From a virus (taxonomy: Duplodnaviria > Heunggongvirae > Uroviricota > Caudoviricetes): a DNA stretch of 64,000 nucleotides. The translations under genes were made by a program, and so were the position numbers. The stretch lies in the IMG/VR virus record IMGVR_UViG_3300014720_000027, positions 16,466-80,465 of that record; one strand, given 5' to 3'. The first letter of the stretch is position 1. Every line of letters begins with the position of its first letter. The notes beneath the pieces were generated by a model. It searched no databases. It was given only the letters and a program-made list of their open reading frames with translations, and was not told where the DNA came from. This document shows positions 1-64,000 of the stretch, one piece after another.

Positions 1-1
1 T

Positions 2-2782
2 AATCATCCTCAGACAGGCGATTTTTTACCATCAAATAAATTTAATACAGAAAATAATTATATTTTTACTAATGATGTCAATAACATTTGGAATCCGTTT
101 GCCGTATTAGAAAACTATCAATATGGCGGAAATTTTGGAAATTCAGATATTAACAGCGCAGGATTTCCGGCTAAATCGTTATTGAGTCTTATAGAAGAAA
201 TTTCTAGGGGAGAACATCCGTTTGGTGGTAAAGCTGTTTTTGGAGAATCCGAATACGAGGTAGATTTATCAGAACTTATTCCAATAGTGCCTGAATTTTT
301 TAGAGTTAAAGGACCGCATCAATCTTTAAACTCTATAATACAAGAATGTTGCGAAATATCTATACATGATTATATTGTCTTTGTTAAACCCAAAAGAGGA
401 TCTATTTCAAACGGGATCATAGAAAAGCCCGTTATTAAAATTAAAGTTGTTGATAAGCGAGAACCTCCAAACCCCGACACTATTAAAATAATAGTTAATC
501 AATACGAAAGAGAAAAAAAATTAGTTTCCGCAGATTTTGGTAAAGAATTTTCTGATACTGTTACACAAAAACTGGTTATAGGAGGACCGGCTAGTAGACA
601 TGTAATGAGTTCTCCATATAATTTTTATCCAGTTTGGGGAAAAACCGCCGGTATTAGGCCGCAGTATATAATTGGAAATAGAACTGTTTCTGCTGGTGGT
701 ATGGATATGTTTGCAAGTGTTCAAGTGTCTTTAAATAGTGGGGCTATGTATAACGCCACTGTATTAGAAGTTCGCTGTGCCATGTCTTCTTTTGAAACTT
801 GGATATTATATAAGGCACTAATGGGTGATTCTCTTTTAGCTAAATTTTCTAAAATTAGAATAGATGACTATGCTATAAATGGATTAATAAATAGAAGCAT
901 TACATCCGAGCAGTTATTTAACACGGACAAAGAAGCAAAACAAGTTTATGGCCCATATTATCAAGGCTCTAATCCTTATGACGAAATTCAAAAAATATAT
1001 AATGCCGTAAAAACTGTTGGGGATCAATTTTATGGCAAAAGATTTTTTGTGCCCTTGCCGTTTGAGCCCGGTGGTATTGATAACAATATTAAATTTATTA
1101 ATGAAGATCAGCAATATATAACATCTTGGAAGCTTGCCGATAGTGCTTGGGTGGATAATAAACCATTTAGCGATGTTTCTTTTTATGATGGTGACGGTAG
1201 ATTAAAGGCTGTTAGCTCTTGGATAATTGGCAATCAGTTTGATTATTCTGGGCTTGGAAGCGAATATGCCTTTGGCATGGGAGGTATAGCCTCTGTAGTA
1301 AATGTTGAAAAGGATATATATTGGCAAAATCTTGGATCGATAGCATTACCATACTGTATTGTAGAAGTTAAAGATGTTCTTAATTTTGATCAATATACTA
1401 CGGATAAACTAGGGGCTGGTCATCTTTTAAAATTGATCAGAGGTATTGACGTAGATTCATCTTCTCTTATTAATTTTGGTTCTGATGATGGGTCGAGTGG
1501 ATACGGCATTGCTCCTGCTAAACAGGCTCCTACTTTTATTAGCATCCCTCAAGAAAGTAATAGATATACATGGGGTCCGTGGTGGAGATATAGTAGTAAA
1601 AAGGGTAAGGCCGAAATAGAATCTGATACTAGTTTAACCCCGGAAACTTTTGGATCATCTTCAGTTTTAAATAGCGTGGGATATGCCTATGCATTTGTAA
1701 GCGGAGCAAATGTGGCCGGTAATGAATCTGGCTATGTAGAAGTCGCTGAGGTTCCAGTTTATAATTTAGCGGAAAGATTTGCTGTATCGGGACCGTATGT
1801 ATCTAACATTGATATTAACTATGGTATAGATGGAGTGAGAACAACTTATAAATTTAATACTTGGACCCCTCAGTTTGGTAAATTAGCAAAATATAACGCA
1901 GATAGAATTTCAAGAATTAATAAATCAACTATCAGATTTTTACAGGAGCAAAGAGAAAGATTTATAAAACCTCCTTTACCTCAAAAAACAGTCATGGATA
2001 TTATGAAAAGTAAATTTATTCCTAGTTTAGCTGGTGCTCCTAGTAGAATAATGGGAAGAATAGTTCAGGGGCAAAATGGTGCTAAAATGGTTACTGTGGC
2101 TCCATCTCATAATCAAACAGCAATGGTAGTAACTGCGGCCCCGGGAAATGATGATTATGGCTGTACGCCTGAACAAATTTTTACTCCAGCCAAAATAGAA
2201 AAACCTAATGACAATGATCCAAACACGCTTAATCCTTATTTTGCTTTTGCTAAAACCGATTTTGTTTCTGTGGCTGGAGAAGGGCAAAATACTAATGATA
2301 ATTTTCAAGAAAATGCCGATAAATTTACTGCTGTTAAAACTATAGCTTTAAGAGGGCCGCTATTAGTATCTGGATGGGGCTATGACACCAGCGGAAATCC
2401 TGTTCCTGCTAAAGAAGGTAATGAAACGCAATTTCATGAAAACACTGGAACAGATAGAACTCTATGGAAAACAGGCCCAGTAGACTTACAATGGGATGAT
2501 AACAGAAAAATGTGGGTCGCCGGTGGATTGGGTTTAATTGAGGGTGTTTTAATAAGCCCTATTACTGCACCGTCTACGCCGTTTGATAATAGCACCCAAT
2601 TTACAATACAACAAAAAAAGAAAGATGGTGATAATTTTAGTAATGGGGAAGAAATAAATGTAATTAATAGAGATCCATATCTTTCTGTTAGTTTGAATCA
2701 GGCTAATGCTGGAAAAATTTTAGTTGTGGCTGCAAAAATAAATCAAGAATGGCGACCTTTATGGGTTAGCTGTCCTGAATAG
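2..2782 (+). CDS. Large hypothetical protein, 5'-truncated at the window edge (at least 926 aa); possibly virion structural
   Basis: This reading frame is open from nt 2 with no stop before 2782. The ORF track's start at 182 is a TTG with no RBS, so the gene most likely begins upstream of the window. No recognisable catalytic motifs. It is a + strand block co-oriented with the Cys-rich and Gly-rich proteins. Confidence 0.45.
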   Translation, partial: NHPQTGDFLPSNKFNTENNYIFTNDVNNIWNPFAVLENYQYGGNFGNSDINSAGFPAKSLLSLIEEISRGEHPFGGKAVFGESEYEVDLSELIPIVPEFFRVKGPHQSLNSIIQECCEISIHDYIVFVKPKRGSISNGIIEKPVIKIKVVDKREPPNPDTIKIIVNQYEREKKLVSADFGKEFSDTVTQKLVIGGPASRHVMSSPYNFYPVWGKTAGIRPQYIIGNRTVSAGGMDMFASVQVSLNSGAMYNATVLEVRCAMSSFETWILYKALMGDSLLAKFSKIRIDDYAINGLINRSITSEQLFNTDKEAKQVYGPYYQGSNPYDEIQKIYNAVKTVGDQFYGKRFFVPLPFEPGGIDNNIKFINEDQQYITSWKLADSAWVDNKPFSDVSFYDGDGRLKAVSSWIIGNQFDYSGLGSEYAFGMGGIASVVNVEKDIYWQNLGSIALPYCIVEVKDVLNFDQYTTDKLGAGHLLKLIRGIDVDSSSLINFGSDDGSSGYGIAPAKQAPTFISIPQESNRYTWGPWWRYSSKKGKAEIESDTSLTPETFGSSSVLNSVGYAYAFVSGANVAGNESGYVEVAEVPVYNLAERFAVSGPYVSNIDINYGIDGVRTTYKFNTWTPQFGKLAKYNADRISRINKSTIRFLQEQRERFIKPPLPQKTVMDIMKSKFIPSLAGAPSRIMGRIVQGQNGAKMVTVAPSHNQTAMVVTAAPGNDDYGCTPEQIFTPAKIEKPNDNDPNTLNPYFAFAKTDFVSVAGEGQNTNDNFQENADKFTAVKTIALRGPLLVSGWGYDTSGNPVPAKEGNETQFHENTGTDRTLWKTGPVDLQWDDNRKMWVAGGLGLIEGVLISPITAPSTPFDNSTQFTIQQKKKDGDNFSNGEEINVINRDPYLSVSLNQANAGKILVVAAKINQEWRPLWVSCPE

Positions 2783-2790
2783 GGGAAAAT

Positions 2791-4881
2791 ATGGGAAGAA
2801 CTTGTTATTGTTGTGATAAAAAAGATAGCGGACCATGTGATTTATGTCCAGTTTTGCTGGAACCTTCTTCTATAAAAAAGTCTACTATATCAATAAAAGG
2901 CTTTCAGGATTATAATTTTGATCAAACTTATTCCGATGATTTTATCAGTACTAGTCGTCTCAGCTATAAAGAGAATATGTTTTTGCTTGGTTCTAGCGAT
3001 CAATCAACTTATCCCGGTAGTATGTTTAAAGGACAGGCCAGTATAAAATATACAGTAGATATAAAGGGTTTAAATAATTTAAATACTGAAATGCAATTCG
3101 ATTTAGTTGGTAATAAATTTATACCAAAACAATCTTCTAAATTTTTGGGAGAGGTGACTGTAACTACTATATCAGAACATTCTATTTCTGGTAAAGGTTA
3201 TGCATTTTTTCCATTAAATTATGGAAGCTACCATTGTAGCGAGCCCTGCACTCCCACAGAACCTTGTAGTTTGGATAACTTGCCTTGGCCTCCAATAGAA
3301 AATTGTTTTTGGTATATTAGAAATGAATTTGTTAGTGACATGAGAGAGGCTGATATACCATCTGATTGGAACGGTAAAATAGGCGTTGTATATAAATATG
3401 ATTTTTATTTAGTTTCAGAAGCATATTCATGCGATTTAGGAAAAAATAAAGATCGAGAACCACCACATTATTTGCCTGAGCGTAATATTTGTGAAACTGA
3501 CAGTTCGTGTTTTATTAATCATACATGTTCTGTACATCTTGGCCATATGATTTTTCAGAATGGTAATATTGATGCAAGAGTAACCCCCGCTGTGCGATTT
3601 GTTGCGGTATTAAAAGAAACAGAAATTATTGAGGATGGAATATATAAACAAATAGGTTATGTGCCTGAAGGACTTCCGCAAAATTTTAATACTTGTTATC
3701 AAACAAGGAATGGCAGATATGACCCAGCGGATTGTCCTGTAGTCGGACAATCTCCGTGTAGCGGCTTAATTAGCAAAAGAAGATTAATATCACCATGTAG
3801 AAATCCTTTAAATACTATTGGTATTGGTTCTGAAGTACACCAAAGAGCATTTTTTCCGAATAATTGCACGGGAGGAAGATGCTACTATGATATCCTCCAA
3901 TTCTGCTCATGTGAAGGTCTTGGACCACCATCGCTTAATTGTCCTCCTTCTGGACAAGCCTTTAAAGCTTGGGTTATATGCAACACTTTTCAAAATCATT
4001 ATAATTTTTTTCCAGTGTATCGTGGCCCGATGCATGAAGAACTTATGCCTGATTTTTCTAGTTTTATTAATTCAAGTTGCGACCTTAGCGTATTGACAAA
4101 TTTAATAAAAGATTACAGATTTGTGGGCAAAATGGACTTAGTAGATGAATACCTCTATAATCATACTATAGCTAATCCATTATGTTATCCAAATTATGAT
4201 GATCCGTGTCTATTTTGCAATTCTTATGATGATGCAGAAAAAAAAATAAAACAAAAATATAGAATTGCTATCTCTACAGGAAATTTCGGTTTTAGTCAAA
4301 ACAACATTATTGAATTTCAAAACAATACAAATTATTCAAAAATTTTTAATCCATGCGACAAAATAGAATTGGGATGTGATCTTAGCAATACTACTGGCGT
4401 TGGAATATTTAGACTGCCACGCAGAAATCCATTAGAAGGTATATTTTTCAGAGACATTAATTTTTTAGATTTTATTTTTGATAAATATATGCCATCTGGA
4501 TCTAATTTGCCTGACGCACTCGGTTTCAAATCAAGAGAACCAGACGCTAATAGTAATTGCTGGAACTATAATCTGTTTTTTCCTGCTCCTTTTGATGGAA
4601 TGTGGGGAGCCGCCGAGCTAGAATTTACCAAGAAAAAAGATATCCTTGGCACCACTTGGAATCCAAATTTCAAAATTATATATTGGCCAACACCAAGCGA
4701 TAAATATTGTAATAAAACTTTTTTTAATCATCCTAATTTAAATTGGACAGCAACAGGAAAAAATAATAATAATGAGATTATAGACGCAATAATTTTAAAA
4801 AAAGTCGATCCCATAAATCAGTTCGCAGTGTTCACTCTTCCAAGACCACCAGAAACAATTATGGAGGTAGAATATGAATAA
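2791..4881 (+). CDS. Large cysteine-rich hypothetical protein (696 aa, >40 Cys); putative disulfide-bonded structural or extracellular protein
   Basis: ATG preceded by AGGGGAAAAT RBS-like sequence. Cys is extremely abundant throughout (CYCCDKKDSGPCDLCP...). It begins 9 nt after the preceding gene's stop. Confidence 0.6.
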   Translation: MGRTCYCCDKKDSGPCDLCPVLLEPSSIKKSTISIKGFQDYNFDQTYSDDFISTSRLSYKENMFLLGSSDQSTYPGSMFKGQASIKYTVDIKGLNNLNTEMQFDLVGNKFIPKQSSKFLGEVTVTTISEHSISGKGYAFFPLNYGSYHCSEPCTPTEPCSLDNLPWPPIENCFWYIRNEFVSDMREADIPSDWNGKIGVVYKYDFYLVSEAYSCDLGKNKDREPPHYLPERNICETDSSCFINHTCSVHLGHMIFQNGNIDARVTPAVRFVAVLKETEIIEDGIYKQIGYVPEGLPQNFNTCYQTRNGRYDPADCPVVGQSPCSGLISKRRLISPCRNPLNTIGIGSEVHQRAFFPNNCTGGRCYYDILQFCSCEGLGPPSLNCPPSGQAFKAWVICNTFQNHYNFFPVYRGPMHEELMPDFSSFINSSCDLSVLTNLIKDYRFVGKMDLVDEYLYNHTIANPLCYPNYDDPCLFCNSYDDAEKKIKQKYRIAISTGNFGFSQNNIIEFQNNTNYSKIFNPCDKIELGCDLSNTTGVGIFRLPRRNPLEGIFFRDINFLDFIFDKYMPSGSNLPDALGFKSREPDANSNCWNYNLFFPAPFDGMWGAAELEFTKKKDILGTTWNPNFKIIYWPTPSDKYCNKTFFNHPNLNWTATGKNNNNEIIDAIILKKVDPINQFAVFTLPRPPETIMEVEYE

Positions 4882-5248
4882 AGATTGTCAATATTGTTAT
4901 TGTTCTTCGTGTGTAAAAGATTGTATTTGTTTAATGTGTGGAACTAGTAATTGCAATAACCATAACAATACGCAGCCGCCATCTTTAATTCAAAAAGCCC
5001 AAAACTTTGCCACATCTGTCGTAAACCATATTTCTAATGGCATGGTGAAAGTATCAGACCCAATAAAAAAGGAAAGAATGGAAATATGTCGAGCTTGTCC
5101 CTTTTTTAATGCATCGAATACAACATGTAATAAATGCGGCTGTTTTTTAGAAGTTAAAACCGGCTGGGCCAGTGAAAAATGCCCAGAGGGAAAATGGGAT
5201 GAAGTGAAAACCCAGTCAAGTGGTGGCTGTGGCTGTAACAAGTCTTAA
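4874..5248 (+). CDS. Small Cys-rich protein (about 20 Cys in 124 aa), possible Zn-binding or disulfide-rich
   Basis: Overlaps the upstream gene's stop by 8 nt. Repeated CxxC and CxC spacing (CQYCYCSSCVKDCICLMCG, CRACPFF, CNKCGC). Confidence 0.5.
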   Translation: MNKDCQYCYCSSCVKDCICLMCGTSNCNNHNNTQPPSLIQKAQNFATSVVNHISNGMVKVSDPIKKERMEICRACPFFNASNTTCNKCGCFLEVKTGWASEKCPEGKWDEVKTQSSGGCGCNKS

Positions 5249-5293
5249 TTTTGTGTATATTAATATAGTTTTTCCCCCTATAGGAGATAATAA

Positions 5294-6205
5294 ATGGCAG
5301 AAATTACCTTTGGAACATATACAACCGCCAATTTACAAGGATCGGGCTTGGGCTTTTATGGCTCAACTTTTGGATCGTCTGTACAGATTGGCAGCTTTAA
5401 TCAATCCACCTTTATTACCAATTCAAATGGTACTACTAATGGTGGTAGTACTTTTAACAATAGATATACGGCGGCTGCTTCTGGTGAGCCTCATGGAACC
5501 GGCAGTGGCATTCCTTTAATTAGAATTAATGGCTATCATAGAACTTTAGATATTGTTTTTGACCATACTACCCCGGTTAATGTTCAAAACGTACAGCTAA
5601 GAATTTATGATAGAGCAAATATTAATCACCCGGCCTCTGGAGTTAATACCAGAATAGCCGAACTTGTTAATTTTAATGGTCAATCGTATAGCTCTTGGCT
5701 AGCAACGCCGGGCGATGCTAACACGGCCAACGATGCTATTGGGGGCTCTCCTCGCGGCTCTGGTGACTTAGTGTGGTGGGGCGATCCTTGGCCAACCACT
5801 CATGTTTCTCAGGGATATTATGACAATAGTTCAGGTATTCGCTTTTTGAATGGACGAGTGGCGGATTCAGTTACTAATGGAGATTCTAGATTAACGGCGG
5901 CGGGGGCTGGCGCTGATGACACCGTAGGCGGAACTGGTATTATTGTACCTTTGTTAAACAGTCCGGGCTCTGGACAAAGATTCTTAGACGGTACTTATGA
6001 CACTGCCTTTAAACCTAAGTGGTTGCAATATTACAACACATCAAATCCGGATGTTCCTAATATTGGCGCTAATACCACAACTAGAACATTTGGTGGTACG
6101 GGTGTAGACACAAGACACACTTGGAGAGTCGCTATGACAGCAACTCCGTTGAGCGTTGGGAGCAAGGAACAATACGCGGCATATGTAAGTTTAGAGTATC
6201 TTTAG
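5294..6205 (+). CDS. Gly/Ser/Thr/Asn-rich hypothetical protein (303 aa); possible fibre or structural protein
   Basis: AGGAG RBS 8 nt upstream of the ATG. Low-complexity G/S/T/N-rich N-terminal half. Visibly higher GC than its neighbours. Followed by a strong terminator. Confidence 0.55.
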   Translation: MAEITFGTYTTANLQGSGLGFYGSTFGSSVQIGSFNQSTFITNSNGTTNGGSTFNNRYTAAASGEPHGTGSGIPLIRINGYHRTLDIVFDHTTPVNVQNVQLRIYDRANINHPASGVNTRIAELVNFNGQSYSSWLATPGDANTANDAIGGSPRGSGDLVWWGDPWPTTHVSQGYYDNSSGIRFLNGRVADSVTNGDSRLTAAGAGADDTVGGTGIIVPLLNSPGSGQRFLDGTYDTAFKPKWLQYYNTSNPDVPNIGANTTTRTFGGTGVDTRHTWRVAMTATPLSVGSKEQYAAYVSLEYL

Positions 6206-6233
6206 AATCCTACTGAGTTTATCCATGTATTAT

Positions 6234-6267
6234 AAGGTGTAAGATTTCTTACACCTTATTTTTTTGG
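6234..6267 (+). terminator. Rho-independent terminator at the convergent strand switch
   Basis: Perfect hairpin aaggtgtaag-atttc-cttacacctt immediately followed by an attttttt run. Lies between the last + gene (stop 6205) and the first - gene (stop 6318). Confidence 0.6.
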
Positions 6268-6317
6268 ATAAGTTTAATAAAAAAGGGAGTTATTTCTAAC
6301 CCCCTCTTTTTCATCTA

Positions 6318-6719
6318 TTACACTAGCTGCTTTTTATATCTATGCCAGCCATTATATCCGCGATCTACGCTGGTATCTTCTTCAGATGGTCGCTTTGGAA
6401 ATAGGTTGTCCGTACCATCGTCCAAAACGCCAAAAGCTTTCTTATACCACATTAGTTCGCCAGAGACAACAATCTTTTCAAAGTATTCTGCCTCCTTTTC
6501 CTTACCCTTTTCATCGGTATATTTAGCCTTGCGGACACGATAAGATACATCGCCCCCGTTGACCACTCTATCTCCGAGCTTAGCAGCCGGGGTATCTTCA
6601 AAAATCTCCTGAAAATGGGAAAGCTTTCGGAAAAGCTCCTTATCAGAATTGCCTTCAAGCTCAACAGTCATTCGGCCATCTTTAGTTGTGTACAACAATT
6701 TCATTCTGCATTTCTCCAA
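6318..6719 (-). CDS. Hypothetical protein (133 aa)
   Basis: ORF with charged, Lys/Glu-rich composition. Lies in the higher-GC segment. Overlaps the next gene by 19 nt. Confidence 0.45.
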   Translation of the reverse strand: MEKCRMKLLYTTKDGRMTVELEGNSDKELFRKLSHFQEIFEDTPAAKLGDRVVNGGDVSYRVRKAKYTDEKGKEKEAEYFEKIVVSGELMWYKKAFGVLDDGTDNLFPKRPSEEDTSVDRGYNGWHRYKKQLV

Positions 6720-7465
6720 TTTTTATCATAACCTCTAAAATTATCAGGGCAAACCCTGCTATTATTTTGAATCTCATTAATCATAGTCAAAAAGTTAGAA
6801 GCTTCTTTCTTACTAACTTCGTTGATATTTGTATATTTCTTAACGCCACTATTTAACACGGCCCAAACATTTAAATTTAATTCTCGACTCTTATTGTCTA
6901 AAAAATTAAGCTGGGCACTACTGATTTTGTCTTTATCGCTAAGCTCCCCTGTAGTAACTGTGTCTACCTTTACAGTAGCCTTTACAACAGCCTCAACGTC
7001 CTTCTTGCGAGTTAGTTCTTCAGCCGCTAAACAGCGAATCTTGAGCGCTTTACGAAGGGCTCTACCTTCTGCTCTAGTAGACGCTGTTGCGACAGGGTGG
7101 GCACAGAATAGGTCATCCGTATTACCATGCCAAACATCAGCAACCTCTTTAAAGGTTCTACTTTGAGAAGTACCCATCCAGCCTTCGAACATCACTTCAA
7201 AGACTACAGTAGCTCGGCCCGGCCCATTGGCATCAGTAGCCGCAAAGACTTGGCAGGGGCCACTGTATACTATATCGCCCAGCACTTCTTCAGCTACTCT
7301 TCGGAGCCCGGCGCATGTTGGATTACCTTCTACTAATTCAGATTCATCAAAAAGCTTCATGACATGATCATTCCACTCTTTTGAGCCATATGATACAGAA
7401 GGAGTTTCAGACACGACAACATCATTACCAATTTCAAACATTGTTTCTTCCATTTTAAACCTCAA
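6701..7465 (-). CDS. Hypothetical protein (254 aa); speculative resemblance to phage single-strand-annealing (ERF-like) proteins
   Basis: The ATASTRAEGRALRKALKI segment is vaguely reminiscent of the ERF conserved region. This is a weak, memory-based resemblance only. Confidence 0.4.
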   Translation of the reverse strand: MRFKMEETMFEIGNDVVVSETPSVSYGSKEWNDHVMKLFDESELVEGNPTCAGLRRVAEEVLGDIVYSGPCQVFAATDANGPGRATVVFEVMFEGWMGTSQSRTFKEVADVWHGNTDDLFCAHPVATASTRAEGRALRKALKIRCLAAEELTRKKDVEAVVKATVKVDTVTTGELSDKDKISSAQLNFLDNKSRELNLNVWAVLNSGVKKYTNINEVSKKEASNFLTMINEIQNNSRVCPDNFRGYDKNWRNAE

Positions 7466-8198
7466 TTAAACCAGATAACTTGCCAGTTTCTATATCTTTT
7501 AGCACTTTTTCAAGCTTCTTCCAAGTGTCGCGTTTTGACTTGAGAGAGCTTGATTTGCTGCTACACTTTATTCTAACAACATGAAGCCCCTTTGACAAGA
7601 GCAATCCATTTTTTATTGTGTCTTGTTTGATTGTTTTTTGAAGCTTTTCTTCACCAAAAATAGGAAGAAAATGCAGAGGCCCATCAATTTCAATGGCGAC
7701 CTTTTGATCTTTTAAAAACATGTCAACTTTGTATTCGCCGCCGATATTGTCCTTATATATAGTAACGTTGTATCCTTTAGAAAGCAACATCTTGCGAATA
7801 TATTTTTCAATATCAGATCCTTCTACGGACACTTTGCGTAAAGCTTCAGCCGCTTTTCTCTGGCGTTCATGAACTTCGTTTTCAGACAAAGAATCCCATC
7901 TTTCTTTAGCCCCGGCGCGAAATTCCTCCTTTTCTGCTTTAGACATTTTAGCCCAAGCCCTAGAGCGTTTCTCAGAAATATTCTCTTTGGCGGAATCACT
8001 CATATGCTTACCCTTGGTGGGGTGTGTGCTTCTACCTTTAGACAATGCTAGAGATTGAGCCTCGCTTTTATTTCTAATATCAACGCCGTGTTTTTTTAAA
8101 ATTCTATAAATTTTAACAGCATAAGTTGAAAATTCTTCGGCTATTTCCGGAACACTTTTTCCAGATTCATACGCTTTAATTACTTTAAATTCATCCAC
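7455..8198 (-). CDS. HTH domain + Vsr/DUF559-like endonuclease (putative free-standing homing endonuclease)
   Basis: N-terminal helix-turn-helix (SGKSVPEIAEEFSTYAVKIYRILKK). C-terminal VAIEIDGPLHF motif typical of DUF559/Vsr-like restriction-endonuclease-fold domains. Confidence 0.5.
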   Translation of the reverse strand: MDEFKVIKAYESGKSVPEIAEEFSTYAVKIYRILKKHGVDIRNKSEAQSLALSKGRSTHPTKGKHMSDSAKENISEKRSRAWAKMSKAEKEEFRAGAKERWDSLSENEVHERQRKAAEALRKVSVEGSDIEKYIRKMLLSKGYNVTIYKDNIGGEYKVDMFLKDQKVAIEIDGPLHFLPIFGEEKLQKTIKQDTIKNGLLLSKGLHVVRIKCSSKSSSLKSKRDTWKKLEKVLKDIETGKLSGLIEV

Positions 8199-8646
8199 TG
8201 GTAATCTCCTGTATTGTCTTAGAGTCCCAATCTTTTAGAATATGTTTTGGTTTTATATTGCAATAATTTTTAATAGCATCTGAATGATCCAAGCTCCGAG
8301 CCACTAATGTAAGATGCGGGTCTCTTAGGATTAGCATATTTTCATCAAAATCAGATTTATATCTTAGCCACTCTAAATCCGATAAGTATAAATATTTTTT
8401 AGCAGAACTATTAATTTTTTTTAAGGTATTAGCTGTTTGTAGACTTGTGGCAAAAATATGACCATCCCAGAACGGTAAATAATAGGCGTTTACTATAGCA
8501 AAATTCATATTAATAGGGGATGGGGCCATATCGTGATAAAAACAACAGATAGAATTTTCGTTACTACACAATTTATTAAATTCTTTAATCATGCAGTATG
8601 AATTTTGAGACATGGAGATGTTGTCAACAAAAGACGCTAATTTCAT
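8191..8646 (-). CDS. Hypothetical protein (151 aa), first gene of the glycan island
   Basis: ORF overlapping the upstream gene by 8 nt. No motif recognised. Confidence 0.35.
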   Translation of the reverse strand: MKLASFVDNISMSQNSYCMIKEFNKLCSNENSICCFYHDMAPSPINMNFAIVNAYYLPFWDGHIFATSLQTANTLKKINSSAKKYLYLSDLEWLRYKSDFDENMLILRDPHLTLVARSLDHSDAIKNYCNIKPKHILKDWDSKTIQEITSG

Positions 8647-9462
8647 TTAATTTCCTCTTACTTTATTTATTATAAATTTAGCCGCAGCAGCCGGGCTTAA
8701 ATTTGTTTCCCAAAATTGTCTAGATCTATTTGATAATTGCTGCAAGGTTGGCGAATTGACTAGTCTCTGAATATATTTTTCTACTGATTGAATATTCCAG
8801 CTTGGTATTTGTACATGCGGACTACCTTGCATAAATTCGTAATTATTTTGTCTAATTGATAATACTACGCATCCACAAGACATCGCTTCATAAAATCTAA
8901 ACGTATCTAAACTGGCAGAACCACATGGAACAAGGGCTATTTTTGTTTCGCTCATTACTTCAGAGTATGCTTCGGGCCCAAGTCCTTTATTCCAGCCCTC
9001 GTAAAAATGAATCAGGCCCCCTTTTAATGCGGAGGCACAATGATAGAAATCATACCTAGTATACGGATCGTATTGTCCTATAAATGAAAAATCGTATTTG
9101 CGATCATTAATAGGCTTTGCAAATGTTCCAGTGAACCAACTTGTTGTTCCTAGTTGTAACTCAAATAGTCCGGGCGTTTGTACAAAACTATTAGAATCAA
9201 AAAAATATGGAAATGTTGGATTCTTTTTTGTTAAATAATTCATGAATACTGTCATATTTTTTAATTCTGGCGGAAAGTAAGAGTGGCCTTCTGCCGATAA
9301 AATCAAGCATATGCCATATTCTGTTTCTAAATTAAATACAGGCTGATTATGTCTTCTTATGTATAACCCCCAGTCATCATTAAATTCTTCTTTTAAATAA
9401 GAATAAATTTCATATATATGAGCAGATTCGCATATTCCCGATGATTGATTATAAATTTTCAT
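8647..9462 (-). CDS. Putative GT-B glycosyltransferase (CgeB/GT1-like C-terminal motif)
   Basis: FYEAMSCGCVVLS resembles the E-A-M-A-C-G signature of GT-B (GT1/GT4) donor-binding domains. Confidence 0.45.
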   Translation of the reverse strand: MKIYNQSSGICESAHIYEIYSYLKEEFNDDWGLYIRRHNQPVFNLETEYGICLILSAEGHSYFPPELKNMTVFMNYLTKKNPTFPYFFDSNSFVQTPGLFELQLGTTSWFTGTFAKPINDRKYDFSFIGQYDPYTRYDFYHCASALKGGLIHFYEGWNKGLGPEAYSEVMSETKIALVPCGSASLDTFRFYEAMSCGCVVLSIRQNNYEFMQGSPHVQIPSWNIQSVEKYIQRLVNSPTLQQLSNRSRQFWETNLSPAAAAKFIINKVRGN

Positions 9463-10210
9463 TGAAGTATTCTATTCTCCATCTTCTTCCTCCTGCAAAA
9501 TGTCTAATTGTAGTATCTTCTAATCTAGTTGGTATCATGTAAAATTTGTCTTCGCCATCTTCTTGTGGTATATGTGTCACATTCCATGTTGTAGGCATTA
9601 TTTCAACATGTTTATACAACTCTTGTAAGCTATATACTGTGTCTTCATTATATCCTGAATGCCAGCCCCAGTTTTTCATTAATAAAAATGGTATCCAGCT
9701 ATGTCTTTGAATTCCAGCCAAACTATACCATGAAGCTTGCTCTCTAAAAATTTGCCAAAAAGAACTTTGCTCATTCATTGAGCCTATTGTTATTTTATCT
9801 TTTAATTTTTGGTATCTATCTTCTGATAGAATATTTTTTAATAAATTAATAGACCATTCATTTACACGTATTGTATACATACCCATACAATGAGTATTAC
9901 ATGAATCAATGGCATATGCAAAACTTTTAGATGTTTCTAAAGAAACAGAATCATCTTTTATAGCCATATCAGCATCTAGGTGAGTAACTATATCTCCGTC
10001 CTTAAAAGAATTTGACATTTGCAAAATATTATAAAATTTATTCCATGTTGGTACGCCTCTAAAACCTTGGCCTATGTCATTATGATTAAGTTCTATATAT
10101 TCAAAATTATGTTTGAGACAATAATTTTTATTATGCTTTCTTGTATATGTTTCATAAAAATCTTGTCGCCAATCATTGTATGATGCTATAACTACTAAAT
10201 ATTTATTCAT
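9449..10210 (-). CDS. Putative GT-A glycosyltransferase with DxD-like motif
   Basis: VTHLDADMAI DxD-like motif. Size and composition are typical of small GT-A transferases. Confidence 0.4.
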   Translation of the reverse strand: MNKYLVVIASYNDWRQDFYETYTRKHNKNYCLKHNFEYIELNHNDIGQGFRGVPTWNKFYNILQMSNSFKDGDIVTHLDADMAIKDDSVSLETSKSFAYAIDSCNTHCMGMYTIRVNEWSINLLKNILSEDRYQKLKDKITIGSMNEQSSFWQIFREQASWYSLAGIQRHSWIPFLLMKNWGWHSGYNEDTVYSLQELYKHVEIMPTTWNVTHIPQEDGEDKFYMIPTRLEDTTIRHFAGGRRWRIEYFNENL

Positions 10211-11189
10211 TTTTTTTCTTCAATATATTTTTATAAAAATCTATAACTTCTTGAACAACATCATCAACACATTTGGTAGCCTTCCATCCTAACAATATTT
10301 CTATTTTATCAGAATTAGGTATTTTTTCCGGGGCTTCAGAAAACAATAGGCCATGTAATTTTATTGGATCGATATGAATAATTTTTGAATTACTTCCAGT
10401 TAATTCTTTTACTTTTTTTGCAAGATACAAAATGGTTTGTTCATTAATTTTATTTCCTATATTCCATTCTTGATTCCAATTGTCTGGTGACGCAATAGAA
10501 GTTAGATAAATTCCATCAACAATATCTTCAACCCAAGTAAATGCTCTTAATTGCTCCCCAGAATAATAAACTGTTATATCTTTTTCTTCTAAAGCTTGTT
10601 CAACAAATCTTGGTAAAACAAAACCACCATTTGGTAATTGATACTTTCCGGTTACATTAAAAGGTCTAACAATCTGATATTTAAAAGTATCGTCTATTTT
10701 TGCATGGTTGCTCAATACGATTTCTGCTAATAGCTTAGCCATAGCGTATTCGTTTCTTACCGTAAATTCTCCATGTAAAACCTTGTCATCTGACTCTTTT
10801 AAATAACTCTTTTGTTTTCTATATCCATATATTTCTGACGTAGACACAAACACCAAGGGGCATTTATTAAATTTTGCTACATTAATTGCCCAGTAAATAT
10901 CGTCTAAAATAATTCTCGCCATTTTTCCGCTATGTTTTAAAACACCGACTGGGCCAACCGGTGAAGCCAAATGTAATATTAGATCAAATTCTGGAAGATC
11001 ATTCCAATTTACATCCAATATATCTTTTAGTATTATATTTGTATCTTTAACTATTTCATGATTTGAATCAACTGCGTTGGATGAAAGATTATCAATAATC
11101 CATATGTTATATCCTTGTTTTCTCCATTTTTGTACACAGTGTATTCCTATAAATCCAAGTCCTCCAGTAATTAGTACATTTTTATTCAT
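10203..11189 (-). CDS. NAD-dependent epimerase/dehydratase (SDR; UDP-glucuronate decarboxylase / dTDP-glucose dehydratase-like)
   Basis: N-terminal Rossmann VLITGGLGFIGIH, catalytic STSEIYG and YAMAK (YxxxK) motifs. Confidence 0.65.
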   Translation of the reverse strand: MNKNVLITGGLGFIGIHCVQKWRKQGYNIWIIDNLSSNAVDSNHEIVKDTNIILKDILDVNWNDLPEFDLILHLASPVGPVGVLKHSGKMARIILDDIYWAINVAKFNKCPLVFVSTSEIYGYRKQKSYLKESDDKVLHGEFTVRNEYAMAKLLAEIVLSNHAKIDDTFKYQIVRPFNVTGKYQLPNGGFVLPRFVEQALEEKDITVYYSGEQLRAFTWVEDIVDGIYLTSIASPDNWNQEWNIGNKINEQTILYLAKKVKELTGSNSKIIHIDPIKLHGLLFSEAPEKIPNSDKIEILLGWKATKCVDDVVQEVIDFYKNILKKKNE

Positions 11190-11362
11190 ATTTACTCCTA
11201 TGATCTATATATTAATAACATATCAGAAGATATAGTTTTTTGATTATGTTCAAAAAATAATTTATATTTTTTAGAGTCCATGTATTGTTTACAATCTAAA
11301 TGCAGTTCATGAGAATGAGTCAATATAAATACTGTACTTACTTGTTCTGGTCATTTTTAACT

Positions 11363-12124
11363 CTATTGTAAAACATGGGTATAATCATAAAACAAACGAT
11401 ACTCTGGGCCATTTTTAAATTTAAAATGATGTGTTCTAGATGGTCCTTGATTTGGCCTCGTTTCAAATTCTAAGCCTATTACTGATTTTTTCCACGGCAT
11501 CCATGAGTTTTGTATATCTAATCTTTCTGCGCCAAGATCATACTTATCATATATTTCATCTGGCAACAATTTAATTATAGCATTGTTATAAGAAAAAGTA
11601 TTCCATTTTTGTTTAAAAAACAAGCCTGATTTTGAACCATATAGTGCATCCTGTGGTTGTAATTTAGTTTTCCAATGATAATCGTATTGCGCTTCACACG
11701 ATTCATAATAAGCTAAATCTGCCATTCTTAGACGAAATACAAAATCATCATCTTCCCACCCGCCGCCATAAAATCTTTCGTCCCAAAACCCTATAGTTCT
11801 TAATAGTTGTTTAGAAAAACCCATAAATCCAACGCTATATTGTGTCGCTGCGGCAAACCCATTTTCTAGGCACCAAAGAATTTTCTTTACTTCATTTGGT
11901 TTTGGATGGGTTCTATCATTAATTAAGATAACAAATTCTGTTTTAGACGAATTAACTGAATCATTAATCAACTCAGAGAATGAATCATACCATTCTCGTC
12001 TATCTATTCTATTGTTCCAATAAATATTAAATTCATTTTCTAATGGCTTTAATGCTTCTATTTGAGCATTGACTATGTTTCTATCGCACCCACAGTGTAG
12101 ACATATTGTAAATTCTTCTATCAT
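11363..12124 (-). CDS. GT-A glycosyltransferase with GGGWEDDDF motif (beta-1,4-galactosyltransferase/GT7- or GT2-like)
   Basis: FYGGGWEDDDFVFR matches the WGGEDDD signature of beta-4-GalT-like GT-A enzymes. Confidence 0.55.
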   Translation of the reverse strand: MIEEFTICLHCGCDRNIVNAQIEALKPLENEFNIYWNNRIDRREWYDSFSELINDSVNSSKTEFVILINDRTHPKPNEVKKILWCLENGFAAATQYSVGFMGFSKQLLRTIGFWDERFYGGGWEDDDFVFRLRMADLAYYESCEAQYDYHWKTKLQPQDALYGSKSGLFFKQKWNTFSYNNAIIKLLPDEIYDKYDLGAERLDIQNSWMPWKKSVIGLEFETRPNQGPSRTHHFKFKNGPEYRLFYDYTHVLQ

Positions 12125-12125
12125 A

Positions 12126-13016
12126 TTAATTCCAATCTAATATTTCTAAAATTTTTAAGGCCCTTTGTTTCGTTGTTCCGTGCTGTAATAGCCATTCTCT
12201 TTGTTTATATACCATGTCTATATATTCTTGTGTTAGTGTAGTTTTATTATTTGTCAACCTATTGATTATTTTATTTAATTCACCTTCTGAAGAATAACTA
12301 AAACATGGCAAATTTTGTGGTGAACACAGGGGCGGTTTATCGTTATAATCTCTAAATAATAAACAAGCGCCACTGGCCAAAATTTCATAATGTCGCAAAG
12401 AATCCCACCCGCCCTTTTTGCATGTTAATCCAAAACATGATCTAGACATATCATTATAGTATTCTTGTTCATCAGAAAAGCAATATAGCTGTCTAGCGTC
12501 TATTCCCAATATCTGTGGCCCAAATAAAGCATATGGTGGAGCAGTTTTTTGTATTAGTTGTGTTTTATTAAAATTAATATTTATAATTCTATGTTCTGGA
12601 ATACCAAAGCCGGTTGGATACACATTGGCTTTTGCTTCAAATAATTCCCTTTTAAAACAAGGTTCTTTTAGTATTCTTGAATGATCATGCCCGTCTAACC
12701 AAAATGTTTTTTGGGCAAAAGCTTCTAAAGAATCATATCTTGGTACATTATATGCATCAGTAACGCCATATAGCAATACAAAATCATTATCAATTATTCT
12801 ATTTTCTATCTCTGGTAATGGTTCTGTTAATAGGCTAAATCCCCATCCATGTAATTCATTTTTTGGAGATTCGCTAAAATCACCATACATAATTTTTTTT
12901 CTAGGAAAATCTATACATTGATCGCCTAACACTTGTCGCAAACCATGCAACATAGATATTTCTTGATAATCACCTTGCGATTTGGGGTCTGAGGTTGTAA
13001 TATAAATTATTTTCAT
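12126..13016 (-). CDS. Putative glycosyltransferase (GT-B-like C-terminus)
   Basis: HYEILASGACLLFRDY resembles the GT-B E-x-x-A-x-G motif. Confidence 0.4.
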   Translation of the reverse strand: MKIIYITTSDPKSQGDYQEISMLHGLRQVLGDQCIDFPRKKIMYGDFSESPKNELHGWGFSLLTEPLPEIENRIIDNDFVLLYGVTDAYNVPRYDSLEAFAQKTFWLDGHDHSRILKEPCFKRELFEAKANVYPTGFGIPEHRIININFNKTQLIQKTAPPYALFGPQILGIDARQLYCFSDEQEYYNDMSRSCFGLTCKKGGWDSLRHYEILASGACLLFRDYNDKPPLCSPQNLPCFSYSSEGELNKIINRLTNNKTTLTQEYIDMVYKQREWLLQHGTTKQRALKILEILDWN

Positions 13017-13585
13017 ATGTATATATTGATTTCCTGTGGTTTTCTTATTTGTATTACAAAACTAGGACAACCATCTTGAGTTATTTTATTTATTTTTAAA
13101 TTATTTAAAGTACAAAATTCATTAACTGCTGTAAAGACACCCGAAAATAAAACTTCGTGATAATCATGCCCACACATATAACCATTATTTTTAATTTTAT
13201 TAAAACATAATTCAATATCTTGTTTAATACCCTCGTAAGAATGATCACCATCAATATACATAGCATCAAAATAATTATCTTCAAAATTTTTTAAAACATC
13301 TACGCTGCGTCCTTTATGAAGAATAACATTTTTATCAATAGACCATTTTTTTATTTGTTCATATTCATGATCCATATTTGCGTGCTGCATATTATTACCG
13401 TCTTTGTCTCCTGAGCAAGTTGGTCCAGAGAAAATATCGATTAAATGCAACTCTTTAGGTTTAATTGTTTCATAAATAATTTTAGAATATTCCCCTTTAA
13501 AAACACCTATCTCGGCAAAAATTAAGTTGTGATCAAAAAAATTTAATAAATTATTTCTATTGTCTATTATTTCCATATTGATCAT
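13013..13585 (-). CDS. Class I SAM-dependent methyltransferase (TylF/MycF-like O-methyltransferase family)
   Basis: Motif I FAEIGVFKGEYS and a downstream acidic motif (YIDGDHSYEG). Paralogous to the ORF at 58857-59429. Confidence 0.55.
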   Translation of the reverse strand: MINMEIIDNRNNLLNFFDHNLIFAEIGVFKGEYSKIIYETIKPKELHLIDIFSGPTCSGDKDGNNMQHANMDHEYEQIKKWSIDKNVILHKGRSVDVLKNFEDNYFDAMYIDGDHSYEGIKQDIELCFNKIKNNGYMCGHDYHEVLFSGVFTAVNEFCTLNNLKINKITQDGCPSFVIQIRKPQEINIYI

Positions 13586-14321
13586 ATTCCTTCATTTTAT
13601 TTATTTTGTCTATATAGTTACCCGGACCACCGGGAAAATGCATTAAAGTTTTTTTAGTTATATGGTCATGTGATATAAGAGCATTAAAACTATTATTTAT
13701 AACATTATTGCGATATAAAACTACATTTCCATACGGCTGCTCAATACACGCATTCATTTTATCCAAATTATCCATCATAAATTGTTCTATTTGTTTAAAT
13801 ATTAAAACTGATTTACTAAAAAATCCAAATGCTCCAAAATTAATTGCTTTAACATTGTTTTCTTTTATTTTTTTTAATTCTTCATTAGAAAAAAAATCCT
13901 TACCGTTATAATAACATCCACCCATAGTACCATCTTCATTAGATACATATATATCGTCATGATTAACCATTGTGTTAAAAATATTTGAAATATTATTTGT
14001 CCATATTGTATCTATGTCACAAAAAAATATTTTTTCATAGTTTTTAATTAGTGCCCAATCATATATTTTTAATTTATTGTATGATGATTTTTGTACACTG
14101 GACGTATCAGATATAAAAAAATAAAAATTGTCAATATTTAAATTTAGTTTATCTAAAGTGTTTTTTATTTTTTCAATAAAATTATTGTCTGTTATAAAAA
14201 GAATATTAATATTTAAATCTATGTATTTAGACAAGGATTTTAAGTGCATATTTAATATTTCTATGTATTGTAAATTTCCTCCAATACTATAATAAATTAA
14301 ATTTTTCATATTTTCATTCAT
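13557..14321 (-). CDS. Putative nucleotide-diphospho-sugar transferase
   Basis: FFCDIDTIW DxD-like motif. Very low GC. Confidence 0.35.
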   Translation of the reverse strand: MNENMKNLIYYSIGGNLQYIEILNMHLKSLSKYIDLNINILFITDNNFIEKIKNTLDKLNLNIDNFYFFISDTSSVQKSSYNKLKIYDWALIKNYEKIFFCDIDTIWTNNISNIFNTMVNHDDIYVSNEDGTMGGCYYNGKDFFSNEELKKIKENNVKAINFGAFGFFSKSVLIFKQIEQFMMDNLDKMNACIEQPYGNVVLYRNNVINNSFNALISHDHITKKTLMHFPGGPGNYIDKINKMKEYDQYGNNRQ

Positions 14322-15124
14322 TGTAGCTCTTTTATTATATTGCCAACAATCGCTTGATATAAATATTTATTTTTAAACGCTATGCGACCATTTTGTATTT
14401 TTTCATTTATTTGTTCAAAAGTCATGTTTTTTAATTTTTCTTCAAGCGTGTTGATATTTTTGATATCGCACAATACGCCATAGTTCTCAAAATCTTTGTC
14501 AAAATACGGAATCCAAGGATCGTCGTATATGTATATTGGTATCGATCCGCACATTAATGATTCATAAATTCTAAAAGATGTTTTGCCGTATCCTCTAGGA
14601 CATAAAGAAAAAATACTATCTGTAATTATTTTTAAATATGATTTATAATCATATCTGACATCTGTTATAGCAAATGGAGCCTTTAATACTCTGCTCATTT
14701 CTTCTCTAACAAAATGTCTACCCCAAATAGCTCCCACGAAGCTAGCAAAAAAATTGCGTTTTTCTATTGGTATTATTGGAATACTATTATCATAATAATA
14801 ACTACTAAGAGGTATCGCATAATCACCTATTCCGCCACTAGCAAAAATAAATAAATCTAAATCTTTTATTTTATTTAATATTCCATCGTCCCATTGTATA
14901 ACTGTAAAATATTTTTTAGATCTATCAAGGGAATCTAAATAGTTTTGAAGCTCGGACATATCTTGCTGCCCGTAATCTTTTGATATATAATAATTGGTCC
15001 AATATATTGGTAAATATTCTCTATTTAGTTTTGGTTGAATACTCTCAATATATTTTCCAAAAAATTCTTCAAATATTATAATATTTTGCGGAGGATTTTC
15101 GTGATTGGTTGGCACTTTAAACAT
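14318..15124 (-). CDS. Exostosin-like (GT47-type) glycosyltransferase
   Basis: LCPRGYGKTSFRIYESLMCGSIPIYI closely parallels the exostosin/GT47 C-terminal signature CxPxGDxxxSxRLFEAlxxGCIPVi. Confidence 0.5.
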   Translation of the reverse strand: MFKVPTNHENPPQNIIIFEEFFGKYIESIQPKLNREYLPIYWTNYYISKDYGQQDMSELQNYLDSLDRSKKYFTVIQWDDGILNKIKDLDLFIFASGGIGDYAIPLSSYYYDNSIPIIPIEKRNFFASFVGAIWGRHFVREEMSRVLKAPFAITDVRYDYKSYLKIITDSIFSLCPRGYGKTSFRIYESLMCGSIPIYIYDDPWIPYFDKDFENYGVLCDIKNINTLEEKLKNMTFEQINEKIQNGRIAFKNKYLYQAIVGNIIKELQ

Positions 15125-16001
15125 CGTTCTTGCCTTTAAAAAATTTAGAATTTGGCTGCCAACTAGCGTGCCATAAATGACACGCCATGCTCCAAGGCTT
15201 TATAAATTGCTGAATAAACTCTAAAGATTGATTCTCTCTATAAGCAGCCGGAAACGGATGAAAAGTTTGAGATGGAAATATAATAATATCTTGCCTATAA
15301 GTATTTTTTAAATAATATAAAATAGCTGCTGTTAAAAGCCAAGGCCCTGTTTGATATAAAACCCTTGTTTGTTCACACTTTATTTCATTAATATACTTAG
15401 TATCGTCTGCATTATGAATACACATATCTAATATAAAACTGTTTGGGGCAGAAGCCATGATTCCATTGTTAATTTGAACATTTTTTTCTAAGCATATACC
15501 AGCATAAAAAGATACTGCCTCATGCAATTCGCTAAAATTATCCGAGCAGCATAAAAAATCTGTGTCTACATAAAGACCGCCAAGCTCATTTAAAATTTCA
15601 TACCTTAGAATATCCGATTTAATGCCAAAGCTTTTAGATCTATGAAAAATATTGTTAGATTCTTTATTAGATAAAAATTTTTCTGATTTACTATCGTTCC
15701 ATATGTCAATATCAAATCCGGTTTTATTTTTCCAATCATCTATTATAGGTAAATAATGATCCGGTACTTTTCCACCAAGCCATATAAAATGTATTGTTTT
15801 AGGTATAGGATTATTTGTTTTTTCTTTTATATTATAAAATCTTGTTACTAAATCCCAGTCGGAATCTGATTTTGCAAAATTTATATCAAATAATGATGTT
15901 GGTATTATACATTTGTTTAAAAAATCATCTTTATTGTTTAACATATAAGGCATCTCCCCAAGATTTGCTTTGCCAATATGTATAAAAATTTTTGAATCCA
16001 A
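15117..16001 (-). CDS. GT32-like glycosyltransferase (DXD-containing sugar-binding region)
   Basis: IPKTIHFIWLGG and YVDTDF motifs are characteristic of the GT32 / Och1-like family. Confidence 0.55.
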   Translation of the reverse strand: MDSKIFIHIGKANLGEMPYMLNNKDDFLNKCIIPTSLFDINFAKSDSDWDLVTRFYNIKEKTNNPIPKTIHFIWLGGKVPDHYLPIIDDWKNKTGFDIDIWNDSKSEKFLSNKESNNIFHRSKSFGIKSDILRYEILNELGGLYVDTDFLCCSDNFSELHEAVSFYAGICLEKNVQINNGIMASAPNSFILDMCIHNADDTKYINEIKCEQTRVLYQTGPWLLTAAILYYLKNTYRQDIIIFPSQTFHPFPAAYRENQSLEFIQQFIKPWSMACHLWHASWQPNSKFFKGKNDV

Positions 16002-16572
16002 AATGATTTAAAAAATTATCTATATCATTAACCATAGGACACCCTTCGTAAACTTCGTCTCTGTTTACTTCTGCTATGATATATTTAATACTATTTAATG
16101 TATTAATAGAACCTTTTAATACTTTTAATTCATACCCCTGAACATCTATTGACAATAAGTTATACTCGTTTATATTTATATTATTTTCTAATACAACATT
16201 GTCTAATCTTTTTATTTTGCATTTTTCTATTGTTCCATCAAATATTACATTTGGATGTTCTGTTAAATGAATCTTTGGCTTTAAAAAAGAACTAGATGCC
16301 CCAGACCCATTTTGTATCCCCCCGTCAGTTTTAGAAATATAAAGATCTAACTCTCCTTCTTCATCTCCAAGGGCAAAATTATAAGCTTGTTCTGTTGGTA
16401 AAAGTTGATACTTGAACATATGATATAAATGTTCTTGTGGTTCAAACAGTATTGTATTTTTTAATCCTATCTCTCTATATTGTTTTATTTCTTCTCCTCG
16501 AAATGCTCCTATGTGAATTATTCCGGCTATATTTCCAAAAATATCAATTATATTTTTTAAGTCAAATATCAT
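15931..16572 (-). CDS. FkbM-family methyltransferase
   Basis: IDVQGYELKVLKGS matches the FkbM motif. N-terminal GAFRGEE is SAM-motif-I-like. The annotated start overlaps the downstream gene, so the true start may be an internal Met. Confidence 0.5.
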   Translation of the reverse strand: MIFDLKNIIDIFGNIAGIIHIGAFRGEEIKQYREIGLKNTILFEPQEHLYHMFKYQLLPTEQAYNFALGDEEGELDLYISKTDGGIQNGSGASSSFLKPKIHLTEHPNVIFDGTIEKCKIKRLDNVVLENNININEYNLLSIDVQGYELKVLKGSINTLNSIKYIIAEVNRDEVYEGCPMVNDIDNFLNHFGFKNFYTYWQSKSWGDALYVKQ

Positions 16573-17402
16573 TTTAAAATATCCAATTCTGTATGAGGGC
16601 AGTAAATATTTGAAAAATCTAGATCTTCCAGCTTGATTCTGTGGCCGGATAAATAAAGCTGCATCAGATGATCTTCACAGTATGAATATTGATCGCCAGA
16701 CCTATTCTTATACTCTTCTTGAACTCTATTATTTGGGCTGTTTACCACGCAACTATCTTTGGGGGCTAGCATAAAAGGCCCAACCTCGAAGAAAAATCGT
16801 TGCATTAATGATTCTAATTTATTAGGCGTTTGAGAATATCTGTTGATATTATTCCATAAATATATTTCGTACAATATTTTTTGTAATTTTCTTTTATTAA
16901 AAATGTGTCCATCTACCGATAAAACATATCCCCAATAACTATGAGGCAGTACAGATGTTCTATTCCATATGATTTCAGATTCGTTTAAGAAATTGACTTG
17001 TGTTGTATCGTTATACCACTTATCTTCCATTTGACGCTTAGTTATATTTAGCCCTAAACGAAGAGAGTAGCATCCAAAAACATCATTATCCAAATGAGAC
17101 AAAGTGGAGGCCGGTATATTTACCATTTTATATACAATATCATCGTCTGTAAACATAACAACATATTCATTTTTTGAATCTCTGCACGCTTCCCAAGTAT
17201 CTTGAAAAAAACTATCTTGCTTGATAAAAATAACTTTAGTTTGATATTCTTTCATTAAAATATTGTAAGATTCTAAATGCGAATCGTCGGCTTTCCACAC
17301 GACTCTAATCTGATTACATTGTATAAAATTTTGCTTAATACTTTTTAGCAAAAGGTCTAATTGAGTGGCCCTGTTTTTACTAAATACTATAGCAGATATC
17401 AT
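16569..17402 (-). CDS. Putative glycosyltransferase (GT-A-like)
   Basis: N-terminal ISAIVFSKNRATQLDLLLKS is typical of GT-A nucleotide-binding openings. No stronger motif seen. Confidence 0.35.
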   Translation of the reverse strand: MISAIVFSKNRATQLDLLLKSIKQNFIQCNQIRVVWKADDSHLESYNILMKEYQTKVIFIKQDSFFQDTWEACRDSKNEYVVMFTDDDIVYKMVNIPASTLSHLDNDVFGCYSLRLGLNITKRQMEDKWYNDTTQVNFLNESEIIWNRTSVLPHSYWGYVLSVDGHIFNKRKLQKILYEIYLWNNINRYSQTPNKLESLMQRFFFEVGPFMLAPKDSCVVNSPNNRVQEEYKNRSGDQYSYCEDHLMQLYLSGHRIKLEDLDFSNIYCPHTELDILK

Positions 17403-18336
17403 TCAATATTCCTTTATTTTTATAAAACCAGTCTATAGTTATATCCAACCCTTTGTCCAGATTATAAACTGGGTGATAATCCAAAACGTTTTTAGCCCTA
17501 TTTATAGAAAGACTTCTACGTGGCTGACCTTCTAATTTATCATGCTGAAATGCAAAATTTCCATAATAATTCATTTTTTTTGCTATCAAATGAACCAATT
17601 CTCTAACGGTTGTTTCTTCCCCAGTTCCTATGTTGATTGGCTCTGGCCCGGTATCTTTATTCATTGCCAGTATAATAGCATTTACGCAGTCTTCTACAAA
17701 TAAGAATTCTCTGCTGGCTTTTCCAGAGCCCCAAACTTCTACAAATGTTTTATTATTTTTTAAAGCTTGGTCAATTTTTAAAATAATCGCGGGAATAACG
17801 TGGCTACTAGTTAAATTAAAATGATCATGACTACCATACATATTTGCCGGAACCAATGTAGTAGAATTAAATCCATATTCTTTTTCATAAGCTATTAAAA
17901 GCTCATTAATTGTTTTTTTAGCGATTCCATATGGAGCATTAGTTTCTTCCGGATAGCCACTCCACAAGTCCTCTTCATGGAATGGCACTCGCGTATATTT
18001 TGGGTAAGAGCACACCGTCCCCAGCATTATAAATTTTTTTAAATTGCCATACTTTCTACAACTTTCGATAAGGTTAGTGCCCATCGCCAGATTTTCATAA
18101 ATAAATAAGCCGGGATGTTGAGAGTTAGCCAAAATTCCACCAACTCTAGCCGCTGTATGAATAACAATATCGGGCTTGTGCTGATTAATCAAATAGTCTA
18201 CATATCGTTGATTGGTTAAGTCGCACTCTGTTTTGCCAGAAAGTTTTATAAGATTATCATATCCAAGATATTCTAATTTTTGTATCAGGTTTTTACCTAC
18301 AAAGCCTTGTGCTCCACTAATTAAAATTTTCTGCAT
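17380..18336 (-). CDS. fcl: GDP-L-fucose synthase (GDP-4-keto-6-deoxy-D-mannose 3,5-epimerase/4-reductase)
   Basis: Strong colinear similarity to E. coli Fcl: ILISGAQGFVGKNL Rossmann; AARVGGILANSQHPGLFIYEN vs AAKVGGIVANNTYPADFIYQN; APYGIAKKT (YxxxK); HVIPAII; VWGSGKASREFLFVED. The likely start is the internal Met (MQKILISG). The ORF track extends to 18387. Confidence 0.8.
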   Translation of the reverse strand: MQKILISGAQGFVGKNLIQKLEYLGYDNLIKLSGKTECDLTNQRYVDYLINQHKPDIVIHTAARVGGILANSQHPGLFIYENLAMGTNLIESCRKYGNLKKFIMLGTVCSYPKYTRVPFHEEDLWSGYPEETNAPYGIAKKTINELLIAYEKEYGFNSTTLVPANMYGSHDHFNLTSSHVIPAIILKIDQALKNNKTFVEVWGSGKASREFLFVEDCVNAIILAMNKDTGPEPINIGTGEETTVRELVHLIAKKMNYYGNFAFQHDKLEGQPRRSLSINRAKNVLDYHPVYNLDKGLDITIDWFYKNKGILNDICYSI

Positions 18337-19372
18337 AATATTTATTCCATAAAGAAAGTATAGAACTAGACTCTTTCTCGTAGCCAAACCTATTTAAAAA
18401 TTGCGCTATTCTGTGATAATTAGTGTGCTCTGATAAAACTATTTTTTGTCCTTGTTTGGCTATTTTTTCAGCTTCGTCATAATTATTTAAATAATAGTTA
18501 ACATGATCCTGAAAATCTTGTTCATTATCAGCAAACACCATGCCATCTTTAAAGATTCTTTTGTGAGACGCGACATTATCACCAACACAAAATCCACCGG
18601 CTGCCAATACTTTAAAACTTCTTTCGTTTACTTCTATCCCGTATTCATGAGCGTGCGGCTCGCTTAAATTAGGACAAATTCTTGCTGATCTAAAAAGATT
18701 CTTTACTTTCTCTTCTTTAATATGTCCACAATACTGATTTACCCCAGTCCATCCTTGATTACCAAATATTTTTATTTTGTATTTATTTACAGGATAACAT
18801 AATGGCAAAAGATATTTATTGATTATTTGTCCTTTATAAGGCCAATAGCCGCCAACAAATCCAATGTCACACTCTAAAGCCGGGTCATATTCTGGATTTA
18901 AATAAGAATGAATATCAGCGCACAAAAGAATACCAACCGCTGGAATGTTTAACTTATTAACAAAATGCGAATGCGTTTGATTAACCGATTCCTGTTCGTA
19001 ATGAATATAAATAAACTCTGGCTGGCCTGTTTCATTTTTTAAATCTTCTAATAGCTTAATTTCTTTTTGAGTGGTTTGCAGGATATTAAATCTTGGATCT
19101 GTGTGAAAATCAGACCAATCTCCAGCTCTTAAAGCTACTTTTAAATGCGGTCTATTTTTAATACATTTGATTGTAGCTTTATCTAGGTTGTATAGTTGAC
19201 CAATAAATATATCGGGTTGAAACTCATCGAATATTCTAAAGGTTGGGGTTTTTGTATCATATATTTGAGCTTCTATAAAATTAATACTATTAAAAGCGTT
19301 TAACCAAGACATTCTTTCAAAATAGTGAGCGTGATAACCGTCATTAGCAATCAATATTTTTAATTTCTTCAT
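18317..19372 (-). CDS. Putative glycosyltransferase (CgeB/DUF3880-like)
   Basis: C-terminal KVLAAGGFCVGDN ... NYYLNNYDEAEKIAKQG resembles the CgeB-family GT C-terminus. Confidence 0.4.
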   Translation of the reverse strand: MKKLKILIANDGYHAHYFERMSWLNAFNSINFIEAQIYDTKTPTFRIFDEFQPDIFIGQLYNLDKATIKCIKNRPHLKVALRAGDWSDFHTDPRFNILQTTQKEIKLLEDLKNETGQPEFIYIHYEQESVNQTHSHFVNKLNIPAVGILLCADIHSYLNPEYDPALECDIGFVGGYWPYKGQIINKYLLPLCYPVNKYKIKIFGNQGWTGVNQYCGHIKEEKVKNLFRSARICPNLSEPHAHEYGIEVNERSFKVLAAGGFCVGDNVASHKRIFKDGMVFADNEQDFQDHVNYYLNNYDEAEKIAKQGQKIVLSEHTNYHRIAQFLNRFGYEKESSSILSLWNKYYAENFN

Positions 19373-20012
19373 TTTTTAAATCCTTGATTGAATCTATTTC
19401 TACTATACGCATGTTTTCTGGCTCATAACAATGAAAAATGCCGCCCATATTGATAACCTTGTTTATAATTTCAAAAATAAAAAGTTTATCAGTATTATAA
19501 TGTATTATTTCTTTTAAAAATTGTAATTCTACGCCCGTAAAATACGCTATTTGACACCATTTTTGTTTTAAGCCATAAGATAAATTTGTAGCAATATTAT
19601 TATCTGAAACTATTCCAACTTCTTTGTCGGCAATTCTCTGCTTATTGTCCACTATTAAAAATGACTTCTTTTTATTGACGTTTAAGGCATCGTAATTAAA
19701 CAGAAGATCTCCGTGAATAATAAGTAAACCGGCTGATGAAAATTTCAATGCTATTTTTACACCATATGCGGTGCCATTATCTAAAAAGTTTTTATTTTCA
19801 ATAACGCATATCTTTTCTTTATCAAATTTTTTTTGTATTTTACTAAATTTATAACCGCCGACAATAGTTATGTCTTTTCCAAATAATTTTGAAACTATGC
19901 TTACCTGATTGTCTATTATGGTTTTTTCGCCAATTTGAATCAGGCATCTTGGTTCGTAAGATTTCATTCTGGCTGATATGCCAGCGGCAAGTATTATTGT
20001 TTGATTCTTCAT
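19344..20012 (-). CDS. Sugar nucleotidyltransferase (MobA-like NTP-transferase fold)
   Basis: N-terminal IILAAGISARMKS matches the GxGxR nucleotide-binding motif of sugar-phosphate nucleotidyltransferases. Confidence 0.5.
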   Translation of the reverse strand: MKNQTIILAAGISARMKSYEPRCLIQIGEKTIIDNQVSIVSKLFGKDITIVGGYKFSKIQKKFDKEKICVIENKNFLDNGTAYGVKIALKFSSAGLLIIHGDLLFNYDALNVNKKKSFLIVDNKQRIADKEVGIVSDNNIATNLSYGLKQKWCQIAYFTGVELQFLKEIIHYNTDKLFIFEIINKVINMGGIFHCYEPENMRIVEIDSIKDLKNEEIKNIDC

Positions 20013-20758
20013 AATCTTTGTTGTAGTATTTTAGCGTTTTGATTAAAAATTTCAGGAGTCATTTTTAATGATTGGTTTCTTCCCGTTGTTCTGACTAAAG
20101 ATAAAGATTGGGGCACATGTTTCATGAGGCAAACTTTAGATAATCTCAGCCATAAATCATAATCTTCAGTGCAACCAATAAAACCTTTGCTTAGCGGCCC
20201 ATGTAATCTTGGATCGTATACGTCTTTATTTTCTAGTAATACCTGTTGTAAAATAGATTTACGAATAAGAGCCCCCGAATGAACAATACATCTTTTTAAC
20301 AGTGTTGATGAACTATACGGTTCTTTAAATTCTCTTTTTATATACCCATCTTCCAAAATATCGTAGTCGGCATAAGCTACGCCAACATTAGGATCAGACA
20401 TTTCTTTAAGTAGAAGCTCTACTTTGTTTGGATAATATATATCGTCGGCATCAAGAATAGCAAAAAAATCTGATTGATCCCAAAGATTTTTAATCAATGT
20501 ATTTCTAGCGGCGGAAGCCCCTTGATTTTCTGTATTAATGTAAGTAAAATTAGTGTTATAAACAATTCCGGGCTTATAGAGCGTGGCCTGTGATAATGAT
20601 GCGATATATTGCATGATATTATCATGCGAATTATCTGTAGATCCATCATTGATAACACCAACATGACAATGAATAGTTTGACTCATTGCGCTTTTAAAAG
20701 CATCTACAACCATATCTCCATAGTTATAATTTGCAATGATAATAGATACTTTATCCAC
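20009..20758 (-). CDS. Family 2 glycosyltransferase
   Basis: SIIIANYNYGDMVVDAFKSAMSQT and LDADD are classic GT2 motifs. Confidence 0.65.
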   Translation of the reverse strand: MDKVSIIIANYNYGDMVVDAFKSAMSQTIHCHVGVINDGSTDNSHDNIMQYIASLSQATLYKPGIVYNTNFTYINTENQGASAARNTLIKNLWDQSDFFAILDADDIYYPNKVELLLKEMSDPNVGVAYADYDILEDGYIKREFKEPYSSSTLLKRCIVHSGALIRKSILQQVLLENKDVYDPRLHGPLSKGFIGCTEDYDLWLRLSKVCLMKHVPQSLSLVRTTGRNQSLKMTPEIFNQNAKILQQRL

Positions 20759-21554
20759 TAAACATATCCTCCCAAGAAACCAAACAATTTGGATCTTCTG
20801 ATTTTAACTCAGATACTCGTTCTAGAAAATTTTTGCTATCAATGCTTCCATCAGAATTTATTTTTGGAGAATTTCCGCCAAGCAGTTTATACAAAGCCGC
20901 CTGAATAATAAAGCTTTTATCGGTTTTCTTTTCGCAATAAACAAATCGTTTTAATTCTATATTTATTCTGTTATGAATTTTTTCTGTAAAATTTTCTGGT
21001 ATATTACAACCACTATCTAAGAATACAATCCATCCGTTCTTACAAAAAGCAAGAGCATCATCTATAGAATCATATATGTAGTCTAGATTACTGGGTGGCA
21101 TTAAAATATTGTACTGTATTATTTTTTCGTTTTTATACAAATTTTCTAATATACTGAAAAGCTCCATATTGTATTCTGCTTTGTCATTTATTACAATCAA
21201 AAATTTTCTAGAGCTTGTTTGATTATTTATAGAATCGACAAGACTCTTAAAAAAATCCATATCGTAGTTAAATTTTACAATAAAAGAAAGTCTAGGTTTA
21301 ACTTCCTCCATCACCTCCTCTTTAGCTTTAGTTAAATTGTTGTTACAATATTGATCCATCCAATCTGCCGGGCGACGAGTATTGCAAAACCTATTAAATA
21401 TAGCGTGTGAGACATTTTCCACTTCTTCAAAATTTTCATCTGGATTTAAAATATGCAGCCTGTTTAAAGAGCATCCATATTGAATATCTTTGCCTTTAAA
21501 ACTAGTGTATTCTGCAAACACACAATCTTTACAAGAAAATTTAATATCGCTCAT
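20751..21554 (-). CDS. Putative GT-A glycosyltransferase
   Basis: LSFIVKFNYDMDFFKSLVDSINNQT GT2-like opening. The fold assignment is tentative. Confidence 0.4.
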   Translation of the reverse strand: MSDIKFSCKDCVFAEYTSFKGKDIQYGCSLNRLHILNPDENFEEVENVSHAIFNRFCNTRRPADWMDQYCNNNLTKAKEEVMEEVKPRLSFIVKFNYDMDFFKSLVDSINNQTSSRKFLIVINDKAEYNMELFSILENLYKNEKIIQYNILMPPSNLDYIYDSIDDALAFCKNGWIVFLDSGCNIPENFTEKIHNRINIELKRFVYCEKKTDKSFIIQAALYKLLGGNSPKINSDGSIDSKNFLERVSELKSEDPNCLVSWEDMFSG

Positions 21555-21967
21555 TCTAATATTCCTACTACAATTGATGTAAAGTTTTTAATTTGTTTTT
21601 GGCTAATTTTAAATCCTGCCAACCTTAATTCGTCTATAATAATGTCTGTACTTACAGCGCATTTTACAGAAGAACCGGCTGGATATATAGCCTCATTAAA
21701 ATCTGTTAATGTAATTGCTCCAGTTGAAAGCATATGTGATAATAACTCTATATCAGTAAAGTAGAGTATAATTTTACCGCCTTTTTTTATTTTCGAAGCA
21801 ATCAGCCTAATTACGTCGGGAACTTCCTTAATATTAAAGGAGCACAAAATGTCATCTACGACAATTTCAGAAGCTTCTCCGTTATCTACTATAATATCCA
21901 AAGAAGACAGATTATTTATCCATAATCTATCTTGATCTTCTTGGTTATGACTAAAGACTATTCTCAT
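21551..21967 (-). CDS. Small methyltransferase-like or truncated domain protein
   Basis: KKGGKIILYF and ILCSFNIKEVPDV resemble the post-motif-I to motif-III region of class I MTases. Motif I is lacking. Confidence 0.3.
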   Translation of the reverse strand: MRIVFSHNQEDQDRLWINNLSSLDIIVDNGEASEIVVDDILCSFNIKEVPDVIRLIASKIKKGGKIILYFTDIELLSHMLSTGAITLTDFNEAIYPAGSSVKCAVSTDIIIDELRLAGFKISQKQIKNFTSIVVGILE

Positions 21968-22944
21968 TGATATAAAACTCCTTCAAATACTTGATTCCAG
22001 CTATTTGTAAACTGATTTAAGTTGTAGTTGTTTAGTATTGTTTCTCTTGCATTATTCCCTAATTTTCTAGCATAACTAGGGTCTAATAGTAATTGTTTGC
22101 AATGATCTTGTAGTTCTTGTGGACTATTTGACAAAAGCCCGTTTTCACCATGTTTAATTATTTCTGGAATCATGCAGGTAGCAGTTGAAACTATAGCACA
22201 ACCACACGCCATTGCCTCCATTAAAGACATTGGAACTGGGGAATGCAGCGAAGTATTTAAAAATATACTAGATTTTTGATACGCTTTTTTTAACTCTGTA
22301 ATTGATTCAGCGGCATCAGACAGGCCCGGATTTTTACCTAAAACTTTGACTGGTAGCTGGTTTGGTTCTACAATGCTTCTCCATAAATTCCACCCACAAG
22401 CCCAATCTCTACTAGACCAATAGTTGACCACAGATAGTAGTGTATTTTCTCTATCCTGATTATTTTCATCGCACCAAAAATCAGTATCCATTCCATGATT
22501 TATAAACTTGGAGTTTGACTCATTATATCCCCAGCTTTTTGAATTAAAGTCTGAAATAAATGTGGTCAGATCAACATCTGCCGATTGAAAAGTCTGAAGC
22601 TGTTGCTGTATGTTATAGCGAACATCTGGAAGGACATGGCAGTGTCTAATAATTGGCACTTGACAATATTCTTTGATATCTTGGGCCACTCTAATTCTAT
22701 CATCAGATGTGTGAACTAAAATAAGATCGAATTCTTCATGATAAGGCAATTGATTTATAATTTTATAATTTTCTGGAATAGCCGCATATGCAGTATCCCA
22801 TTCTTTACCACTTTTTAAGCAAAAGAAATTATGCCCGGTTTTTGCTAGATTAGATTCGTATCGTTCATGGGTTGATCCGACAACAATAATATTTAAAGTT
22901 TTACCCCTTGTTGCGCGTCTAACTATAGATTTAACTAAGTCCAT
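21964..22944 (-). CDS. GT4-family (GT-B) glycosyltransferase
   Basis: MSLMEAMACGCAIVST is the GT4 donor-binding signature. Confidence 0.6.
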   Translation of the reverse strand: MDLVKSIVRRATRGKTLNIIVVGSTHERYESNLAKTGHNFFCLKSGKEWDTAYAAIPENYKIINQLPYHEEFDLILVHTSDDRIRVAQDIKEYCQVPIIRHCHVLPDVRYNIQQQLQTFQSADVDLTTFISDFNSKSWGYNESNSKFINHGMDTDFWCDENNQDRENTLLSVVNYWSSRDWACGWNLWRSIVEPNQLPVKVLGKNPGLSDAAESITELKKAYQKSSIFLNTSLHSPVPMSLMEAMACGCAIVSTATCMIPEIIKHGENGLLSNSPQELQDHCKQLLLDPSYARKLGNNARETILNNYNLNQFTNSWNQVFEGVLYQ

Positions 22945-24061
22945 TTAAAACTTCCTTTATTATATTTCCTATAGAGCTATAAGAAAATTTTTGTTTTGTA
23001 CTATTAGATATTTTTTCTTTATTGTCAATTATATTTTGCCTATTTTCATATGTTGATCTCATGGCAATTCTTAAATACTGGACATTGATATTTTGCCAAC
23101 AGTCTGCCGAGCTTTGTATTTCTGGTAGTGCTGACTGCATATTAAAACAGTCATCTAGACTCGACAACACCCCAATAGAATAGTCTTGAGCATATGTGGC
23201 GGTTCCGGTATCATTGGTATAGATCAAGTTCAATCCTAGTGCCTGAGCCTCTACAGCAGGAATACAGCAAGCTTCTCCGTGGCTAGGGCAAACAAAACTA
23301 TGGCACTGGTTCAAAATAGAAACATAGTCGTGATGTTTTAGATGTCCGCATACGGTTGATATATTTTGATATTTTTTTCTTATTTTTAGCCCGGCCTTTA
23401 CAAAATCATTTAATTTATTAAACTCTTCCATGCATTTATCGCTAGACATATTTGAGCTTAATTTGATAAATAGGTTTATTGGTTCGGAAGGATGAAATTC
23501 AGTATAAAATGCTCTTAATAAAGATATCAAATCTTTTCTATTATTCCACTCTCCAACAAAGCAAAAATTAAAAGAATGCTCTAATTCTGATATAGATGCG
23601 GTTTTTGTTGTTGTTGAATATTTTTTAGGATCAAGGCTGTAAGGAATAACACTGATCGGATTGGATACGCCGCTTCTTATTGAAGCTTCTTTGTTTTGAT
23701 CCGACATTACCCATGAAGCATCTAGCATGTTAATATATTTATGCCATTTGCTATAATGAAAGTCAAAAGATTCTGTGCAATAAAATCCTATATTTTTAAT
23801 TTTAGCATTGTAGTAATAATATTTTGGTAGGCAGTGCTGAATACAAAAATCAGATCCTTGGCATGACCCCTCCTCCATTTGCTGAATAGTTTCACTAATT
23901 TCTTTTTGTGTTCCAAAACTAATTGGTCTAGCAACTACGTCTATGCCAACCGATTTCATAGCCAGCATATTTGCTTCTGCGGCAGAGCCCCAGCCGCTAG
24001 CATCTCGATAATTACCTATATATAAAACTTTCATAAATTTTTTACTCTGTGAGACTCCCAA
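22931..24061 (-). CDS. GT-B glycosyltransferase (GT4-like)
   Basis: IPAVEAQALGLNLIYT resembles the E-A-x-A-x-G motif. Size typical of the family. Confidence 0.5.
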   Translation of the reverse strand: MGVSQSKKFMKVLYIGNYRDASGWGSAAEANMLAMKSVGIDVVARPISFGTQKEISETIQQMEEGSCQGSDFCIQHCLPKYYYYNAKIKNIGFYCTESFDFHYSKWHKYINMLDASWVMSDQNKEASIRSGVSNPISVIPYSLDPKKYSTTTKTASISELEHSFNFCFVGEWNNRKDLISLLRAFYTEFHPSEPINLFIKLSSNMSSDKCMEEFNKLNDFVKAGLKIRKKYQNISTVCGHLKHHDYVSILNQCHSFVCPSHGEACCIPAVEAQALGLNLIYTNDTGTATYAQDYSIGVLSSLDDCFNMQSALPEIQSSADCWQNINVQYLRIAMRSTYENRQNIIDNKEKISNSTKQKFSYSSIGNIIKEVLNGLS

Positions 24062-25656
24062 GTATTATAGTATTCTCTTAAAGTTACTATCTGTTTATAT
24101 GCATCTTGATAGCTAAAAGCTTTCATTTTTAAAGTATCTTTGTTATGATTTTCATTTATATAAAAAGAATTTAAATTTTCTACGGTTGCTTTATAAGTCA
24201 GTTCTTTTACTAAACGTCTCCACAAAAATCCTCCAAGCATCTCTGGCTTATATAAAACTTCGGCAATTAAAAAGTTTGCTTGATCTAGTGGCGATTTTAA
24301 GCTTTCATTAATGGGCTTTGGTTTAATAACTTTGCCCGGGGATTTCCAAGACTGTTCCTCTGGAACAATGTCTAAAGATTTGAAAAGCTCTATCCATTTA
24401 GATGCGGTACTATCCCAATTATATTTGGAGAGTGTTTTTATATAAATTGCACGACCCATTTTTGTTAATTCTTCTTTACTTTTTGATGTTAGAGTATGAA
24501 GAAGTTCGACAAAATATGCATTATCTGGAATAGCTCTTTTGCATCCTGTTTCGGGCTCAATTATAAAGCCTTTGGCGGGAATAGGAAAAGCCTCTATATT
24601 TTTTATAACCGAAGACATGGCGGAATAATCAATAGAACAAACAACGTTTCCGCACTGAGCCGCTTCTAACTGCGGCATCCCAAATCCTTCACTATTTGCA
24701 TATTGTACATAAATATCAAAAACATTATAAACTTTTGCCAATTCTGTTTCTGACAATGGATTATTTATACCGCAAATACCGGAAGTGAAATTATTGCATT
24801 TGTTACAAAATTTAACTATATCGCTAAAAAATGAACAATGAATATGTCCGCATTTAGTACATTTGTACGTAAATAAAACTTTATTAGTTAAGTTATGTTC
24901 TATCAATAAAGCCGGTATATCCCATCCTACATCAGGAAATGACGTATGGCAATAAAGATAAACGTCTTCCCTCTTTGATTCATCTAGAAACTTTCTAAAT
25001 GATGCGAATAAATCAGGGTACAATTTACGCCTTTGATTACGCATGACAGTTCCAATAATATAAGGGGCTGCGTCCATTCCAAACGAATTTCTTAGCTGAG
25101 CCTTCTCTTTTATTGGATAAAAATTAAAAGAGGCACAAGGAGATGCAACCCCTTTAAAATTATCAAACAACCCCTGCTTCTTTAGTGTATCTATACCAAA
25201 TTCGGAATAAGTAAAAATAGCATCGGCCCGGCTATATGTGTCAACCCATTCTATATTTTGAGGTTCTGCATCTACCGTTGGCATTAATGCCAATTTATAA
25301 AAATTTCTAAATGGTGAATTCTGCTCAAACGACACCATCCAAAAGTCTCGGATATCGAAAACAAAGTCCGGCTTAAATGCTAGTAGCACAGAGTTAAAAG
25401 AAAATTCACCAAATTCCGCAGTTGGAGATGATTTATATGCTTCAAATTCTGGTGTTCCTATTTTTGGCTTATTGGGAAATATTCTCCACGGAACATTTTT
25501 AATTTTCGGATCTTCTTCTGAGCAATAACAGGCTAGTTCCGCCACTTCAAATTCCGGAATTTTATTTAATCTAGATAAAACTTCCTTTGAGTAAACAGAA
25601 TATCCCGTAGGCAACTGAGAAAACTCAGTTACCATTAGTATTTTTTTCTTACGCAT
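24031..25656 (-). CDS. Large GT-B glycosyltransferase with Cys-cluster insert
   Basis: PQLEAAQCGNVVCS GT-B motif. CTKCGHIHC...CNKCNNFTSGICG Zn-ribbon-like insert. Confidence 0.5.
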   Translation of the reverse strand: MRKKKILMVTEFSQLPTGYSVYSKEVLSRLNKIPEFEVAELACYCSEEDPKIKNVPWRIFPNKPKIGTPEFEAYKSSPTAEFGEFSFNSVLLAFKPDFVFDIRDFWMVSFEQNSPFRNFYKLALMPTVDAEPQNIEWVDTYSRADAIFTYSEFGIDTLKKQGLFDNFKGVASPCASFNFYPIKEKAQLRNSFGMDAAPYIIGTVMRNQRRKLYPDLFASFRKFLDESKREDVYLYCHTSFPDVGWDIPALLIEHNLTNKVLFTYKCTKCGHIHCSFFSDIVKFCNKCNNFTSGICGINNPLSETELAKVYNVFDIYVQYANSEGFGMPQLEAAQCGNVVCSIDYSAMSSVIKNIEAFPIPAKGFIIEPETGCKRAIPDNAYFVELLHTLTSKSKEELTKMGRAIYIKTLSKYNWDSTASKWIELFKSLDIVPEEQSWKSPGKVIKPKPINESLKSPLDQANFLIAEVLYKPEMLGGFLWRRLVKELTYKATVENLNSFYINENHNKDTLKMKAFSYQDAYKQIVTLREYYNTWESHRVKNL

Positions 25657-25685
25657 ATATTCTCCAAGAAGATTGGCCGGGGTCT

Positions 25686-26012
25686 TTATTCTTTACTAGC
25701 TGGGAATATTTTAAAATGGTTCACTCGAAAATTAATTTTTTGTTTTCTCTCACCCTCTGGCGTGTCCCATTTTTGCTGTCTTGCAGAGGCATCTATAACT
25801 AAATAGTCGCCCTTTTTAGCGTGTTTGTGGATAGTATCGGCTCCCGAATCCCAGATTTCAAAATCTAAATAGTCGTATCTTTTTTTGCTAACACCCTGAT
25901 TATCTTTCCAATTTTCTTCTACGCTTAAAGTAAAAGTTACTAACTTAGTTCCGTTTAGCTCTCTAGCTTTTGGATCGTCGGACAATCTTCCCAAAAAATT
26001 GCAAGTATTCAT
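25686..26012 (-). CDS. ssb: Single-stranded DNA-binding protein (bacterial OB-fold SSB type)
   Basis: MNTCNFLGRLSDDPKARELNGTKLVTFTLSV parallels the bacterial SSB N-terminus (VILIGRLTRDPELRYTPSG..ARFTLAV). Confidence 0.7.
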   Translation of the reverse strand: MNTCNFLGRLSDDPKARELNGTKLVTFTLSVEENWKDNQGVSKKRYDYLDFEIWDSGADTIHKHAKKGDYLVIDASARQQKWDTPEGERKQKINFRVNHFKIFPASKE

Positions 26013-26021
26013 TTCAAACTC

Positions 26022-29000
26022 CTAAATTTGACAAACTTTATCAATTATAAAACCTCTATCTTTTTTATCTTCAGAGGGTTTACCTATTAAAATTACAGTA
26101 TTACCTTCGTATAACAGCCTTTTGAATTGATCATATGTATCTGGAAAAGCTACAACAGAATCTAATGCTGCCGTACTATCAGACACGGACAAGAAAGCCA
26201 TTTTCTTTCCTTTATTTTTTCCTTCTTTTTTAATAATAAATTCGCGGATAGTATTAATTGTGACCCCTATATTTGTTGGACCTTTTACAATTCCTTGATA
26301 AATCTCTTTACAGTCCGCATTGATAATATCAGGATCAGCTATGTCACTAGCAGAACATGTCAAAGAAACACCAAAATAATTTTCTTCCATTCGGGCCATC
26401 CAGCTAATTTCATCGTCTAAAGAGTTGGTCGGATGTTCTAATATTTGTTTAGCCGCTATCAATTTATCTATCCGAGGCTTGGATAATTTAAAATTATTAA
26501 TTAAAACATTGATATGGTGATCCAACCCTTCGGTTGTCTCTATATGATTTTTAATAAATTCAATTTCTCTATCAGTGATATTCTCTTTCCAAACATCGTA
26601 ATCGTAAAGCATTTTATTTCTAGACGGTCTATTTTTTCCATCGAAGCAACCGCTTGAAATTAATGCTATAAAAGCCTTTTTATTTATTTTATTAGAGTAG
26701 AAGGCTAAAATTTCAATCCAGCTTAATTCTTTTGTCTTTTTATTATTTGGAAATGCTTCTATGATTTTATCACATTCTTTTTCTCCAACATCCTTAATCA
26801 AAGAAACCCCGAAGTAAATATTTTTACCAACGGTTGTAAAGTTTTTATAAAAGCTCCCAAGTTTTGGCGGGTAGATTTCTATATTGTGTACTCTAGCATC
26901 ATATACAAGCCCCTTGATTTCTTCTTGGGTATCCTGTTTGCGATTAGCATGATCTAAGTATACTTCATAAAATTTTGTTGGATTTTTTGCCTTACACATA
27001 GCGCTAAGGTAAGAATTTAAGCCGTAAGAATATCCGTGACTCGCATTGAACGAATATCTATTGCTAGCTTCAATCCAATCAAATATTTTAATGGCCTGTT
27101 CTTCATTTAGAACATCTTTTTTCTTACAGCCTTCTAAAAACATCACTTTGACTTTTGCCATAAGATCGGCTAGTTTTTTACCAATGGCTTTTCTAAGGTT
27201 ATCCGCCTCTTGTTCTGTAAAACCAGCAATTTCTTTAGCGATTAACATAGCTTGCTCTTGATAGCAAAGTACGCCATAAGTATTTTTTAACAAAGGTTCT
27301 AAACTAGGGTGTAAATATTCTACCGACTCAAGCCCATGCTTTCTGTCTACATAATGCTGCGTCATTGATTTACCGTCTAGAAACGCATTTAAAGTGCCCG
27401 GTCTAATTAAGCTTACCAGTGCCGCTAATTCTGCTAGGTTTCTAGGTTTGACTCTCTTAGCCCATGTACGACCTAGTTTAGATTCTAGCTGAAATACTCC
27501 AACCGTATCTCCGTCTGATAGTAGATTCCATGCTTCTTCGCAGTTCATATCAGATAAGTCGATATTGCCATGTTCGGCAATTTTTTGTATTTTGCTTAAA
27601 ATGTCTACGCCAAGAATATCAAATTTAACTTGTCCAATAGCTTCCAAATTACCCATTTCAAAACCCACAACAGGGTTTCCATCGCTATCACGAACCATAG
27701 GACAGATATCAGATAGCTTGGATGCGGCAATAATAACACCAGCAGCATGTTTGCCTTGAGTTTTGTATGTACCTTCAAGCTTAATAGCCTTATTAAAAGT
27801 ATCAGCTAGTTCGCCTACGAGTTTACCATGCGCTAACTTGCACCACTTTTCAAACTTTTCTGGTCTATTAATCAAAGCCCATCTAATAATAGACTTGTCA
27901 TCCATTTCTTCTAGTTCGTCAGAAATATCTGCTTCGTCTGGAATATATTCAGTAATAGCATTCATTTCAGCGAACGATAGAGCGTCTTCTATGCTCATTA
28001 CTTCTTTCATCGCAGATCGACCTTGCAATCTGCCAAAAGTCACCATTTGAGATACGTTTTCATGGCCGTATTTATCTTTGATGTATTGAATCACCTCGTC
28101 TCTATGCTCGGAAGGAACATCGGTATCAATATCTGGTAAGCTGCCCTTGCGAGAAGCGTTATAAAACCTAGAGAACAAAAGATTGTATGGAATAGGATTG
28201 ATATTTGTAATGCCAACCAAATACGAAATCAAGCTTCCAGCCGCGCTTCCACGGCCCGGTCCCGGAAGCCAGCCTTTACTTCTTATCCAATTAACGATAT
28301 CTTGCACAATTAAAAAATATCCAGACAAACCGGCCTCTTTGATAATTTCCAGTTCTTCTTTAATTCTAGCCGTATATTTGTCTTTGTCTTCTTGTGTAGA
28401 TACAACTCCTTTCGCTGCAAGCTTTTCCTTCCATCCAATTCTGCAAAGCTCGGTCAGATGTTCAAACTCCCCCATTCCATTCGGGCAATTAAAATGTGGT
28501 AATATTGGAGAGCTTAGAATGTTATATTCTTCACACATATCCACAATTTTACCGGCGTTACTAATTTCTTCCTCTGTGTGCAAAGACAGAATATCTTCGG
28601 GCGAAGGGATATGATAGTTATTTGATGTAAAAAAACATCTTAAAGGGACTTTACCCTTTTTCTGCAATGTTTTCTGTACCTGCGGTAATTTTAATCTAAG
28701 CGATGAACAAATCAATATTCTTTGATATATCGCATCTTCTCTGTCTACATAATGGCTATCACCAGTAGCCACAGTTGGAATATTTAATTCTGAGCCGATT
28801 TCGCGTAGACATTCTCCAATAACCGCTGCGGCAAAAAGATGATCTTTATCAATAAGCTGAATCTCTAAAAAGAAATTGTCTCCAAATATTTCTAGATACT
28901 TATCAATAACAAAGCGGCAGTCTTCTTTCCACATGGGTTTTAAGAATGCTTTAGCCTCTTCATAAGACTCGGCATCAAAAACATCATTACAAAAAAATAA

Positions 29001-29456
29001 AGATTCTGAAATAGCAGTACCCGGATGCCCTGAAATACAAATATGATTCCCGTTGCCCAAGTACTGCTTCATCATATCATAATCTATTCGCGGTTTATGA
29101 TAAAAATTTTCTTTAAGATTACTTGCCGATACACACTGAATAAGCTCTCTCCATCCTTGCAAGTTTTTAGCTAAAATAACGACATGGTTTAATTTTTTGG
29201 TTCTTTCTTTTACATCATCACAAATATAAAATTCGCAACCAAGAATTGGTTTTACGCCCTTCTTCTTACACTCTGTAAAAAAGTCTACACAACCAGCAAT
29301 AGAGCCGTGATCTGTTAAAGCACAAGCTTTATAGCCATAGTCTTTACAACGAGCAGCAATATCTTCTGGCTTTGAAAATCCGTCCAAAAGAGACCCTACG
29401 CATGAATGATTGTGGAGGGGCACCCATTTTGGTTGAATGTTGTTACTTGTTTGCAT
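26022..29456 (-). CDS. dnaE: DNA polymerase III alpha-subunit-like replicative polymerase with PHP domain
   Basis: N-terminal PHP motifs (WVPLHNHSCVGSLLDG, ALTDHGSIAG). Length 1144 aa with colinear Pol III alpha architecture. Sits at the head of the replication module. Confidence 0.9.
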   Translation of the reverse strand: MQTSNNIQPKWVPLHNHSCVGSLLDGFSKPEDIAARCKDYGYKACALTDHGSIAGCVDFFTECKKKGVKPILGCEFYICDDVKERTKKLNHVVILAKNLQGWRELIQCVSASNLKENFYHKPRIDYDMMKQYLGNGNHICISGHPGTAISESLFFCNDVFDAESYEEAKAFLKPMWKEDCRFVIDKYLEIFGDNFFLEIQLIDKDHLFAAAVIGECLREIGSELNIPTVATGDSHYVDREDAIYQRILICSSLRLKLPQVQKTLQKKGKVPLRCFFTSNNYHIPSPEDILSLHTEEEISNAGKIVDMCEEYNILSSPILPHFNCPNGMGEFEHLTELCRIGWKEKLAAKGVVSTQEDKDKYTARIKEELEIIKEAGLSGYFLIVQDIVNWIRSKGWLPGPGRGSAAGSLISYLVGITNINPIPYNLLFSRFYNASRKGSLPDIDTDVPSEHRDEVIQYIKDKYGHENVSQMVTFGRLQGRSAMKEVMSIEDALSFAEMNAITEYIPDEADISDELEEMDDKSIIRWALINRPEKFEKWCKLAHGKLVGELADTFNKAIKLEGTYKTQGKHAAGVIIAASKLSDICPMVRDSDGNPVVGFEMGNLEAIGQVKFDILGVDILSKIQKIAEHGNIDLSDMNCEEAWNLLSDGDTVGVFQLESKLGRTWAKRVKPRNLAELAALVSLIRPGTLNAFLDGKSMTQHYVDRKHGLESVEYLHPSLEPLLKNTYGVLCYQEQAMLIAKEIAGFTEQEADNLRKAIGKKLADLMAKVKVMFLEGCKKKDVLNEEQAIKIFDWIEASNRYSFNASHGYSYGLNSYLSAMCKAKNPTKFYEVYLDHANRKQDTQEEIKGLVYDARVHNIEIYPPKLGSFYKNFTTVGKNIYFGVSLIKDVGEKECDKIIEAFPNNKKTKELSWIEILAFYSNKINKKAFIALISSGCFDGKNRPSRNKMLYDYDVWKENITDREIEFIKNHIETTEGLDHHINVLINNFKLSKPRIDKLIAAKQILEHPTNSLDDEISWMARMEENYFGVSLTCSASDIADPDIINADCKEIYQGIVKGPTNIGVTINTIREFIIKKEGKNKGKKMAFLSVSDSTAALDSVVAFPDTYDQFKRLLYEGNTVILIGKPSEDKKDRGFIIDKVCQI

Positions 29457-30469
29457 AATTCTTTGTATCTTTCTATAGTTAAATCTTTTCTTGATAAATT
29501 AATGTTTTTGTGAACTATTTGTATGTTGTCTATTGTATAATCTTTAGAATTATCTATTCTATCTACGGAAGCCGTTTGTTTTCTTTGTCTGTATTCTAAG
29601 TAATTATTAGCAAATACTATAGGAACACCACTAAGAGCACAAACCCCACCTTGGTTACAATAAATTGTTTGTATTGTTTCAATAGTTATATCTACATATC
29701 TACCACGACGTATTGCATTACTAATTATATCTTTAAAATACGAAGTGCATATAATAGGTTTTATTTTGATTTCTTTAAAATTATTATTAAAGCTATGTAC
29801 TAATTTACACTGATCTATAAAATCTTTCACACTATGGCTCGACTTAATTTTATTAATATCTTTATGTGATATCGCGATATTGTCTTGGGTATAAAATAAG
29901 CTACTATCTATTCTGTCTATAGAAGCTGTTTCGTGATACAGTTGAAAATCAATATCTATCCCAGACAAATAACATTTTTTATTTTGTAATATGTATCTAT
30001 CCCAAATATCTTGAATAGTAATATCAAAAAAAATATTTCTTTTATTCGCACAATACCTAACTGATGAAAAAAAATTACCACTAATTTCTTCGTATCCTGA
30101 CCATCTTTTACATAAATTTTGTTTAACTTTTTTTAAACATCCACAACTTTTAGTTGAACCATTTTTAAGTCGAGATGTAGGAACTTTAGTAGCGTTTCCG
30201 CAATCACAACAACATTCCCAATAAAAAGTCCCGTTTTTACTTTTACCAACTGTTTTTATAAGTGTTAGTTTACCAAACTTATCGCCGGATTGTAGCTGTC
30301 CAGTTCTATCTTGTTGTGTAATGTTGTACAACTTTAAATATCTGTATATTGTATGCGGTGTAACCTTAAACTGTTTGGCTAGATCTTGTGGTGACTTTTG
30401 ATTATCTATATATTCTACTATAAGAATATCTTTTGTCAAGATGGATTCGTACCGATTTTGATATTTCAT
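29396..30469 (-). CDS. HNH-family homing endonuclease with N-terminal HTH and tandem nuclease-associated modules
   Basis: HTH (PQDLAKQFKVTPHTIYRYLKLYN). Two repeated modules ASIDRIDSS...DNIAISHKDIN and ASVDRIDNSKDYTIDNIQIVHKNIN typical of the HNH_3 family. Cys cluster CCCDCG...CGC. Inserted between dnaE and the exonuclease. Its 3' end overlaps the dnaE start by 61 nt. Confidence 0.6.
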   Translation of the reverse strand: MKYQNRYESILTKDILIVEYIDNQKSPQDLAKQFKVTPHTIYRYLKLYNITQQDRTGQLQSGDKFGKLTLIKTVGKSKNGTFYWECCCDCGNATKVPTSRLKNGSTKSCGCLKKVKQNLCKRWSGYEEISGNFFSSVRYCANKRNIFFDITIQDIWDRYILQNKKCYLSGIDIDFQLYHETASIDRIDSSLFYTQDNIAISHKDINKIKSSHSVKDFIDQCKLVHSFNNNFKEIKIKPIICTSYFKDIISNAIRRGRYVDITIETIQTIYCNQGGVCALSGVPIVFANNYLEYRQRKQTASVDRIDNSKDYTIDNIQIVHKNINLSRKDLTIERYKELCKQVTTFNQNGCPSTIIHA

Positions 30470-30486
30470 AATAACACCCTCCTATT

Positions 30487-30494
30487 TATTTATA
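30487..30494 (-). promoter_or_regulatory. TATAAATA (T4-late-promoter-like) motif upstream of the HNH/dnaE operon
   Basis: Exact TATAAATA on the - strand about 20 nt upstream of an AGGAGG RBS and the ATG at 30469. This is the only exact instance I found upstream of a gene start. Confidence 0.3.
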
Positions 30495-30552
30495 CACAAA
30501 TAGAAAGGTGTGTATGATTATGTAACGAGAATTATATTAAATTAAACCCAGT

Positions 30553-31245
30553 TCATTTAATATATAACTCCTGCCCAGCAAAGGCTTTTTCAAATTTAGT
30601 TTTTTCTGCTACGGCCCGATGATATTTTAAAAATTTGATTAGAATATTAGCCGTATTTTTAACATCCTGTAAGGCATCGTGTGCTCCTTCAATATTAGCT
30701 GTTGGTAGGCCAAAATATTCACACATAGAAGTTAAACTTCGGCTTTTTATATCTGGATTATTTTCTGTCCATGCAAAAACTAGATCCATTAGGTCGATTT
30801 TAAAAATTGGATTAAATAAGTTTTGTCTATTATTTTTATCTACGTTGCCAAATTTATCGCAAAGTCTACTGATAATTGGCATATCAAATCCGTTGATATT
30901 ATAGCCGCATGGAATAGGTGCCGTGAAGCTACTTTTCTTATAGTTAAACCTATTAACAAACTGGACAAACTTTTGCCACACAATGTCTAAAGAGGGGGCT
31001 GTAGATAATCCTTCTCTGGTTTTATGCGTTATTTCCAGAGCTTTATCTTCAAGCGGGTCTAGTCCAGCGGCAATAGCTTTTTCGTCGTCTAATATTGGTA
31101 AAATTTCGCTATTGAATATCCCATTGGGCTCTATTGTAAGCTTTTTGCTATGAAGTGCAATAGCCGCTATTTGAGTTGGCTGACATTTGTGAGGATTAGC
31201 AGATCCGCACTCGAAATCAAAAATTATATAAGTATTATTGTTCAT
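30553..31245 (-). CDS. DEDDh 3'-5' exonuclease (DnaQ/epsilon-like proofreading or RNase T-like)
   Basis: Exo I YIIFDFECGS and Exo III HDALQDVKNTANIL motifs. Confidence 0.6.
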   Translation of the reverse strand: MNNNTYIIFDFECGSANPHKCQPTQIAAIALHSKKLTIEPNGIFNSEILPILDDEKAIAAGLDPLEDKALEITHKTREGLSTAPSLDIVWQKFVQFVNRFNYKKSSFTAPIPCGYNINGFDMPIISRLCDKFGNVDKNNRQNLFNPIFKIDLMDLVFAWTENNPDIKSRSLTSMCEYFGLPTANIEGAHDALQDVKNTANILIKFLKYHRAVAEKTKFEKAFAGQELYIK

Positions 31246-31486
31246 TTATCACCCGCAATTTTAACTCAATGAATTTATTCACAGCTTCTTCTATGTTATA
31301 ATATATTTCAGAAAATTTTACCTTAGAATTGTCTGAATGTACTTGATATTTACTTGTTTTGTTTTTAAGATATGGAACATGATCTGTTAAATCGCAAAGT
31401 GTAATATTTTTATACGTAACAATACAACCAGCATAAATAACAGACATATAATCTTTTTTAATTCTGTCTTCTTGATTTTTTATCAT
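31235..31486 (-). CDS. Hypothetical protein (83 aa)
   Basis: ORF only. Confidence 0.3.
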   Translation of the reverse strand: MIKNQEDRIKKDYMSVIYAGCIVTYKNITLCDLTDHVPYLKNKTSKYQVHSDNSKVKFSEIYYNIEEAVNKFIELKLRVINEQ

Positions 31487-31487
31487 T

Positions 31488-31976
31488 TTATTCTCCGAAT
31501 TTATATAAATCAGAAATTGCTACATTATAGCAATCGCTTTTAACTTTAAACCAATTACTACCATCCCTTTGGCCTTTTGTTAGCTTTTTGGCTTTGTCAA
31601 AGTATTCTTCTTTGGGTATATATCCGAGCACCCATGCGCGGCCCCATTTACCATTGATATTTTCTATTCTTATAAAGATGTAACGATCACACTTTTGCTT
31701 AGTGTTAAAATTAGCAACAGAACATTCATACTCTGGCTTGGGTGCCGATGTACATCTTTTTGTTTTTACTTCATACGTAATACCAGAATCATCTATAATA
31801 TCATAGTCGTATGTATTGCTAATAGAGCCTTGTATAACAGTATTAGCAACTTCTTCTCCAAGAAAGGCGGCAATATTTCCGCCTCCTTTAGTAATAGAAT
31901 TTTTTAACTTACCCATTTCCCGGGCTTTCCTCCAAGCTCGGCGTTTCATCTGCTCTGTAATTTCCACCTCTATCAT
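31488..31976 (-). CDS. Putative PD-(D/E)XK-family nuclease
   Basis: YDYDIIDDSGITYEVKTK fits a D...(D/E)xK catalytic arrangement. Adjacent to other nucleases. Confidence 0.4.
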   Translation of the reverse strand: MIEVEITEQMKRRAWRKAREMGKLKNSITKGGGNIAAFLGEEVANTVIQGSISNTYDYDIIDDSGITYEVKTKRCTSAPKPEYECSVANFNTKQKCDRYIFIRIENINGKWGRAWVLGYIPKEEYFDKAKKLTKGQRDGSNWFKVKSDCYNVAISDLYKFGE

Positions 31977-32974
31977 TCTGATGCTCCCGGTGCTTTATAA
32001 TGATTAACATTAAATTTAGGATTTTTGCAAGACTCCATAGCGTTTGCAATGCCATAAACCTTGATTTGGTCTTCTACATAATGACACATTGTTTGATCGG
32101 AGCCCGGCCATTTAGTTTTATAAAAGTGGCATAATCTCTGGCATCTGAAATCTTTACGGCTTTTATCAAGTGGCTTAGGATTAATATCGTTCAATATTTG
32201 TATGTATCTTTTCTTTAGCTTAAATAAAAATCTATCATAATCCGAGGTGTCAAAACACATGCTAAAAGGACCGCCATCACGAATAAAAAAGATAGTCATA
32301 ATAACATGCTCATATTGTGAAAAGAGTTTAGAGATAGCATAATAATACAATAGTAACTGAGCATCATCTTGAAGTTTTTCATATGTTTTTTCTTCGCCGG
32401 TAGCCCAATTTTTTCTTTGCCCAGTTTTCCAATCTACGACTTCTAAAGTATTGTCTCCAATCTGTGTGATTAAATCAATAGTTCCTTTAATAGCTAGTCT
32501 ACCACCATCTTTCATTATAGCCCAGTCTTCCATAATTGGAATATTGAATTCTTGTTCTGGCGCTACGATTGTTCTATTTCTTGGATCAAATTGGCCACTG
32601 TTGTAGTCTAGAGCCATCCATGTCCACTCTTCACAGCTATCATACTCTTTAGATGTGTAATTATTTGTCTTGTCAGATTGTGAGTAATGTTCAAAACTTT
32701 TATCTAGTATTGATGTTACAAATTTTTTACTAGCTAAAGTTTTTTTGGTAAATGAAATTTCTCCTATATGTTCATCTACAAAAGAAAAGGGCTCATTATT
32801 TTGAATCTTTTGTTTACAACAAGCCAATACTTCCATTACTTTATGAACGATTGTGCCTAAATTCGCTTTTAAATTTGGAGGTTCACTCCATCCTAAATTA
32901 TAGTTAAAAAAATACTTTAATGCGCAATATTCATACGCTCCATAGCTTGATGATCTAATATATGGGCATAACAT
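31973..32974 (-). CDS. RecB-family/Cas4-like exonuclease with C-terminal 4-Cys (Fe-S) cluster
   Basis: PD-(D/E)XK-like core and C-terminal CQRLCHF...CHY cysteine cluster, as in Cas4 / AddB nuclease domains. Confidence 0.5.
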   Translation of the reverse strand: MLCPYIRSSSYGAYEYCALKYFFNYNLGWSEPPNLKANLGTIVHKVMEVLACCKQKIQNNEPFSFVDEHIGEISFTKKTLASKKFVTSILDKSFEHYSQSDKTNNYTSKEYDSCEEWTWMALDYNSGQFDPRNRTIVAPEQEFNIPIMEDWAIMKDGGRLAIKGTIDLITQIGDNTLEVVDWKTGQRKNWATGEEKTYEKLQDDAQLLLYYYAISKLFSQYEHVIMTIFFIRDGGPFSMCFDTSDYDRFLFKLKKRYIQILNDINPKPLDKSRKDFRCQRLCHFYKTKWPGSDQTMCHYVEDQIKVYGIANAMESCKNPKFNVNHYKAPGASE

Positions 32975-33843
32975 TATTTAATCTTTTTAATACCTGTTTC
33001 TCTTGGTTTAGGTTGTTCAATCCAGCCCCACGATTCAATACCTGCCAAAAGAGCTTTACATGTTTCTAACAATGTCATTTTAGAATTTTCAATTTTTAAA
33101 TCAAAGTCGTCAAAATCTCCAAAGCCGTTTTCGCTTGCGTGACTATCGGAGTTGGATATAGAGCGATCCAAATAAACTAGCTTTGCCCCGATTTGCTTGA
33201 GTGCAACAGCCTCATTCTTAAATCTACAGTCTGAAATTACGGCAATTTGCGGACCTTCTGTTTCAATATCTTTAATTGTTCTATTGATCCAGATATTATC
33301 ATACATCTTACGCATAACTTCGGTGCCGAAGAATTGCATAAACTCCCGGGCTGTCATTGGTCCTGTCTTATGAGTAATTAATCCAATATTATTTGGGTCA
33401 ATATCGCCATGAGTTGCATTTCCGCATTCTACGTAGTTAGGGTAACAAATAACTCCGGGCATATTTTCCCACAACAAATGTTTTTGAGCTTGATTTTTTT
33501 GCTCATTAGTTCCGTGTAAGCATTCTCGCGGAATATCAAACAATTTTTCTGCGATTTCTTTTAACGAAGATGCGAAAGCGTAATGCTTAATAAAAGGCCA
33601 GACATTGAACGCCGCCCATTCTCCAAACTCAAGATCGGTTCTAGTAATATCAATAAGCATGTCGGCATCTACTTCTTGCATATTTTCGTCTAGTGTTTTT
33701 GTATTAATAATAAGATCGCCCTTTTCAGTAAGGCTAAAATTATTAATAATATCTAACGACTTTAATTGATACCCATGTAAAAAGTTGCAAAGAGTATTTT
33801 TACCGCTACCCTTCTTTCCACATAGGGCAATTACATTTTGCAT
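32974..33843 (-). CDS. Deoxynucleoside monophosphate kinase-like protein (T4 gp1-like P-loop)
   Basis: MQNVIALCGKKGSGKNTLCNFL parallels the T4 Dnk N-terminus MKLIFLSGVKRSGKDTTADFI. Confidence 0.5.
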   Translation of the reverse strand: MQNVIALCGKKGSGKNTLCNFLHGYQLKSLDIINNFSLTEKGDLIINTKTLDENMQEVDADMLIDITRTDLEFGEWAAFNVWPFIKHYAFASSLKEIAEKLFDIPRECLHGTNEQKNQAQKHLLWENMPGVICYPNYVECGNATHGDIDPNNIGLITHKTGPMTAREFMQFFGTEVMRKMYDNIWINRTIKDIETEGPQIAVISDCRFKNEAVALKQIGAKLVYLDRSISNSDSHASENGFGDFDDFDLKIENSKMTLLETCKALLAGIESWGWIEQPKPRETGIKKIK

Positions 33844-34870
33844 ATATTTCTCCTAAAAATTTTTGTACTTGTTCAACAGATAATTCGGCAATATCTTTAG
33901 ATGGTAGTTCAGGTCTAATATAGTTAAATCTTCTGCCGCATTTTTTGATAATTTTTTCAGCAGCTTTATTTCCCGCATTGTCTGAGTCTGTCAATAAAAC
34001 AAGGGCCATAGCCCCACTTTTTTCTAATAATAATAATTGATCGTCGCTTAAATCTGCTCCGAATTCGCCTACAGAATTTGGGAATCCGGCCTCATGTAGT
34101 CTCCATATACAACTTTGCCCCTCAACTATATTAACAACTCTAGTAGCTAAAATTGAGGATTTAGCAAAATTAAGCCCATATAAAAAATGAGACTTTTGAA
34201 AATTCTTGCTATTTTTCCACTTGGCATATCCATCGTTTATTGTTCTGCCAATACATCCAACATAAATATCGTTTTCGTCATACACAGGAACTACGGCCCG
34301 GTAATACATTTCTTTGTCTTTAGTAAAGCAGTCTCCCACATCAAATTTATTCAAAATTTCTTTGGAAAAATTTCTATCTTGTCTTGTTTTATCTTGATAA
34401 AATTTAGATGGTATTTGTAGACTTGTCCTGATTTGCTCTCTTGTTATTGTAGAAGATTGTCGCTCTAACTCTTTATTAAAAACTTCTATAAGTTTTATTT
34501 CTTTATATATCTCAAATTTCTTTTTATCGTCTTTAATATCCAAATCTTTAACATTTAAAAAATTTAGACAATATTCAAGACATTCATCCATAGAAATCTT
34601 GCGATTTCTTTTTTGAGTTAATGCTCCTCTTACAAAACCGAATATTGTTTTTTTATATTCTTCATGGCATTGATGGGTCCAGCATGACCAATATCCGTTA
34701 TCTTTTCTTATGCTGCATCCTAAATTGTTATCACCCTCATGCACTGGACAACAAAAAGAATAAGAACTGCCAGATTCCCGGAAATCTATTTCTAAAGATT
34801 CTAAAAGCTCTGGAAGTTTGTCTATAAGAAGCTTACAGACTTGATATATCTCCAGTTGATTCATGTTCAA
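33806..34870 (-). CDS. DnaG-type DNA primase (zinc-binding domain + TOPRIM)
   Basis: CHC2 zinc finger (FCCPVHEGDNNLGC...CWTHQCHEEY) and TOPRIM (VNIVEGQSCIWRL...LLTDSDNAGNKAA). Confidence 0.7.
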   Translation of the reverse strand: MNMNQLEIYQVCKLLIDKLPELLESLEIDFRESGSSYSFCCPVHEGDNNLGCSIRKDNGYWSCWTHQCHEEYKKTIFGFVRGALTQKRNRKISMDECLEYCLNFLNVKDLDIKDDKKKFEIYKEIKLIEVFNKELERQSSTITREQIRTSLQIPSKFYQDKTRQDRNFSKEILNKFDVGDCFTKDKEMYYRAVVPVYDENDIYVGCIGRTINDGYAKWKNSKNFQKSHFLYGLNFAKSSILATRVVNIVEGQSCIWRLHEAGFPNSVGEFGADLSDDQLLLLEKSGAMALVLLTDSDNAGNKAAEKIIKKCGRRFNYIRPELPSKDIAELSVEQVQKFLGEIYAKCNCPMWKEG

Positions 34871-36317
34871 AGCCTTCGTCGTCTTCTATGTTTTTACTAT
34901 TTAATTCATTTCTCGTTGGGCCCTCAGTTAATCTAGCGTATGCCCCATCCATTCTCACATTGATATAGTCACCATCCTCCAGACCTCCGCCGTGACGAGA
35001 TACAACAGGTACGAGTTTTCTATTATAAGATTTCTTACAGCCGTTTTCAATGTCTTCTGCTTGTTCTTCTGCTGATTTAGTTTTAAAGATAGTAAAACTG
35101 GTACACAGCCACACCAATCTATCCGATCCCGATGCAACATCAGATGATTCTTTAGTTACCCCATCACGATTAAGCTGAACAAAACTTAAACAAGGAACGT
35201 CGAATTTGACACAAAAATTATGTAATTGAGTAATAAGGAATCCAAGGGCCTGATATTCTTGCATATCTTCAATACTATTAGAACTCATTAATTTTAAGTA
35301 GTCGTATATAATAATACAGTCTTTTGTTTTACCATTTTCATCAAAGCCTACATATTGATAAATCCATTTTCTCATGGATGAAAGAATAGATTCAAAACTT
35401 TCCCCGGCGATACTTAGGTAATGATAAGGAATTTCTTTTATTTTATTTCCCGCATCTATCACTTTTTTGGTTTGAATGTGACTTTCGGCAAATTTGCCGG
35501 TGGTCAAAATATCTAATGGAACATCTGCTAGATTAGCTAAGATTCGATTGTAATGATCGTTCTTGCCCATTTCGGTATCTAGCATTAGGACTGGTATTCC
35601 AAGCTTGCCAGCCGCATGTAAGGCGACAGCATCAGCGAATAAACTTTTTCCTGTCTTTGGTCTAGCTCCAACTAAAGCAACGCCACCCCTTCTACAACCC
35701 CCGCCGATACAGCGGTCAAATTCAGCAAAGCCAGTGCTAATACCTAGCATGTCAGTAGGGTTGTCAATTAGGTGTTGAATATACTCTTCAATATCTTCTC
35801 CGAGCACCACGGGCTTGTTTTGATCGGTTCTATATGTTTTGAAAATAATATCTAAAATCGGACCTTCGACCTTAGACAGTAAATCATTAATAGATTCTTC
35901 GCCGGTAATTTCCGATAAGTCTTTATCGCATAGGCCAATTGTTTTTCTTAAATCTCTAGCCAGTTTTAACTTGGCTAATTTAGCCGCAAATCCGGCTATA
36001 TTTTCTCTACTAACCGGAAAATTAAATAAAGATCGGATAAAAGAAATTTCTTCAGAGTTAGATAAAAGATGATACAATCCGAGTTCATTAGCCTTGGATA
36101 AAATAGAAGATAATTCTATCTTAGACCCAGCCATTGCCACTTCTTTTAAACAAGAAAATAGCCCCTGATTTAATGTGTCTGTAAAATATTCTGATTCTAC
36201 AAAATCTATTTCTAGTAAACAGTCTAATCCATATTGAGCAATGCCGCATAATACGGCGCGCTCTGCTGCGAAGTCTACAATCTCTTTTTGTTGCGAATTT
36301 TTTGGAAATCTTCCCAT
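34833..36317 (-). CDS. DnaB-family replicative helicase
   Basis: DnaB N-terminal domain, Walker A GARPKTGKSLFA, and RecA-like C-terminal domain. Adjacent to the primase. Confidence 0.8.
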   Translation of the reverse strand: MGRFPKNSQQKEIVDFAAERAVLCGIAQYGLDCLLEIDFVESEYFTDTLNQGLFSCLKEVAMAGSKIELSSILSKANELGLYHLLSNSEEISFIRSLFNFPVSRENIAGFAAKLAKLKLARDLRKTIGLCDKDLSEITGEESINDLLSKVEGPILDIIFKTYRTDQNKPVVLGEDIEEYIQHLIDNPTDMLGISTGFAEFDRCIGGGCRRGGVALVGARPKTGKSLFADAVALHAAGKLGIPVLMLDTEMGKNDHYNRILANLADVPLDILTTGKFAESHIQTKKVIDAGNKIKEIPYHYLSIAGESFESILSSMRKWIYQYVGFDENGKTKDCIIIYDYLKLMSSNSIEDMQEYQALGFLITQLHNFCVKFDVPCLSFVQLNRDGVTKESSDVASGSDRLVWLCTSFTIFKTKSAEEQAEDIENGCKKSYNRKLVPVVSRHGGGLEDGDYINVRMDGAYARLTEGPTRNELNSKNIEDDEGFEHESTGDISSL

Positions 36318-36487
36318 TTATATGTTAATCCTGTTAACAGTATTCTTACTCTTTTTGGCGGCTGATTTTCGTACAAGGTTTCTCCATCCCAAAACGTCCA
36401 AACAGGATGTTTGGGAAGGTCTTGTACAAATGTTACAACCGGATCAGATTCTAGCCACGATGCCATGTATTTAAAATTATTATCCAT
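36275..36487 (-). CDS. Small hypothetical protein (70 aa)
   Basis: ORF overlapping the dnaB start by about 43 nt. Trp-rich. Confidence 0.3.
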   Translation of the reverse strand: MDNNFKYMASWLESDPVVTFVQDLPKHPVWTFWDGETLYENQPPKRVRILLTGLTYKWEDFQKIRNKKRL

Positions 36488-37031
36488 TTGGTGGTGTCAT
36501 TTTAAAATCGTTTTGATCTTGAATTAATCGAAAGACACGTACTTGCGAATACGAAATAACAAATGCCTTCACCACTTTAATACCATACGGTCTTAAAAAA
36601 GCTCTAACCTTTTTTGTTAATAATTTATCAACTGTGGTTTGTCTTTTTTGTAGATTGTCAAAGGTTTCTCCTATAACAACTCTCTTAACAGCTCCTTGCG
36701 CTGTGTCTCTAATAGTATCTTCTAAATTAAAAGTCTCAACTAAAGCTTTTAAAATATCATCAACTTCATAAATAACAGCAACGTCAATAACTACCGATTT
36801 GTTATCTTCTGTAGTTAAGACTTGTGCTGGAAGATTGATAGTTTGTCTTTTTACTGGATAAACATCCCAATGGGTTTGAAAAGGCATATAAATATGTAAA
36901 CCGGGCCCTATTTCTTTCGCTTTAGCTCTAGTAAACATTACGCCGCGATGTGTTGATCTAACGTGTAGTATTCTTGGTATAAAACTTCCTATCCATTCAA
37001 ATATATGTCCAATCCAATCTAAAGCAGCCAT
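36480..37031 (-). CDS. SPFH (stomatin/prohibitin/HflK-C, band-7) domain protein
   Basis: PGLHIYMPFQTHWDVYPVKRQTINLPAQVLTTEDNKSVVIDVAVIYEV parallels the SPFH core (PGLHF.iPF.d.v..v.lr.q.ld.p.Q.v.TkDNv.v.vDavv.yrV). Confidence 0.5.
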   Translation of the reverse strand: MAALDWIGHIFEWIGSFIPRILHVRSTHRGVMFTRAKAKEIGPGLHIYMPFQTHWDVYPVKRQTINLPAQVLTTEDNKSVVIDVAVIYEVDDILKALVETFNLEDTIRDTAQGAVKRVVIGETFDNLQKRQTTVDKLLTKKVRAFLRPYGIKVVKAFVISYSQVRVFRLIQDQNDFKMTPPNG

Positions 37032-37032
37032 T

Positions 37033-37404
37033 TTACCATAGTCTCACATTGTACATTCTTAATTTTCTATTATGTTTCAGATCATCCAATTCCACATCAT
37101 AATCAGTGATCGAGTGTGTCATTGTTTTAGATTCAAGAGAATAGTATCTTCTTCTATTGACAATTATAACTTTATAACCATCTTTAGTTTTGAAAAAATC
37201 AACAAAGTCCATTTTTCCAATAATAACATACCCCTGAGAACACGAATCTTTCCAAAATACAAACTGTTTAAATTTTATTTTACCGCTTTTATTCAACACA
37301 ATATTAAATTCTATGTTATCGTATTGTACCTTTTGCATGTCTAATAGAGAGCTATCGCATACAAAAAACAAAATGTTAAAAATTAGTAATTTAATGAATA
37401 TCAT
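37033..37404 (-). CDS. Small secreted or membrane-anchored hypothetical protein
   Basis: N-terminal hydrophobic signal-like segment MIFIKLLIFNILFFVC. Confidence 0.35.
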   Translation of the reverse strand: MIFIKLLIFNILFFVCDSSLLDMQKVQYDNIEFNIVLNKSGKIKFKQFVFWKDSCSQGYVIIGKMDFVDFFKTKDGYKVIIVNRRRYYSLESKTMTHSITDYDVELDDLKHNRKLRMYNVRLW

Positions 37405-38036
37405 TTATTTTCCGATTCGTTTTCTATAGTAATTGTAATATCATACATATAATTATCAGAATCTTCGGTTCGCCACTTAGATGCGTGCTCACTGGAGTAT
37501 AACTTATTCGCTATTTTTCTAGGATACAATTTGTCTTTTGTGACAAAATTTGGATCAAAAAGTTTTACTCTGTTATTAGGCTGAATTGCAAAATTACCAT
37601 TATCCAGAGCTAAAACGTGGCCACATTTATGTTGACCGGGCATTTCAGAAAAGCCGTTAAAGGCTTTATCTCCAAACCAATCTATTGTAAACAAATATTG
37701 GCCATATTCATTTTTTTTATTTCTGTCTACATAAGACATTTTTTTATTTTTTAATAAATCAAAACATAGGATAGATGGATTATAACTAAAGCTGTCCCAT
37801 AAAACCAAATCTGTTAATTGTTTTTTCGGGGCATCTTTTTTATGACAAAAAGCATGAATTGGCATTCTCCAAAAAATAGCTCCATCGTCGCAAATAAAAT
37901 GAAACAACGGAGTTTGGCCCGGTATAGATGCCATGCCAAATATTTGACACTCTACAATACCTGCAATATTTTCATCTTCCTGATTCATAAAAGACAAACG
38001 AACATAGCACTCTATTATAGGTATATCGATATTCAT
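37401..38036 (-). CDS. Hypothetical protein (211 aa)
   Basis: ORF with typical coding composition. No motif recognised. Confidence 0.4.
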   Translation of the reverse strand: MNIDIPIIECYVRLSFMNQEDENIAGIVECQIFGMASIPGQTPLFHFICDDGAIFWRMPIHAFCHKKDAPKKQLTDLVLWDSFSYNPSILCFDLLKNKKMSYVDRNKKNEYGQYLFTIDWFGDKAFNGFSEMPGQHKCGHVLALDNGNFAIQPNNRVKLFDPNFVTKDKLYPRKIANKLYSSEHASKWRTEDSDNYMYDITITIENESENK

Positions 38037-38515
38037 TCATCCTCCTTTATGAAAGTCCAATCATCTGATAGAGTTACACACCATCTAGAACTTTCTTTAA
38101 TATTGATTATAGAGCCATCTTTATCTATGCCTACGCTAAAGCATCTATTTCCATCTAAATATTTTTGCAGAATATCAGGATTTTTTTTGAATATTTTTTT
38201 TATTCTAGAAACACACTCTTTTGTTTTTATTAAAGATGCTTTTTCTATTTTTTTTAATATAGCGAGACATTGTTTAGAATCTTTTTCGTCGCAAGCTTCC
38301 ATAAAATCATATCCTAGCTGCTCCAATTCTTTAAAAGAAGGTACTCCAGAATCCGTCCTTGGTATTATAGAAGATTGATGCCCTACGGCACATGTGCAAA
38401 AATCTTCAGATTTTTTCAATAGCTTCTCCCAATTCGCTTTTTGTGATTTCAATTCTTCTTTCCAGTTGATTGACTCTGCTTTGTTCACAAATATTGTTGC
38501 TAGTTGGCTCAACAT
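38033..38515 (-). CDS. Hypothetical protein (160 aa); start uncertain
   Basis: Overlaps the 69-aa ORF at 38406-38615 by 110 nt in another frame. Either its start is internal or the two ORFs are a frameshifted single gene. Confidence 0.35.
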   Translation of the reverse strand: MLSQLATIFVNKAESINWKEELKSQKANWEKLLKKSEDFCTCAVGHQSSIIPRTDSGVPSFKELEQLGYDFMEACDEKDSKQCLAILKKIEKASLIKTKECVSRIKKIFKKNPDILQKYLDGNRCFSVGIDKDGSIINIKESSRWCVTLSDDWTFIKEDE

Positions 38516-38615
38516 TTCTATTTCCTCTTTTTGTAGGTTTAGTGTATGGGCAATTCTTGCATTTTAAGCCACAGCATTCGCCCCTAGATAATAAAAAATC
38601 TCTACTAAGAGTCAT
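38406..38615 (-). CDS. Small Cys-motif protein (69 aa) or N-terminal part of a frameshifted gene
   Basis: GECCGLKCKNCPY motif followed by a coiled-coil-like tail. Confidence 0.3.
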   Translation of the reverse strand: MTLSRDFLLSRGECCGLKCKNCPYTKPTKRGNRNVEPTSNNICEQSRVNQLERRIEITKSELGEAIEKI

Positions 38616-38787
38616 GCTGATGCAAGCTTTTAATCAGTTTATCTTTTTCTTTATATAATTTACTTTTAGCCTTTTCAATTTTTTTGATTTCGCTAGTTGA
38701 AATAACAGAATCCAGCCTGTCGTTTAAATCATAAATTCTAGACTGGATTTCTTTAATTCTTTTTTCTGTTTTATAGGTGTCTTTCAT
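38605..38787 (-). CDS. Small hypothetical coiled-coil protein
   Basis: Short Lys/Glu-rich ORF. Confidence 0.3.
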   Translation of the reverse strand: MKDTYKTEKRIKEIQSRIYDLNDRLDSVISTSEIKKIEKAKSKLYKEKDKLIKSLHQHDS

Positions 38788-39071
38788 GACAATGGAACAA
38801 ACCCGACCTCACCTAATTCTGTTAATAGTCCAATACCAATGTTTCCATCCATATATTGCTTGAACAATAAAGATGAAACTTTCATATCTGTAAAATTCTG
38901 AAGCACCTTGTGGATTGTTTCTGGGTCAGAGATGCCCGCATTTTCTACACAGTCTAAAATAACTGCATCAATTTCTAAATCTGATAAGGCTACATACTCC
39001 TTTTGTATCTCATTCCAATGCAAACTATCGGCTGGGATTAATTTAAAAATATCACTTTTGTTCATTTTCAT
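38784..39071 (-). CDS. Small hypothetical protein (95 aa)
   Basis: ORF, overlap-coupled to its neighbours. Confidence 0.3.
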   Translation of the reverse strand: MKMNKSDIFKLIPADSLHWNEIQKEYVALSDLEIDAVILDCVENAGISDPETIHKVLQNFTDMKVSSLLFKQYMDGNIGIGLLTELGEVGFVPLS

Positions 39072-39315
39072 CTTCTTTTAAAAAAACTTCTTTTCTGCCG
39101 CTATATCTGTTCGGATCTGCTAAATTGGAATCTAGTCTTTCTTTTAATGTAAGATAATAACCATCATCATCTTTACATATTACTTGATTATCCTCCAATT
39201 TGATATCAAAAAGCTCACTATTCGCAACCATTTTTAAATGCGAGCCATAAAAACTTGGAGTAGTAATGGTTCTGCCAGAATCGTGAGATTTTTTGCTTAC
39301 AGTTTTTTTGTTCAT
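39052..39315 (-). CDS. Small hypothetical protein (87 aa)
   Basis: ORF, overlap-coupled to its neighbours. Confidence 0.3.
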   Translation of the reverse strand: MNKKTVSKKSHDSGRTITTPSFYGSHLKMVANSELFDIKLEDNQVICKDDDGYYLTLKERLDSNLADPNRYSGRKEVFLKEDENEQK

Positions 39316-39761
39316 AATCCAGTGCTCCCAAATCCGTCTTGACCTCTATCCGTATCCTCTAAAGATTCTACCACTTCAAATTCATAAGTAAAGTAATCTT
39401 GAAAAAGAATTTGGGCGATTTTTGAGCCGCTTTCAAGATATACATCCTGATCACCAGAATTAAAAAGAATTACTTTAATCTCGCCTCTGTACGACTCGTC
39501 GATCACCCCAGCCAATACGTCTAAGCCGAAATCATTGGCATAGCCCGATCTTGGCCAAATCAAACCAACCATGCCAGAAGGTATTTCTAAAGCAATACCA
39601 GTGTTTACTACAGCACGATCAAATGCTGGAATCATCGCGCCTTCACATGCAAAAAGATCATGACCAGCATCGCCATTTTTTGGTGTTCGTGGCGGTTTAG
39701 CATTCTCACATAATAATTTTACTTTCATAATTATCCCCTTCTTTTTCTTCCTAAAATACAA
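39312..39761 (-). CDS. dut: dUTP diphosphatase (trimeric dUTPase)
   Basis: Conserved dUTPase motifs: AGHDLFA (motif I/II), PRSGYANDFGL (motif III), GVIDESYRGEI (motif IV), FGSTG (motif V). Confidence 0.8.
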   Translation of the reverse strand: MYFRKKKKGIIMKVKLLCENAKPPRTPKNGDAGHDLFACEGAMIPAFDRAVVNTGIALEIPSGMVGLIWPRSGYANDFGLDVLAGVIDESYRGEIKVILFNSGDQDVYLESGSKIAQILFQDYFTYEFEVVESLEDTDRGQDGFGSTGL

Positions 39762-40171
39762 TTATCACAAATATACGAAGCTACAGCACTATCTCCAGCT
39801 ATAACTTTCATTTTTTGATTACAATTTTCACAGTTTTTATATACCGGGGTATATTTTGGTCTATTTCTAGGAGTTAATTTAACCTTTGGTGTTTTTTCTT
39901 GCTTGCTTTTAGCTTCAGTTCTATTGTCAGTAAATTTATTAACTCTATTTTTTACTTTGTTAACTGGTGTTTTTTTAGTTGCGGACTCTTCTTTTTTCAT
40001 TACAAAATCAGAATTATTTTTTGGCTCTGTTTTTTTAACAGTTTTTTTTGTGGCTTTTTTACTAGATTTTTTTTGCTGTTCGTCTATCAGGCTATTAGCC
40101 ATAGCAATTAATTCCTGATCGTTTAAAGCCATTCCCTTTTTTAATAATTCTTTTGCTATTTCTAAACTCAT
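39731..40171 (-). CDS. Highly basic Lys-rich protein with C-terminal zinc ribbon (putative DNA-binding)
   Basis: KK-rich low-complexity centre. C-terminal CENCNQK...CDNC. Confidence 0.45.
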   Translation of the reverse strand: MSLEIAKELLKKGMALNDQELIAMANSLIDEQQKKSSKKATKKTVKKTEPKNNSDFVMKKEESATKKTPVNKVKNRVNKFTDNRTEAKSKQEKTPKVKLTPRNRPKYTPVYKNCENCNQKMKVIAGDSAVASYICDNCILGRKRRG

Positions 40172-40665
40172 TGCTTCCTCTTTGATAATTCTAACATTAT
40201 ATCTGACATTCTTTTCATGTTCAATGCTTTATTCTCTAAAGATTGAAATCTTAGCGCCGATTCGTTTTTTAAGTCGTTTAATTTTGCTGCTAGTGGATTT
40301 TCTCTAATAGCAAGATTATATTTTTTTTCATATTTTACAAAGTTATCGCCATAGTTGTCTATTACTGGAGCAACCATATAATTAATACTATTGGCGGCAT
40401 ATTCAATAATAGCTTTTAATTTATTGCTGGACTGATTTATATAGTCAGAATATCCAGATAAAATAAATGAATTCGCTATTAAATCCTGCCCGGTCATTTC
40501 TTTTAATTCGTCATAGCTTAGATTTAATATTTCTTCGCATTTATCATGGTTGAATCTTGTTATATCTAGTTTGTTACTAGATATCCATTCTTCAATTTGC
40601 TTCATGAATTTTAACACATCATCTTGATTCAATTTGCTGTCTCCAAAATTCTTCTTTGTCGCCAT
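40168..40665 (-). CDS. Hypothetical protein (165 aa)
   Basis: ORF only. Confidence 0.4.
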   Translation of the reverse strand: MATKKNFGDSKLNQDDVLKFMKQIEEWISSNKLDITRFNHDKCEEILNLSYDELKEMTGQDLIANSFILSGYSDYINQSSNKLKAIIEYAANSINYMVAPVIDNYGDNFVKYEKKYNLAIRENPLAAKLNDLKNESALRFQSLENKALNMKRMSDIMLELSKRKQ

Positions 40666-41029
40666 GTTTAAAAATTAAGATACTGATATTATTTTGTTCG
40701 CACCATCTAATCTTATCATTGTCTCTTTTTTTAGACTTTAAAAAATCTAACTTTTTTTTGTGGAAAAAAGTAGAGTGAGTATAGTGCTGTTCTCCGTGAG
40801 CCTCTACTATTAAATTTCTGTTAGGTATATAAAAGTCCGCAGTTAGTTCTTTTTTCTTTTTCCAGTCTCGACTACCAACCAACTCTACTTCTTCCATAAT
40901 AACATCATAAGGGAAAACATCTCTTAGAAACTGTCGGACTTTATTGTGAAGTCCCGACTTATTCTCAAGAGCATTAGACCCTCTGGGCTTCCAATCGTAT
41001 TCTTGATCGTCTAAACCTATTATTTTCAT
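40619..41029 (-). CDS. Small Vsr/DUF559-like endonuclease (putative free-standing homing endonuclease)
   Basis: LIVEAHGEQHY matches the xIExDGxxH DUF559/Vsr-fold signature. Lies immediately upstream of the recA-like gene. Confidence 0.45.
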   Translation of the reverse strand: MKIIGLDDQEYDWKPRGSNALENKSGLHNKVRQFLRDVFPYDVIMEEVELVGSRDWKKKKELTADFYIPNRNLIVEAHGEQHYTHSTFFHKKKLDFLKSKKRDNDKIRWCEQNNISILIFKHGDKEEFWRQQIESR

Positions 41030-42120
41030 AGCATTAATTTAATTTCTTCAACCAAGGCGCTGTATACAGAGGGATGTTCCTTTAAAAAGAAATAGGCAGC
41101 AGGGCCACCGTTTACTCTACACTTCTTTAAAGCGTCTTCTGGTTCTTTATATGTATTATCTAAATTAAGCTCTATGTCATCTGGAAAAATAGAATTTAGA
41201 AGTTGTGGCTTGTTATATAAGAATGATATTGTCATCCACGCACCGGATTGAGTAATTAACCCACCCTCAAGGCCCATAATTAAAGCCTCCTGTACTTTGT
41301 CTACGCCTTGACCATATCGTATCCATGACTGACATTCTGCGCCCGGCGGACCCATAGAGGAGCATAAAACTTTCCAGTTGATAGCTTGTCCAATCTGTTC
41401 TTTATCTTGCTCCCAAGGCTGAACAGATTTTACTTCCATTCTGGTGTCTGCCTGATATTGTATTTTTACGCCACCATCGGCCATTTTAGAAGCTCCATAG
41501 CCACTAGTGTTTGTGATCATATGTGTGATCAAAATCATCAGAGCTTTTTGATTGGGAACGATTTGCCCCATTTTTTTAGTAAAGTCTGAAAGAATCTTTG
41601 GTAGGCCCGGTCTTGTCATACCATTAATTTCTTGCTCTAAATCTCTTTGTGGAATTAAAGAAGAAATTGAATCTATAATACAGACACATCCTTCATTTTC
41701 TTTGGCGGATACTAATTTTGCCGCAATGTCTAAAAATTCTTCAGCGCTTAATGGCTTTTCAAAGGCCCGGATTACTGTTACTTTTTCAGGATTTAATTCA
41801 GAAACCTCAAAATTCATTTCTTTTAATCGGCCTTCAACATCTAGATATATTATATGCCTATTTTCTTTTTGACAATTAGCCGCAATTTGCATTGCCACTG
41901 TGGTTTTTCCAGATTTAGCAGCGCCAGAAAGCATCACCCAACTCCCCTCTTTAATGCCGCCGCTTAACGCAACGTCAACAATAGGGCTGACAGAAATAAC
42001 TTTATAATCTTTTCTATTGTATAAAAGTTCTGTACCTGTTTTAATAACATCTCCATATTTTTTTGCAATTTCTGTTAATGTGTTTGTTGATTCTGTCTTA
42101 GCTATTTTTGTCTTCGCCAT
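41026..42120 (-). CDS. RecA-superfamily recombinase/ATPase (RadA/UvsX-like)
   Basis: LSGGIKEGSWVMLSGAAKSGKTTVAMQ (Walker A in RecA/RadB/KaiC style). HIIYLDVEGR follows. Confidence 0.6.
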   Translation of the reverse strand: MAKTKIAKTESTNTLTEIAKKYGDVIKTGTELLYNRKDYKVISVSPIVDVALSGGIKEGSWVMLSGAAKSGKTTVAMQIAANCQKENRHIIYLDVEGRLKEMNFEVSELNPEKVTVIRAFEKPLSAEEFLDIAAKLVSAKENEGCVCIIDSISSLIPQRDLEQEINGMTRPGLPKILSDFTKKMGQIVPNQKALMILITHMITNTSGYGASKMADGGVKIQYQADTRMEVKSVQPWEQDKEQIGQAINWKVLCSSMGPPGAECQSWIRYGQGVDKVQEALIMGLEGGLITQSGAWMTISFLYNKPQLLNSIFPDDIELNLDNTYKEPEDALKKCRVNGGPAAYFFLKEHPSVYSALVEEIKLML

Positions 42121-42574
42121 GTTTATTCTCCAGTTCTTTCAATTTTGAAAATATACTTTTCTTTTTTTCTACAAATACTTTTCTTGGTTTTTGTTCAACA
42201 TCTATTTTTTCTTTTGCTTCTTCTACAATTATTTTAGGAGGAACATACGTTTCAGCAAATTCTTTCACCATATCTTTTACAAATGGAGTTGGATTAAAAT
42301 ATCCCAAGGAATAAAGTCTTTGCCCATTTTTAGAGTTGATAAATGCTAAAACCACATCATCCCCGAATTCTGATACCAATTTTTGGACAGCCACTATTTG
42401 CGACTGATAAGCTTTTTTTTGAGATTTGTTCCAAAATTTAAAAGCTAGACTACCCTTGTTATCCCTCTCTGCTTTTCTTAAACACATTACCTCCGCTATG
42501 TATTGAGGCGCACTACACATCACTCCGCTGGAGGGCGATTTGAATACTTTCTCTTGTTTTTTTGGTTGATCCAT
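42098..42574 (-). CDS. Hypothetical protein (158 aa)
   Basis: ORF overlap-coupled to recA-like gene. Confidence 0.4.
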   Translation of the reverse strand: MDQPKKQEKVFKSPSSGVMCSAPQYIAEVMCLRKAERDNKGSLAFKFWNKSQKKAYQSQIVAVQKLVSEFGDDVVLAFINSKNGQRLYSLGYFNPTPFVKDMVKEFAETYVPPKIIVEEAKEKIDVEQKPRKVFVEKKKSIFSKLKELENKHGEDKNS

Positions 42575-43031
42575 TTTTAAATATCATCAATTTAGCGTTT
42601 TCTGGTGTTATCAATCTGGTTTGATTAAAAGGCTCAATAGAATTTTCTGGCCAACAAAATTTTCTTACTTCTATAATATCCTCATCGTCTCTTAAAAGTC
42701 CAACAATCAACTGTTTATACGAAGGACTTGTTTCTCCTGTTTCTATTTTTATATCCCTAGACGAGCCTCTTAAAATAAATAACCCGTCCAAACCATTTTT
42801 ACCCTCAAACATTACAGTATGAGGAGCGCCGAACATTAACGCTTCAACTTTTATAATACATTTATTATTGTCTTCGCAGTATTTTTTAAGTCTATGAAAC
42901 GGGGAATCAGTAGTTGTAGGTCTTTCATAATCAGAATAAGCTTTTGTGCCATCATCTAAAGTTGCCACCCATAACATTTCTAAGTTTCTGATTAAAGTCT
43001 TTATATAGCTGTCTATTTGTGTGCATATCAT
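42513..43031 (-). CDS. Hypothetical protein (172 aa)
   Basis: ORF only. Confidence 0.4.
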   Translation of the reverse strand: MICTQIDSYIKTLIRNLEMLWVATLDDGTKAYSDYERPTTTDSPFHRLKKYCEDNNKCIIKVEALMFGAPHTVMFEGKNGLDGLFILRGSSRDIKIETGETSPSYKQLIVGLLRDDEDIIEVRKFCWPENSIEPFNQTRLITPENAKLMIFKNGSTKKTRESIQIALQRSDV

Positions 43032-43354
43032 TGTTGTTCTGGATTTATGATAAAAATATAATTCGAGCTTCTTTTACTGCCTGTTGGTTTTTTTCTTTTT
43101 TCGTCGGAAATCATAGATGCTGTAGGAGTCATAATGACAGCACCATATTTCTTGTTTCTTGCTAGAGAGGCAGAAATGGGAGTTTCTGGTTTTGGTTCCT
43201 TAATCACCTCTTCAATTTTAGGATTAATAGATTCTAAAAAAACTTGTATAGATTCTTCTGTTCTATTTAATTTCTTTGATAAAAATTTAAGTGTCCTGTT
43301 TTTGTTTTTAATTAAAAAATCTTTGTCTGAATTAGACATTGGCCCGCGTTTCAT
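43028..43354 (-). CDS. Hypothetical protein (108 aa)
   Basis: ORF only. Confidence 0.3.
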   Translation of the reverse strand: MKRGPMSNSDKDFLIKNKNRTLKFLSKKLNRTEESIQVFLESINPKIEEVIKEPKPETPISASLARNKKYGAVIMTPTASMISDEKRKKPTGSKRSSNYIFIINPEQQ

Positions 43355-43641
43355 GATCTTTGTTCCTTTATTGCTGATCTTTGCGCTTGAATAAAATAAA
43401 GTTTGTTTTTGCTTTTCAGGTATTTAAAAAATAAATTAAAAGTATTTTCATCAACCAGTCTCAATTTACACAAATCTTTATCCCCCCTTTTTAAGATATA
43501 GGGCCCATAAGGATCGTGTATCCCACCTTTCCAAAATATAACAAAATAATGGGTTTTTTGCTCATGTATTATTTTTTTGGCTAAAGCACTAGTTTCCTCT
43601 ACTTCTTGTCCTCCTAAACCATAAAAAACTTCATTCTTCAT
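43351..43641 (-). CDS. Hypothetical protein (96 aa)
   Basis: ORF only. Confidence 0.3.
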   Translation of the reverse strand: MKNEVFYGLGGQEVEETSALAKKIIHEQKTHYFVIFWKGGIHDPYGPYILKRGDKDLCKLRLVDENTFNLFFKYLKSKNKLYFIQAQRSAIKEQRS

Positions 43642-43843
43642 ACTTTAAATTCTCCAGTGTCTCTTTAATTTTTTTGACACAATTTTCTAAATTATATCCA
43701 GAAATATTGAAAACAGCTTTATCTTTAATTCCAAATTTTTCTAGTTCATTATTTGCTACTGGTTCTGGAACAATGCTTCCATCTTGAGACATTGGAAAAA
43801 TCTGTATTTGGAAACGTATTTGAGCATGATGCGGCTTATCCAT
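43631..43843 (-). CDS. Hypothetical protein (70 aa)
   Basis: ORF only. Confidence 0.3.
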   Translation of the reverse strand: MDKPHHAQIRFQIQIFPMSQDGSIVPEPVANNELEKFGIKDKAVFNISGYNLENCVKKIKETLENLKYEE

Positions 43844-44186
43844 TGATTATCCATTTTTCTTTTTGTTCAGGAGTCATCTTATTTATTTTACGAAACAAAT
43901 CTTGTTTTTCTTTTTTTTGCTTATCAACAACCGTGTTGTCTTGCTTCATTTTTTCTTCTAAGCCATATTTGCCAAGTTTTTTTGTATTGGACTCAGCCAA
44001 TTGCCCTATTGTTTTTATTTCTTTAACTGCTGTATGTATATTGTCTACATCGTAAGCTCTGTGAACTTTTTTACTTCCGCATTGATGGCATTTGCTTTTT
44101 TTTATTTTGTCATCGTATTCTGATATATACCAATATTCTACAGAATACGTTTCGCATTTTTCGCAAATAAAATGATATTCTGGCAT
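43836..44186 (-). CDS. FmdB-like zinc-ribbon protein
   Basis: FICEKCETY ... CHQCGSK CxxC-CxxC arrangement as in the FmdB family. Confidence 0.45.
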   Translation of the reverse strand: MPEYHFICEKCETYSVEYWYISEYDDKIKKSKCHQCGSKKVHRAYDVDNIHTAVKEIKTIGQLAESNTKKLGKYGLEEKMKQDNTVVDKQKKEKQDLFRKINKMTPEQKEKWIING

Positions 44187-44863
44187 TAGTCTTTTAACCT
44201 ATCTAAAATTTTGTGAATAATGCTATTACGCACTATATCCGATCCATCCAAATAACAAATTGCAACACCTTTTAAATTAGTTAATTTGTTTACAAATTTG
44301 TCTAATCCACCTTTTGTATATTCTGGTAGATCGCTTTGGTCAGTATCTCCATTGATAATAACTTTTGAATTCATACCAATACGAGTAATAAACATTTTTA
44401 TTTGTTCAAAAGTGCAATTTTGAGCTTCGTCTAATATCATAAAAGCGTTGTGAAAATTTCGACCTCTCATATATTCTAATGGACAAATCTCGATAATATT
44501 CGAAGCTTTCAGATGCATTAAAGCATCTCCTAGATATTGTTTCATTTCTTCTAATATTGGAATCATATATGGATTAATTTTCTCTAACATAGTACCGGGC
44601 AAAAATCCCAAACCTTTTCCCGATTCAATCACTGGTCTGGTAATAATAATTTTGGACACATCATTTCTAATTAAGGCTTCACACGCTAATCCGGTTGCTA
44701 TACAACTTTTTCCACTGCCAGCCGGGCCTATACATAGAGTAATATCATTTTCAATAACATTTCGTATATATTCGGCCTGATTTTTAGTTTTAGGGATTAA
44801 AGTTTTTTTATCTTGTCGCATAAACTCTTTTTTAGGAGCGGCTTCAGATCTTTTTTTTCTCAT
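44186..44863 (-). CDS. phoH: PhoH-like ATPase
   Basis: Walker A CIGPAGSGKSCIA, ITRP, DEAQN and GDxxQ motifs colinear with PhoH. Confidence 0.85.
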   Translation of the reverse strand: MRKKRSEAAPKKEFMRQDKKTLIPKTKNQAEYIRNVIENDITLCIGPAGSGKSCIATGLACEALIRNDVSKIIITRPVIESGKGLGFLPGTMLEKINPYMIPILEEMKQYLGDALMHLKASNIIEICPLEYMRGRNFHNAFMILDEAQNCTFEQIKMFITRIGMNSKVIINGDTDQSDLPEYTKGGLDKFVNKLTNLKGVAICYLDGSDIVRNSIIHKILDRLKD

Positions 44864-44875
44864 GTTGGAAAACCT

Positions 44876-46069
44876 CTAATATTTTTCGCTAGCTTGTTCA
44901 AATAATGATGGATTTAGCGAAGAATCACTAGCCTGTATTTGTGTATATGTCAAAAAATCATTATTAGCGTTTGAATAGCTTACTTCGTATTCTACTATGC
45001 TGCCATCGGCATTTCCTCCTGTTTGGTTAAATGATGTTAGTTTATTTTTATTTCCAAGATTCCATATAAAAAATTTAATATTACCATCTCCCGTTGGTAT
45101 TCCCGCTACAATACAAATTCTTTGATTATTATTAGAGTTTAAAAACGCGCTATTTACAGGATCAATATTAACTTGCGGTAATCGCCGCGCGGTAATGGTA
45201 AATGAGCATGTTACTTGTATTGGCAAAGCCACGCTTTTATGCCAATTAACCTTTTCTCCCTGTTGTATATCTCCAATAATAGAAGACTCTAAATACTCTA
45301 GAGATAATTCTATTTGTATATTTCTAATACCAAATATTTCTTGCCCATTATAAAAATTATTAAAATCAGTTAAGGCTGTAATAGAGCTTGGAAAAACAGA
45401 TAGATTATTATATACTTGCCCCCTTTTTAATAATTTAGGAGTTGTAATCGGATTATCGAGCCCAGTAATAGTATCTAATTGAAAATTATTAGAAGCTATT
45501 TTTTGTCTGGTCTTGTTAGACAAAGATATTGTTTCTGAAAATATGCCCTCTGTTGATAACTCGTATGATAAGGATGTTAATAAACAGTTGGGCAAACTTA
45601 TCACATCTTGCGCAGTCCCAGAATTGCCAACTAGCCCATTTAACAAGTCTGTTTCATCCGTTGCCAGTAAAGTAAAATTATATTCTGGAATATTTTTAGC
45701 TTTGACAGTGTTAGCATCGGCAAGTTCCCAACCGCTTAATTTTAAACCAAAGATTTCTGGTTTAAGAAAAAATGTATTTCCGTAGTTTAAAATGTTTCTG
45801 TCTGTGGAATATAAATAATTAGAACTTAATTCCGACCAAAATATATCTTTATTTGACAAATATCTCTCGATATTAATCTCATTAGATGGCGGAATTCTTA
45901 ACATATCATAATTCTGAGTTTTACCAATATTTTGGATATTGATAGTTTCTATGGAAGAATTTATCCCGACAGACTGAACGCCTGATAAAAAATAATTGGT
46001 TATCGCACTATTTTTAGTAATGCTGTTTAATATTAAAGCCAATGAGCCAAAAAAAATTCTATTCGCCAT
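44876..46069 (-). CDS. Hypothetical protein (397 aa), possibly virion structural
   Basis: Asn/Ser/Thr-rich beta-strand-like composition. Translationally coupled (TAATG) to the RNR gene. Confidence 0.45.
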   Translation of the reverse strand: MANRIFFGSLALILNSITKNSAITNYFLSGVQSVGINSSIETINIQNIGKTQNYDMLRIPPSNEINIERYLSNKDIFWSELSSNYLYSTDRNILNYGNTFFLKPEIFGLKLSGWELADANTVKAKNIPEYNFTLLATDETDLLNGLVGNSGTAQDVISLPNCLLTSLSYELSTEGIFSETISLSNKTRQKIASNNFQLDTITGLDNPITTPKLLKRGQVYNNLSVFPSSITALTDFNNFYNGQEIFGIRNIQIELSLEYLESSIIGDIQQGEKVNWHKSVALPIQVTCSFTITARRLPQVNIDPVNSAFLNSNNNQRICIVAGIPTGDGNIKFFIWNLGNKNKLTSFNQTGGNADGSIVEYEVSYSNANNDFLTYTQIQASDSSLNPSLFEQASEKY

Positions 46070-48273
46070 TATGTTTCACAGGCTCCGCCAGCACAGCTTA
46101 ATTCTTCTTGTAGCTTTGTATTATCTTCGTTTTCTATGAGCAATGTATAATCCACATCTTTATACTCCCTCTGAAGCTCTGTCCATAACTTATAGTTATA
46201 CACATCTTTCATTGCGTATGTCAATTTCTTAATATCTCCATCGAAATAATTGACTGCATACTTAGAGCATCTTTTTACCCAGTCTATTTTTGAACTTCCT
46301 TTAATTTTATTCCCTGTTCCTAGTAAATCTGAGCACGCCCCCCATAAATTATCCTCCCATAAAACTAAGGCTGTTTCAATTAATCCACTTACAAACATTA
46401 CGCCTTCACCGTAATACGAAAGCATTTCACTCGGTAAATATACTGTAGTAAACGGAGCTTGTGGATAATCTTTATCTCCAGTAGCCGAAAGAAGGCTCAC
46501 CCCACAGAAAAATTCCCTATTAGAATAAATAAAATCCGCAACCTGTTCCCATTCATCATTTTGAATATTTATTGTATTGCTTACATTATGCGTTAGCCAA
46601 GGCTGTGTACAAAGATCGGGATTTTTTCCCCTCATTACCCAATTTTGTTGAGTAGATTTGACAATTTCTAATAAACTAATTGCCGTAGTTTGATTTTTAG
46701 TCTTAGAACCGTCTGGAACTTCGACACAAAAACTAATCACATCATCTGTATCATTAGCTGACCATACAGAGGATTCACATGCTCTTGTATTAATCTTTTT
46801 AAATAATCTATATACATTTTCCATCTTATTAGCTTGAACTCGTCTAATATAACGTTTTGCGTGATGTGGATGGATGCCACTGGCAGTCCCTAAAACACAT
46901 GAAGACGAACCTTCCGGCTTCACGCATGTTGTTCTAGCGGCAGGATTAATACCTATCAATGTGGCAATTTTTTTATTAGCCGATTTTACAATTTCTGCTC
47001 CATTACGCTGAACTTTTGGATTTAAACAAATTTCAGGTTTTTCTAACCAGCCTGTGCCACTAACACCCAATAAAGCTTCTCTCTTAAAAATACGTTCGGA
47101 TACTTCTCCTAAATATGGAAAACTAGTAAAACCCGCTTGTAGCGTTCCAATAATAGCCGCCGCCTTACAAGCTTCATAAAAATCTTCTTCCGTTTTAACC
47201 TTAGAGCAATTGATAGTAGAAAGGTTGCACGCTTGCCAGCCTGAAAGTCCAGTTTCAATATCTATAGCATAAAACCCTATTTCCACACATGGATTAACTA
47301 ATAATTCAAGAGAATCTGACCATATAAAGCCGGGCTCTCCGAATTCTTTAACAGACTCTATCAGCTTATCAAATTGCTCTTTGGTTGTTTTATCTCTCAA
47401 TAATAAGGCTGAATTGTTTGAGCGACCCCTTTGCGGATTTTCAACAAACCAGTTGCCAGTTTTTGCAGTAACCATCTCATTATCGTCTGCTGAAAATATG
47501 CAAATAGTTGCCGATCTTCTTACTCCTCCGGAAATAACAGCATCGCTAGCGTGCATGATAATATCATATGCCTCAACAGGCTTTAATCGTCTTAAACTTT
47601 CAGACGAAAACTCATTTCTTGCAATAGCAGCGTCTAAGATTTTTTTGATATTTTTAAGAGCTTTTTTTAAAGGCTCCGGACCCGGTGCTTTTCCTACCCC
47701 TCCTGCTACCGGCGATCCAGCCGCTCTAATATTGGTATAATCAAAGACTACATTATACCCAGTATATTCTGGAAATAAATCTTGTTGATCAAAATAAGAT
47801 GATATTAAAACACCAACAGCATCAGACCACCCTTCTATACTGTCTTCAATAATAAATTTTTTGTTTTGTTCTGGAGCTACCGACGACAGAGGAGGAAGTT
47901 TTGCTATGTGGTGCTTCTGGACAGAAAACCCTGTTCCGCATCCGCACAGAAGCAGATACATACATTCTTGAAAAAATCTTAGACGGTCTACATACGAAGA
48001 AGTACAATTGAACATTCTGGAATTATGAGAAAATATTGGATCTCCACCAAACTGTAATGCTCTTTGAGACCCTAGCACTTTTTTCTTGTGCATCATGTCA
48101 TACGCCCAGTCGATCTCTTCGTGTAATTCTTCTGGGGCGTTTTGATATTGTCGATGCATCATATTTCTAACTCTATCATTTGCCTCTTTCCAAGTTTCTC
48201 TACGCTTTTCATTTGGTAGATACCGGGCGTATTTAGAAGTAAATGTATAGTCCATTAGAGATTTTAGGCTCAT
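46069..48273 (-). CDS. nrdJ: Class II (adenosylcobalamin-dependent) ribonucleotide reductase, monomeric NrdJ/RTPR type
   Basis: 734 aa. N-terminal MSLKSLMDYTFTSKYARY...RETWKEANDRV typical of NrdJ. Cys-containing active-site segments (NPCVEIG). Confidence 0.8.
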   Translation of the reverse strand: MSLKSLMDYTFTSKYARYLPNEKRRETWKEANDRVRNMMHRQYQNAPEELHEEIDWAYDMMHKKKVLGSQRALQFGGDPIFSHNSRMFNCTSSYVDRLRFFQECMYLLLCGCGTGFSVQKHHIAKLPPLSSVAPEQNKKFIIEDSIEGWSDAVGVLISSYFDQQDLFPEYTGYNVVFDYTNIRAAGSPVAGGVGKAPGPEPLKKALKNIKKILDAAIARNEFSSESLRRLKPVEAYDIIMHASDAVISGGVRRSATICIFSADDNEMVTAKTGNWFVENPQRGRSNNSALLLRDKTTKEQFDKLIESVKEFGEPGFIWSDSLELLVNPCVEIGFYAIDIETGLSGWQACNLSTINCSKVKTEEDFYEACKAAAIIGTLQAGFTSFPYLGEVSERIFKREALLGVSGTGWLEKPEICLNPKVQRNGAEIVKSANKKIATLIGINPAARTTCVKPEGSSSCVLGTASGIHPHHAKRYIRRVQANKMENVYRLFKKINTRACESSVWSANDTDDVISFCVEVPDGSKTKNQTTAISLLEIVKSTQQNWVMRGKNPDLCTQPWLTHNVSNTINIQNDEWEQVADFIYSNREFFCGVSLLSATGDKDYPQAPFTTVYLPSEMLSYYGEGVMFVSGLIETALVLWEDNLWGACSDLLGTGNKIKGSSKIDWVKRCSKYAVNYFDGDIKKLTYAMKDVYNYKLWTELQREYKDVDYTLLIENEDNTKLQEELSCAGGACET

Positions 48274-48296
48274 AGTTGCTCCTGTAGGGGTAAAGA

Positions 48297-48322
48297 AAAA
48301 GCGCCCACGAATGAGCGCTTTT
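48297..48322 (-). promoter_or_regulatory. Stable hairpin (terminator-like) immediately upstream of nrdJ
   Basis: AAAAGCGC-(10 nt loop)-GCGCTTTT perfect 8-bp stem followed by TCTTT on the - strand, between the 61-aa ORF and the nrdJ start. Could be a terminator or a regulatory structure. Confidence 0.35.
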
Positions 48323-48343
48323 ATTAAGATAATTATATTATAA

Positions 48344-48529
48344 TTATTTCTTGATAATAACTTTTACGCGATCATTAATGCTAACAGTGACTTCTTCATC
48401 TGTCACTTCTATAGTATCAAGTATATACTTGATTTTATCAACATGTTCTCTGGAAAAACCTAACATTGATAATAATTTATCCATCATGGTGTCCATCATG
48501 CCGCCATAGTTTTCTTCTTTTTTATTCAT
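48344..48529 (-). CDS. Small hypothetical protein (61 aa)
   Basis: ORF only. Confidence 0.3.
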   Translation of the reverse strand: MNKKEENYGGMMDTMMDKLLSMLGFSREHVDKIKYILDTIEVTDEEVTVSINDRVKVIIKK

Positions 48530-48821
48530 GTTCTTTATCTATCTTTTGAATTAAGTAAGTTACGTTTTGATTCACATGATCTAAAATAGCATTGTTTTTT
48601 GCTATGTTTAAATGAACTGTTTCTAATTTATTTTCAAAGGTAATAATTTTACTTTCTAACGATTGCAATCTGGTTGAAACTGAATCATTTACTTTTTGTT
48701 CTAATAAAGACAACTTATTTGCATGATTCATAACTGTTTTTAAAAGCCAAATTGTAAATGGAATTAGAACAACAGCAGCTATTTTCAGTATAAAGTTTAT
48801 TAACTCCCAATCCCAAGTCAT
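48522..48821 (-). CDS. Small membrane / coiled-coil protein (99 aa)
   Basis: N-terminal TM segment ILKIAAVVLIPFTIWLL followed by coiled-coil-like sequence. Confidence 0.35.
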   Translation of the reverse strand: MTWDWELINFILKIAAVVLIPFTIWLLKTVMNHANKLSLLEQKVNDSVSTRLQSLESKIITFENKLETVHLNIAKNNAILDHVNQNVTYLIQKIDKEHE

Positions 48822-48882
48822 GGCTTATACCTCCATAAAAAGGGGGCAATTTCTTGCCCCCAAGAGTAAATATTGACTCAGA

Positions 48883-49584
48883 TTACATACCAGTAATTGG
48901 TTTATAATCAAAGAAGTCGCCGCCGCTTAGACTTGGCTTCAAAGTCACGAAGTCAACCTTCATAACAAATTCGCCCGGAACTGCTCTGGTCGGAGTCGCT
49001 GCACTATCAACTGCTTTATCGGTTGTATTTTGGTCCGTTAAGTCAAACATATTGACATTTGAAAGTGTGGATGGTGCCGATCCACCAATTGTATTTCGGC
49101 TACCGCTGGTAAGCCACAATCTGCGAGATTTGATCTTGTTGCCATTGTCTAGATTGCCAGTCCATGTAAATAGATTAGCTCTCCAAGCTGTTAACAATCT
49201 TGCTCCAAAATCATGCACAAAATCCAAAATAGGCTTGCGTTTTGCTCCTTGGCCCATAAATAGTAGGTTTGTCTTAGATACACCAGCCAAGGTTGTTGCA
49301 ATTCTGGAAATAACCCAAGTTCTATTTTTAGCCGCATTATAAGCAAATGCGCCGCCAGAAAGAATTTTTTTGGTGTTATAAATATGTGTTCCAGAGCTAA
49401 ATTCTTTAGGCTCTGCATTATAACCAAAAAGATTATTATCTTCTAGCGCATCTACAAGACTAAAGGATTTGGTAATAACAGCGTTTGTGGTAGAATTACC
49501 TAAAATAACGCCGCCAAAAGTCTGCTTAATAAAAGTTCCATTTGCTGTGGTCCTTAGATGACCTTTTTTGCCCGGTACTGCCAT
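48883..49584 (-). CDS. Hypothetical protein (233 aa), possibly structural
   Basis: Higher-GC ORF. ATATAAATTT promoter-like sequence and GGAG RBS upstream. Confidence 0.45.
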   Translation of the reverse strand: MAVPGKKGHLRTTANGTFIKQTFGGVILGNSTTNAVITKSFSLVDALEDNNLFGYNAEPKEFSSGTHIYNTKKILSGGAFAYNAAKNRTWVISRIATTLAGVSKTNLLFMGQGAKRKPILDFVHDFGARLLTAWRANLFTWTGNLDNGNKIKSRRLWLTSGSRNTIGGSAPSTLSNVNMFDLTDQNTTDKAVDSAATPTRAVPGEFVMKVDFVTLKPSLSGGDFFDYKPITGM

Positions 49585-49668
49585 TTGAATATCTCCAATT
49601 AGATATTGTCTATCCTGTAGCGTCCTAAAAATTTATATCCTGATTATCCCTAATTAAATACACAATAC

Positions 49669-50133
49669 TTAGATCGAAACTTTATATTGTTCTGCTAATT
49701 TATTTTTAATTTTGTCTAATCTGTTTTTTATAGACTGTCTAGACACACCCTGTTTATCGGCCAACTCTTGTGTTGAATAATTTTCTATGTATTTTAAAAT
49801 AAATATATTTTTTTCTTCTGCGTCTAAGCAGTCAATCATGTCAGTAAAAAACGTGTAATCTTTAGAATCTTCTTTATCTTGCATTGGCCAATTTTTTTTA
49901 ATTTTTTTACCTCTTAAATATAACAGAATTTTAAACTTTAAACAATTAGCTAGATAGGTTGTAAATTTCATCTGGCCGGGGTGATTTGGATCATATTTTT
50001 CAGAAGCTTCCCAAGCCGATTCTAATTTAAATGATTTAATTTCATCTCTGGAAACAAGCCCCTTGTATCGTTTTGCTATAGAATTCATAATACTAATACA
50101 ATCTTCGTTGTTTAACACTTCTTCAAAAGTCAT
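49669..50133 (-). CDS. Sigma-70-family RNA polymerase sigma factor (region 2 + region 4, ECF/late-sigma-like)
   Basis: Region 2-like (DEIKSFKLESAWEASEKYDP...FTTYLANCLKF) and region 4 HTH (YSTQELADKQGVSRQSIKNRLDKIKNKL). Confidence 0.6.
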   Translation of the reverse strand: MTFEEVLNNEDCISIMNSIAKRYKGLVSRDEIKSFKLESAWEASEKYDPNHPGQMKFTTYLANCLKFKILLYLRGKKIKKNWPMQDKEDSKDYTFFTDMIDCLDAEEKNIFILKYIENYSTQELADKQGVSRQSIKNRLDKIKNKLAEQYKVSI

Positions 50134-50134
50134 A

Positions 50135-50749
50135 TCAATCCTCGTTTTTTAATAAGTATCCGCCAAAATTCTTTTTAATTCCCTCTAAAGAATATACAAT
50201 AGATTTAAAATCTTCAATAGAGTCTGTGCTGTGATGATGTATATTATTGTCTAAGTCAACAAAAATACACCAATATTTATTAGAGCTTATTTCCCTTTTT
50301 AATTGTTCTATTTCTTTTTTAATCCCGGTCGGAAAATCTTCCATACTGTCTTTTTCTTGTGTAAAGCATAGAATTCTGTTAATTTCCGCTGCAACATTTT
50401 TAAATTTGAACATTTTGCCTACACCAATACAAAAAGAATATCGGTCTAGTATTTTTAAAGCGGCTATCCCATCTATGTTTGTTAATATAGAAACTATACC
50501 TTTTGTTATTCTAAAATTAGTATGGCCGATCCAGCATTCCCACCTTTGGGCTGGTCTAAACGGAGATTCAGGATCATATGTTCCAAAAGGCGTAATAATA
50601 TATGGCTGATTAATAGGAGGAAATGTTATAATATCCTTTTTATCCAAAATATCGTCTTCTTCACTATCTATAATAGTTGTATTATTTTTTTGTTTATGAC
50701 ATAGTTCTTCTTCTACAATATTCCAGTTTTGCCATTCAATTTTATTCAC
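50135..50749 (-). CDS. Hypothetical protein (204 aa)
   Basis: ORF translationally coupled to the sigma factor gene. Confidence 0.4.
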   Translation of the reverse strand: MNKIEWQNWNIVEEELCHKQKNNTTIIDSEEDDILDKKDIITFPPINQPYIITPFGTYDPESPFRPAQRWECWIGHTNFRITKGIVSILTNIDGIAALKILDRYSFCIGVGKMFKFKNVAAEINRILCFTQEKDSMEDFPTGIKKEIEQLKREISSNKYWCIFVDLDNNIHHHSTDSIEDFKSIVYSLEGIKKNFGGYLLKNED

Positions 50750-51086
50750 CTGAACCCTCCTTGCTGTCTATAAAGAGGGGAGAAACGTAATCAGCGTTTT
50801 CCGAGTTGATTTCCGTGTTGGATTCAATGAATTCAATCATCTCTGCTATTTTTACCGCTTCTTCTGGATTATTGTCAATATAATCTAAATATGCAATTTG
50901 TAGACTTTGCATTATTATTTGAGTATGCTTAATTCCTACTAGTAATTGAGCTAGCGTAATAGAGTCGCTGTCTTCTTTCCACGCAAAATCGTGCATGATA
51001 TTGTCATTTTCATCAATGTAAAACAAAGACCAGCACCGGGCTTTATCTAATTGAGGGTTGTCCGAATCTGAAAAAGAGTTCTCCAT
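50742..51086 (-). CDS. Acidic hypothetical protein (114 aa)
   Basis: ORF. Asp/Glu-rich. Confidence 0.35.
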   Translation of the reverse strand: MENSFSDSDNPQLDKARCWSLFYIDENDNIMHDFAWKEDSDSITLAQLLVGIKHTQIIMQSLQIAYLDYIDNNPEEAVKIAEMIEFIESNTEINSENADYVSPLFIDSKEGSGE

Positions 51087-51435
51087 AATATTCCTCCAAT
51101 AGAATGTTTTTTTCTTGAATTTGCTCTAAGGTGTATAAATATCCATTTTGCACAGCGTCAGACATATACTTTATTGTAGTAAGATAGCATATCTCGCAGA
51201 TATCCTCATTTAATATTCTGAATCCGCATAGCATAGCTGGATAAAAATCAAAACTGTATTTGATATATTCGCAATGAATATCTCTTAATACATCGTATTC
51301 TTCTTTTTGGAATTTGTCAAGAATTATATTTGGAATTTCATGATTTTTTGTAAAAAATATTCTTAAATAATCATGATCTATTGCTTTTTTATTCTTGTCT
51401 ACTGCGGCAACAAGATACGAAATTTTTATTTGCAT
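51043..51435 (-). CDS. Hypothetical protein (130 aa)
   Basis: ORF only. Confidence 0.35.
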   Translation of the reverse strand: MQIKISYLVAAVDKNKKAIDHDYLRIFFTKNHEIPNIILDKFQKEEYDVLRDIHCEYIKYSFDFYPAMLCGFRILNEDICEICYLTTIKYMSDAVQNGYLYTLEQIQEKNILLEEYYGELFFRFGQPSIR

Positions 51436-51464
51436 TATTTTCTCTATAATATGAAAAGCTAAAA

Positions 51465-51938
51465 TCAGCTATTCGATAAATTCCAAGCTAGCCCAACAAG
51501 ATCATTTTTCAGAGATTCTATTTCTGGTTTAGATAGAATGTGGTCTAGGGGGCCAATAGATGATTCAAACAGTTTTTGAATTTCCTCAGATAATCCTGTA
51601 TATTTGCCGCTTAAAGAATCTTTAAAATTGTTTTTAAGCGACTCTGTGTATAAATCTATTAACTGTTGACTTGTAATATTTTTTTCAAAATATGATTGTA
51701 GCCTTTTTGAAAACTCAAGATTAAACAGGGCTAAGTTTAACCGGTCTTCCTTGTCGGTAACTAATTCTGCTAATTTTTTACTTTTTTCTATTGTTGTATC
51801 TGCCGGTTTTTCATCTACCACCTGAATACTGTCTTTAAAAATAGCAGATTTAAACTTTTGTAGATATTCTGGAGCCCTATGTCCCAATAAGCCTATTAGT
51901 ATTAAAATCGCGCCTAAAATAAATCTATAGTCTTTCAT
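51465..51938 (-). CDS. Secreted or membrane-anchored hypothetical protein (157 aa)
   Basis: N-terminal signal/TM segment FILGAILILIGLLG. Confidence 0.4.
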   Translation of the reverse strand: MKDYRFILGAILILIGLLGHRAPEYLQKFKSAIFKDSIQVVDEKPADTTIEKSKKLAELVTDKEDRLNLALFNLEFSKRLQSYFEKNITSQQLIDLYTESLKNNFKDSLSGKYTGLSEEIQKLFESSIGPLDHILSKPEIESLKNDLVGLAWNLSNS

Positions 51939-51940
51939 TA

Positions 51941-52228
51941 TTATCCTTTTTTAACGAATAGAGGAAATACTTCTTCTAATTTTGCATTAGCCTCATTCAA
52001 ATTTAAAGACTGGCACATTGATTTAAGAACTTCCCATTGCTGTACAATGCTAGACAATGTAGGCTCTTTAGATAAATCTATTATGCCTGTCTCTCCTTTA
52101 ACACCTGTTTCTTGCTTTTTATTAGCATCCGAATTCGACATTTTACTAAAAACCTTTTTAAAATCGATGAAATAGCTTAAAATAATGAACCCGCCAACTA
52201 TCAATGATCCTATTTGAATAATATTCAT
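51941..52228 (-). CDS. Small membrane protein (about 95 aa; start probably the internal Met)
   Basis: TM segment IIQIGSLIVGGFIILSYFI. The start at 52228 (MNIIQ...) follows the stop of the newly noted small ORF. The ORF-track start at 52267 would overlap that ORF. Confidence 0.4.
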   Translation of the reverse strand: MNIIQIGSLIVGGFIILSYFIDFKKVFSKMSNSDANKKQETGVKGETGIIDLSKEPTLSSIVQQWEVLKSMCQSLNLNEANAKLEEVFPLFVKKG

Positions 52229-52232
52229 ATAT

Positions 52233-52412
52233 ATTTTACTCTGTTTTACGCAAAGAGTCGCCAACAATCCATGCTGACAAAACCGTGACAGCTAAATCTA
52301 CTTGGTCTTGTGATAGTTTAAATCCTAATCCATCGTTTCCAACGGCTACAACAAGAGCAGCAAGAGCGGCCCAAAATCTACGAGACTGTAACAAGTTTTG
52401 TGTTTTAATCAT
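52233..52412 (-). CDS. Unannotated small membrane protein (59 aa, below the ORF-track cutoff)
   Basis: ATG at 52412 overlapping the upstream stop (ATGATTAA). Translates MIKTQNLLQSRRFWAALAALVVAVGNDGLGFKLSQDQVDLAVTVLSAWIVGDSLRKTE with one hydrophobic helix. It fills an otherwise empty 137-nt gap. Confidence 0.4.
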
Positions 52413-52740
52413 TTTTTTCTACCTCTTTAAAAAGACGCTCTATTTCTGTTGAAGACAAATTCCAACTAATTAATTCTCGATATAAATCTGATGGCTTAAT
52501 ATCCGTGCCAAAACACTCCTTTGATATATGCCTACGCAATATAATTTTTTGTATTAAATTTGGCTTACGAAGCATATTTGCTCTTTCTTCTTTAGAGTTT
52601 CTGCACTCATATACCATTCTTATTATATTAATAATCAATCCGGCTATCATTATAACTGTTAATGGATCAAAAGCGTATCCATAATTTCTTGTTAATTTTT
52701 GAGTTATTTTATTTGCTATTGACTCGCTTTTATTTAGCAT
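52405..52740 (-). CDS. Small membrane-associated hypothetical protein (111 aa)
   Basis: Hydrophobic segment LTVIMIAGLIINIIRMV. Confidence 0.35.
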   Translation of the reverse strand: MLNKSESIANKITQKLTRNYGYAFDPLTVIMIAGLIINIIRMVYECRNSKEERANMLRKPNLIQKIILRRHISKECFGTDIKPSDLYRELISWNLSSTEIERLFKEVEKND

Positions 52741-53266
52741 TTTTTACAATCTCTTTGAATGACTCTTTTGACATAAATCCATCGAATTTATATAATTTGT
52801 TTTTAATCCAAATTTCGAATCTAGGAGCAAAAGTGTTGGATTCTAATTCTACCACTTTCCACCCAGAAGCTTCAACCCACGGCTTTATTTCTTTCTTCCA
52901 TTTAGCACATGGACCACATCCGGGTAAAGTGTAAAAATCAATCGTTCCATTTTTTATTTCTTCTATGGCTTGTAAATTTGATGTGGTTTTTTTTCTAGCT
53001 TTGCAATCTTCTCCTGCTGGGCATGGTGTTTTATGGCCATCTCCATGTATAATATAACCTGTGCCACCGCATTCGCAGGTAATTTTCTCATCTTCGTCTA
53101 GTTTTTCATCTAAAATTTTTTTCTCAGCTTCGGAAATAGAGGAATTAATGGTTGTTTTTGTTTTTTCAATAGTTTCTAATGTTGGCCCACTATTTACTTT
53201 TTTGAATAAACCAATTGCTACAGATATTGCAATAATAATAAAAATAATTTTATCTTCGTTTTTCAT
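52730..53266 (-). CDS. Membrane-anchored thioredoxin-like thiol-disulfide oxidoreductase with Cys-rich linker
   Basis: N-terminal TM (IIFIIIAISVAIGLF). Zn-ribbon-like CECGGTGY...CPAGEDC. Thioredoxin active site LPGCGPCAKW (CGPC). Confidence 0.55.
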   Translation of the reverse strand: MKNEDKIIFIIIAISVAIGLFKKVNSGPTLETIEKTKTTINSSISEAEKKILDEKLDEDEKITCECGGTGYIIHGDGHKTPCPAGEDCKARKKTTSNLQAIEEIKNGTIDFYTLPGCGPCAKWKKEIKPWVEASGWKVVELESNTFAPRFEIWIKNKLYKFDGFMSKESFKEIVKNAK

Positions 53267-55282
53267 TTAAAGCACCTCGTTTAAAGCCCATTTAATTTTT
53301 TGCGCGGGAAAACCATCTACATTGCTTAAAGCCCAAGTGTTACCCTGAGAGATTATAGTTTGTGCTACAGATTCACGAACCCAAAATGACCCATCTGGCT
53401 GGCCTAATCTTTTAGGGCCATTGTTCCAAACGCCCCAACTATTTTGTATTAAAAATAAGGTCTCGTTAAACAACTGTCTTGTGTCATCCATTGCTACCCA
53501 AGCCATTGCATGAGCCCATGAGCCTGATCTAGCGGCTATTCCATTTTTATCTCTTGTAGAAGAAAAACCTAAATTACTACAGGCAAAAATACCATATCCA
53601 TTAAACAAAGCATCTCTAGCTTCATCTATAGATCTAATATTAGACGCTGTTTTTACCTGATTATTTTTAGCTTCGATAGTTATTTCAGAAGGAGTTCCTG
53701 ATCTACCCCAAGAAGCAGCCATCCTTCCATTGTATACGCTAAGGTCGTGCCTTCCGTACTTTTTGCGAAGAACTATGCCGCCTTGCTTTGTTAAATATCT
53801 TACAGCGTTTTCGCAGGTCATACCTTGTCCAGAATGACCCCTGTTTCCATAAATGCCCTCCGTGGCTGATCTTACAATAAATGATTCAGAGTCGCCATTG
53901 ATAATCTCGGTTGATCTGGTGATATCTACGGCATTTCTGGCGGCATGAGAAACACAATTTTTTAAAACCATTCCACAGCCGTCTATAAATGTATGGTTGT
54001 GGTTTTCTACACCTATATCAAAAACTTCTTCATGTGGTCCTTCTTGAAATTCTATTTTTGTTATAGGCATTGCTAAATACTTATCATCTCTCCAGAGATT
54101 TCTAGAGGTTCTGTCCTTTTCCCAAGAAATTGAATAAATAATTTTATTAGTTTTATTAGTTCTTTTATCTGTTCTTTGTCTTTGGTTTAAGCTTGGAGTA
54201 TAACCATTATTTAAAGCCCATATTCTAACGCCAAATACTAAAGATGGGCTAGTATTTTCCAAACATTGTCGAGATCCTTTTGTATAACCATCAGAATCTA
54301 AAATTCCTTGAATAACATCTTCGTTTATAGCCCAGCTTGGAAGAACTTTATAACCAGAGCTATCGTAAAAATAATGTCTAAATAGATTAAACAATTTTTC
54401 TTGCTTATGAGTATAAACCTTTCTAGCTTTTCTGCTTATTTTTGGGCAATGGAAATAAGAATTCCAAGTAATATTTAATAGGTTTAACGCATTACAAAGC
54501 CTTTTTTCTATTTCTGGTTCGTCGGTAGTACACCCCCATTCGAGCGTTTTAGATGATACTTTTGCATGACCATCGCCTAAAAATAAACCTATCAACCATC
54601 TAGTTTCTTTATCCCCCATACACATTAGCATATCTTCTGGTATTTTAGAATCTATTTTAAAATTAATTGGACAAAGCAAATAGTCTGCTTCTGTTAATTC
54701 TTTAGCCGAAATTAGCTCAGCTTTTCTAGAAGCGAAAACTGCGTGTCTTTTATTATTTTCACTTTCTAAAACAGATCGTGAAGAGCCCGGACTATATCTT
54801 CTACGACATTTTGTATTATTATCAACAAACTCTCCAAAACGATAAGCTAATAATTTATGATCAGAAGTAACTTCTAATGGCAACCCCCCTTTTGTGTAAA
54901 TCTTTAGAATTGGATTATTAGATTTTTTTACCATTGTAGATATAACTGTAGTTATACTACCATCACCAGCATAAACTCTGTCTCCAATTTTAATATCCTG
55001 AATCTTTTTTACAAAATCTGGCCCAAGGATAAGACCATCTTTTTTCCGACAATCCCCGGTGACTTGCCTCTCGTTAAAAGCTTTTGGATCAAATCTTAAA
55101 AGATTTTTAAAAAGAAGGGCCATTTGGCCTTTTCCAGAACCAGCGATTGGTCCTGCCGCTGCCCCAAAAAAAGGATGCTTTGATTCAGATAAAAGTTTTT
55201 CGCGCCCCTTTTCGTCACAAACAGAACCAATAAAACCATTTTTATAGGCGTTTAACAGTTGTAAAGGGGTGTTGAAAATCAT
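53267..55282 (-). CDS. Papain-like (C1-type) cysteine peptidase precursor interrupted by an intein
   Basis: Exteins: oxyanion Gln and catalytic Cys (ERQVTGD|C...|CVSHAARNAV), His (SWAHAMAWV) and the papain-family Asn/Trp motif FLIQNSWGVWNNG...GSFWV. An ~365-aa intein lies between N-extein residue 77 and the catalytic Cys. Confidence 0.7.
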   Translation of the reverse strand: MIFNTPLQLLNAYKNGFIGSVCDEKGREKLLSESKHPFFGAAAGPIAGSGKGQMALLFKNLLRFDPKAFNERQVTGDCRKKDGLILGPDFVKKIQDIKIGDRVYAGDGSITTVISTMVKKSNNPILKIYTKGGLPLEVTSDHKLLAYRFGEFVDNNTKCRRRYSPGSSRSVLESENNKRHAVFASRKAELISAKELTEADYLLCPINFKIDSKIPEDMLMCMGDKETRWLIGLFLGDGHAKVSSKTLEWGCTTDEPEIEKRLCNALNLLNITWNSYFHCPKISRKARKVYTHKQEKLFNLFRHYFYDSSGYKVLPSWAINEDVIQGILDSDGYTKGSRQCLENTSPSLVFGVRIWALNNGYTPSLNQRQRTDKRTNKTNKIIYSISWEKDRTSRNLWRDDKYLAMPITKIEFQEGPHEEVFDIGVENHNHTFIDGCGMVLKNCVSHAARNAVDITRSTEIINGDSESFIVRSATEGIYGNRGHSGQGMTCENAVRYLTKQGGIVLRKKYGRHDLSVYNGRMAASWGRSGTPSEITIEAKNNQVKTASNIRSIDEARDALFNGYGIFACSNLGFSSTRDKNGIAARSGSWAHAMAWVAMDDTRQLFNETLFLIQNSWGVWNNGPKRLGQPDGSFWVRESVAQTIISQGNTWALSNVDGFPAQKIKWALNEVL
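53957..55051 (-). mobile_element. Intein with LAGLIDADG-type homing endonuclease block, inserted at the peptidase catalytic Cys
   Basis: Begins with Cys (CRKKDGLILGPD...; block B TSDHKLL). LAGLIDADG-like block WLIGLFLGDGHAKV. C-terminal HNHTFIDGCGMVLKN followed by +1 Cys. Boundaries inferred from motifs, roughly +/-10 aa. Confidence 0.65.
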
Positions 55283-55283
55283 T

Positions 55284-56321
55284 TTAGTCTCCTGTAATTT
55301 TTATAATTTCTTTAGCAGAATTTTCCCATGTAAAACGTCTTGCTGTTTCTACACCTGCGTCATTCTTTGAAAATCCTGCTGACTGTTTTAATTTATGAAC
55401 ATCTTTCATGTATTCAATAAGCTGTTCTTTTTGGGTTTCTTTGATTTGAGCCCATAACCCTTGTCCGCGAAACCAGATACCATCTTGTGCAAGCTCTAAG
55501 GAGTCTATATTTATTAATTTGGCATTTTTTTGATTGCAAAATTCGGTATGAGCAGAATAATTAGTGGCAATTACTTGTTTTCCACAGGCCATCAGTTCTA
55601 ATAATTCCAAATTCCACCCTTCTGCTCTAGCTGGAAATACGCCGCAATCAACTTGTCTCATTATATTATACACATTTTTTTGAGTGGGTTGTCTGGGTAT
55701 TAGTTTTATTTTATGGGCAAGTTTACTATTTTTTACCAAATTATCCCAATAAGAATTATCAATAAATGGATTGTGACACATTAGCCAAAGCTCTACGTCA
55801 TCCTGCGGAGAAAACGCTCTGTTAAAACATTCGATTAAAACATCATGACCTTTTCTAATTTCCCACTTTCCACAATTAAAAAAAATAGTTTCTTTTCTTG
55901 TTGAGTTATTTAAATCATTAAATATAAGGTTGTCTACGCCCAAAGGAACGACAGAGTTAGGAGTTTCAATATGGTCTCTTATCACGCGCTGCGCCCATTT
56001 GCTTGGGACAAACAGGTGGTCGCAATGCTTTAAACTTTCTACTTCCTGTTTAGTGAAATGAGTTAATTCGAAAATAGGAAAACCTATTCGTCTTCCCTTA
56101 GTTATCCAAGTGGTTAATTCATGCTGGTGCCAAATTTTTATTTCTACATCGTCTGACTTATATTTTTTATTAAGCCAAAGATTACTTTCTATGTCGGATA
56201 AAGAAGGGTCTATTTGTCCGATTGGATATAGAGAGACATTAGTTAATTTAGCTAACTGTTTAGTAATATGATATCCGGTGTATCCGTAACCAAGTGTATT
56301 AATTGGAGATTGTACGATCAT
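55284..56321 (-). CDS. GT4-family (GT-B) glycosyltransferase
   Basis: LELMACGKQVIATNYSAHTEF donor-binding motif. Confidence 0.6.
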   Translation of the reverse strand: MIVQSPINTLGYGYTGYHITKQLAKLTNVSLYPIGQIDPSLSDIESNLWLNKKYKSDDVEIKIWHQHELTTWITKGRRIGFPIFELTHFTKQEVESLKHCDHLFVPSKWAQRVIRDHIETPNSVVPLGVDNLIFNDLNNSTRKETIFFNCGKWEIRKGHDVLIECFNRAFSPQDDVELWLMCHNPFIDNSYWDNLVKNSKLAHKIKLIPRQPTQKNVYNIMRQVDCGVFPARAEGWNLELLELMACGKQVIATNYSAHTEFCNQKNAKLINIDSLELAQDGIWFRGQGLWAQIKETQKEQLIEYMKDVHKLKQSAGFSKNDAGVETARRFTWENSAKEIIKITGD

Positions 56322-57134
56322 TTATATTTCCTCTTGCGCGTTTAAAAATACCGGAATATATTTTTTATCTTCGCCAGCAAAATGTATAAATCTATTTGTT
56401 TTTTGCTGCAATATTTTTTCATCAGACTGTTGAACTAAATGGTGGCTTAAATCAACTTCCATAGGATGAAATATTTCTATTTTGGTTATATTGCAAAATG
56501 CGTCATATATACATTCATCGCATATAAATTCGTATTTTTTTTTACCATGCATGTCTTCATATTTAGCTAATAAATTTTTTATATGCTGATCGTTTCTTAT
56601 ATCTAAAAAATAATCCCTGCAAAAATTATCAAATTTGTCTACAGTTTCTAAGTTCATCTTTATTAGTCCGGCATTAGTATCATATAATGATGCATCGTTT
56701 AAATTCATAACCTGTTTTAAAAATTCTGTTTTTCTTTTTATGTGAAAAAACGATATCTCGTTTTCTCTAGAAAGCATGTTATGCATAAGATGAAAACTGC
56801 TTGGCATTTCTTCAAAAACATTTTTTGATTTATTTGGTATTAAATCTAAATCCATCCAAATTATTTCATCATAATTTTTTGTTGTTAAAAATCCATATAC
56901 ACTACATAGGGTTGCTGGAGCCCAAACACACGGATGATAGTTACCGTATCTTCTTATTTTATTATAAATATCATTGAACGGAGTTGAGTTATCGATAACC
57001 GAAAAGTCACAATTAATATACTCACAATATTTATCTAAATTGCACAGGGCTCTAATTTGCCAACGGCACAATCCCTTGTATAATAAAGAGTGCCCATTTG
57101 AAAAAGCTCCTGTAATTATAATTCTTTTTGTCAT
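56322..57134 (-). CDS. Putative nucleotide-diphospho-sugar transferase (GT-A-like)
   Basis: IIWMDLDLI DxD-like motif. Confidence 0.35.
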   Translation of the reverse strand: MTKRIIITGAFSNGHSLLYKGLCRWQIRALCNLDKYCEYINCDFSVIDNSTPFNDIYNKIRRYGNYHPCVWAPATLCSVYGFLTTKNYDEIIWMDLDLIPNKSKNVFEEMPSSFHLMHNMLSRENEISFFHIKRKTEFLKQVMNLNDASLYDTNAGLIKMNLETVDKFDNFCRDYFLDIRNDQHIKNLLAKYEDMHGKKKYEFICDECIYDAFCNITKIEIFHPMEVDLSHHLVQQSDEKILQQKTNRFIHFAGEDKKYIPVFLNAQEEI

Positions 57135-58063
57135 ATGCTTTTTTCTAGCTTGGTAATAAAGTCATTAGCAAAATAATCTCCGTGCAAAAAATCTTTATTC
57201 ATATTTTTTAGATATTCATGACACTGTAATATCTTTTCTATGTTAACTATATCTTCTGGACCTTCATAATATAAGGGATAGTCTTCTCCTAAATATTCTG
57301 TAGTTGCTGGTAATTTATTAGTTATGATGGGGGTGTTTCTTATCATAGGTTCGATAATTCCATTATTAGCAGAGGTAGCCCACATGCACACATATACTAA
57401 TGTTTTACTTAAATGTTCGTCATATTCTAAATTATCTAATCTTGTTGGTTCATGAATCATATAATCTTTACCCGCAAAGCAGCTAATTCTTTGCCATATT
57501 TTTAAATACTCTTCGACAAATCCCGGCATACAATATGTTTTATATTTTATATGGTTTATTTTTAAAAAATTACATATATTAGAAAATTCTTCAAGGTTTC
57601 TTAGCCAATACCCAAGTTGAGTTATTGATTTATTTTTTAAAAATTCATCAGGACTCCAGCATATTTGAGTTTTTTCCGTGGGGTGTTTTACTGAAAATGT
57701 CGGTATATTTACTTTCAATTTATTTAAAAGTTCTTTAATATCTAATAATAAACTTTCTGATAAAGCGATCAAACACATGCATTTTTTTAAAGATTTTTGA
57801 AAATTTGATTGTTCGAATAAAAAATCTAATGAGTTTTTTTTATCAAATTCTGGCTTATTGTGTCTTGGTATATGCAAAATTCCTATCCAAGGAAAATCAT
57901 AGTACGAGCTGTCTTTATTTCTATTCCATATAAATTTTCTTTCTACAAAATCGTCCAAAAAAATTCCATTATTCGAATGAAATGGTTTTAAACACCTAAT
58001 TGCATAAGACCATCCAGACCTATGCATTGAAAATCCTTCGCATTTTGATAAATTTAATTTCAT
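57131..58063 (-). CDS. Hypothetical protein (310 aa), glycan-cluster member
   Basis: ORF overlap-coupled to its neighbours. No motif recognised. Confidence 0.35.
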   Translation of the reverse strand: MKLNLSKCEGFSMHRSGWSYAIRCLKPFHSNNGIFLDDFVERKFIWNRNKDSSYYDFPWIGILHIPRHNKPEFDKKNSLDFLFEQSNFQKSLKKCMCLIALSESLLLDIKELLNKLKVNIPTFSVKHPTEKTQICWSPDEFLKNKSITQLGYWLRNLEEFSNICNFLKINHIKYKTYCMPGFVEEYLKIWQRISCFAGKDYMIHEPTRLDNLEYDEHLSKTLVYVCMWATSANNGIIEPMIRNTPIITNKLPATTEYLGEDYPLYYEGPEDIVNIEKILQCHEYLKNMNKDFLHGDYFANDFITKLEKSI

Positions 58064-58872
58064 CCAAGCTTATATCCCAAAAAGGATTCATAGCAACCTG
58101 TGTCACACATCCAGCAAAGAAAATCTACTCTTTTTCTTTCTTTTGTTTCTCTAAGAAACTTCGATTTTAGTAAAAGTAAATCAGCGTTGTTGTCATGCTT
58201 TTCCTTAGAAAAGAAGCCCATTTCATAAAACCAGTTGCCAAATGTCGTATCATTAATTTCTGGAATTGGAATAAATTCAAAAACATTTAGCCTCTTTGCC
58301 CATACTAATTGATTTTCTTTATTAATTAGACCCGGGCATATTGGTGATAGTGTTCTAGGCGTTAATGTTGCTGTGAAGCCCCCATTAGAATTATAGTAAT
58401 ATCCATTAAAAATGGACCCGTATATCAGTGGCACTGTGACTTCATCTGTATACTCCATCAAACTATTTTTATTCCAATCAGAACCTATCAATCTCCTATG
58501 GTATGTTTGTATTAGCTCTGCATCAATTTGATTATCATGATTACAGTTATAGATCGCGGTATGATCTCCTATGAAACCATTGGCCGATCTATATAGGTTA
58601 TTTAAAGACAATACCCGGGCCAAATAATCGTCTGGTATTAAATTGTTCTCACATAAAAACCCAACCAGCAGCGACTTAGTAGATGTTGGCACTTCGTTAA
58701 GCTCTACGGGTTTAATATTTACTACAACTCCGAGTTCTTTAGCCTGTTTTTCCAAGGATTCTAAGCATGGCCTGTAGCCTATTCCCCTGTCATCTTTGTT
58801 TGATGTTGAATAAATCGGCGGAACTTTTGTTTTATTTTGAATAATAAAAAAATCTATCATATTAATTTCCAA
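58060..58872 (-). CDS. Hypothetical protein (270 aa), glycan-cluster member
   Basis: ORF only. Confidence 0.35.
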   Translation of the reverse strand: MEINMIDFFIIQNKTKVPPIYSTSNKDDRGIGYRPCLESLEKQAKELGVVVNIKPVELNEVPTSTKSLLVGFLCENNLIPDDYLARVLSLNNLYRSANGFIGDHTAIYNCNHDNQIDAELIQTYHRRLIGSDWNKNSLMEYTDEVTVPLIYGSIFNGYYYNSNGGFTATLTPRTLSPICPGLINKENQLVWAKRLNVFEFIPIPEINDTTFGNWFYEMGFFSKEKHDNNADLLLLKSKFLRETKERKRVDFLCWMCDTGCYESFLGYKLG

Positions 58873-59429
58873 TTTGTGTATCCGTGTGCTATTGCTTGTA
58901 AATTATTTTTATTTGCAAATTCGTCTACGGCTTGTTTCACACTCTCCCACCCATAATCATGTCCACCCATGACTCCATCATATTTTAATTTAGGAAACCA
59001 AACATTCAAATCTTTTTTAACAGATTCGTAGTCGTGAGATGCATCTATATAAACAAAATCTATGCTTCCATCTTTAAAGTTTTCTGCCGCCATTTCAGAT
59101 GGTTGTGGTATTATATTTAGTGATTTGTTATAGTCTATAGTGTTTTGTAAGAAAATTTTAAAAAGATCTTTAAGAGTTGGATCGTCTTGATGCTCCCAAG
59201 ATCCTTTAAAATGATCAACGGCAAAAAAGTTTATTTGCTTATTATATTTCTGTATTAGCTCACACATAGCAACTGTGCTGCGTCCCTTAAAACATCCTAT
59301 CTCTACAAAAACAGCCCCGTCTTTTGCGGAAGAAACCATTTCCTCGTACAGCTTAACATCATTACTATCAAACCAGCCTTCTATATTTTCATATTGCATA
59401 AAAAATCCTCCCTTGGCATATAATAACAC
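58857..59429 (-). CDS. Class I SAM-dependent methyltransferase (paralog of the ORF at 13013-13585)
   Basis: FVEIGCFKGRSTVAM motif I and YIDASHDYESV / MGGHDYGWESV mirror the other MTase (FAEIGVFKGEYS / YIDGDHSYEG / MCGHDY). Confidence 0.55.
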   Translation of the reverse strand: MLLYAKGGFFMQYENIEGWFDSNDVKLYEEMVSSAKDGAVFVEIGCFKGRSTVAMCELIQKYNKQINFFAVDHFKGSWEHQDDPTLKDLFKIFLQNTIDYNKSLNIIPQPSEMAAENFKDGSIDFVYIDASHDYESVKKDLNVWFPKLKYDGVMGGHDYGWESVKQAVDEFANKNNLQAIAHGYTNWKLI

Positions 59430-59462
59430 ATGGGAGGAATTAAATATGGATTTATTTTACCA

Positions 59463-60272
59463 TTACCAACTCTTGCACGCCCAGTACCGAGCTTTCCACT
59501 TAGGCCCCGGACTGTCACAATTATGTCGAGCCCTAAAGGACTTTCTGCGTTCTGGAACGTTCTTTTTGATTTTCATGTTCGGATCGCCAAAACGCACGAT
59601 AACTACATTTCCGCTCTCGTTGTTAGTGTAAACAGCAAATTTCTTGGGGCCGCTGGGAGTTCTAAAGGGCTTGTTTAAGGTGACTTTACGACCCTGATAT
59701 TCAGCAGCCATAGATTCTAGAAGTTCTTCACTGGCTTCTTCTATAGACGCTTCTCCAAGATAGAATAGTTTTTGCCCATCTTTCGTATAATCTCCTCTTC
59801 GATCATACATATGGACTTCTCCAGTCTTCATATTTTTATATTTAAATTTAGACTGAGCTTTTTTCCAAGCCTCTGGGTCTGGCCTATCTTTATCGCCCGG
59901 CTTTGCTGGCTTATATTTCTTTCCCATCCTTTCTTTCTTCTTACGAATATTTTCCCAAAGACTAGCTGCCGATACTTCTTCAGTGGTCTCGCCAAAATCT
60001 TCGTATTCGTCATCGGCTGGAATATAAAAATTTGCAACTGTTAATTCTTCTTCAGATCCGAGTTCAATTTCTTCTAAATATTTAATGCTACAGTAAGCGA
60101 TATCCATTTTATTGATAAGCTCGGCCTGTGCCTCGTCGCCATTAGAGCGGAACGTTGTTATACACATGGCTACTTTTTGTTCATTGGGCTTATCTTCATC
60201 GGCCAAAAAGGCCATGCAACGAGCCATGTATTGGTTTTCCTGCTCGTCTTTTTTAGGTTTGGGTAACGGCAT
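59463..60272 (-). CDS. Hypothetical acidic/basic protein (269 aa), higher GC; possibly virion internal or scaffold protein
   Basis: Mixed acidic N-terminal half and Lys/Arg-rich C-terminal half. The + strand ORFs overlapping it are probably spurious. Confidence 0.45.
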   Translation of the reverse strand: MPLPKPKKDEQENQYMARCMAFLADEDKPNEQKVAMCITTFRSNGDEAQAELINKMDIAYCSIKYLEEIELGSEEELTVANFYIPADDEYEDFGETTEEVSAASLWENIRKKKERMGKKYKPAKPGDKDRPDPEAWKKAQSKFKYKNMKTGEVHMYDRRGDYTKDGQKLFYLGEASIEEASEELLESMAAEYQGRKVTLNKPFRTPSGPKKFAVYTNNESGNVVIVRFGDPNMKIKKNVPERRKSFRARHNCDSPGPKWKARYWACKSW

Positions 60273-60438
60273 CTGAATACTCCTCTAAATTTAATTCTAA
60301 AAAACTTGTTTGAGTTAAATCACAATCAGGGCACTTAAATAGAAAAACACGGCCATTAATAGTATCAATAATATCCAGAGTTTCGCATTTAAATTCCTCT
60401 TTATATTCTTTACACAGTTCACAGTAAAAGCAATACAT
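60253..60438 (-). CDS. Small zinc-ribbon protein (61 aa)
   Basis: CFYCELC ... CPDCD CxxC-CxxC. Confidence 0.35.
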   Translation of the reverse strand: MYCFYCELCKEYKEEFKCETLDIIDTINGRVFLFKCPDCDLTQTSFLELNLEEYSDAVTQT

Positions 60439-60439
60439 A

Positions 60440-60661
60440 TCAGATCTCCTTTAGACAATCAACAAGCATTACCCCAGCATCTTTATATTCTTTACGCTTA
60501 GCAACCTTTATTACGACTTTTTTAGCGTCTTCTTTCTTGTATTTTAGCTTTACTAACCCATCTAAACAATCTTGCATAACAGTTTTATTTGTCAAAAATT
60601 GCGCTGACTGTTTCTTTTTCTTGGCTTTTTTGCGTTTTGGTTCGAAAATGTGCTTAGTCAC
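60440..60661 (-). CDS. Small basic protein (73 aa)
   Basis: KRKKAKKKKQ N-terminus. Confidence 0.3.
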   Translation of the reverse strand: MTKHIFEPKRKKAKKKKQSAQFLTNKTVMQDCLDGLVKLKYKKEDAKKVVIKVAKRKEYKDAGVMLVDCLKEI

Positions 60662-60677
60662 CCAAGTTCTAGCGGAA

Positions 60678-60908
60678 CTATTCTTGTACGGCTTGCTTCA
60701 TTGCTGTCTGTGCAATTGAGTCAAAGTCGTTTTCTGTTATATTGTTCTCTGCGATACCTGTGTTACAGCATGATCTAACAATTTCAGCAAAAAAATGTAT
60801 AAAAAGTGGAAGTAGCATTAATAAAACTAATATTACACAAAAATCGCTATTCCAAGTGCCCGTATTAACCATGATTACTCCAATAAAAAAGGGGATGAAT
60901 TTCTCCAC
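60678..60908 (-). CDS. Small membrane protein (76 aa)
   Basis: Two hydrophobic helices (FIPFFIGVIM, FCVILVLLMLLPLFIHFF). Confidence 0.35.
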   Translation of the reverse strand: MEKFIPFFIGVIMVNTGTWNSDFCVILVLLMLLPLFIHFFAEIVRSCCNTGIAENNITENDFDSIAQTAMKQAVQE

Positions 60909-60938
60909 CCCCTAATTGTATCCCGCGATCCTAAAAAA

Positions 60939-61295
60939 TCAAGCCCTATACAGTCGATTTTCCTTAACTTTAAAAAGATCTACATTTTCATACGGAATTT
61001 TAGAAACTCCTAGAATTTGTAGATTTGGCCGACTTTCCTTGCTAATCACTTTGGCTAATCGTGTCCAGTCTTTATATTTGTATTGAATATCCTGATCTAT
61101 TTCTACAGAATCAATAATTTCAATACTAATAAGAGCCCCGGGCGAATGAGAGGGATTTCTAATCGGCTTCATTTTCTCAACCATTTTTAAAGCTTCTTCC
61201 TTCAGCTTTCTAGTTTCATTTTCGATAGCTCTATTTTTAATATTGCTGGCTCGAATTTTTTTCATTTGTTTTTCTATTCGTTTTTTTCTTTCCAT
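60939..61295 (-). CDS. Hypothetical protein (118 aa)
   Basis: ORF. Charged. Confidence 0.35.
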   Translation of the reverse strand: MERKKRIEKQMKKIRASNIKNRAIENETRKLKEEALKMVEKMKPIRNPSHSPGALISIEIIDSVEIDQDIQYKYKDWTRLAKVISKESRPNLQILGVSKIPYENVDLFKVKENRLYRA

Positions 61296-61297
61296 AA

Positions 61298-61510
61298 TTA
61301 TCCAATCTTGACTGATCGACGATTTAGCGCTCTGCGTGCAAGCCTACGAGCTTCCAAAACGCCCTTATCTCTCAATAGATTACGCACAACGCCACCGGCT
61401 TCAGTATACTTGTATACCTCGTACAGTTGACGACCGCTTACCCGTCCTTCTGCAAACATTCGCAAAAGATCAATTTGAGAAGAATTAGTTGTAAGTACAC
61501 TCCAGTTCAT
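61298..61510 (-). CDS. Hypothetical protein (70 aa)
   Basis: ORF only. Confidence 0.3.
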   Translation of the reverse strand: MNWSVLTTNSSQIDLLRMFAEGRVSGRQLYEVYKYTEAGGVVRNLLRDKGVLEARRLARRALNRRSVKIG

Positions 61511-61563
61511 TTAAGAACCCCTTTCAAAAAAAATAATAAATAGCCTTATGGCTAAACAAACAG

Positions 61564-61843
61564 TAGGGCGTGTTGGAATCGAACCAACCTATGAGCACCT
61601 TATCTTACCACCACGATTTTCATCGCCAGATTAACTCTGTTTGTAGTCTGGACTTTATCTTCACCATAGATTTCTCTTTAGGTGCTGCCTGTCAAGTCTC
61701 TACACCTTCATCTTGCGATGCTTGGCTCGGTATTAGTATTTTACAACCTTCACCGAATTTAAGCAGTTCTACTTTAGAAATTTCTTTCTAAGCACTCATA
61801 ATGATTTAAGAGTGCCGGATGCAACCAGCTTACCTTACGCCCC
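61564..61843 (-). tRNA. tRNA-like gene (trnL(UAA)-like anticodon context) interrupted by a group I intron
   Basis: On the - strand: 5' GGGGCGU pairs perfectly (incl. G1-U72) with 3' ACGCCCU. Canonical T-arm GUUGG-UUCGAUU-CCAAC. D-stem GGU/AUC with GG in the D-loop. The 5' exon ends ...CUU. The 3' end of the insertion is ...GAUG|AAAAUCG. No ORF of 60 aa or more on this strand. It lies in a 346-nt non-coding gap. Confidence 0.6.
61621..61807 (-). mobile_element. Group I intron (IC3, trnL-UAA type) inside the tRNA-like gene
   Basis: The insert begins AAAUCAUUAUGAGUGCUUAGAAAGAAAUUUCUAAAGU, has CCGAGCCAAGC and GAAGGUGUAGAGACUUGACAGGCAGCACCUAA(P7-like) and AAAGAG...AGUCCA, and ends ...GAUG. These parallel, from memory, the Anabaena/chloroplast trnL(UAA) intron (AAAUAAUUGAGCCUUA.AGAAGAAAUUCUUUAAGU...CCUGAGCCAAGCC...GGAAGGUGCAGAGACUCGACGGGAGCUACCCUAA...AAAGAGAGAGUCCA...AAUG). 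The 3' boundary is ambiguous: an alternative omega-G at 61604 would give a canonical 5-bp anticodon stem GCACU/GGUGC. Confidence 0.55.
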
Positions 61844-61856
61844 ATCTACACTTATA

Positions 61857-62048
61857 TTAGCGTCCAGTGCCGCTTCTTGTAATATATTTTACATAACTTT
61901 TTAGCGCTGTCAAGAGCCTTTCAAAAAATCCGGGCGAATTTTTTTCTGGCTTGATTGAATTTACCAGCCGAGTATATTCTGGGTGCTGATCTTGAAAAGC
62001 CTTTTGAGCCTTCATAAATTGACTATTTGACATTCCTGAATCTTTCAT
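61857..62048 (-). CDS. Small hypothetical protein (63 aa)
   Basis: ORF ending 14 nt before the tRNA-like 5' end. Confidence 0.3.
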   Translation of the reverse strand: MKDSGMSNSQFMKAQKAFQDQHPEYTRLVNSIKPEKNSPGFFERLLTALKSYVKYITRSGTGR

Positions 62049-62051
62049 GTT

Positions 62052-62474
62052 TTATCCCACGATATTAAAAAAATGTAGCATAACTCTATCTTTATATTCT
62101 GGAAAAGCTTTTTTTATTTTATTAGACATTTTTATTAATTCATCGAGACTAGTAGACCCTTCTAGCAAATCCACTCTTCCGTAGTCATGAAAATTTCCAA
62201 TGCTATATCCGATATAAATGCGGTCATTATAACTATCAAATCTAGTGTCAAAACCTCTATCTCTATAATCATCTGGATGTTCAAACTTAACATCATTTAT
62301 TTTATAATAAGACACTTCTTCTTTTACTAAAATCTCTTCTTGATGTGTCACCTTTCCTGTTTTTACATCATACCTATCTTCCAATTTGTATTCTGCTGGG
62401 CTTTCAAGAACCTCAATTTCGTCCAAGTCAAAAGCTAGTCCCAAATAACAATACTGACTATAATTAACTCCCAT
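62052..62474 (-). CDS. Hypothetical protein (140 aa)
   Basis: ORF. Acidic. Confidence 0.4.
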   Translation of the reverse strand: MGVNYSQYCYLGLAFDLDEIEVLESPAEYKLEDRYDVKTGKVTHQEEILVKEEVSYYKINDVKFEHPDDYRDRGFDTRFDSYNDRIYIGYSIGNFHDYGRVDLLEGSTSLDELIKMSNKIKKAFPEYKDRVMLHFFNIVG

Positions 62475-62566
62475 TTTAGTATCCCCATGCCTCTAAAGTG
62501 TGTTTAAAAGGTTGTCCCTCGATATTCTTAACCAACTCTAAATCACCGCCATACCACCCAATTAAT

Positions 62567-62833
62567 TCAACTGTGTTTTCCACTTAATTTATATCCTTCT
62601 AAAACAGAATGTTTTCTAAGATATTCTTCTGTTGTTTGTGTATCAATAGGCATTAATTTTGCGGCTGGAATAGCTTTATAATAAGCATCTTGCTCAGCCT
62701 CGGTCATATCTTCCCATTTTTTATCCCAAATATACTTATATTCAGATGGGATATTTTCAAAATGCTCGATTTTATTTTCTAAGCATCGTATCTTATGCCT
62801 AAGTCTTTCGTTAGCTTCCGATAATATACTCAT
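62567..62833 (-). CDS. Hypothetical protein (88 aa)
   Basis: ORF overlap-coupled to the upstream gene. Confidence 0.35.
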   Translation of the reverse strand: MSILSEANERLRHKIRCLENKIEHFENIPSEYKYIWDKKWEDMTEAEQDAYYKAIPAAKLMPIDTQTTEEYLRKHSVLEGYKLSGKHS

Positions 62834-63222
62834 TGTATTCCATGCGGGCTTGCTACGCCCCCTTTTCTCGATACGAAAACCAGTTGTGCCGTAGATATCT
62901 TGGCTTCGCCACTCTTTCTAATGGCGTAGGTCTCTACCTCAAAAGTTAACGACTTGATCCCAGCTTTAATTAGCGTGCTCTCATGCCTCAACACATCACC
63001 CAAAACAGCCCCGGCGTGATAGTTAATATTAGCGTTAACGGTAACAGCATCCTCACACTCGGATTGTAGTAGTAGTTTAGTACAATGCTGGGCTACTGTC
63101 AAGTCGATTTCAGAAAAAAGTTTGCCCCCAAAAATAGTGCCCCTATCATTGGTGTCTTGAGGAAATACATTGCTGTAATTAACGTGCTTCTCGTTTTGTG
63201 GGTGCATTAAGACAACGCTCAT
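62830..63222 (-). CDS. Putative hotdog-fold acyl-CoA thioesterase (4HBT/YbgC-like)
   Basis: Size and composition (DRGTIFGGKLFSEIDLTVAQHC...) resemble hotdog-fold thioesterases. The call is tentative. Confidence 0.4.
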   Translation of the reverse strand: MSVVLMHPQNEKHVNYSNVFPQDTNDRGTIFGGKLFSEIDLTVAQHCTKLLLQSECEDAVTVNANINYHAGAVLGDVLRHESTLIKAGIKSLTFEVETYAIRKSGEAKISTAQLVFVSRKGGVASPHGIQ

Positions 63223-63686
63223 TTATAACGACTCCGATAACCAATACAATCAGAATCTTCATATAAAATCATTTTAATGCCAGCCTCTTCAAACATTTTA
63301 CTAGATAACCTGAAAGAGTCAAGCCATTTTGTGTCTTCAACGTAAAAAGACACAATATTTTTTATACCAGACTGAATAATCATTCCGGCGCATACTGAGC
63401 AGGGAGCAAAGGGCGTAGTGAAAATAGTGCATCCATCAAGCGGTTCGCGGGCAAATAATAGTGCGTTACGCTCTGCGTGAACAATAAGCTGATATTTTAG
63501 CTCTCTGTTATTAAGTCTTTCCTCTGTGTCTTCTACGCCTCTAGGAAGCCCATTATAGCCGGTAGAAACAACTCTGCGATCAGGAGCTACGATCACGGCT
63601 CCTACTTTAGTAGATGGATCTTTAGAAGCTGTAGAAACATATTGAGCTAGCCCTAAGAACCACTTATCCCATTTTTTGTTAAACAT
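63219..63686 (-). CDS. dCMP deaminase (cytidine/deoxycytidylate deaminase zinc-binding fold)
   Basis: HAERNAL and PCSVCAGMI (H-x-E ... PC-x-x-C) zinc-binding motifs. Confidence 0.75.
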   Translation of the reverse strand: MFNKKWDKWFLGLAQYVSTASKDPSTKVGAVIVAPDRRVVSTGYNGLPRGVEDTEERLNNRELKYQLIVHAERNALLFAREPLDGCTIFTTPFAPCSVCAGMIIQSGIKNIVSFYVEDTKWLDSFRLSSKMFEEAGIKMILYEDSDCIGYRSRYK

Positions 63687-64000
63687 ACAAAATATTTCCG
63701 TTGTTTACTATATTCATTGTTCTATCTTCTACGCAAGAACCATTGCTAAAAACAGTTCTTAGCCCGGCCTGTTGAAGCAAGCCAGAATTTTTTACATACT
63801 CCGAATTATGGATGTGTCCAAACAAATGAGCCCGGGGATTAATCTGGCTTATTCTTTTATATAAATTTTTGCATCCGGCTTGTTCTAATTCTAAATGCTT
63901 AGTTAAGTCTAAAACTCCCGCAGGAGGCCCGTGTGTAATTATAACATCGGTATCGTCAGGAATCAAGTCCCAATATTTGTGAATTTTTGCTCTGTCTAGG
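63679..64000 (-). CDS. Metallophosphoesterase (calcineurin-like), 5' end beyond the window
   Basis: C-terminal motifs IITHGPP and GHIHN. The frame is open to the window edge, so the gene continues past 64000. Confidence 0.5.
   Translation of the reverse strand, partial: LDRAKIHKYWDLIPDDTDVIITHGPPAGVLDLTKHLELEQAGCKNLYKRISQINPRAHLFGHIHNSEYVKNSGLLQQAGLRTVFSNGSCVEDRTMNIVNNGNILYV

Follow-up and report, generated by a model that had tools for sequence, protein, structure and literature searches.

What does a phage build with a long run of glycosyltransferase-rich genes, and to what does it attach the product? The question is raised by positions 8191–25656 of a 64,000-nucleotide stretch (the window) of IMG/VR record IMGVR_UViG_3300014720_000027, part of the genome of a large uncultivated aquatic phage of DnaE type. 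An earlier note, made from the letters alone, had described about 19 consecutive minus-strand genes of very low GC. The minus-strand run is indeed unbroken, but the ORF listing of the window gives 21 ORFs. Taken from their ATG starts, neighbouring ORFs abut or, in most cases, overlap by 4–29 nt, with a sole gap of 173 bp (11190–11362); by these overlaps and the lack of any convincing coding-strand terminator inside the island (terminator-like sites overall are not enriched), the layout is operon-like. The island as a whole has a GC content of 31.2%, compared with 34.6% in the remaining window, so that "very low" fits only its central cassette (10203–14321, 28.6%), the one clearly lower part, with an island minimum of 22.1% in ORF 13557. 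The ORFs, named below by their lower coordinate, are as follows.

24031–25656, minus: GT-B glycosyltransferase, 541 aa, GT4-type core (Pfam Glycos_transf_1, 30.5 bits, cut-off 26.4)
22931–24061, minus: GT4-type glycosyltransferase (Glycos_transf_1, 3.4e-10; phrog_2170, 5.7e-21)
21964–22944, minus: GT4-type glycosyltransferase (Glycos_transf_1, 1.3e-19; Glyco_trans_1_4, 8e-17)
21551–21967, minus: 138-aa conserved protein, no assigned function (no Pfam match even at E ≤ 10)
20751–21554, minus: 267-aa protein, Cys-rich N-terminus, weak GT2-like domain (Glycos_transf_2, sub-threshold: 18.4 bits, cut-off 23.3)
20009–20758, minus: GT2 (GT-A) glycosyltransferase (Glycos_transf_2, 3.3e-20)
19344–20012, minus: sugar-1-phosphate nucleotidylyltransferase, specificity unassigned (NTP_transf_3, 5.7e-11)
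18317–19372, minus: CgeB-like GT-B glycosyltransferase (Glyco_trans_1_2, 3e-25)
17380–18387, minus: GDP-L-fucose synthase (Fcl/GMER), an extended SDR (PDB sequence matches)
16569–17402, minus: 277-aa putative GT-A-type transferase (large uncharacterised family, invariant DD motif)
15931–16572, minus: FkbM-family SAM methyltransferase (Methyltransf_21, 5.7e-19)
15117–16001, minus: GT32/GT44-like DXD glycosyltransferase (TcdA_TcdB, 4.1e-12; Gly_transf_sug, 6.4e-9)
14318–15124, minus: short soluble exostosin (GT47)-like GT-B glycosyltransferase (Exostosin_GT47, 1.5e-11, 44.6 bits, cut-off 33.4)
13557–14321, minus: weak GT8-like protein, cassette gene (Glyco_transf_8, sub-threshold: 22.6 bits, cut-off 24.3)
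13013–13585, minus: class I SAM methyltransferase, cassette gene (Methyltransf_24, 4.1e-15)
12126–13016, minus: GT-B protein with weak CgeB likeness, exchangeable cassette gene (Glyco_trans_1_2, sub-threshold: 20 bits, cut-off 25)
11363–12124, minus: GT-A glycosyltransferase with GGGWEDDDF (beta4GalT / GT2-7C-like), exchangeable cassette gene
10203–11189, minus: UXS-like extended SDR, putative UDP-glucuronate decarboxylase yielding UDP-xylose, cassette gene
9449–10210, minus: 253-aa conserved protein, putative GT-A-type transferase by its DADM motif only
8647–9462, minus: weak GT-B C-terminal-half-like protein (Glyco_trans_1_2, sub-threshold: 21.6 bits, cut-off 25)
8191–8646, minus: 151-aa conserved protein, no assigned function or family match, last gene of the array

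Eight ORFs are firm glycosyltransferases and at most six more are weak or motif-only candidates; the other enzymes are the GDP-L-fucose synthase, the UXS-like decarboxylase, the sugar nucleotidyltransferase and two methyltransferases. With a real Fcl and so many transferases and methyltransferases present, this is almost certainly a glycan-biosynthesis locus, as had been proposed. Pfam agrees with the GT2, GT4, CgeB-like, GT32-like, exostosin, FkbM, SAM methyltransferase and nucleotidyltransferase calls of the earlier note, and the motifs it quoted are present (IHFIWLG and DTD in ORF 15117, LCPRGYGKTSFRIYESLMCGSIPIYI in ORF 14318 and GGGWEDDDF in ORF 11363).

Thirteen of the genes are collinear in related phage contigs of 135–158 kb, with identities of 59–82% in L025, 29–56% in L027 and 32–62% in L044, whose fetched locus takes in 11 of the 13. 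A three-gene core (the 541-aa transferase, a GT4 enzyme and the nucleotidyltransferase) is kept even in relatives whose DnaE is only ~50% identical. The centre behaves differently: genes 12126, 11363 and 9449 are 84–86% identical in L044 (86% for ORF 12126, 84% for each of the others) against an L044 backbone of 32–62%, and the first two are absent from L025 despite its backbone identity of 59–90%. ORF 12126 is also found in L027 (69%), as is ORF 9449 (65%; 73% in L025). ORF 10203 is 62% identical in L044 and absent from L025 and L027, ORF 13013 (GC 26.0%) is absent from all three, and no homologue of ORF 13557 was found in any fetched relative or in INPHARED phages. Judged by these patterns, the central cassette appears to have been swapped between relatives, which leaves part of the suggestion of recent acquisition standing; the 13 genes instead look like an old collinear feature of the lineage, and most of the island no recent arrival.

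Within the conserved block, ORF 24031 comes first after SSB, is conserved more widely than any other gene of the locus and occupies the same position in every relative (38–81% identity). It matches phrog_2170 glycosyltransferases (4e-17), shares 23% identity with proteins annotated as glycosyltransferases in the Synechococcus phages S-CBS4 and S-EIVl, has no PDB match by sequence, and extends beyond its GT4-type core by a C-terminal region of ~110–170 aa to which no family was assigned. ORF 22931, found in all relatives and conserved across the lineage, probably starts at an ATG that gives 367 aa (22931–24034), the length of the JGI gene call. ORF 21964 is collinear in L025, L027, L009, L010 and L044, ORF 18317 in L025, L027, L009, L044 and L030, and ORF 15931 in L025, L027 and L044; ORF 20751 is kept in L025, L027, L009 and L044, the L025 counterpart of ORF 20009 is 82% identical, and ORF 21551 shows identities of 60% in L025, 32% in L044 and 29% in L027. 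ORF 16569 matched nothing in Pfam, NCBIfam, PHROG or, by sequence, the PDB. Its family comprises 2181 cluster representatives at E ≤ 1e-3, with invariant R11, Q14, D86, D87, G117, N119, E197 and N225; among 55 members scanned, one matched GT25 and one GT2. For ORF 15117, a likely ATG start gives 275 aa (15117–15944).

The exostosin-like ORF 14318, which closes the 13-gene block, bears on the claim that the island resembles chlorovirus and mimivirus glycosylation machinery far more than phage cassettes. Its family profile retrieves human EXT1 (1e-13) and chlorovirus A075L (E = 0.009), and Foldseek searches with its AF2 model (pLDDT 94) returned EXT1/2 and EXTL3 (E ~1e-10, TM 0.60–0.64), with A075L at E ~5e-6 and TM 0.4–0.49. 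The protein thus resembles human EXT1/2, and A075L, a cytosolic exostosin-annotated xylosyltransferase that adds xylose onto fucose of the chlorovirus capsid glycan (PMC11571054), is a distant match. The best and only strong viral fold match is M4QPL1 of cyanophage S-SKS1 (TM 0.85), whereas giant-virus proteins gave weak, generic GT-B matches, so the giant-virus comparison is overstated or unsupported. At least 559 metagenomic homologues exist, many on phage-sized contigs and, among those found, none of giant-virus origin; more distant copies lie on bacterial chromosomes.

The "beta-4-GalT-like" label of ORF 11363 was checked by sequence and by structure. Pfam PF02709 (E = 0.016) and PF10111 are sub-threshold (E ~0.015), and PF02709 occurs in 7 of 120 homologues among the matches listed; the AF2 model (pLDDT 95.4) has a GT-A fold, for which Foldseek ranked the K4 chondroitin polymerase of E. 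coli and beta4GalT1/7 highest (E 2e-5 to 1e-4, TM ~0.45). The similarity to eukaryote-like families is real for the GT47-like and beta4GalT-like proteins, but their sequence homologues are metagenomic, many on phage-sized contigs. Towards the array end, ORF 9449 has no Pfam, NCBIfam or PHROG match, ORF 8647 is kept in L025 (where the homologue weakly matches RXYLT1_C), L044, L027 and L030, and ORF 8191 in L025 (72%), L044, L027 and L030.

The Fcl assignment, as opposed to a generic SDR, was borne out. By sequence, every one of the best eight PDB matches of ORF 17380 (likely ATG start, 318 aa, 17380–18336) is a GDP-fucose synthase (1e-56 to 6e-61), GDPFucSynFcl scores highest among the NCBIfam models (271.5 bits, below its cut-off of 500), and GxxGxxG, Thr107, Cys109, Tyr136, Lys140 and His170 are present. 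Phage Fcl has precedent, occurring in 77 deposited phage records, mostly cyanophages, in which similar clusters are already known; ORF 17380 is 38% identical to the S-SKS1 enzyme. In line with the earlier note, no gmd was found in the window: tblastn with a bona fide phage GMD in six frames weakly matched the two SDRs only. The fucose branch is therefore not autonomous. Nor is the claim of a self-contained pathway supported, since the locus lacks GMD and any source of GDP-mannose, its nucleotidyltransferase is of a generic type and its genes define no acceptor. S-SKS1 groups its genes for GMD, Fcl and a fucosyltransferase with an exostosin-like gene, and in L025 a GT10 fucosyltransferase directly follows the exostosin-like gene. 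The UXS-like call for ORF 10203 also stood (human UXS1 as best PDB match, 5.6e-29, next family 2e-20; STSEIYG and YAMAK motifs), with an ambiguous NCBIfam outcome. ORF 19344, a lineage-wide core gene present even in short-island relatives L014, L019 and L021, has weak, generic NCBIfam/PDB matches (GlmU N-terminal domain, LicC).

A crude Kyte-Doolittle scan found a membrane helix in none of the 21 island proteins; its one borderline segment falls in the conserved C-terminal part of a GT4-type enzyme. Neither the island nor five phage-type relatives yielded a priming phosphoglycosyltransferase, flippase, polymerase, ligase or transporter/exporter, and no polytopic membrane protein lies within 10 kb in the phage-type loci L025, L027, L031, L032 and S-SKS1; on bacterial chromosomes, the loci that carry exostosin-like homologues (L038, L039, L041) encode polytopic membrane proteins with 5–11 TM-like segments. 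The contrast drawn earlier with O-antigen-modifying cassettes thus persists, as the island lacks their components and those of autonomous envelope-polysaccharide loci. Up to this point the statements are direct observations: the families of the enzymes, the absence of membrane proteins, the gene order shared with relatives and the mosaic make-up of the cassette. The island is flanked by SSB/DnaE on one side and a convergent plus-strand block on the other, and is contiguous and co-oriented with the former only, suggesting early or middle expression. None of the large proteins of the plus-strand block, possibly a tail or structural module, has a family match; the last gene of the block codes for a highly conserved protein of 303 aa, and the region's strongest terminator comes after it.

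The reading we favour, at a probability of roughly 45%, is that the enzymes build a glycan in the cytoplasm with no help from membrane machinery, and that its putative and most likely target is virion proteins. Fcl would convert GDP-4-keto-6-deoxymannose, supplied by a GMD of the host or encoded elsewhere in the phage, to GDP-L-fucose; the UXS-like enzyme would turn UDP-glucuronate into UDP-xylose, and the nucleotidyltransferase would activate a third sugar of unassigned identity. Between 8 and 14 GT-A and GT-B transferases could then assemble a complex oligo- or polysaccharide, to be O-methylated by the FkbM and Methyltransf_24 enzymes. The product should be a methylated sugar chain with fucose and probably xylose; sugar identities beyond fucose, step order and acceptor are what we infer. 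Given the missing priming phosphoglycosyltransferase, flippase, polymerase and exporter, the acceptor would be reachable in the cytoplasm, most likely the phage's own virion proteins before lysis, perhaps including the Cys-rich plus-strand proteins proposed in the earlier note. The 13-gene core would be inherited vertically within the lineage, and exchange of the central cassette, with its transferases, methyltransferases and sugar-nucleotide genes, between phages would diversify the outer glycan. Bacillus spore-crust glycosylation by CgeB-type enzymes offers an analogue. The proposed target is likened to chlorovirus capsid glycosylation and to that of mycobacteriophage capsids and tail tubes (summarised in PMC12619734), and the island's place next to the possibly structural plus-strand block speaks for it. 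Against this reading, the island runs with SSB and DnaE and not with that block, the fucose branch needs a GMD from outside the window, and for 6 of the 14 putative transferases the evidence is a sub-threshold score or a motif only. In ordinary O-antigen and capsule pathways, too, transferases are soluble or peripheral, so the missing membrane proteins are compatible with host priming and export machinery.

This last point leads to the main rival, in which the enzymes use undecaprenyl-phosphate-linked or lipid A-core intermediates of the host as substrates, the host primes, flips and ligates, and O-antigen, capsule or S-layer glycan is altered during infection, with superinfection block, no progeny adsorption to debris or altered grazer recognition as possible outcomes. 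We consider it possible, if on the whole doubtful. GT2, GT4, GT8-like, GT32/Caps_synth-like, Fcl, UXS and FkbM proteins are typical of O-antigen/capsule loci, conserved flanks around a variable centre are the classic architecture of surface-polysaccharide loci, and the homologues on bacterial chromosomes share their loci with genes for polytopic membrane proteins. The co-orientation with early or middle replication genes fits as well, as does the category in which PHROGs lists both conserved GT4-type transferases ("moron, auxiliary metabolic gene and host takeover"), and the cyanophage literature favours this reading, conventionally ascribing comparable clusters to host cell-surface modification (PMC12801897). 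It is harder to reconcile with the absence of priming transferase, flippase, polymerase, ligase and transporter from the island and five phage-type relatives, and with a 13-gene block conserved like a core set, unlike a dispensable moron, where replication proteins are ~50% identical. Nor was an integrase or lysogeny module found among the window ORFs scanned, making classical lysogenic seroconversion unlikely.

T4 alpha/beta-glucosyltransferases and 5mYOX/ThyS-linked phage transferases glycosylate phage DNA bases, and at least the three-gene core directly downstream of DnaE and SSB, co-oriented with them, might do likewise on hydroxymethylated bases to evade restriction; genes for a dNMP kinase, a dUTPase and a dCMP deaminase also lie in the window. 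This is improbable: the sugar chains known on modified DNA are short, up to a few sugars, and up to 14 transferases with O-methyltransferases, Fcl and UXS go far beyond them. Phage DNA-modifying transferases, of GT-A or GT-B type, often adjoin replication genes, but the pathways usually cluster with a base-modifying enzyme (bioRxiv 10.1101/2023.12.21.572611). Among the window ORFs scanned (those left out were <190 aa, most <140 aa), none had a Pfam match to a thymidylate-synthase-type hydroxymethylase, a 5mYOX/TET dioxygenase or a C5-cytosine methyltransferase, and the phrog_2170 matched by two GT4-type proteins is generic. Least probable of all is a free glycan, a soluble polymethylated polysaccharide such as the mycobacterial methylmannose polysaccharides, or a metabolite glycoside, serving inside the cell or secreted as decoy or metabolic modulator. 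Every island enzyme is soluble, methyltransferases adjoin transferases, and the distant GT-B fold matches include the methylmannose-polysaccharide mannosyltransferase; that match is generic (E ~1e-4, TM 0.4), however, the varied transferase families argue for a heteroglycan over a homopolymer, and we know of no phage precedent for such a product.

Outside the island, the window holds one further candidate locus.

55284–59429, minus: second, smaller putative glycan cluster (GT4-type, three unknown ORFs, Methyltransf_24)

Its 55284–56321 ORF matches Pfam Glyco_trans_1_4 (3.7e-15) and its 58857–59429 ORF Methyltransf_24 (1.7e-21); phrog_2170 is matched in this cluster too, and local GC falls to 29%.

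ORF listing of the island at window positions 8191–25656 gave 21 consecutive minus-strand ORFs, where an earlier note had counted about 19. With ATG starts, which are those of independent gene calls on identical metagenomic contigs, adjacent ORFs abut or share 4–29 nt, and the sole real gap within the array spans 173 bp (11190–11362). The array continues on the same strand from SSB (25686–26012) and then DnaE (26022–29456). A promoter and terminator scan, used as support for a long transcription unit only, revealed no convincing terminator on the coding strand inside the array, no enrichment of promoter-like or terminator-like sites and no internal transcription signals. Given the overlaps and the lack of internal terminators and promoter enrichment, the array resembles a single extended unit with translational coupling that runs on from SSB and DnaE. 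The three peptide motifs quoted in the earlier note were all found in the window. The very low GC content ascribed to the island holds for part of it: the island as a whole has 31.2% GC versus 34.6% in the rest of the window, and the central cassette (10203–14321) is clearly lower at 28.6%. The lowest values within the island belong to the GT8-like ORF 13557 (22.1%) and the Methyltransf_24 ORF 13013.

Eight ORFs encode firm glycosyltransferases, assigned by Pfam scores above cut-off or by a confident structure, and six others are weakly supported putative transferases, so the total of candidates is 8–14. The set spans both inverting and retaining families, with two O-methyltransferase types beside it.

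Predicted products of the island (ORFs named by start coordinate, minus strand), with the basis of each assignment
24031, 22931 and 21964 (−): GT4-type glycosyltransferases, Glycos_transf_1 (Pfam)
20009 (−): GT2 glycosyltransferase (Pfam)
18317 (−): CgeB-like protein, Glyco_trans_1_2 (Pfam, 3e-25)
15117 (−): Gly_transf_sug/TcdA_TcdB protein with DTD motif (Pfam)
14318 (−): Exostosin_GT47 protein (Pfam)
11363 (−): GT-A fold glycosyltransferase (predicted structure)
20751, 13557, 12126 and 8647 (−): weak transferase candidates (sub-threshold Pfam)
16569 and 9449 (−): motif-only transferase candidates (DXD-type motifs)
19344 (−): generic sugar-phosphate nucleotidyltransferase (family and structure-sequence searches)
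15931 (−): FkbM methyltransferase (Pfam)
13013 (−): Methyltransf_24 methyltransferase (Pfam)
8191 and 21551 (−): no family assignment (Pfam, NCBIfam, PHROGs)

ORF 15117 passed the test for GT32, scoring 36.8 bits against PF04488 (cut-off 23) and 46.5 against TcdA_TcdB (cut-off 23.6), and carries its DTD motif at residue 146. ORFs 8191, 9449, 16569 and 21551 had no match in Pfam (E ≤ 10), NCBIfam or PHROGs, and the 541-aa transferase ORF 24031 had no PDB sequence match. Eight of the ten island proteins scanned against PHROGs lacked a glycosyltransferase PHROG family, and seven had no match whatsoever, suggesting that most of those scanned are without a recognised counterpart in isolated phages. 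The family of ORF 16569 (16569–17402, −) counts 2181 cluster representatives at E ≤ 1e-3 and 847 at 1e-10, and R11, Q14, D86, D87, G117, N119, E197 and N225 are invariant in it. A GT25 match occurred in one of the 55 members scanned and a GT2 match in another, and searches of PDB sequences with a 4-sequence and later a 55-sequence profile returned nothing; this may be an undescribed glycosyltransferase family.

We then considered the labels that had likened the island to eukaryotic and giant-virus machinery. The exostosin-like ORF 14318 scored 44.6 bits against PF03016 (cut-off 33.4), and its family profile matched the GT47 domain of human EXT1 at 1.1e-13. Its AF2 model (pLDDT 94.3) had EXT1, EXT2 and EXTL3 as best Foldseek matches (E ~1e-10, query-normalised TM 0.60–0.64). 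The chlorovirus PBCV-1 transferase A075L, founder of GT114, matched the family profile at E = 0.009 over ~60 residues and the model at E ~5e-6 (TM 0.39–0.49), ranking below every exostosin. The family invariants are D79/D80, R140 and R177/R185, and the catalytic residues of A075L are Asp73 and Arg158/Arg208. Among predicted viral structures, searched with this model alone of the island proteins, the single strong match was M4QPL1 of Synechococcus phage S-SKS1 (TM 0.85), and giant-virus proteins gave only weak, generic GT-B matches. At least 559 homologues of the protein were recovered, every one from metagenomes and bearing no name or a generic one, and many lie on 80–160 kb contigs; farther copies sit on bacterial chromosomes. 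Its 268 residues contain no hydrophobic segment (maximum KD19 1.13), that is, it is without the type II anchor of eukaryotic members.

The GGGWEDDDF protein, ORF 11363, fell below the PF02709 cut-off (15.2 bits versus 23, E = 0.016), and a precomputed PF02709 match was present in seven of the 120 listed homologues. Its model (pLDDT 95) adopts a GT-A fold and retains the motif, with best matches split between K4 chondroitin polymerase, a bacterial GT2 enzyme, and beta4GalT1/7, all at TM ~0.45 and 13–19% identity. Taken together, these comparisons indicate that the resemblances to the exostosin/EXT and beta4GalT-type families are real, but that the island versions are phage or bacterial, soluble and without close similarity to the giant-virus enzymes.

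GDP-L-fucose synthases (Fcl) are marked by the SDR triad Ser/Thr-Tyr-Lys together with an epimerisation Cys and a His (Ser107, Cys109, Tyr136, Lys140 and His179 in Escherichia coli). ORF 17380 (318 aa) has G8xxGxxG, Thr107, Cys109, Tyr136 and Lys140, plus His170 within GSHDHF, which we take to be equivalent to the His of the E. coli GPHDNF motif (Asn in the aligned 8du0). Its eight best PDB sequence matches were all Fcl/GMER (1e-56 to 6e-61, residues 19–326). The best NCBIfam model, GDPFucSynFcl, scored 271.5 bits, below the equivalog cut-off of 500, indicating a divergent member for which L-fucose as the product is likely, not guaranteed. On these full-length matches and active-site motifs the earlier assignment to Fcl stands, despite the missed cut-off. 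Six-frame tblastn of the 64-kb window with a bona fide phage GMD query recovered only two SDRs, weakly, in agreement with the absence of gmd noted earlier, and no GMD was found in the fetched parts of the related phage contigs L025, L027 and L044. The second SDR, ORF 10203, was considered as a divergent GMD and rejected: its nearest solved relative is the human UDP-glucuronate decarboxylase UXS1 (5.6e-29; next family 2e-20), and its matches do not include the NCBIfam model for gmd. By tblastn, Fcl homologues turned up in 77 deposited phage records; Synechococcus or Prochlorococcus phages account for 61.

The window derives from a large tailed phage, encoding DnaE, SSB, primase, DnaB, a RecA/UvsX-like protein, ribonucleotide reductase, PhoH and a sigma factor, along with dNMP kinase, dUTPase and dCMP deaminase; no tRNAs were found in it. 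The best match to its DnaE among deposited phages is 31% identical. The phage is of an uncultivated, DnaE-type lineage different from that of S-SKS1, and IMG/VR relatives at ~50% DnaE identity reach 161 kb. The island had no megablast match among INPHARED phages, and scanning IMG/VR with just the exostosin-like protein yielded no confirmed relatives; relatives were found through DnaE and exact-protein look-ups. Identical sequence occurs in three JGI metagenomes, and related islands in the contigs L025 (158.5 kb), L027 (135.7 kb), L044 and L030. We compared relatives gene by gene with tblastn over 10 kb on either side of the locus. A 13-gene block (ORFs 24031 to 14318) is collinear in L025 (59–82% identity) and L027 (29–56%), and in L044, where 11 of the 13 genes lie inside the fetched locus (32–62%). 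In four more distant loci (L014, L019, L021 and L024) the island spans ~6 kb, and of the genes compared just three remain there: those of the 541-aa transferase, the GT4 enzyme and the nucleotidyltransferase. The central cassette differs in content between members.

Contents of the central cassette
Window, 10203–14321 (−): GT8-like gene, Methyltransf_24, ORF 12126, ORF 11363 and UXS-like gene
L025: GT10 fucosyltransferase, two FkbM methyltransferases and a GT25-like gene
L027: FkbM, homologues of 12126 and 11363, a formyltransferase, a PIG-L deacetylase and two SDRs

ORFs 12126, 11363 and 9449 are 84–86% identical in L044 despite a backbone identity of 32–62%, and 12126 and 11363 are missing from L025 despite a backbone that is 59–90% identical. 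These discordant identities indicate that the cassette has been exchanged between divergent phages. The GT8-like and Methyltransf_24 genes have no counterpart among the relatives compared and, being also the lowest in GC, confine the recent acquisition raised by the earlier note to the cassette; recent acquisition of the whole island was rejected, since divergent relatives share the 13-gene block in the same order.

Downstream of the island lie a Vsr/DUF559-like endonuclease gene, two conserved small genes and then a convergent plus-strand block encoding proteins of 866 aa, 696 aa (Cys-rich), 124 aa (a Cys-rich DUF6171 protein) and 303 aa. Before this block, L030 additionally encodes proteins of 1714, 490, 809, 262 and 830 aa. 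Apart from DUF6171, no protein of the block, including this extension, matched a family, and the block could be a tail or structural module. The 303-aa protein (5294–6205, +) is rich in Gly, Ser, Thr and Asn, and >400 homologues are known from marine and freshwater metagenomes. Its conservation greatly exceeds that of its neighbours, with 90% identity in L025 against 59–82% for the transferases, and its gene is followed by the strongest terminator of the region (6232–6259, 12-bp stem). PHROG, Pfam, INPHARED and PDB-profile searches gave no match. We regard it as a probable abundant virion protein and as a candidate glycan acceptor.

Within the same block, the 696-aa protein (2791–4881, +) contains 31 Cys and the DUF6171 protein (4874–5248, +) 16 (12.9%), and the equivalent block of L044 encodes a 165-aa Erv1/ALR sulfhydryl oxidase (18303–18800, PF04777). 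Together these suggest phage-driven cytoplasmic disulfide formation, a known trait of nucleocytoplasmic large DNA viruses. The Vsr/DUF559-like endonuclease (7455–8198, −) has an N-terminal helix-turn-helix region and keeps its place at the distal island edge in relatives, and L030 (12841–13659) has an additional GIY-YIG endonuclease close by; such island-edge nucleases might promote cassette exchange.

A simple hydropathy scan detected no membrane helix in any of the 21 island proteins, and by the same test no protein of the island or its phage-type relatives had more than one TM-like segment. Polytopic membrane proteins were likewise absent within 10 kb in the phage-type loci L025, L027, L031, L032 and S-SKS1; three loci on bacterial chromosomes that contain exostosin-like homologues (L038, L039 and L041) encode proteins with 5–11 TM-like segments. 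The island contains no priming phosphoglycosyltransferase, Wzx/Wzy, ABC transporter, chain-length regulator or ligase. We infer a pathway in which soluble enzymes would supply GDP-fucose if the 4-keto precursor is provided, probably also UDP-xylose, and a further activated sugar; 8–14 transferases would assemble the glycan on an acceptor reachable in the cytoplasm, and the two O-methyltransferase types would methylate it.

Virion proteins appear the likeliest acceptor, at somewhat short of even odds, in view of the core-gene-like conservation of the island, its position beside the possible structural block, which is what links it to virion proteins, its CgeB-type enzymes and known precedents. 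In chloroviruses, the exostosin-annotated A075L works in the cytosol, attaching xylose to fucose of the capsid glycan (PMC11571054), and glycosylation of mycobacteriophage capsids and tail tubes is cited in PMC12619734. The main competing explanation is that the host envelope is remodelled by way of the host's own priming and export machinery. This is the conventional reading of cyanophage clusters (PMC12801897) and fits the co-orientation of the island with replication genes; we consider it less likely, and it would make the island an unusually large yet conventional auxiliary gene cluster. Glycosylation of phage DNA is very unlikely, since the enzyme set is far too large and such pathways usually cluster with a base-modifying enzyme (bioRxiv 10.1101/2023.12.21.572611), while a Pfam scan of window ORFs of 190 aa or more found no ThyS-like hydroxymethylase, 5mYOX or C5-MT.

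Our most far-reaching reading, to which we assign a probability of about 0.35, is that a widespread, uncultivated lineage of 135–160 kb aquatic phages coats its own virions with a large O-methylated fucose/xylose heteroglycan, built wholly in the cytoplasm by about a dozen phage enzymes that include at least one uncharacterised transferase family (ORF 16569), and diversified in its outer part by cassette exchange. If virions are glycosylated, this exchange would in effect create phage ‘serotypes’, and the system as a whole would be a bacteriophage counterpart of chlorovirus capsid glycosylation. Complex virus-encoded capsid glycosylation has so far been demonstrated in giant algal viruses and a few mycobacteriophages; decorated virions here would extend it to abundant environmental phages, with a bearing on adsorption specificity, particle stability and grazer recognition.

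The closest comparison among tailed aquatic phages is S-SKS1 (Llyrvirus), with similar ‘LPS/cell-wall’ clusters in P-SSM2, S-SCSM1 and S-SCSM2R. S-SKS1 groups GMD, Fcl (38% identical), an exostosin-like gene (32% identical, fold TM 0.85), a fucosyltransferase and extra sugar-nucleotide enzymes, as here without polytopic membrane proteins nearby, and in both cases function is predicted from genes alone. It differs in that its own GMD adjoins Fcl, whereas the window has none, and cyanophage glycan genes are scattered among auxiliary genes of other kinds, in contrast to the single overlapping array of 21 genes here. S-SCSM2R is reported to carry 13 glycosyltransferases and 22 cell-wall-related genes (PMC12801897). 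With Fcl in 77 phage records, these clusters make the phage-encoded multi-enzyme glycan locus an already known kind, for which functional proof is absent throughout aquatic phages. Particular to this one are the overlapping 21-gene array, its conservation in an uncultivated DnaE-type lineage, the cassette mosaic and several enzyme families absent from PHROGs.

The chlorovirus PBCV-1 machinery for the Vp54 N-glycan likewise relies on soluble, cytoplasmic, virus-encoded transferases, among them A064R and A111/114R, and on virus-encoded GMD/GMER. Its glycan is fucose-centred, xylose-containing and O-methylated, and its enzymes include the short, exostosin-annotated GT-B protein A075L/GT114 (PMC11571054); the island shares the predicted fucose/xylose O-methylated glycan, a short exostosin-type GT-B enzyme and a GDP-fucose synthase. 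The chlorovirus host is eukaryotic, however, GMD is present there and not in the window, and A075L is distant (E = 0.009, TM 0.39–0.49), the phage protein being nearer to true GT47 exostosins. In mycobacteriophages of the Che8/Corndog/Myrna type, the phages’ own transferases modify capsid and tail-tube proteins (Freeman et al. 2023, cited in PMC12619734). That modification takes place in the cytoplasm with no export machinery; the island is known here from its genes alone. To our knowledge, mycobacteriophages provide the sole experimentally shown virion glycosylation by phage-encoded enzymes among tailed phages, and their clusters comprise a few genes each, compared with 21 here. No sequence relationship was detectable, with a single Mycobacterium phage record in the Fcl tblastn. 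Bacterial O-antigen and capsule loci also combine sugar-nucleotide genes with methyltransferases and many GT2-, GT4-, GT8- and GT32-type transferases, between conserved flanks and around a variable, low-GC, horizontally exchanged centre; unlike them, the island lacks the priming, polymerisation, transport, chain-length and ligase components and is embedded among phage replication genes and plus-strand, possibly structural, genes.

Large glycan gene sets of aquatic phages are usually called ‘host LPS modification’ without evidence. The island offers a cleaner test case, with no membrane or export components, 13 genes that are core-like across a widespread uncultivated lineage and a cassette swapped among its divergent members. 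It also provides leads for carbohydrate-active-enzyme discovery in several unannotated families, namely the soluble, short GT47-like family (at least 559 homologues), the 16569–17402 family (2181 clusters) and the family of 9449–10210.

Several further observations concern the window and its relatives. In L006, L007 and L017, the DnaE homologue lies in two segments ~7 kb apart (about 10001–11887 and about 18711–20440); their polymerase gene appears either split or disrupted by insertion of other genes. Two contigs of 106 kb and 118 kb (L031 and L032), whose bins are a Cellvibrionaceae and a Bacteriovoracaceae MAG, contain exostosin-like and FkbM genes related to those of the island; given their 23–26% GC and lack of polytopic membrane proteins, they may be mis-binned phage contigs. 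In the window, a 671-aa protein (53267–55282, −) combines weak anaerobic ribonucleotide-reductase similarity with an intein splicing domain and a LAGLIDADG homing-endonuclease domain. Adjacent to it, at 55284–59429 (−), where local GC falls to 29%, lies a second small putative glycan cluster consisting of a GT4-type transferase, three ORFs without a family match and a Methyltransf_24 gene.

Follow-up and report, generated by a model that had tools for sequence, protein, structure and literature searches.

The window, that is, the whole stretch of 64,000 nucleotides that was analysed, carries on its minus strand a gene array in which a 178-aa ORF follows directly after a protease gene. The genes and features of the array are as follows.

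53267..55282, minus strand: 671-aa precursor of a 306-aa predicted C1 papain-like cysteine protease, with exteins at 55052-55282 and 53270-53956 (AF2, Foldseek, conservation)
53957..55051, minus strand: 365-aa LAGLIDADG intein, Cys78...Asn442 (Pfam, boundaries, intein-free homologues)
52730..53266, minus strand: 178-aa ORF with a membrane anchor, a four-Cys motif and a predicted minimal thioredoxin domain (ATG start, ORF listing)
53204..53248, minus strand: hydrophobic signal-anchor or TM helix, residues 7-21 of the 178-aa ORF (Kyte-Doolittle hydropathy, AF2 helix 3-19)
53003..53077, minus strand: four-Cys motif C-x-C-x-G-x-G-x-I-x-HGDGHKTPCP-x4-C, residues 64-88 (conservation, recurrence, AF2)
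52733..52954, minus strand: minimal thioredoxin fold, residues 105-178 (AF2, Foldseek against PDB and BFVD, Pfam matches of relatives)
52907..52918, minus strand: CGPC active site, Cys117 and Cys120 (both Cys invariant in 77 family members)
52823..52825, minus strand: Pro148, at the thioredoxin cis-proline position before beta-3 (invariant in 77 sequences)
52405..52740, minus strand: 111-aa protein with a single TM helix in its middle; its gene shares 11 nt with that of the thioredoxin
52236..52412, minus strand: 58-aa protein, two hydrophobic segments, weak holin similarity (PHROG)
51941..52228, minus strand: 95-aa protein with an N-terminal TM helix (gene calls)
51465..51938, minus strand: 157-aa protein, TM helix at the N-terminus plus a helical domain (alignment to a fusion protein)
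48842..48861, minus strand: strong intrinsic-terminator-like hairpin with an 8-bp stem (6 GC pairs) followed by TTTTT

With a gap of 0 nt, the 178-aa ORF begins where the 671-aa gene upstream of it stops, and an SD sequence (GAGGTG) lies 7 nt ahead of its ATG. The N-terminal TM helix described in the earlier note was recovered: residues 7-21 (IIFIIIAISVAIGLF) are strongly hydrophobic, with a Kyte-Doolittle mean of ~3.2 over a 15-residue window, and the AF2 model shows a helix at residues 3-19. The CxC...CPxxxxC linker and the LPGCGPCAKW segment are present as claimed, with Cys at positions 64, 66, 82, 88, 117 and 120 (C-E-C...C-P-AGED-C).

AF2 modelled the N-terminal half of the protein with low confidence, while residues 105-178 reached pLDDT values of 74-89 in a beta-alpha-beta-beta-beta-alpha topology. 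In this model the CxxC lies at the N-terminus of helix alpha-1, directly past beta-1 (strand 107-112, helix from 117), and Pro148 immediately precedes the strand 148-153. Foldseek searches of the PDB returned almost exclusively thioredoxins, the top match being the periplasmic thioredoxin SoxS (3dml, E 7e-4). The Foldseek probability to ~100-residue thioredoxins was 1.00, with TM-scores of 0.5-0.64 normalised to the target, and the BFVD matches were viral thioredoxins. Direct scans of the 178-aa protein gave only sub-threshold matches in Pfam, PHROG and NCBIfam (Pfam Thioredoxin_2: E 0.068, 14 bits, cut-off 27). Among 77 profile-linked relatives, 39 matched Pfam Thioredoxin (PF00085) at E<=1e-3, the best at E 4.6e-12, and 33 matched Thioredoxin_2 (PF13098). 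A PDB sequence profile search of the family yielded only non-significant DsbG and thioredoxin matches, headed by the CGPC variant of DsbG. The active-site dipeptide varies in close relatives (GP, AP, PP, IP or KP), and distant relatives mostly carry WCGPC or WCAPC. Across 77 diverse relatives, neither the two active-site Cys residues nor Pro148 ever varies, and at least 90% of the sequences keep the four Cys of the motif; these motifs do not occur by chance. Judged by the model and the conservation pattern, the 178-aa ORF is a real membrane-anchored thioredoxin-fold CxxC protein, and the earlier assignment of the CGPC segment to a thioredoxin fold stands.

The four-Cys motif is not covered by any model in Pfam, PHROG or NCBIfam. 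AF2 placed a beta-hairpin at residues 70-80 within it (pLDDT 70-80), and this Cys linker may plausibly be a Zn-ribbon. The 178-aa ORF has 18 close homologues, all metagenomic, and the profile search extended the family to 578 clusters at E<=1e-3, counted at 50% identity. In the best 149 of these 578 clusters, the motif is combined with thioredoxin in 112, stands without it in 21 and is missing from 16 thioredoxin-only members. One relative with matching synteny encodes a motif-only 107-aa protein at exactly the position of the 178-aa ORF, and some motif proteins carry a coiled coil and a cationic C-terminal tail. The module does not depend on the thioredoxin domain, which is absent from many family members. 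It is the four-Cys motif that defines the family, and the thioredoxin domain has been added to it as an optional C-terminal part in some lineages.

The motif was found in 129 IMG/VR loci. A scan of 185,579 genomes for the degenerate motif pattern gave eight matches, on MAG contigs that all carry the phage protease next to the motif gene; the genome scan for close relatives of the 178-aa protein itself gave none. The GC-rich family versions were located in Planctomycetota MAG contigs. Annotated GenBank phages returned nothing by tblastn with the 178-aa protein and the spliced protease, or by megablast with 20 kb of the window, and the DNA polymerase III alpha of the window is only ~30% identical to those of cultured phages. 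Our literature search found no description of this architecture or of the protease-motif gene pair. The family is a large, virus-restricted and so far unannotated set of exported phage proteins, essentially absent from cellular genomes. Its members combine an export signal (a cleavable Sec signal, a lipobox or, in the 178-aa protein, an uncleaved anchor), the four-Cys motif and a variable C-terminal effector.

This distribution bears on the idea that the protein is a general auxiliary exported thioredoxin, which would have no dedicated phage substrate and would instead support redox balance in the host periplasm, or cytochrome maturation, during infection. The architecture is indeed like that of the host proteins TlpA, ResA and CcmG, and phage thioredoxins are common auxiliary genes, both in the literature and among the BFVD matches. 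An opportunistic, host-derived gene would however not be expected to show a four-Cys motif and a protease linkage conserved this far, nor a near absence from cellular genomes in which the few matches all lie by the phage protease. We regard this explanation as very unlikely.

Export-type N-termini, with a hydrophobic segment, a net positive n-region and an acidic stretch behind, were found in 142 of the 149 best relatives, including thioredoxin-bearing members. Lipobox-like sites (e.g. LAGC, LSGC, LTGC) occur in 21 of these 142, again with thioredoxin-bearing members among them, and the Planctomycetota MAG versions of the motif protein are lipoproteins. The flanks of the anchor in the 178-aa protein (MKNEDK before, KK after) have a neutral charge bias, and its orientation is ambiguous from these alone. 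Because the family carries Sec or lipoprotein signals, the thioredoxin domain is most likely periplasmic; for the 178-aa protein itself, we infer this topology from the export signals of its relatives. The periplasm-facing domain of the earlier note is therefore favoured at the level of the family.

The reverse orientation would allow a cytoplasm-facing tethered thioredoxin, or an NrdH-like reductant, to serve the phage class II ribonucleotide reductase (RNR), in the manner of T4 NrdC. The KK past the TM helix would allow an N-out/C-in topology, the class II RNR gene lies 4.5 kb downstream of the 178-aa ORF, and in 16 of 41 loci an RNR gene is found at a distance of three to five genes from the motif gene. 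Against this, the relatives, thioredoxin-bearing ones too, have cleavable signal peptides and lipoboxes, and motif-only proteins fill the identical locus position. In addition, the hairpin at 48842..48861 closes the gene array ahead of the RNR gene, so that a strong terminator stands between the two, and known RNR reductants are small soluble proteins. A role as RNR reductant is accordingly considered highly improbable.

The earlier note had proposed a different task, namely that of a dedicated periplasm-facing foldase making disulfides in the Cys-rich proteins encoded at 2791-5248, which were assumed to be virion proteins. Both ORFs are enriched in Cys, but less than was stated: the 696-aa ORF (2791-4881) has 31 Cys (4.5%) rather than more than 40, and the 124-aa ORF (4874-5248), whose content is extreme as described, has 16 (12.9%) rather than about 20. 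The mean over the 71 ORFs of the window is 2.2%, and three other ORFs have 4.0-4.4%; only the 124-aa ORF is really extreme. According to Pfam it is a DUF6171 CxxC protein, which is more likely metal-binding. Although they share the window with the 178-aa ORF, the two Cys-rich ORFs lie 48 kb from it on the opposite strand, where they merely follow very large unannotated ORFs (1830, 510 and 1044 aa), and neither gave a Pfam or PHROG structural match indicative of a virion role.

In favor of a foldase, the thioredoxin domain is real, and 17 of the 31 Cys of the 696-aa protein are invariant in its three homologues, compared with ~19% of all columns, which suggests that they are structurally important. 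These three homologues are, however, the only ones among 5.8 billion proteins; no relative was found in the IMG/VR scan, and the 696-aa ORF is absent from the 129 viral loci bearing the thioredoxin/motif family with its 578 clusters. Neither protein has a signal peptide or a hydrophobic N-terminus; therefore, they would be synthesized and presumably assembled in the cytoplasm, where tailed-phage virions are assembled, beyond the reach of a periplasmic domain. Moreover, CGPC/WCGPC is a reductase-type thioredoxin motif, not the oxidase motif of the DsbA type. In view of the missing co-distribution and export signals, we reject a link between the 178-aa ORF and the Cys-rich ORFs. The dedicated foldase is largely refuted by distribution and topology, and we give it next to no weight.

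The conserved partner of the motif/thioredoxin family is the upstream protease, together with small membrane proteins. The papain-like peptidase that the earlier note had placed directly upstream, in the same operon, is supported by the fold of the spliced product (AF2 pTM 0.82), and the two genes are packed tightly into a single unit. Foldseek ranked xylellain first (3ois, E 1e-9), followed by cathepsins B, L and K, including zymogens, at E~1e-6. Gln73, Cys78, His226 and Asn249-Ser-Trp are kept in 27 of 27 sequences spanning 26-92% identity, and the catalytic Cys is the only universally conserved Cys of the protease; conserved structural disulfides are absent. Pfam Peptidase_C1 gave no match. 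On the model and these residues, the partner is a C1 papain-like cysteine protease fold with the Gln/Cys/His/Asn set. The spliced sequence has homologues in more than 1400 clusters. An N-terminal TM helix is present on the GC-rich versions, and in this lineage the protease carries no signal peptide.

The peptidase gene also contains a 365-aa intein, which the earlier finding did not mention. The intein sits immediately before the catalytic Cys of the protease, which serves as its +1 residue (boundaries GD|C...VLKN|C, Asn442|Cys443). It matches Pfam Intein_splicing and LAGLIDADG_3 (E 5e-7 each) and has the features of a class 1 intein: an N-terminal Cys, a C-terminal Asn, a +1 Cys, splicing blocks and an endonuclease domain. 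Intein-free 306-aa homologues of the protease are 92% identical. Redox control of splicing by the thioredoxin was rejected, since the thioredoxin domain is exported and its gene also follows intein-free proteases (locus L016; also P0027/P0008, apparently on one 4690-bp contig).

In IMG/VR, 76 loci have at least 1 kb of sequence upstream of the motif gene; in 72 of them the protease gene comes directly before it on the same strand, and the same holds for eight of eight MAG loci. Most AT-rich loci have a gap of 2-40 nt between the two genes, and most GC-rich loci one of about 160-630 nt. This order is nearly strict, although protease identity across the linked IMG/VR loci ranges over 26-84%, and the only constant part of the partner is a small Cys-rich module. 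Both observations would suit an operon of the staphopain-staphostatin kind, in which the motif protein acts as inhibitor, chaperone or anchor of the protease and the thioredoxin domain is secondary. Against this, the partner is exported, whereas the protease of this lineage lacks a signal. Furthermore, PDB profile and Foldseek searches revealed no similarity to any known cysteine-protease inhibitor fold, and the protease already has a pro-region-like N-terminal segment that aligns with cathepsin zymogens. This alternative seems quite unlikely to us.

The small membrane proteins downstream recur with the family: the 111-aa protein is at position +1 in 13 loci, the 58-aa protein at position +2 in 10 loci, and the 95-aa protein near the motif gene in 20 loci. 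The 111-aa protein matched no Pfam or PHROG family. For the 58-aa protein, weak matches to PHROG 9987 ('holin', E 6.6e-4) and PHROG 4712 (E 4.7e-3) were obtained; Pfam and PHROG scans of the neighbouring small membrane proteins in several locus types gave nothing beyond the one weak holin match. Over its full length, the 157-aa protein aligns with the first 152 aa of a motif fusion protein (locus L048; 28% identity, E 2e-5), and it is homologous to a TM/lipoprotein family whose genes precede the protease in a different type of locus (hhalign 93%, E 2.4e-7). It contains no Cys and is i-spanin-like in architecture only. No canonical endolysin or spanin was recognised in the window, which is only part of the genome (related contigs reach up to 158 kb). 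PHROG scans of 20 further window ORFs gave no endolysin, the gene cluster of the window contained no muralytic enzyme or lipoprotein, and no tRNAs were found in the window.

These neighbours raise the question of a spanin-like or outer-membrane-disrupting lysis component, in which the motif would be an oligomerisation or disulfide-linking module, on the model of lambda Rz/Rz1, and the thioredoxin domain a built-in disulfide catalyst that makes the phage independent of host DsbA/DsbC. The motif proteins are anchored in the inner membrane, secreted or lipoproteins; the coiled coil and cationic tail of some of them, the conserved i-spanin-like neighbour, fused to the motif in some phages, and the holin-like protein would all fit. 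The absence of Cys in the 157-aa protein, the absence of a lipoprotein partner from the cluster and the single weak profile match for a spanin or holin speak against it, and the near-constant protease partner is left unexplained. We consider this component unlikely, but worth keeping in view.

With the fold, active-site conservation, family, export signals and gene linkage in hand, we infer a function as follows. The 178-aa protein may well be an exported thiol-disulfide oxidoreductase that acts, together with the protease and the small membrane proteins, in a step directed at the envelope and possibly related to lysis; we prefer this reading tentatively, at somewhat less than an even chance. 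Once inserted, the protein would expose the motif and the thioredoxin domain to the periplasm, where the CGPC site would carry out thiol-disulfide exchange on envelope-located partners, most likely reducing or isomerising them as in thioredoxin, TlpA, ResA and DsbG. The most probable job would be to keep the single essential Cys of the protease, the motif Cys, or both, in their proper redox state while a late step of the lysis type acts on the envelope. Because an exported family is encoded right after the protease, the protein probably works with the protease at the host envelope and not on virion proteins. The protease of this lineage lacks a signal peptide, and so the two would meet only after membrane permeabilisation or by another route. 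A periplasmic reductant depends on a DsbD/CcdA-type electron donor; the window showed no gene of this kind.

A bolder version of the preferred reading takes the protease, the exported motif protein with its thioredoxin or cationic-tail effectors, and the TM-helical and small two-TM proteins as an unrecognised phage envelope-breaching (lysis) system. The cathepsin-type protease and the disulfide reductant would attack envelope proteins, replacing or supplementing muralytic endolysins and spanins. This would suit hosts with protein-rich, disulfide-cross-linked envelopes; Planctomycetota envelopes are cystine- and proline-rich. We offer this version as a speculation, with little confidence.

Phage thioredoxins are usually seen as cytoplasmic helpers of nucleotide metabolism, whereas the family of the 178-aa ORF consists of exported proteins. 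Its protease partner belongs to the core genes of an uncultured phage lineage that is widespread in marine and other metagenomes, and its conservation is high enough for inteins to reside at the catalytic Cys. If the pair acts on the host envelope, thiol-redox chemistry and proteolysis would be added to the known phage toolkit for lysis and envelope remodelling, in the form of two testable enzymes with clear active sites. Even with a mundane function, the four-Cys motif and the protease linkage provide an annotation rule for hundreds of 'hypothetical' phage genes.

Among known systems, TlpA, ResA and CcmG-DsbE share the N-terminal anchor followed by a thioredoxin fold with a CxPC-type site and cis-Pro; the extracytoplasmic placement is deduced here from the relatives, and electron supply of the DsbD/CcdA type is presumably required in both cases. 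In contrast to the TlpA/Redoxin class, the domain of the 178-aa ORF is a minimal fold of ~75 residues, without the N-terminal hairpin and the central insert, and Pfam Redoxin (PF08534) was matched by only two of the 77 relatives. The protein also differs from TlpA, ResA and CcmG in being virus-encoded, in its phage-specific four-Cys motif and in being linked to a protease, not to cytochrome maturation. DsbA-type oxidases have a helical insertion domain that is missing here, and a CPHC-type motif in place of CGPC/CxPC. Work of Depuydt et al. from 2009 is said to show that the DsbG/DsbC system protects the single catalytic Cys of periplasmic enzymes. The role proposed here is similar, in that a periplasmic thioredoxin-fold reductant would keep the lone active-site Cys of an envelope enzyme reduced. 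Unlike DsbG and DsbC, the 178-aa protein is membrane-tethered and has no dimerisation domain, and its candidate substrate is suggested by gene adjacency only.

E. coli Trx2 (TrxC) likewise has a Cys-rich, probably metal-binding module N-terminal to its thioredoxin domain, and Trx2 (7d6l) was among the fold matches. Trx2 is cytoplasmic with two CxxC pairs, whereas the 178-aa ORF has CxC...CPx4C with HGDGH behind an export signal, and the protein gave no match to NCBIfam TrxC or PRK10996. T4 NrdC, NrdH and cyanophage Trx are virus-encoded thioredoxin-fold CxxC proteins with an RNR in the same genome, as here, but they are small, soluble and cytoplasmic; the 178-aa protein is anchored, its family is of the export type, and the terminator sets its transcription apart from that of the RNR gene.

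The concept of the earlier note, a virus-encoded redox system for virion disulfides, has a counterpart in the poxvirus E10R-A2.5L-G4L pathway, which depends on an Erv1/ALR sulfhydryl oxidase and operates in the cytoplasm, with membrane virion proteins as its targets. No Erv1/ALR-type sulfhydryl oxidase was found among the scanned window ORFs, and the topology of the 178-aa ORF and the family distribution argue against a poxvirus-like role. The lambda Rz/Rz1 spanins are disulfide-linked, and P1 Lyz undergoes disulfide isomerisation. These resemble the present case as envelope phage proteins that need periplasmic thiol-disulfide chemistry and are encoded in clusters of small membrane proteins, but they use host Dsb or intramolecular isomerisation and have neither a phage thioredoxin domain nor a papain-like protease. 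Finally, the phage protease shares with the C1 papain family (xylellain, cathepsins) the fold, the Gln-Cys-His-Asn set and the N-terminal pro-region-like segment; baculovirus V-CATH is a viral example of this family. It differs from that family in lying below Pfam Peptidase_C1 detection, in lacking conserved structural disulfides, in being encoded by phages, in often hosting inteins and in its pairing with the motif protein.

The 178-aa thioredoxin ORF was found as the earlier note described it, but on the minus strand. Residues 7–21 of its product form a strongly hydrophobic helix, cysteines lie at positions 64, 66, 82, 88, 117 and 120, and both claimed motifs, CECGGTGYIIHGDGHKTPCPAGEDC and LPGCGPCAKW, are present. 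No spacer separates the start of the gene from the stop codon of the 671-aa gene upstream; GAGGTG lies 7 nt ahead of its ATG, and it shares 11 nt with the gene that follows. The mapped features of this cluster are:

52730–53266, minus strand: thioredoxin ORF, ATG start, 178 aa
53957–55051, minus strand: LAGLIDADG intein, 365 aa, within ORF 53267–55282
51465–51938, minus strand: 157-aa protein, N-terminal TM helix and helical domain

A perfect sigma-70 consensus (TTGACA-17-TATAAT, 12/12) lies at 52768–52796 on the plus strand, within the 3′ end of the thioredoxin ORF and opposite to the genes. The total count of promoter-like sites in this region was not above shuffled expectation.

Scanned alone against Pfam, the protein reached Thioredoxin_2 with E 0.068, which is below threshold, and PHROG and NCBIfam scans gave no match. 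Alignment of 15 homologues showed CxPC, the Pro in AP[WR]FE and the motif residues to be invariant, and AlphaFold2 run on this alignment gave a beta-alpha-beta-beta-beta-alpha order for residues 105–177 (pLDDT 74–89). Foldseek matches in the PDB were almost exclusively thioredoxins (probability 1.00; best, periplasmic thioredoxin SoxS), and viral thioredoxins were matched in BFVD. A sequence profile run against 1.84 billion cluster representatives returned 578 relatives, 123 of them with E ≤ 1e-10. The sole invariant positions in 77 diverse relatives were the two active-site Cys and Pro148, and 39 of these 77 matched PF00085 Thioredoxin directly. As homologue conservation, AlphaFold2, Foldseek and the profile-linked relatives all agree with the proposed identity, the protein almost certainly has a thioredoxin fold with an intact active site. 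The domain is a trimmed-down form, with helix alpha-2 missing.

The Cys-bearing linker exists; the description of it as Zn-ribbon-like gives way to a conserved module, C-x(1,2)-C-x-G-x-G-x-I-x-HGDGH[KR]TPCP-(C), covered by no Pfam, PHROG or NCBIfam model. At least 90% of sequences retain each of its four Cys, and the motif was found at 129 IMG/VR loci. The best 149 representatives comprise 112 proteins with motif and thioredoxin domain, 21 with the motif only and 16 with thioredoxin only; among 53 distinct IMG/VR proteins, 19 combine both and 34 have the motif only. Alternative C-terminal additions to the motif are Cys-rich tails with cationic amphipathic ends. A hydrophobic N-terminal segment, preceded by a net positive n-region and followed by an acidic region, was found in 142/149 representatives. 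Many have textbook AxA cleavage sites, and 21/149, thioredoxin-bearing members among them, carry lipobox-like sites (LAGC, LSGC, LTGC and the like). Because of these Sec-type segments and lipobox-like sites, the family is predicted to be exported. The anchor of the window protein is flanked by MKNEDK and KK, which is charge neutral as to orientation; by homology to its exported relatives, its thioredoxin domain probably faces the periplasm.

Compared by tblastn, 72 of the 76 loci whose upstream sequence extends to 1 kb or more have the gene of a papain-like (C1) protease directly ahead of the motif gene and in the same orientation. The arrangement recurs in all eight MAG contigs (L096–L103) retrieved by a degenerate version of the motif, and it holds in AT-rich and GC-rich phages alike, so linkage of the motif/thioredoxin family to the protease is hardly in doubt. 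In a relative with the same synteny (protease 60% identical), a 107-aa motif-only protein occupies the exact place of the thioredoxin gene, and on this sequence comparison the thioredoxin domain is therefore read as having joined the C-terminus of a more ancient partner protein. The MAG contigs were binned mostly to Planctomycetota (6/8; Pirellulaceae, Planctomycetaceae, Thermoguttaceae); four of the Planctomycetota loci encode the motif protein as a lipoprotein containing a coiled coil and a cationic C-terminus. Some GC-rich loci adjoin an integrase, as seen at one of those examined, L047.

The 671-aa product is a 306-aa protein split by the 365-aa intein (Cys78...Asn442, +1 Cys443), placed immediately before the catalytic Cys, which is the intein +1 residue; a cysteine protease is an unusual host for an intein. 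Intein-free alleles are 92% identical, the long alleles of relatives (663–692 aa) are consistent with one intein, and an allele of 1012 aa possibly contains two. The N-terminal read of two of these long alleles (L027, L029) suggests the same insertion site. The spliced protease has more than 1400 homologous clusters, mostly 305–310 aa and ~60% identical, on contigs of up to 167 kb, and no homologue in GenBank phages. Its AlphaFold2 model (pTM 0.82) matches xylellain (E 1e-9), then cathepsins B/L/K including zymogens. Gln73, Cys78, His226 and Asn249-Ser-Trp are kept in 27/27 sequences (26–92% identity), and no Cys beyond Cys78 is universally conserved among them. In GC-rich IMG/VR loci (L045–L095), the protease bears an N-terminal TM helix.

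Four small membrane proteins of 111, 58, 95 and 157 aa are encoded 3′ of the thioredoxin gene; the 58-aa protein weakly matches holin PHROGs (E 6.6e-4). The 157-aa protein is homologous to a TM/lipoprotein family that, in another type of locus, precedes the protease (hhalign 93%). Along its full length it also aligns with the N-terminal portion of motif-ending proteins in other phages; the C-terminal half of these proteins carries HGDGHKTPCP and a Cys-rich tail:

L048, 1416–2117: fusion of 157-aa-type protein and motif
L037, 5521–6627: fusion of the same type, tail ending cationic (...RRWLRR)
L038, 3409–4275: fusion of the same type, tail likewise cationic

These fusions link two separate genes of the window cluster, the 157-aa gene and the motif gene. 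The ORFs scanned included no recognisable muralytic enzyme, though the window is under half of the likely genome. A strong predicted terminator (48861–48842) closes the array ahead of the ribonucleotide reductase (RNR) gene. This gene and others mapped in the window are:

46069–48273, minus strand: class II (B12-dependent) RNR, weak Pfam match
26022–29456, 33806–36317, 41026–42120, 49669–50133, minus strand: DNA polymerase III alpha, DnaB helicase, primase, RecA-like, sigma-70-family factor
40619–41029, minus strand: free-standing HNH homing endonuclease, amid replication and nucleotide-metabolism genes
22931–25656 and 55284–56321: GT1 family genes

A thioredoxin near an RNR gene could be its reductant. 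This role is contradicted by the export signals of the family, by the motif-only proteins at the same locus position and by the terminator. The RNR has 734 aa here and 1032 aa in a related phage (L009:15001–18099), where it may carry an insertion such as an intein; the HNH gene is a further mobile element in addition to the protease intein. No tRNA genes were found in the window. The nearest cultured-phage Pol III alpha is ~31% identical, and the lineage appears to be uncultured, with relatives including contigs of 100–167 kb. Genes of glycosyltransferase, methyltransferase and epimerase type form an unusually long run (~8600–25650 and 55284–59400, minus strand); they include Methyltransf_24 and an NAD-dependent epimerase, and the matching contig L010 has an exostosin-like GT. 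This suggests that the phage builds or modifies a glycan.

The earlier note saw a periplasmic foldase for two Cys-rich, putative virion proteins. Their Cys counts had been overstated: ORF696 (2791–4881) has 31 (4.5%) and ORF124 (4874–5248) has 16 (12.9%), against a mean of 2.2% across window ORFs, three others of which reach 4.0–4.4%. For ORF696, a search of 5.8 billion proteins gave three homologues (33–51% identity); it has no relative found in IMG/VR and no export signal. Its Cys are preferentially conserved (17/31 invariant in the three homologues; N-terminal cluster CYCCDKKDxGPCDLC) and therefore matter, while nothing connects them to the thioredoxin gene. ORF696 comes after 1830-, 510- and 1044-aa ORFs without family match, the region possibly being a tail module. 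ORF124 matches DUF6171 (E 1e-7) and PHROG 13558 (E 6e-17) and is probably a metal-binding CxxC protein; the GC-rich loci L065, L076 and L079 contain weak relatives ~5 kb ahead of the motif gene. Both ORFs are on the plus strand, 48 kb from the thioredoxin gene, and this distance, together with topology and distribution, contradicts the foldase model.

CxPC/WCGPC is typical of thioredoxin-fold proteins that act as reductases or isomerases (Trx, TlpA and ResA, for example). The window protein would sit in the inner membrane by its anchor and expose motif and CGPC domain to the periplasm. Its most economical substrates would be the motif cysteines themselves or the partner protease's single catalytic Cys, which would be at risk in an oxidising environment in a way similar to DsbG-protected enzymes. 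The membrane-protein gene context suggests that the step served would be late and envelope-directed. We tentatively favor a redox role tied to the protease or to lysis. Three other roles are each improbable: a spanin-like protein that brings its own disulfide catalyst, an inhibitor or anchor of staphostatin type, and a general auxiliary redox function. It is likewise doubtful that the protease, the motif protein and the membrane proteins act together as a novel phage system for breaching the envelope.

No precedent for the architecture or the protease–motif gene pair was found in the literature. The window protein does not show the features defining DsbA, Trx2 or NrdH. It would resemble the TlpA/ResA/CcmG and DsbG types in the membrane-anchored periplasmic thioredoxin mode of working, yet it falls outside these families, having a minimal fold without Redoxin insert or dimerisation domain. 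It is best called new in domain architecture and gene context and known in kind, that of the exported thioredoxin-fold oxidoreductases.

What the first reader, a model, noticed from the sequence alone, without database searches (positions are those of the whole stretch)
61564..61843. tRNA-like gene split by a trnL(UAA)-type group I intron in a phage genome
A 346-nt ORF-free gap on the - strand holds a sequence with a perfect T-arm (GUUGG-UUCGAUU-CCAAC) and a 7-bp acceptor stem (GGGGCGU / ACGCCCU, including G1-U72). Its two halves are about 270 nt apart. The intervening ~187 nt show a string of motifs matching, from memory, the cyanobacterial/chloroplast tRNA-Leu(UAA) IC3 group I intron. Those are AAAU.AUU.UGAG...UUAGAAAGAAAUU.CUAAAGU, CCGAGCCAAGC, GAAGGUG.AGAGACU.GAC.GG.AGC.ACCUAA, AAAGAG...AGUCCA and a terminal AUG|AAAAUC. 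This would be an intron-containing tRNA carried by a virus.

One oddity is that splicing at the Anabaena-equivalent site (GAUG|AAAAUCG) does not give a canonical anticodon stem. A second omega-G 17 nt further on (GGUAAG|AUAAGGUGC) does. It yields stem GCACU/GGUGC and loop CUU|AUAA, which would be anticodon UAU rather than UAA. That suggests a duplicated trnL 3'-exon remnant (AAAAUCGUG) from intron homing, or a re-targeted tRNA.
Basis: partly seen in the sequence, partly recalled or inferred. Interest (0 to 1): 0.85.

Follow-up and report, generated by a model that had tools for sequence, protein, structure and literature searches.

The report
Self-splicing intron in phage tRNA-Ile(UAU)
A phage gene for the transfer RNA that reads the isoleucine codon AUA is interrupted inside its anticodon by a 204-base self-splicing (group I) intron; it is a clear new example of a known kind of element, in a host gene and a type of genome where such introns have hardly been described.

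Summary
Window 61843-61564 (- strand) is a split tRNA gene: a 36-nt 5' exon, a 204-nt ORF-less IC3 group I intron (61807-61604) and a 40-nt 3' exon.

- **Intron:** it passes the Rfam group I model locally (56.2 bits, threshold 50). P1-P9 are supported by covariation in 27 phage homologues (94% of cells paired, against 29-44% in slid controls).
- **Splice sites:** CUU|AAAU at the 5' end and the distal GUAAG|AUAA at the 3' end. Three results fix them: an invariant U.G pair in P1, a P10 guide that covaries with the anticodon, and relatives that lack the intron. More than 110 viral contigs carry the uninterrupted tRNA. One syntenic pair differs at the tRNA by an exact 205-nt insertion at CTCTT^ATAAGG.
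- **Proximal site:** It is not a trnL exon remnant.
- **Product:** the spliced RNA is a tRNA with anticodon UAU, reading AUA. AUA makes up 41% of Ile codons in the window's long ORFs.

The intron belongs to a lineage that sits after C32-U33-U34 in several phage tRNAs (Leu, Arg, Lys, Gln, Glu, Ile). Splicing itself and Ile charging are inferred. This is a new member of a known kind, of moderate interest.

The parts
61886..61913 (-). Sigma-70-like promoter candidate, TTGACA-16 nt-TAAAAT, whose second hexamer ends 42 nt upstream of tRNA position 1
   Evidence: 11 of 12 hexamer matches. By eye, most relatives show similar TTGACA / TATAAT-like or TAGAAT-like hexamers upstream in the alignment. Use of this promoter is inferred.
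61808..61843 (-). 5' exon (36 nt): acceptor 5' strand GGGGCGU, an irregular D-arm (AAGGUAAGCUGGUUGCAUCCG), anticodon-stem 5' strand GCACU, then C32-U33-U34. The 5' splice site follows U at 61808.
   Evidence: Empty-site comparison.
61604..61807 (-). 204-nt ORF-less IC3 group I intron
   Evidence: Rfam RF00028 at 56.2 bits. Covariation in alignment A1. No - strand ORF of 30 aa or more. MFE z-score -2.8.
61795..61801 (-). Internal guide sequence UUAU-GAG. GAG (61797-61795) pairs with exon CUU (P1, with U34.G at the splice site). UUAU (61801-61798) pairs with the first four 3'-exon bases AUAA (P10).
   Evidence: P1 is invariant in 27 of 27 homologues. The P10 guide covaries with anticodon nt 35-36 across Leu, Ile, Arg, Lys, Gln and Glu hosts. 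Coordinates.
61774..61791 (-). P2 hairpin UUAGAAA-GAAA-UUUCUAA, with a GAAA tetraloop
   Evidence: 7 of 7 pairs have compensatory changes.
61685..61766 (-). Catalytic core, 5' part. P3 (CUGCUU/AGGCAG), P4 (UUCGG/CCGAG), P5 (GGU/ACU), P6-P6a (CC..GG and CAUC-GCAA-GAUG), and the P7 5' strand GAGACU with its bulged A.
   Evidence: P3 covaries at 6 of 6 pairs, P5 at 3 of 3, P6a at 4 of 4. P4, P6 and P7 are invariant and always paired. Coordinates.
61650..61684 (-). P8 hairpin with an 11-nt-type tetraloop receptor (CCUAAA...UAUGG), then J8/7, then the P7 3' strand AGUCC. P3 and P7 form the group I pseudoknot.
   Evidence: The receptor assignment is by analogy with the Azoarcus intron, recalled from memory.
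61604..61647 (-).
   Evidence: P9b covaries at 4 of 4 pairs. P9 is 95.6% paired, with U.G / U-A / C-G exchanges at one pair. The 3' ends are homologous in L001 and L003.
61564..61603 (-). 3' exon (40 nt): A35-U36-A37-A38, anticodon-stem 3' strand GGUGC, variable loop, T-arm GUUGG-UUCGAUU-CCAAC, acceptor 3' strand ACGCCCU, discriminator A73. No encoded CCA.
61541..61554 (-). Intrinsic-terminator-like hairpin TAGCC-ATAA-GGCTA followed by a T-rich run
   Evidence: Function is inferred.

Best explanation
A phage-encoded tRNA with anticodon UAU is interrupted between nt 34 and 35 by a 204-nt IC3 group I intron that carries no ORF. By anticodon and A73 it is tRNA-Ile, reading AUA.

**Proposed steps**
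1. The gene is transcribed as its own unit, from a sigma-70-like promoter to an intrinsic terminator.
2. The intron folds into the P3-P9 core. P1 forms between exon C32-U33-U34 and the guide GAG, placing the U34.G wobble at the cleavage site.
3. An external guanosine bound in P7 attacks after U34 (61808).
4. The guide UUAU then aligns the 3' exon AUAA (P10). The freed 3'-OH of U34 attacks after omega-G (61604).
5. The exons are joined into a 76-nt tRNA with anticodon loop CUUAUAA.

**Shown here**
- the anatomy
- covariation of all helices
- the exact insertion boundaries, from intron-less alleles
- the match between guide and anticodon

**Inferred**
- that splicing actually happens
- promoter and terminator use
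- charging with isoleucine
- benefit to the phage. AUA is 41% of Ile codons in the window's long ORFs.

**Origin**
The intron is a branch of the lineage found in phage tRNA-Leu(UAA), Arg(UCU), Lys(UUU), Gln(UUG) and Glu(UUC) genes, all after C32-U33-U34. It entered a pre-existing, widespread phage tRNA-Ile(UAU) gene, and its guide changed from UUU-GAG to UAU-GAG.
For: **Intron**
- RF00028 at 56.2 bits (gathering 50).
- 27 homologues, 94.1% of cells paired against 29-44% when slid. 31 pairs have double changes. P1 CUU/GAG with U.G is invariant.
- the two guide bases 5' of the IGS G covary with anticodon nt 35-36. Leu AA:UU in 25 of 28; Ile AU:AU; Arg CU:AG in 3 of 5; Lys UU:AG in 3 of 3; Gln UG:CG and Glu UC:GG in one locus each.

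**tRNA**
- the joined exons are called tRNA-Ile(tat) at default settings. The cloverleaf stems are 100% paired and 11 of 19 pairs covary.

**Boundaries**
- at least 110 viral loci carry the same tRNA without the intron. The joined exons of five intron-bearing relatives are 100% identical to intron-less copies.
- the syntenic pair L126/L276 has nearly identical aligned flanks and differs by an exact 205-nt insertion at CTCTT^ATAAGG.

**Context**
- promoter and terminator candidates.
- AUA codon use.
- phage-type replication genes.
- the Ile-specific junction pattern is absent from 185,579 species-representative genomes. It is present in 3 viral and 6 metagenome contigs.
Against: - No RNA data, so splicing and the mature tRNA are not observed.
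- The tRNA is atypical: A8 instead of U8, G1.U72, and an irregular D-arm. ARAGORN needs a lowered threshold to call the interrupted gene.
- A competing 6-bp helix (exon GCACUC with intron GAGUGC) could sequester the 5' splice site. The Rfam alignment actually chose that register for P1.
- The window has no homing endonuclease next to the gene, so mobility of this copy is unexplained.
- Isoleucine identity rests only on the anticodon and A73.
Confidence: 0.85

Rival explanations
1. Splicing uses the proximal G (GAUG|AAAAUCG, 61621), as at the Anabaena trnL junction. This would give a UAA anticodon, and the 17 nt that follow would be a leftover of a trnL 3' exon.
Against: - The product has no anticodon stem.
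- The stretch is the hairpin CGAU-GAAA-AUCG. It is homologous to UAAC-GAAA-GUUA and UAGC-GAAA-GCUA in phage Leu introns, and 4 of 4 pairs covary.
- P10 matches only the distal site.
- Intron-less alleles show that the whole 204-205 nt is the insertion.
Confidence: 0.01
2. The locus is a decaying relic. The intron no longer splices and has inactivated the tRNA gene.
For: - No endonuclease gene lies beside this copy.
- A competing helix is possible at the 5' splice site.
- The window sequence has a 5-nt loop in P9a where most relatives have a GNRA-type tetraloop.
Against: - All catalytic-core positions that are invariant in 27 homologues are intact in the window.
- Substitutions relative to the nearest relatives are compensatory in both intron and exons.
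- Promoter and terminator candidates are intact.
Confidence: 0.06
3. The window is cellular or plasmid DNA, so this is an ordinary bacterial tRNA intron rather than a phage one.
For: The same intron type is common in bacterial tRNA-Leu, CAU-anticodon (Met/Ile2) and Arg genes. The window also carries a long glycosyltransferase cluster.
Against: - PHROG hits to phage DNA polymerase, ribonucleotide reductase, DnaB-like helicase and UvsX-like recombinase.
- Nearly all genes lie on one strand, and GC is about 33%.
- All close relatives of this tRNA plus intron are IMG/VR or metagenome contigs, with none in 185,579 representative genomes.
- The intron-less tRNA is found in more than 110 viral contigs.
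Confidence: 0.05
4. The intron is not merely selfish. By sitting in the anticodon it delays or gates tRNA maturation, or shields the precursor from host anticodon nucleases or modification enzymes. On this reading the tRNA acts in phage-host conflict rather than only in codon supply.
For: - The lineage recurs in several phage tRNAs, always within the anticodon.
- The guide pairs with the anticodon itself.
- A competing helix could act as a switch.
Against: - Presence/absence polymorphism with many intron-less alleles.
- Association with a free-standing HNH-like ORF in relatives. Both fit a mobile selfish element.
- No direct evidence for regulation.
Confidence: 0.1

Closest known systems
Cyanobacterial, plastid and other bacterial tRNA-Leu(UAA) IC3 group I introns (e.g. 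Anabaena/Nostoc PCC 7120). A survey of 4,934 bacterial genomes is in PMC13011429.
   Same: - Insertion between nt 34 and 35, after C32-U33-U34.
- A short P1 (CUU/GAG) with U.G.
- The same conserved core strings: CCGAGCCAAGC, GAAGGUGNAGAGACU, AGUCC.
- No ORF.
- 76-80% identity to phage and Rhizobium Leu(UAA) introns.
   Different: - The host is a class I tRNA with anticodon UAU, not tRNA-Leu.
- The P10 guide is UAU rather than UUU.
- The genome is a phage.
- No TAT-anticodon host appears in the held part of that paper's supplementary table (the file was cut when stored).
Azoarcus tRNA-Ile(CAU) IC3 group I intron (PMC13168695)
   Same: - A small IC3 ribozyme of about 200 nt in the anticodon loop of a tRNA that reads AUA.
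- GAAA tetraloops in P2 and P9.
- An 11-nt-type receptor in P8.
- A near-identical P7-P3-P8 segment (recalled from memory, not aligned here).
   Different: - Azoarcus: the host is tRNA-Ile2 with anticodon CAU, its insertion site is recalled as 36/37 (PMC13011429 lists Ile2(CAT) introns at 33/34), and its P9 is organised differently.
- Here: insertion at 34/35 in a UAU tRNA.
Intron-containing tRNA genes of Lak megaphages (preprint 10.1101/356790)
   Same: tRNA genes of phages that carry introns and are missed by bacterial tRNA finders.
   Different: Those introns were called enigmatic. They were delimited with eukaryotic tRNAscan settings and were not assigned to a ribozyme class. Here the intron is shown to be group I, with defined splice sites.
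Phage group I introns in protein-coding genes, with internal or free-standing homing endonucleases (review PMC3984707)
   Same: - A self-splicing group I intron in a phage.
- Relatives of this locus carry a free-standing HNH-like ORF abutting the interrupted gene, and it is absent from the intron-less allele.
- That arrangement resembles the cyanophage psbA intron with its adjacent endonuclease (recalled from memory).
   Different: The host gene is a tRNA. The 2014 review states that all phage introns known then were in protein-coding genes, despite the many phage tRNA genes. The window copy has no endonuclease nearby.

Membership tests
Group I intron (Rfam RF00028) | Covariance-model score at or above the curated gathering score | tested here: met
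   56.2 bits against 50, E = 1e-13, at 61635-61818 (-) in a local scan. The whole-window gathering scan missed it.
Group I intron (Rfam RF00028) | Core helices P3-P8 with the P3/P7 pseudoknot, supported by covariation | tested here: met
   P3 covaries at 6 of 6 pairs and is 100% paired. P4, P6 and P7 are invariant and paired. P5, P6a and P8 show compensatory changes. Slid controls give 29-44% paired.
Group I intron (Rfam RF00028) | U.G wobble at the 5' splice site in P1 | tested here: met
   Exon CUU pairs with guide GAG, and U34.G is present in 27 of 27 homologues. The 5' boundary is confirmed by the empty site.
Group I intron (Rfam RF00028) | Terminal guanosine (omega-G), with the 3' exon aligned by P10 | tested here: met
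   The intron ends GUAAG (61604). P10 AUAA:UUAU has 4 of 4 pairs and covaries with the anticodon across hosts. The 3' boundary is confirmed by the empty site.
Group I intron (Rfam RF00028) | Self-splicing with a guanosine cofactor | not testable with these tools
   Needs in vitro transcription and splicing, or RNA from infected cells.
tRNA-Leu(UAA)-type IC3 intron | Insertion between anticodon nt 34 and 35 | tested here: met
   Joined loop CUU|AUAA.
tRNA-Leu(UAA)-type IC3 intron | Host gene is tRNA-Leu(UAA) | tested here: not met
   The host has a short variable loop and anticodon UAU. The same tRNA occurs without the intron in at least 110 viral loci, called Ile(tat).
tRNA-Leu(UAA)-type IC3 intron | Sequence homology along the whole intron with Leu(UAA) introns | tested here: met
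   79-80% global identity to phage Leu(UAA) introns. 76% over 173 nt to a Rhizobium Leu(UAA) intron. Alignable end to end.
tRNA (elongator, Ile by anticodon) | Cloverleaf recognised once the intron is removed, with stems supported by covariation | tested here: met
   ARAGORN at default settings on the joined exons. Stems 100% paired and 11 of 19 pairs covary. Rfam RF00005 could not be run on a joined sequence.
tRNA (elongator, Ile by anticodon) | Canonical core: U8, a 4-bp D-stem, G18-G19, T-loop UUCRANY | tested here: inconclusive
   G18-G19 and the T-loop UUCGAUU are present. Position 8 is A, and the D-arm is irregular (GGU-AA-GC...GC-AUC). Relatives, including the intron-less ones, conserve this form.
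tRNA (elongator, Ile by anticodon) | Aminoacylation with isoleucine and decoding of AUA | not testable with these tools
   Only the UAU anticodon and A73 are seen. G1.U72 is conserved in 7 of 8 relatives.
Endonuclease-mobilised (homing) group I intron | Homing endonuclease ORF inside or next to the intron | tested here: not met
   No - strand ORF of 30 aa or more in the intron. No tblastn match in the window to the HNH-like ORF. Relatives L074, L125, L126 and L131 do have that ORF abutting the tRNA 3' end.

The most novel reading that the evidence does not exclude
Group I introns inside the anticodon may be a widespread, overlooked feature of phage tRNA genes, forming one lineage.

- **Guide reads the anticodon:** the lineage's guide sequence pairs with the anticodon, so it can move between any tRNAs that have C32-U33-U34 by changing two guide bases.
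- **Possible spread:** this could happen by reverse splicing, or with help from a neighbouring free-standing HNH endonuclease.
- **Possible use to the phage:** the introns may be more than passengers. They hide tRNA genes from standard finders, and they could gate tRNA maturation or protect precursors from host anticodon nucleases.
Probability: 0.15. Interest if true: 0.7.

Novelty: new member of a known kind. Interest (0 to 1): 0.5.

Why it matters
- **Annotation.** Standard tools missed this tRNA: default ARAGORN, ARAGORN with the intron option at the default threshold, and a whole-window Rfam scan. The same holds for unannotated tRNA-Leu genes in the cultured jumbo phage Atu_ph07 and in a 735-kb megaphage. 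Phage tRNA repertoires are therefore undercounted.
- **Biology.** A 2014 review stated that all phage group I introns were in protein-coding genes. A limited scan here found the same intron core in over 120 viral contigs, and at least half sit in tRNA genes of about seven isoacceptor types.
- **Evolution.** The Ile(UAU) case comes with intron-less alleles, a syntenic filled/empty pair, and a guide that tracks the anticodon. That makes it a clean natural example of how a ribozyme is re-targeted to a new host gene. It is directly testable in vitro.

Tried and rejected
- **Whole-window Rfam scan at gathering threshold** found nothing. Only a local E-value scan found the intron.
- **Rfam E-value scan of L001 and L003** found nothing at E of 0.01 or below, although both hold homologous introns. 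The model with its filters is insensitive for this lineage.
- **ARAGORN** found nothing at default settings, nor with the intron option at the default threshold. Its -ss flag silently lost the Ile hits.
- **Relaxed ARAGORN calls** of SeC(tca), Stop(tta) and Pyl(cta) intron-tRNAs looked like suppressor tRNAs. Most were boundary errors: with P1 and P9 constraints they resolve to Arg(UCU), Lys(UUU) or Gln(UUG). One (L101, cta) was not resolved.
- **Brute-force enumeration** of all splice-site pairs was too ambiguous without those constraints.
- **The automatic guide picker** mislocated the IGS in five Ile members. For Ile I rely on the search pattern, which contains ATTATGAGTGC.
- **The Rfam P1 register** (GCACUCUUA/UAUGAGUGC, which puts C at the cleavage position) was rejected. 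It would give a 5-nt anticodon loop and contradicts the empty site.
- **Derivation of the tRNA from tRNA-Leu** was rejected: short variable loop, and no exon similarity.
- **Nucleotide search of phage GenBank records** gave only intron-core hits. No flanking similarity links the window to any fetched locus.
- **Literature searches** for phage tRNA group I introns found no description beyond the Lak preprint. The library is incomplete.

Full report
**What is in the sequence.**
- On the - strand, 61843-61564 reads as three blocks: GGGGCGUAAGGUAAGCUGGUUGCAUCCGGCACUCUU, then 204 nt, then AUAAGGUGCUCAUAGGUUGGUUCGAUUCCAACACGCCCUA.
- The gap free of - strand ORFs is 61511-61856.
- Default ARAGORN finds no tRNA in the window. 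The whole-window Rfam scan at gathering threshold finds nothing.
- A local scan of 61450-61950 gives Intron_gpI RF00028 at 56.2 bits against a gathering score of 50, E = 1e-13.
- ARAGORN with introns allowed finds nothing at the default threshold. At a lowered threshold it calls tRNA-Ile(tat) with a 204-nt intron.

**Relatives.**
- A distant blastn against phage GenBank records hit only the intron core.
- Two of those hits are unannotated tRNA-Leu(UAA) genes with 205- and 278-nt introns, in megaphage LR756501 and in Agrobacterium phage Atu_ph07.
- Two others split capsid genes, in Pelagibacter phage HTVC120P and a deep-sea phage.
With splice-site constraints, the tRNA hosts resolve as follows:

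| Host tRNA | Loci |
|---|---|
| Leu(UAA) | about 35 |
| Arg(UCU) | 8 |
| Lys(UUU) | 3 |
| Arg(CCU) | 2 |
| Gln(UUG), Glu(UUC), Ile(UAU), CAU anticodon | 1 each |

- Junction-specific patterns found the same Ile(UAU)-plus-intron gene in 3 viral contigs and 6 metagenome contigs. None was found in 185,579 species-representative genomes.

**Intron structure.**
- I aligned 27 distinct homologues: 3 Ile, 19 Leu and 5 Arg (alignment A1). I then counted pairs for a P1-P10 model written from the window sequence.
- 94.1% of cells are paired, against 29-44% when partners are slid by 1-3 columns. 31 of 55 pairs have changes on both sides. No shuffle out of 500 reached the observed covariation score.
- Compensatory changes occur at every pair of P2 (7 of 7), P3 (6 of 6), P5 (3 of 3), P6a (4 of 4) and P9b (4 of 4).
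- P4, P6 and P7 are invariant and always paired.
- P1 is exon CUU with guide GAG. The U.G wobble at the cleavage site is present in all 27.
- The intron has the IC3 layout. P2 and P9b carry GAAA tetraloops, P8 carries CCUAAA...UAUGG, and P3/P7 form the pseudoknot. There is no ORF.
- The minimum free energy is -47.5 kcal/mol, z = -2.8.

**Which 3' splice site.** The real end is GUAAG| at 61604. Four lines of evidence agree.
1. Phage Leu introns end in the same way: hairpin, then UAGURGUAAG.
2. The 3' exon AUAA pairs with UUAU immediately 5' of the guide GAG. Joined CUU-AUAA is therefore complementary to UUAU-GAG over 7 positions.
3. The two guide bases next to the G covary with anticodon nt 35-36 across hosts:

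| Host | Anticodon nt 35-36 : guide | Support |
|---|---|---|
| Leu | AA:UU | 25 of 28 |
| Ile | AU:AU | all nine, by the search pattern |
| Arg | CU:AG | 3 of 5 |
| Lys | UU:AG | 3 of 3 |
| Gln | UG:CG | 1 locus |
| Glu | UC:GG | 1 locus |

4. Intron-less alleles exist.
   - The uninterrupted string ACTCTTATAAGGTNNTCA occurs in more than 120 viral contigs. 110 of them are called tRNA-Ile(tat) at default settings and have the same unusual body.
   - The joined exons of L074, L128, L129, L131 and L132 are 100% identical to intron-less copies.
   - The syntenic pair L126 (filled) and L276 (empty) has nearly identical aligned flanks and an exact 205-nt insertion at CTCTT^ATAAGG.

**The tRNA.**
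- The joined exons are called tRNA-Ile(tat) at default settings.
- In 8 distinct relatives the acceptor, anticodon and T stems, plus two inner D-arm pairs, are 100% paired. 11 of 19 pairs covary.
- Oddities are conserved, including in intron-less copies: G1.U72 in 7 of 8, A8, and a D-arm with an AA bulge. A shorter D-arm variant occurs in L125, L130 and L132.
- L127 carries the same intron in a tRNA with a different acceptor stem.
- AUA makes up 41% of Ile codons in the window's long ORFs, or 33 per 1000 codons.
- A TTGACA-16-TAAAAT promoter candidate and a terminator-like hairpin flank the gene.

**Genome context.**
- The window encodes a DnaE-like DNA polymerase, ribonucleotide reductase, a DnaB-like helicase and a UvsX-like recombinase, all with PHROG matches.
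- The polymerase is only about 30% identical to known phage polymerases.
- Nearly all genes lie on the - strand, and GC is about 33%. A phage origin is likely but not proven from this window alone.

**Relation to cellular introns.**
- The P7-P9 motif that I first took to be phage-specific is common in bacterial IC3 tRNA introns. It occurs in Leu(UAA), CAU-anticodon and Arg(CCU) genes of Alphaproteobacteria, Cyanobacteria, Acidobacteriota and others.
- None of the 120 sampled bacterial loci is Ile(UAU). Identity to the window core is at most 76-79%.
- Global identity is 86% to the L074 Ile intron and 79-80% to phage Leu introns.
- L126 carries both an Ile intron and a Leu intron, about 78% identical in the intron by my count.
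- The most economical history: a Leu-type intron entered a pre-existing phage tRNA-Ile(UAU) gene whose loop differs by one base (CUUAUAA against CUUAAAA). A compensating U-to-A change in the guide followed.

**Mobility.**
- In L074/L126, L125 and L131, a 163-188-aa ORF abuts the 3' end of the interrupted tRNA on the opposite strand. L130 has a partial match to it.
- The ORF has an HNH-like motif (DHINGKGNDNTLDNLRIICPNCD). Its Pfam HNH_3 match is E = 0.0045, below the curated threshold.
- It is missing from the intron-less syntenic allele.
- The window has no such ORF.

**Literature.**
- A 2014 review states that all phage group I introns then known were in protein-coding genes, despite the many phage tRNA genes (PMC3984707).
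- The Lak megaphage preprint reports tRNA introns as enigmatic and previously unreported (10.1101/356790).
- A 2026 survey found 333 group I intron-bearing tRNAs in 4,934 bacterial genomes, with 34/35 typical of tRNA-Leu (PMC13011429). The held part of its table lists Ile2(CAT) hosts but no TAT host.
- I found no paper describing group I introns in phage tRNA genes. The library is incomplete, so this is absence of evidence only.

**Verdict.** This is a new member of the IC3 tRNA-intron family, in a new host tRNA and in a phage. Splicing and isoleucine identity remain inferred.

Noticed in passing
window 61810-61815 with 61792-61797 (- strand): Exon GCACUC (anticodon-stem 5' strand plus C32) is perfectly complementary to intron GAGUGC. 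That gives a 6-bp helix that competes with both the 3-bp P1 and the anticodon stem. The Rfam alignment used this register for P1. It is partly conserved in the Ile family: ACUC is invariant. It could be a folding trap or a switch.
   Followed up: partly
window 6701-25656 and 55284-58063 (- strand): A long run of about 250-540-aa ORFs, several of which match glycosyltransferase families (GT1-like, GT47/exostosin-like, PHROG glycosyltransferase), plus one NAD-dependent sugar epimerase/dehydratase. This is an unusually large glycan-synthesis cluster for a phage replication region.
   Followed up: partly
L003 553-914 (MF403008.1 about 112890-113251, complement); L001 556-846 (LR756501.1 about 190243-190533, complement): Agrobacterium jumbo phage Atu_ph07 and a 735-kb megaphage each carry a tRNA-Leu(UAA) gene split by an IC3 group I intron (278 and 205 nt). 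No tRNA is annotated at this place in Atu_ph07, and the megaphage record has no annotation at all.
   Followed up: partly
L002 (MH598807.1 19433-20607); L004 (KT997847.1 21756-22832): In Pelagibacter phage HTVC120P and a deep-sea Autographiviridae phage, the same intron core lies between two CDS that are both annotated 'capsid protein'. This suggests an unrecognised group I intron splitting the major capsid gene.
   Followed up: no
L126 980-1474 (-); L125 8407-8973 (+); L131 4538-5029 (+); also L074: A conserved HNH-like ORF abuts the 3' end of the intron-bearing tRNA-Ile on the opposite strand. It is absent from the intron-less syntenic allele L276. Weaker homologues occur in several Leu- and Arg-intron loci; their distance from the tRNA was not checked. 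This suggests a free-standing homing endonuclease working with the intron.
   Followed up: partly
alignment A1 columns 23-24 with 252-253; loci L011, L028, L069, L072, L079, L085, L089 and others: Across phage tRNAs with C32-U33-U34, the two bases 5' of the guide G covary with anticodon positions 35-36. The hosts are Leu, Ile, Arg, Lys, Gln and Glu. In effect the intron's guide reads the anticodon.
   Followed up: yes
L127 (OGVN01009264.1): The same Ile-type intron and the same anticodon loop sit in a tRNA with a quite different acceptor stem (CCCAAGC/GCUUGGG) and T-stem. This is either a second host tRNA or a strongly diverged copy. Relaxed ARAGORN did not call it.
   Followed up: no
window 1-64000; L001, L003: The Rfam group I model with default filters missed a bona fide intron in a 64-kb scan. 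It also missed two homologous introns in a 2.7-kb E-value scan. Routine annotation will overlook this lineage.
   Followed up: yes
window 1237-2119 (+): Relaxed ARAGORN calls a 'tRNA-Glu(ttc)' with a 790-nt intron inside the 866-aa ORF 182-2782. This is almost certainly a false positive of the lowered threshold.
   Followed up: no
window 62830-63686 (- strand): Upstream of the tRNA, separated from it by a few small ORFs, lie a dCMP/cytidine deaminase-family ORF (63219-63686) and a 4HBT thioesterase-family ORF (62830-63222).
   Followed up: no
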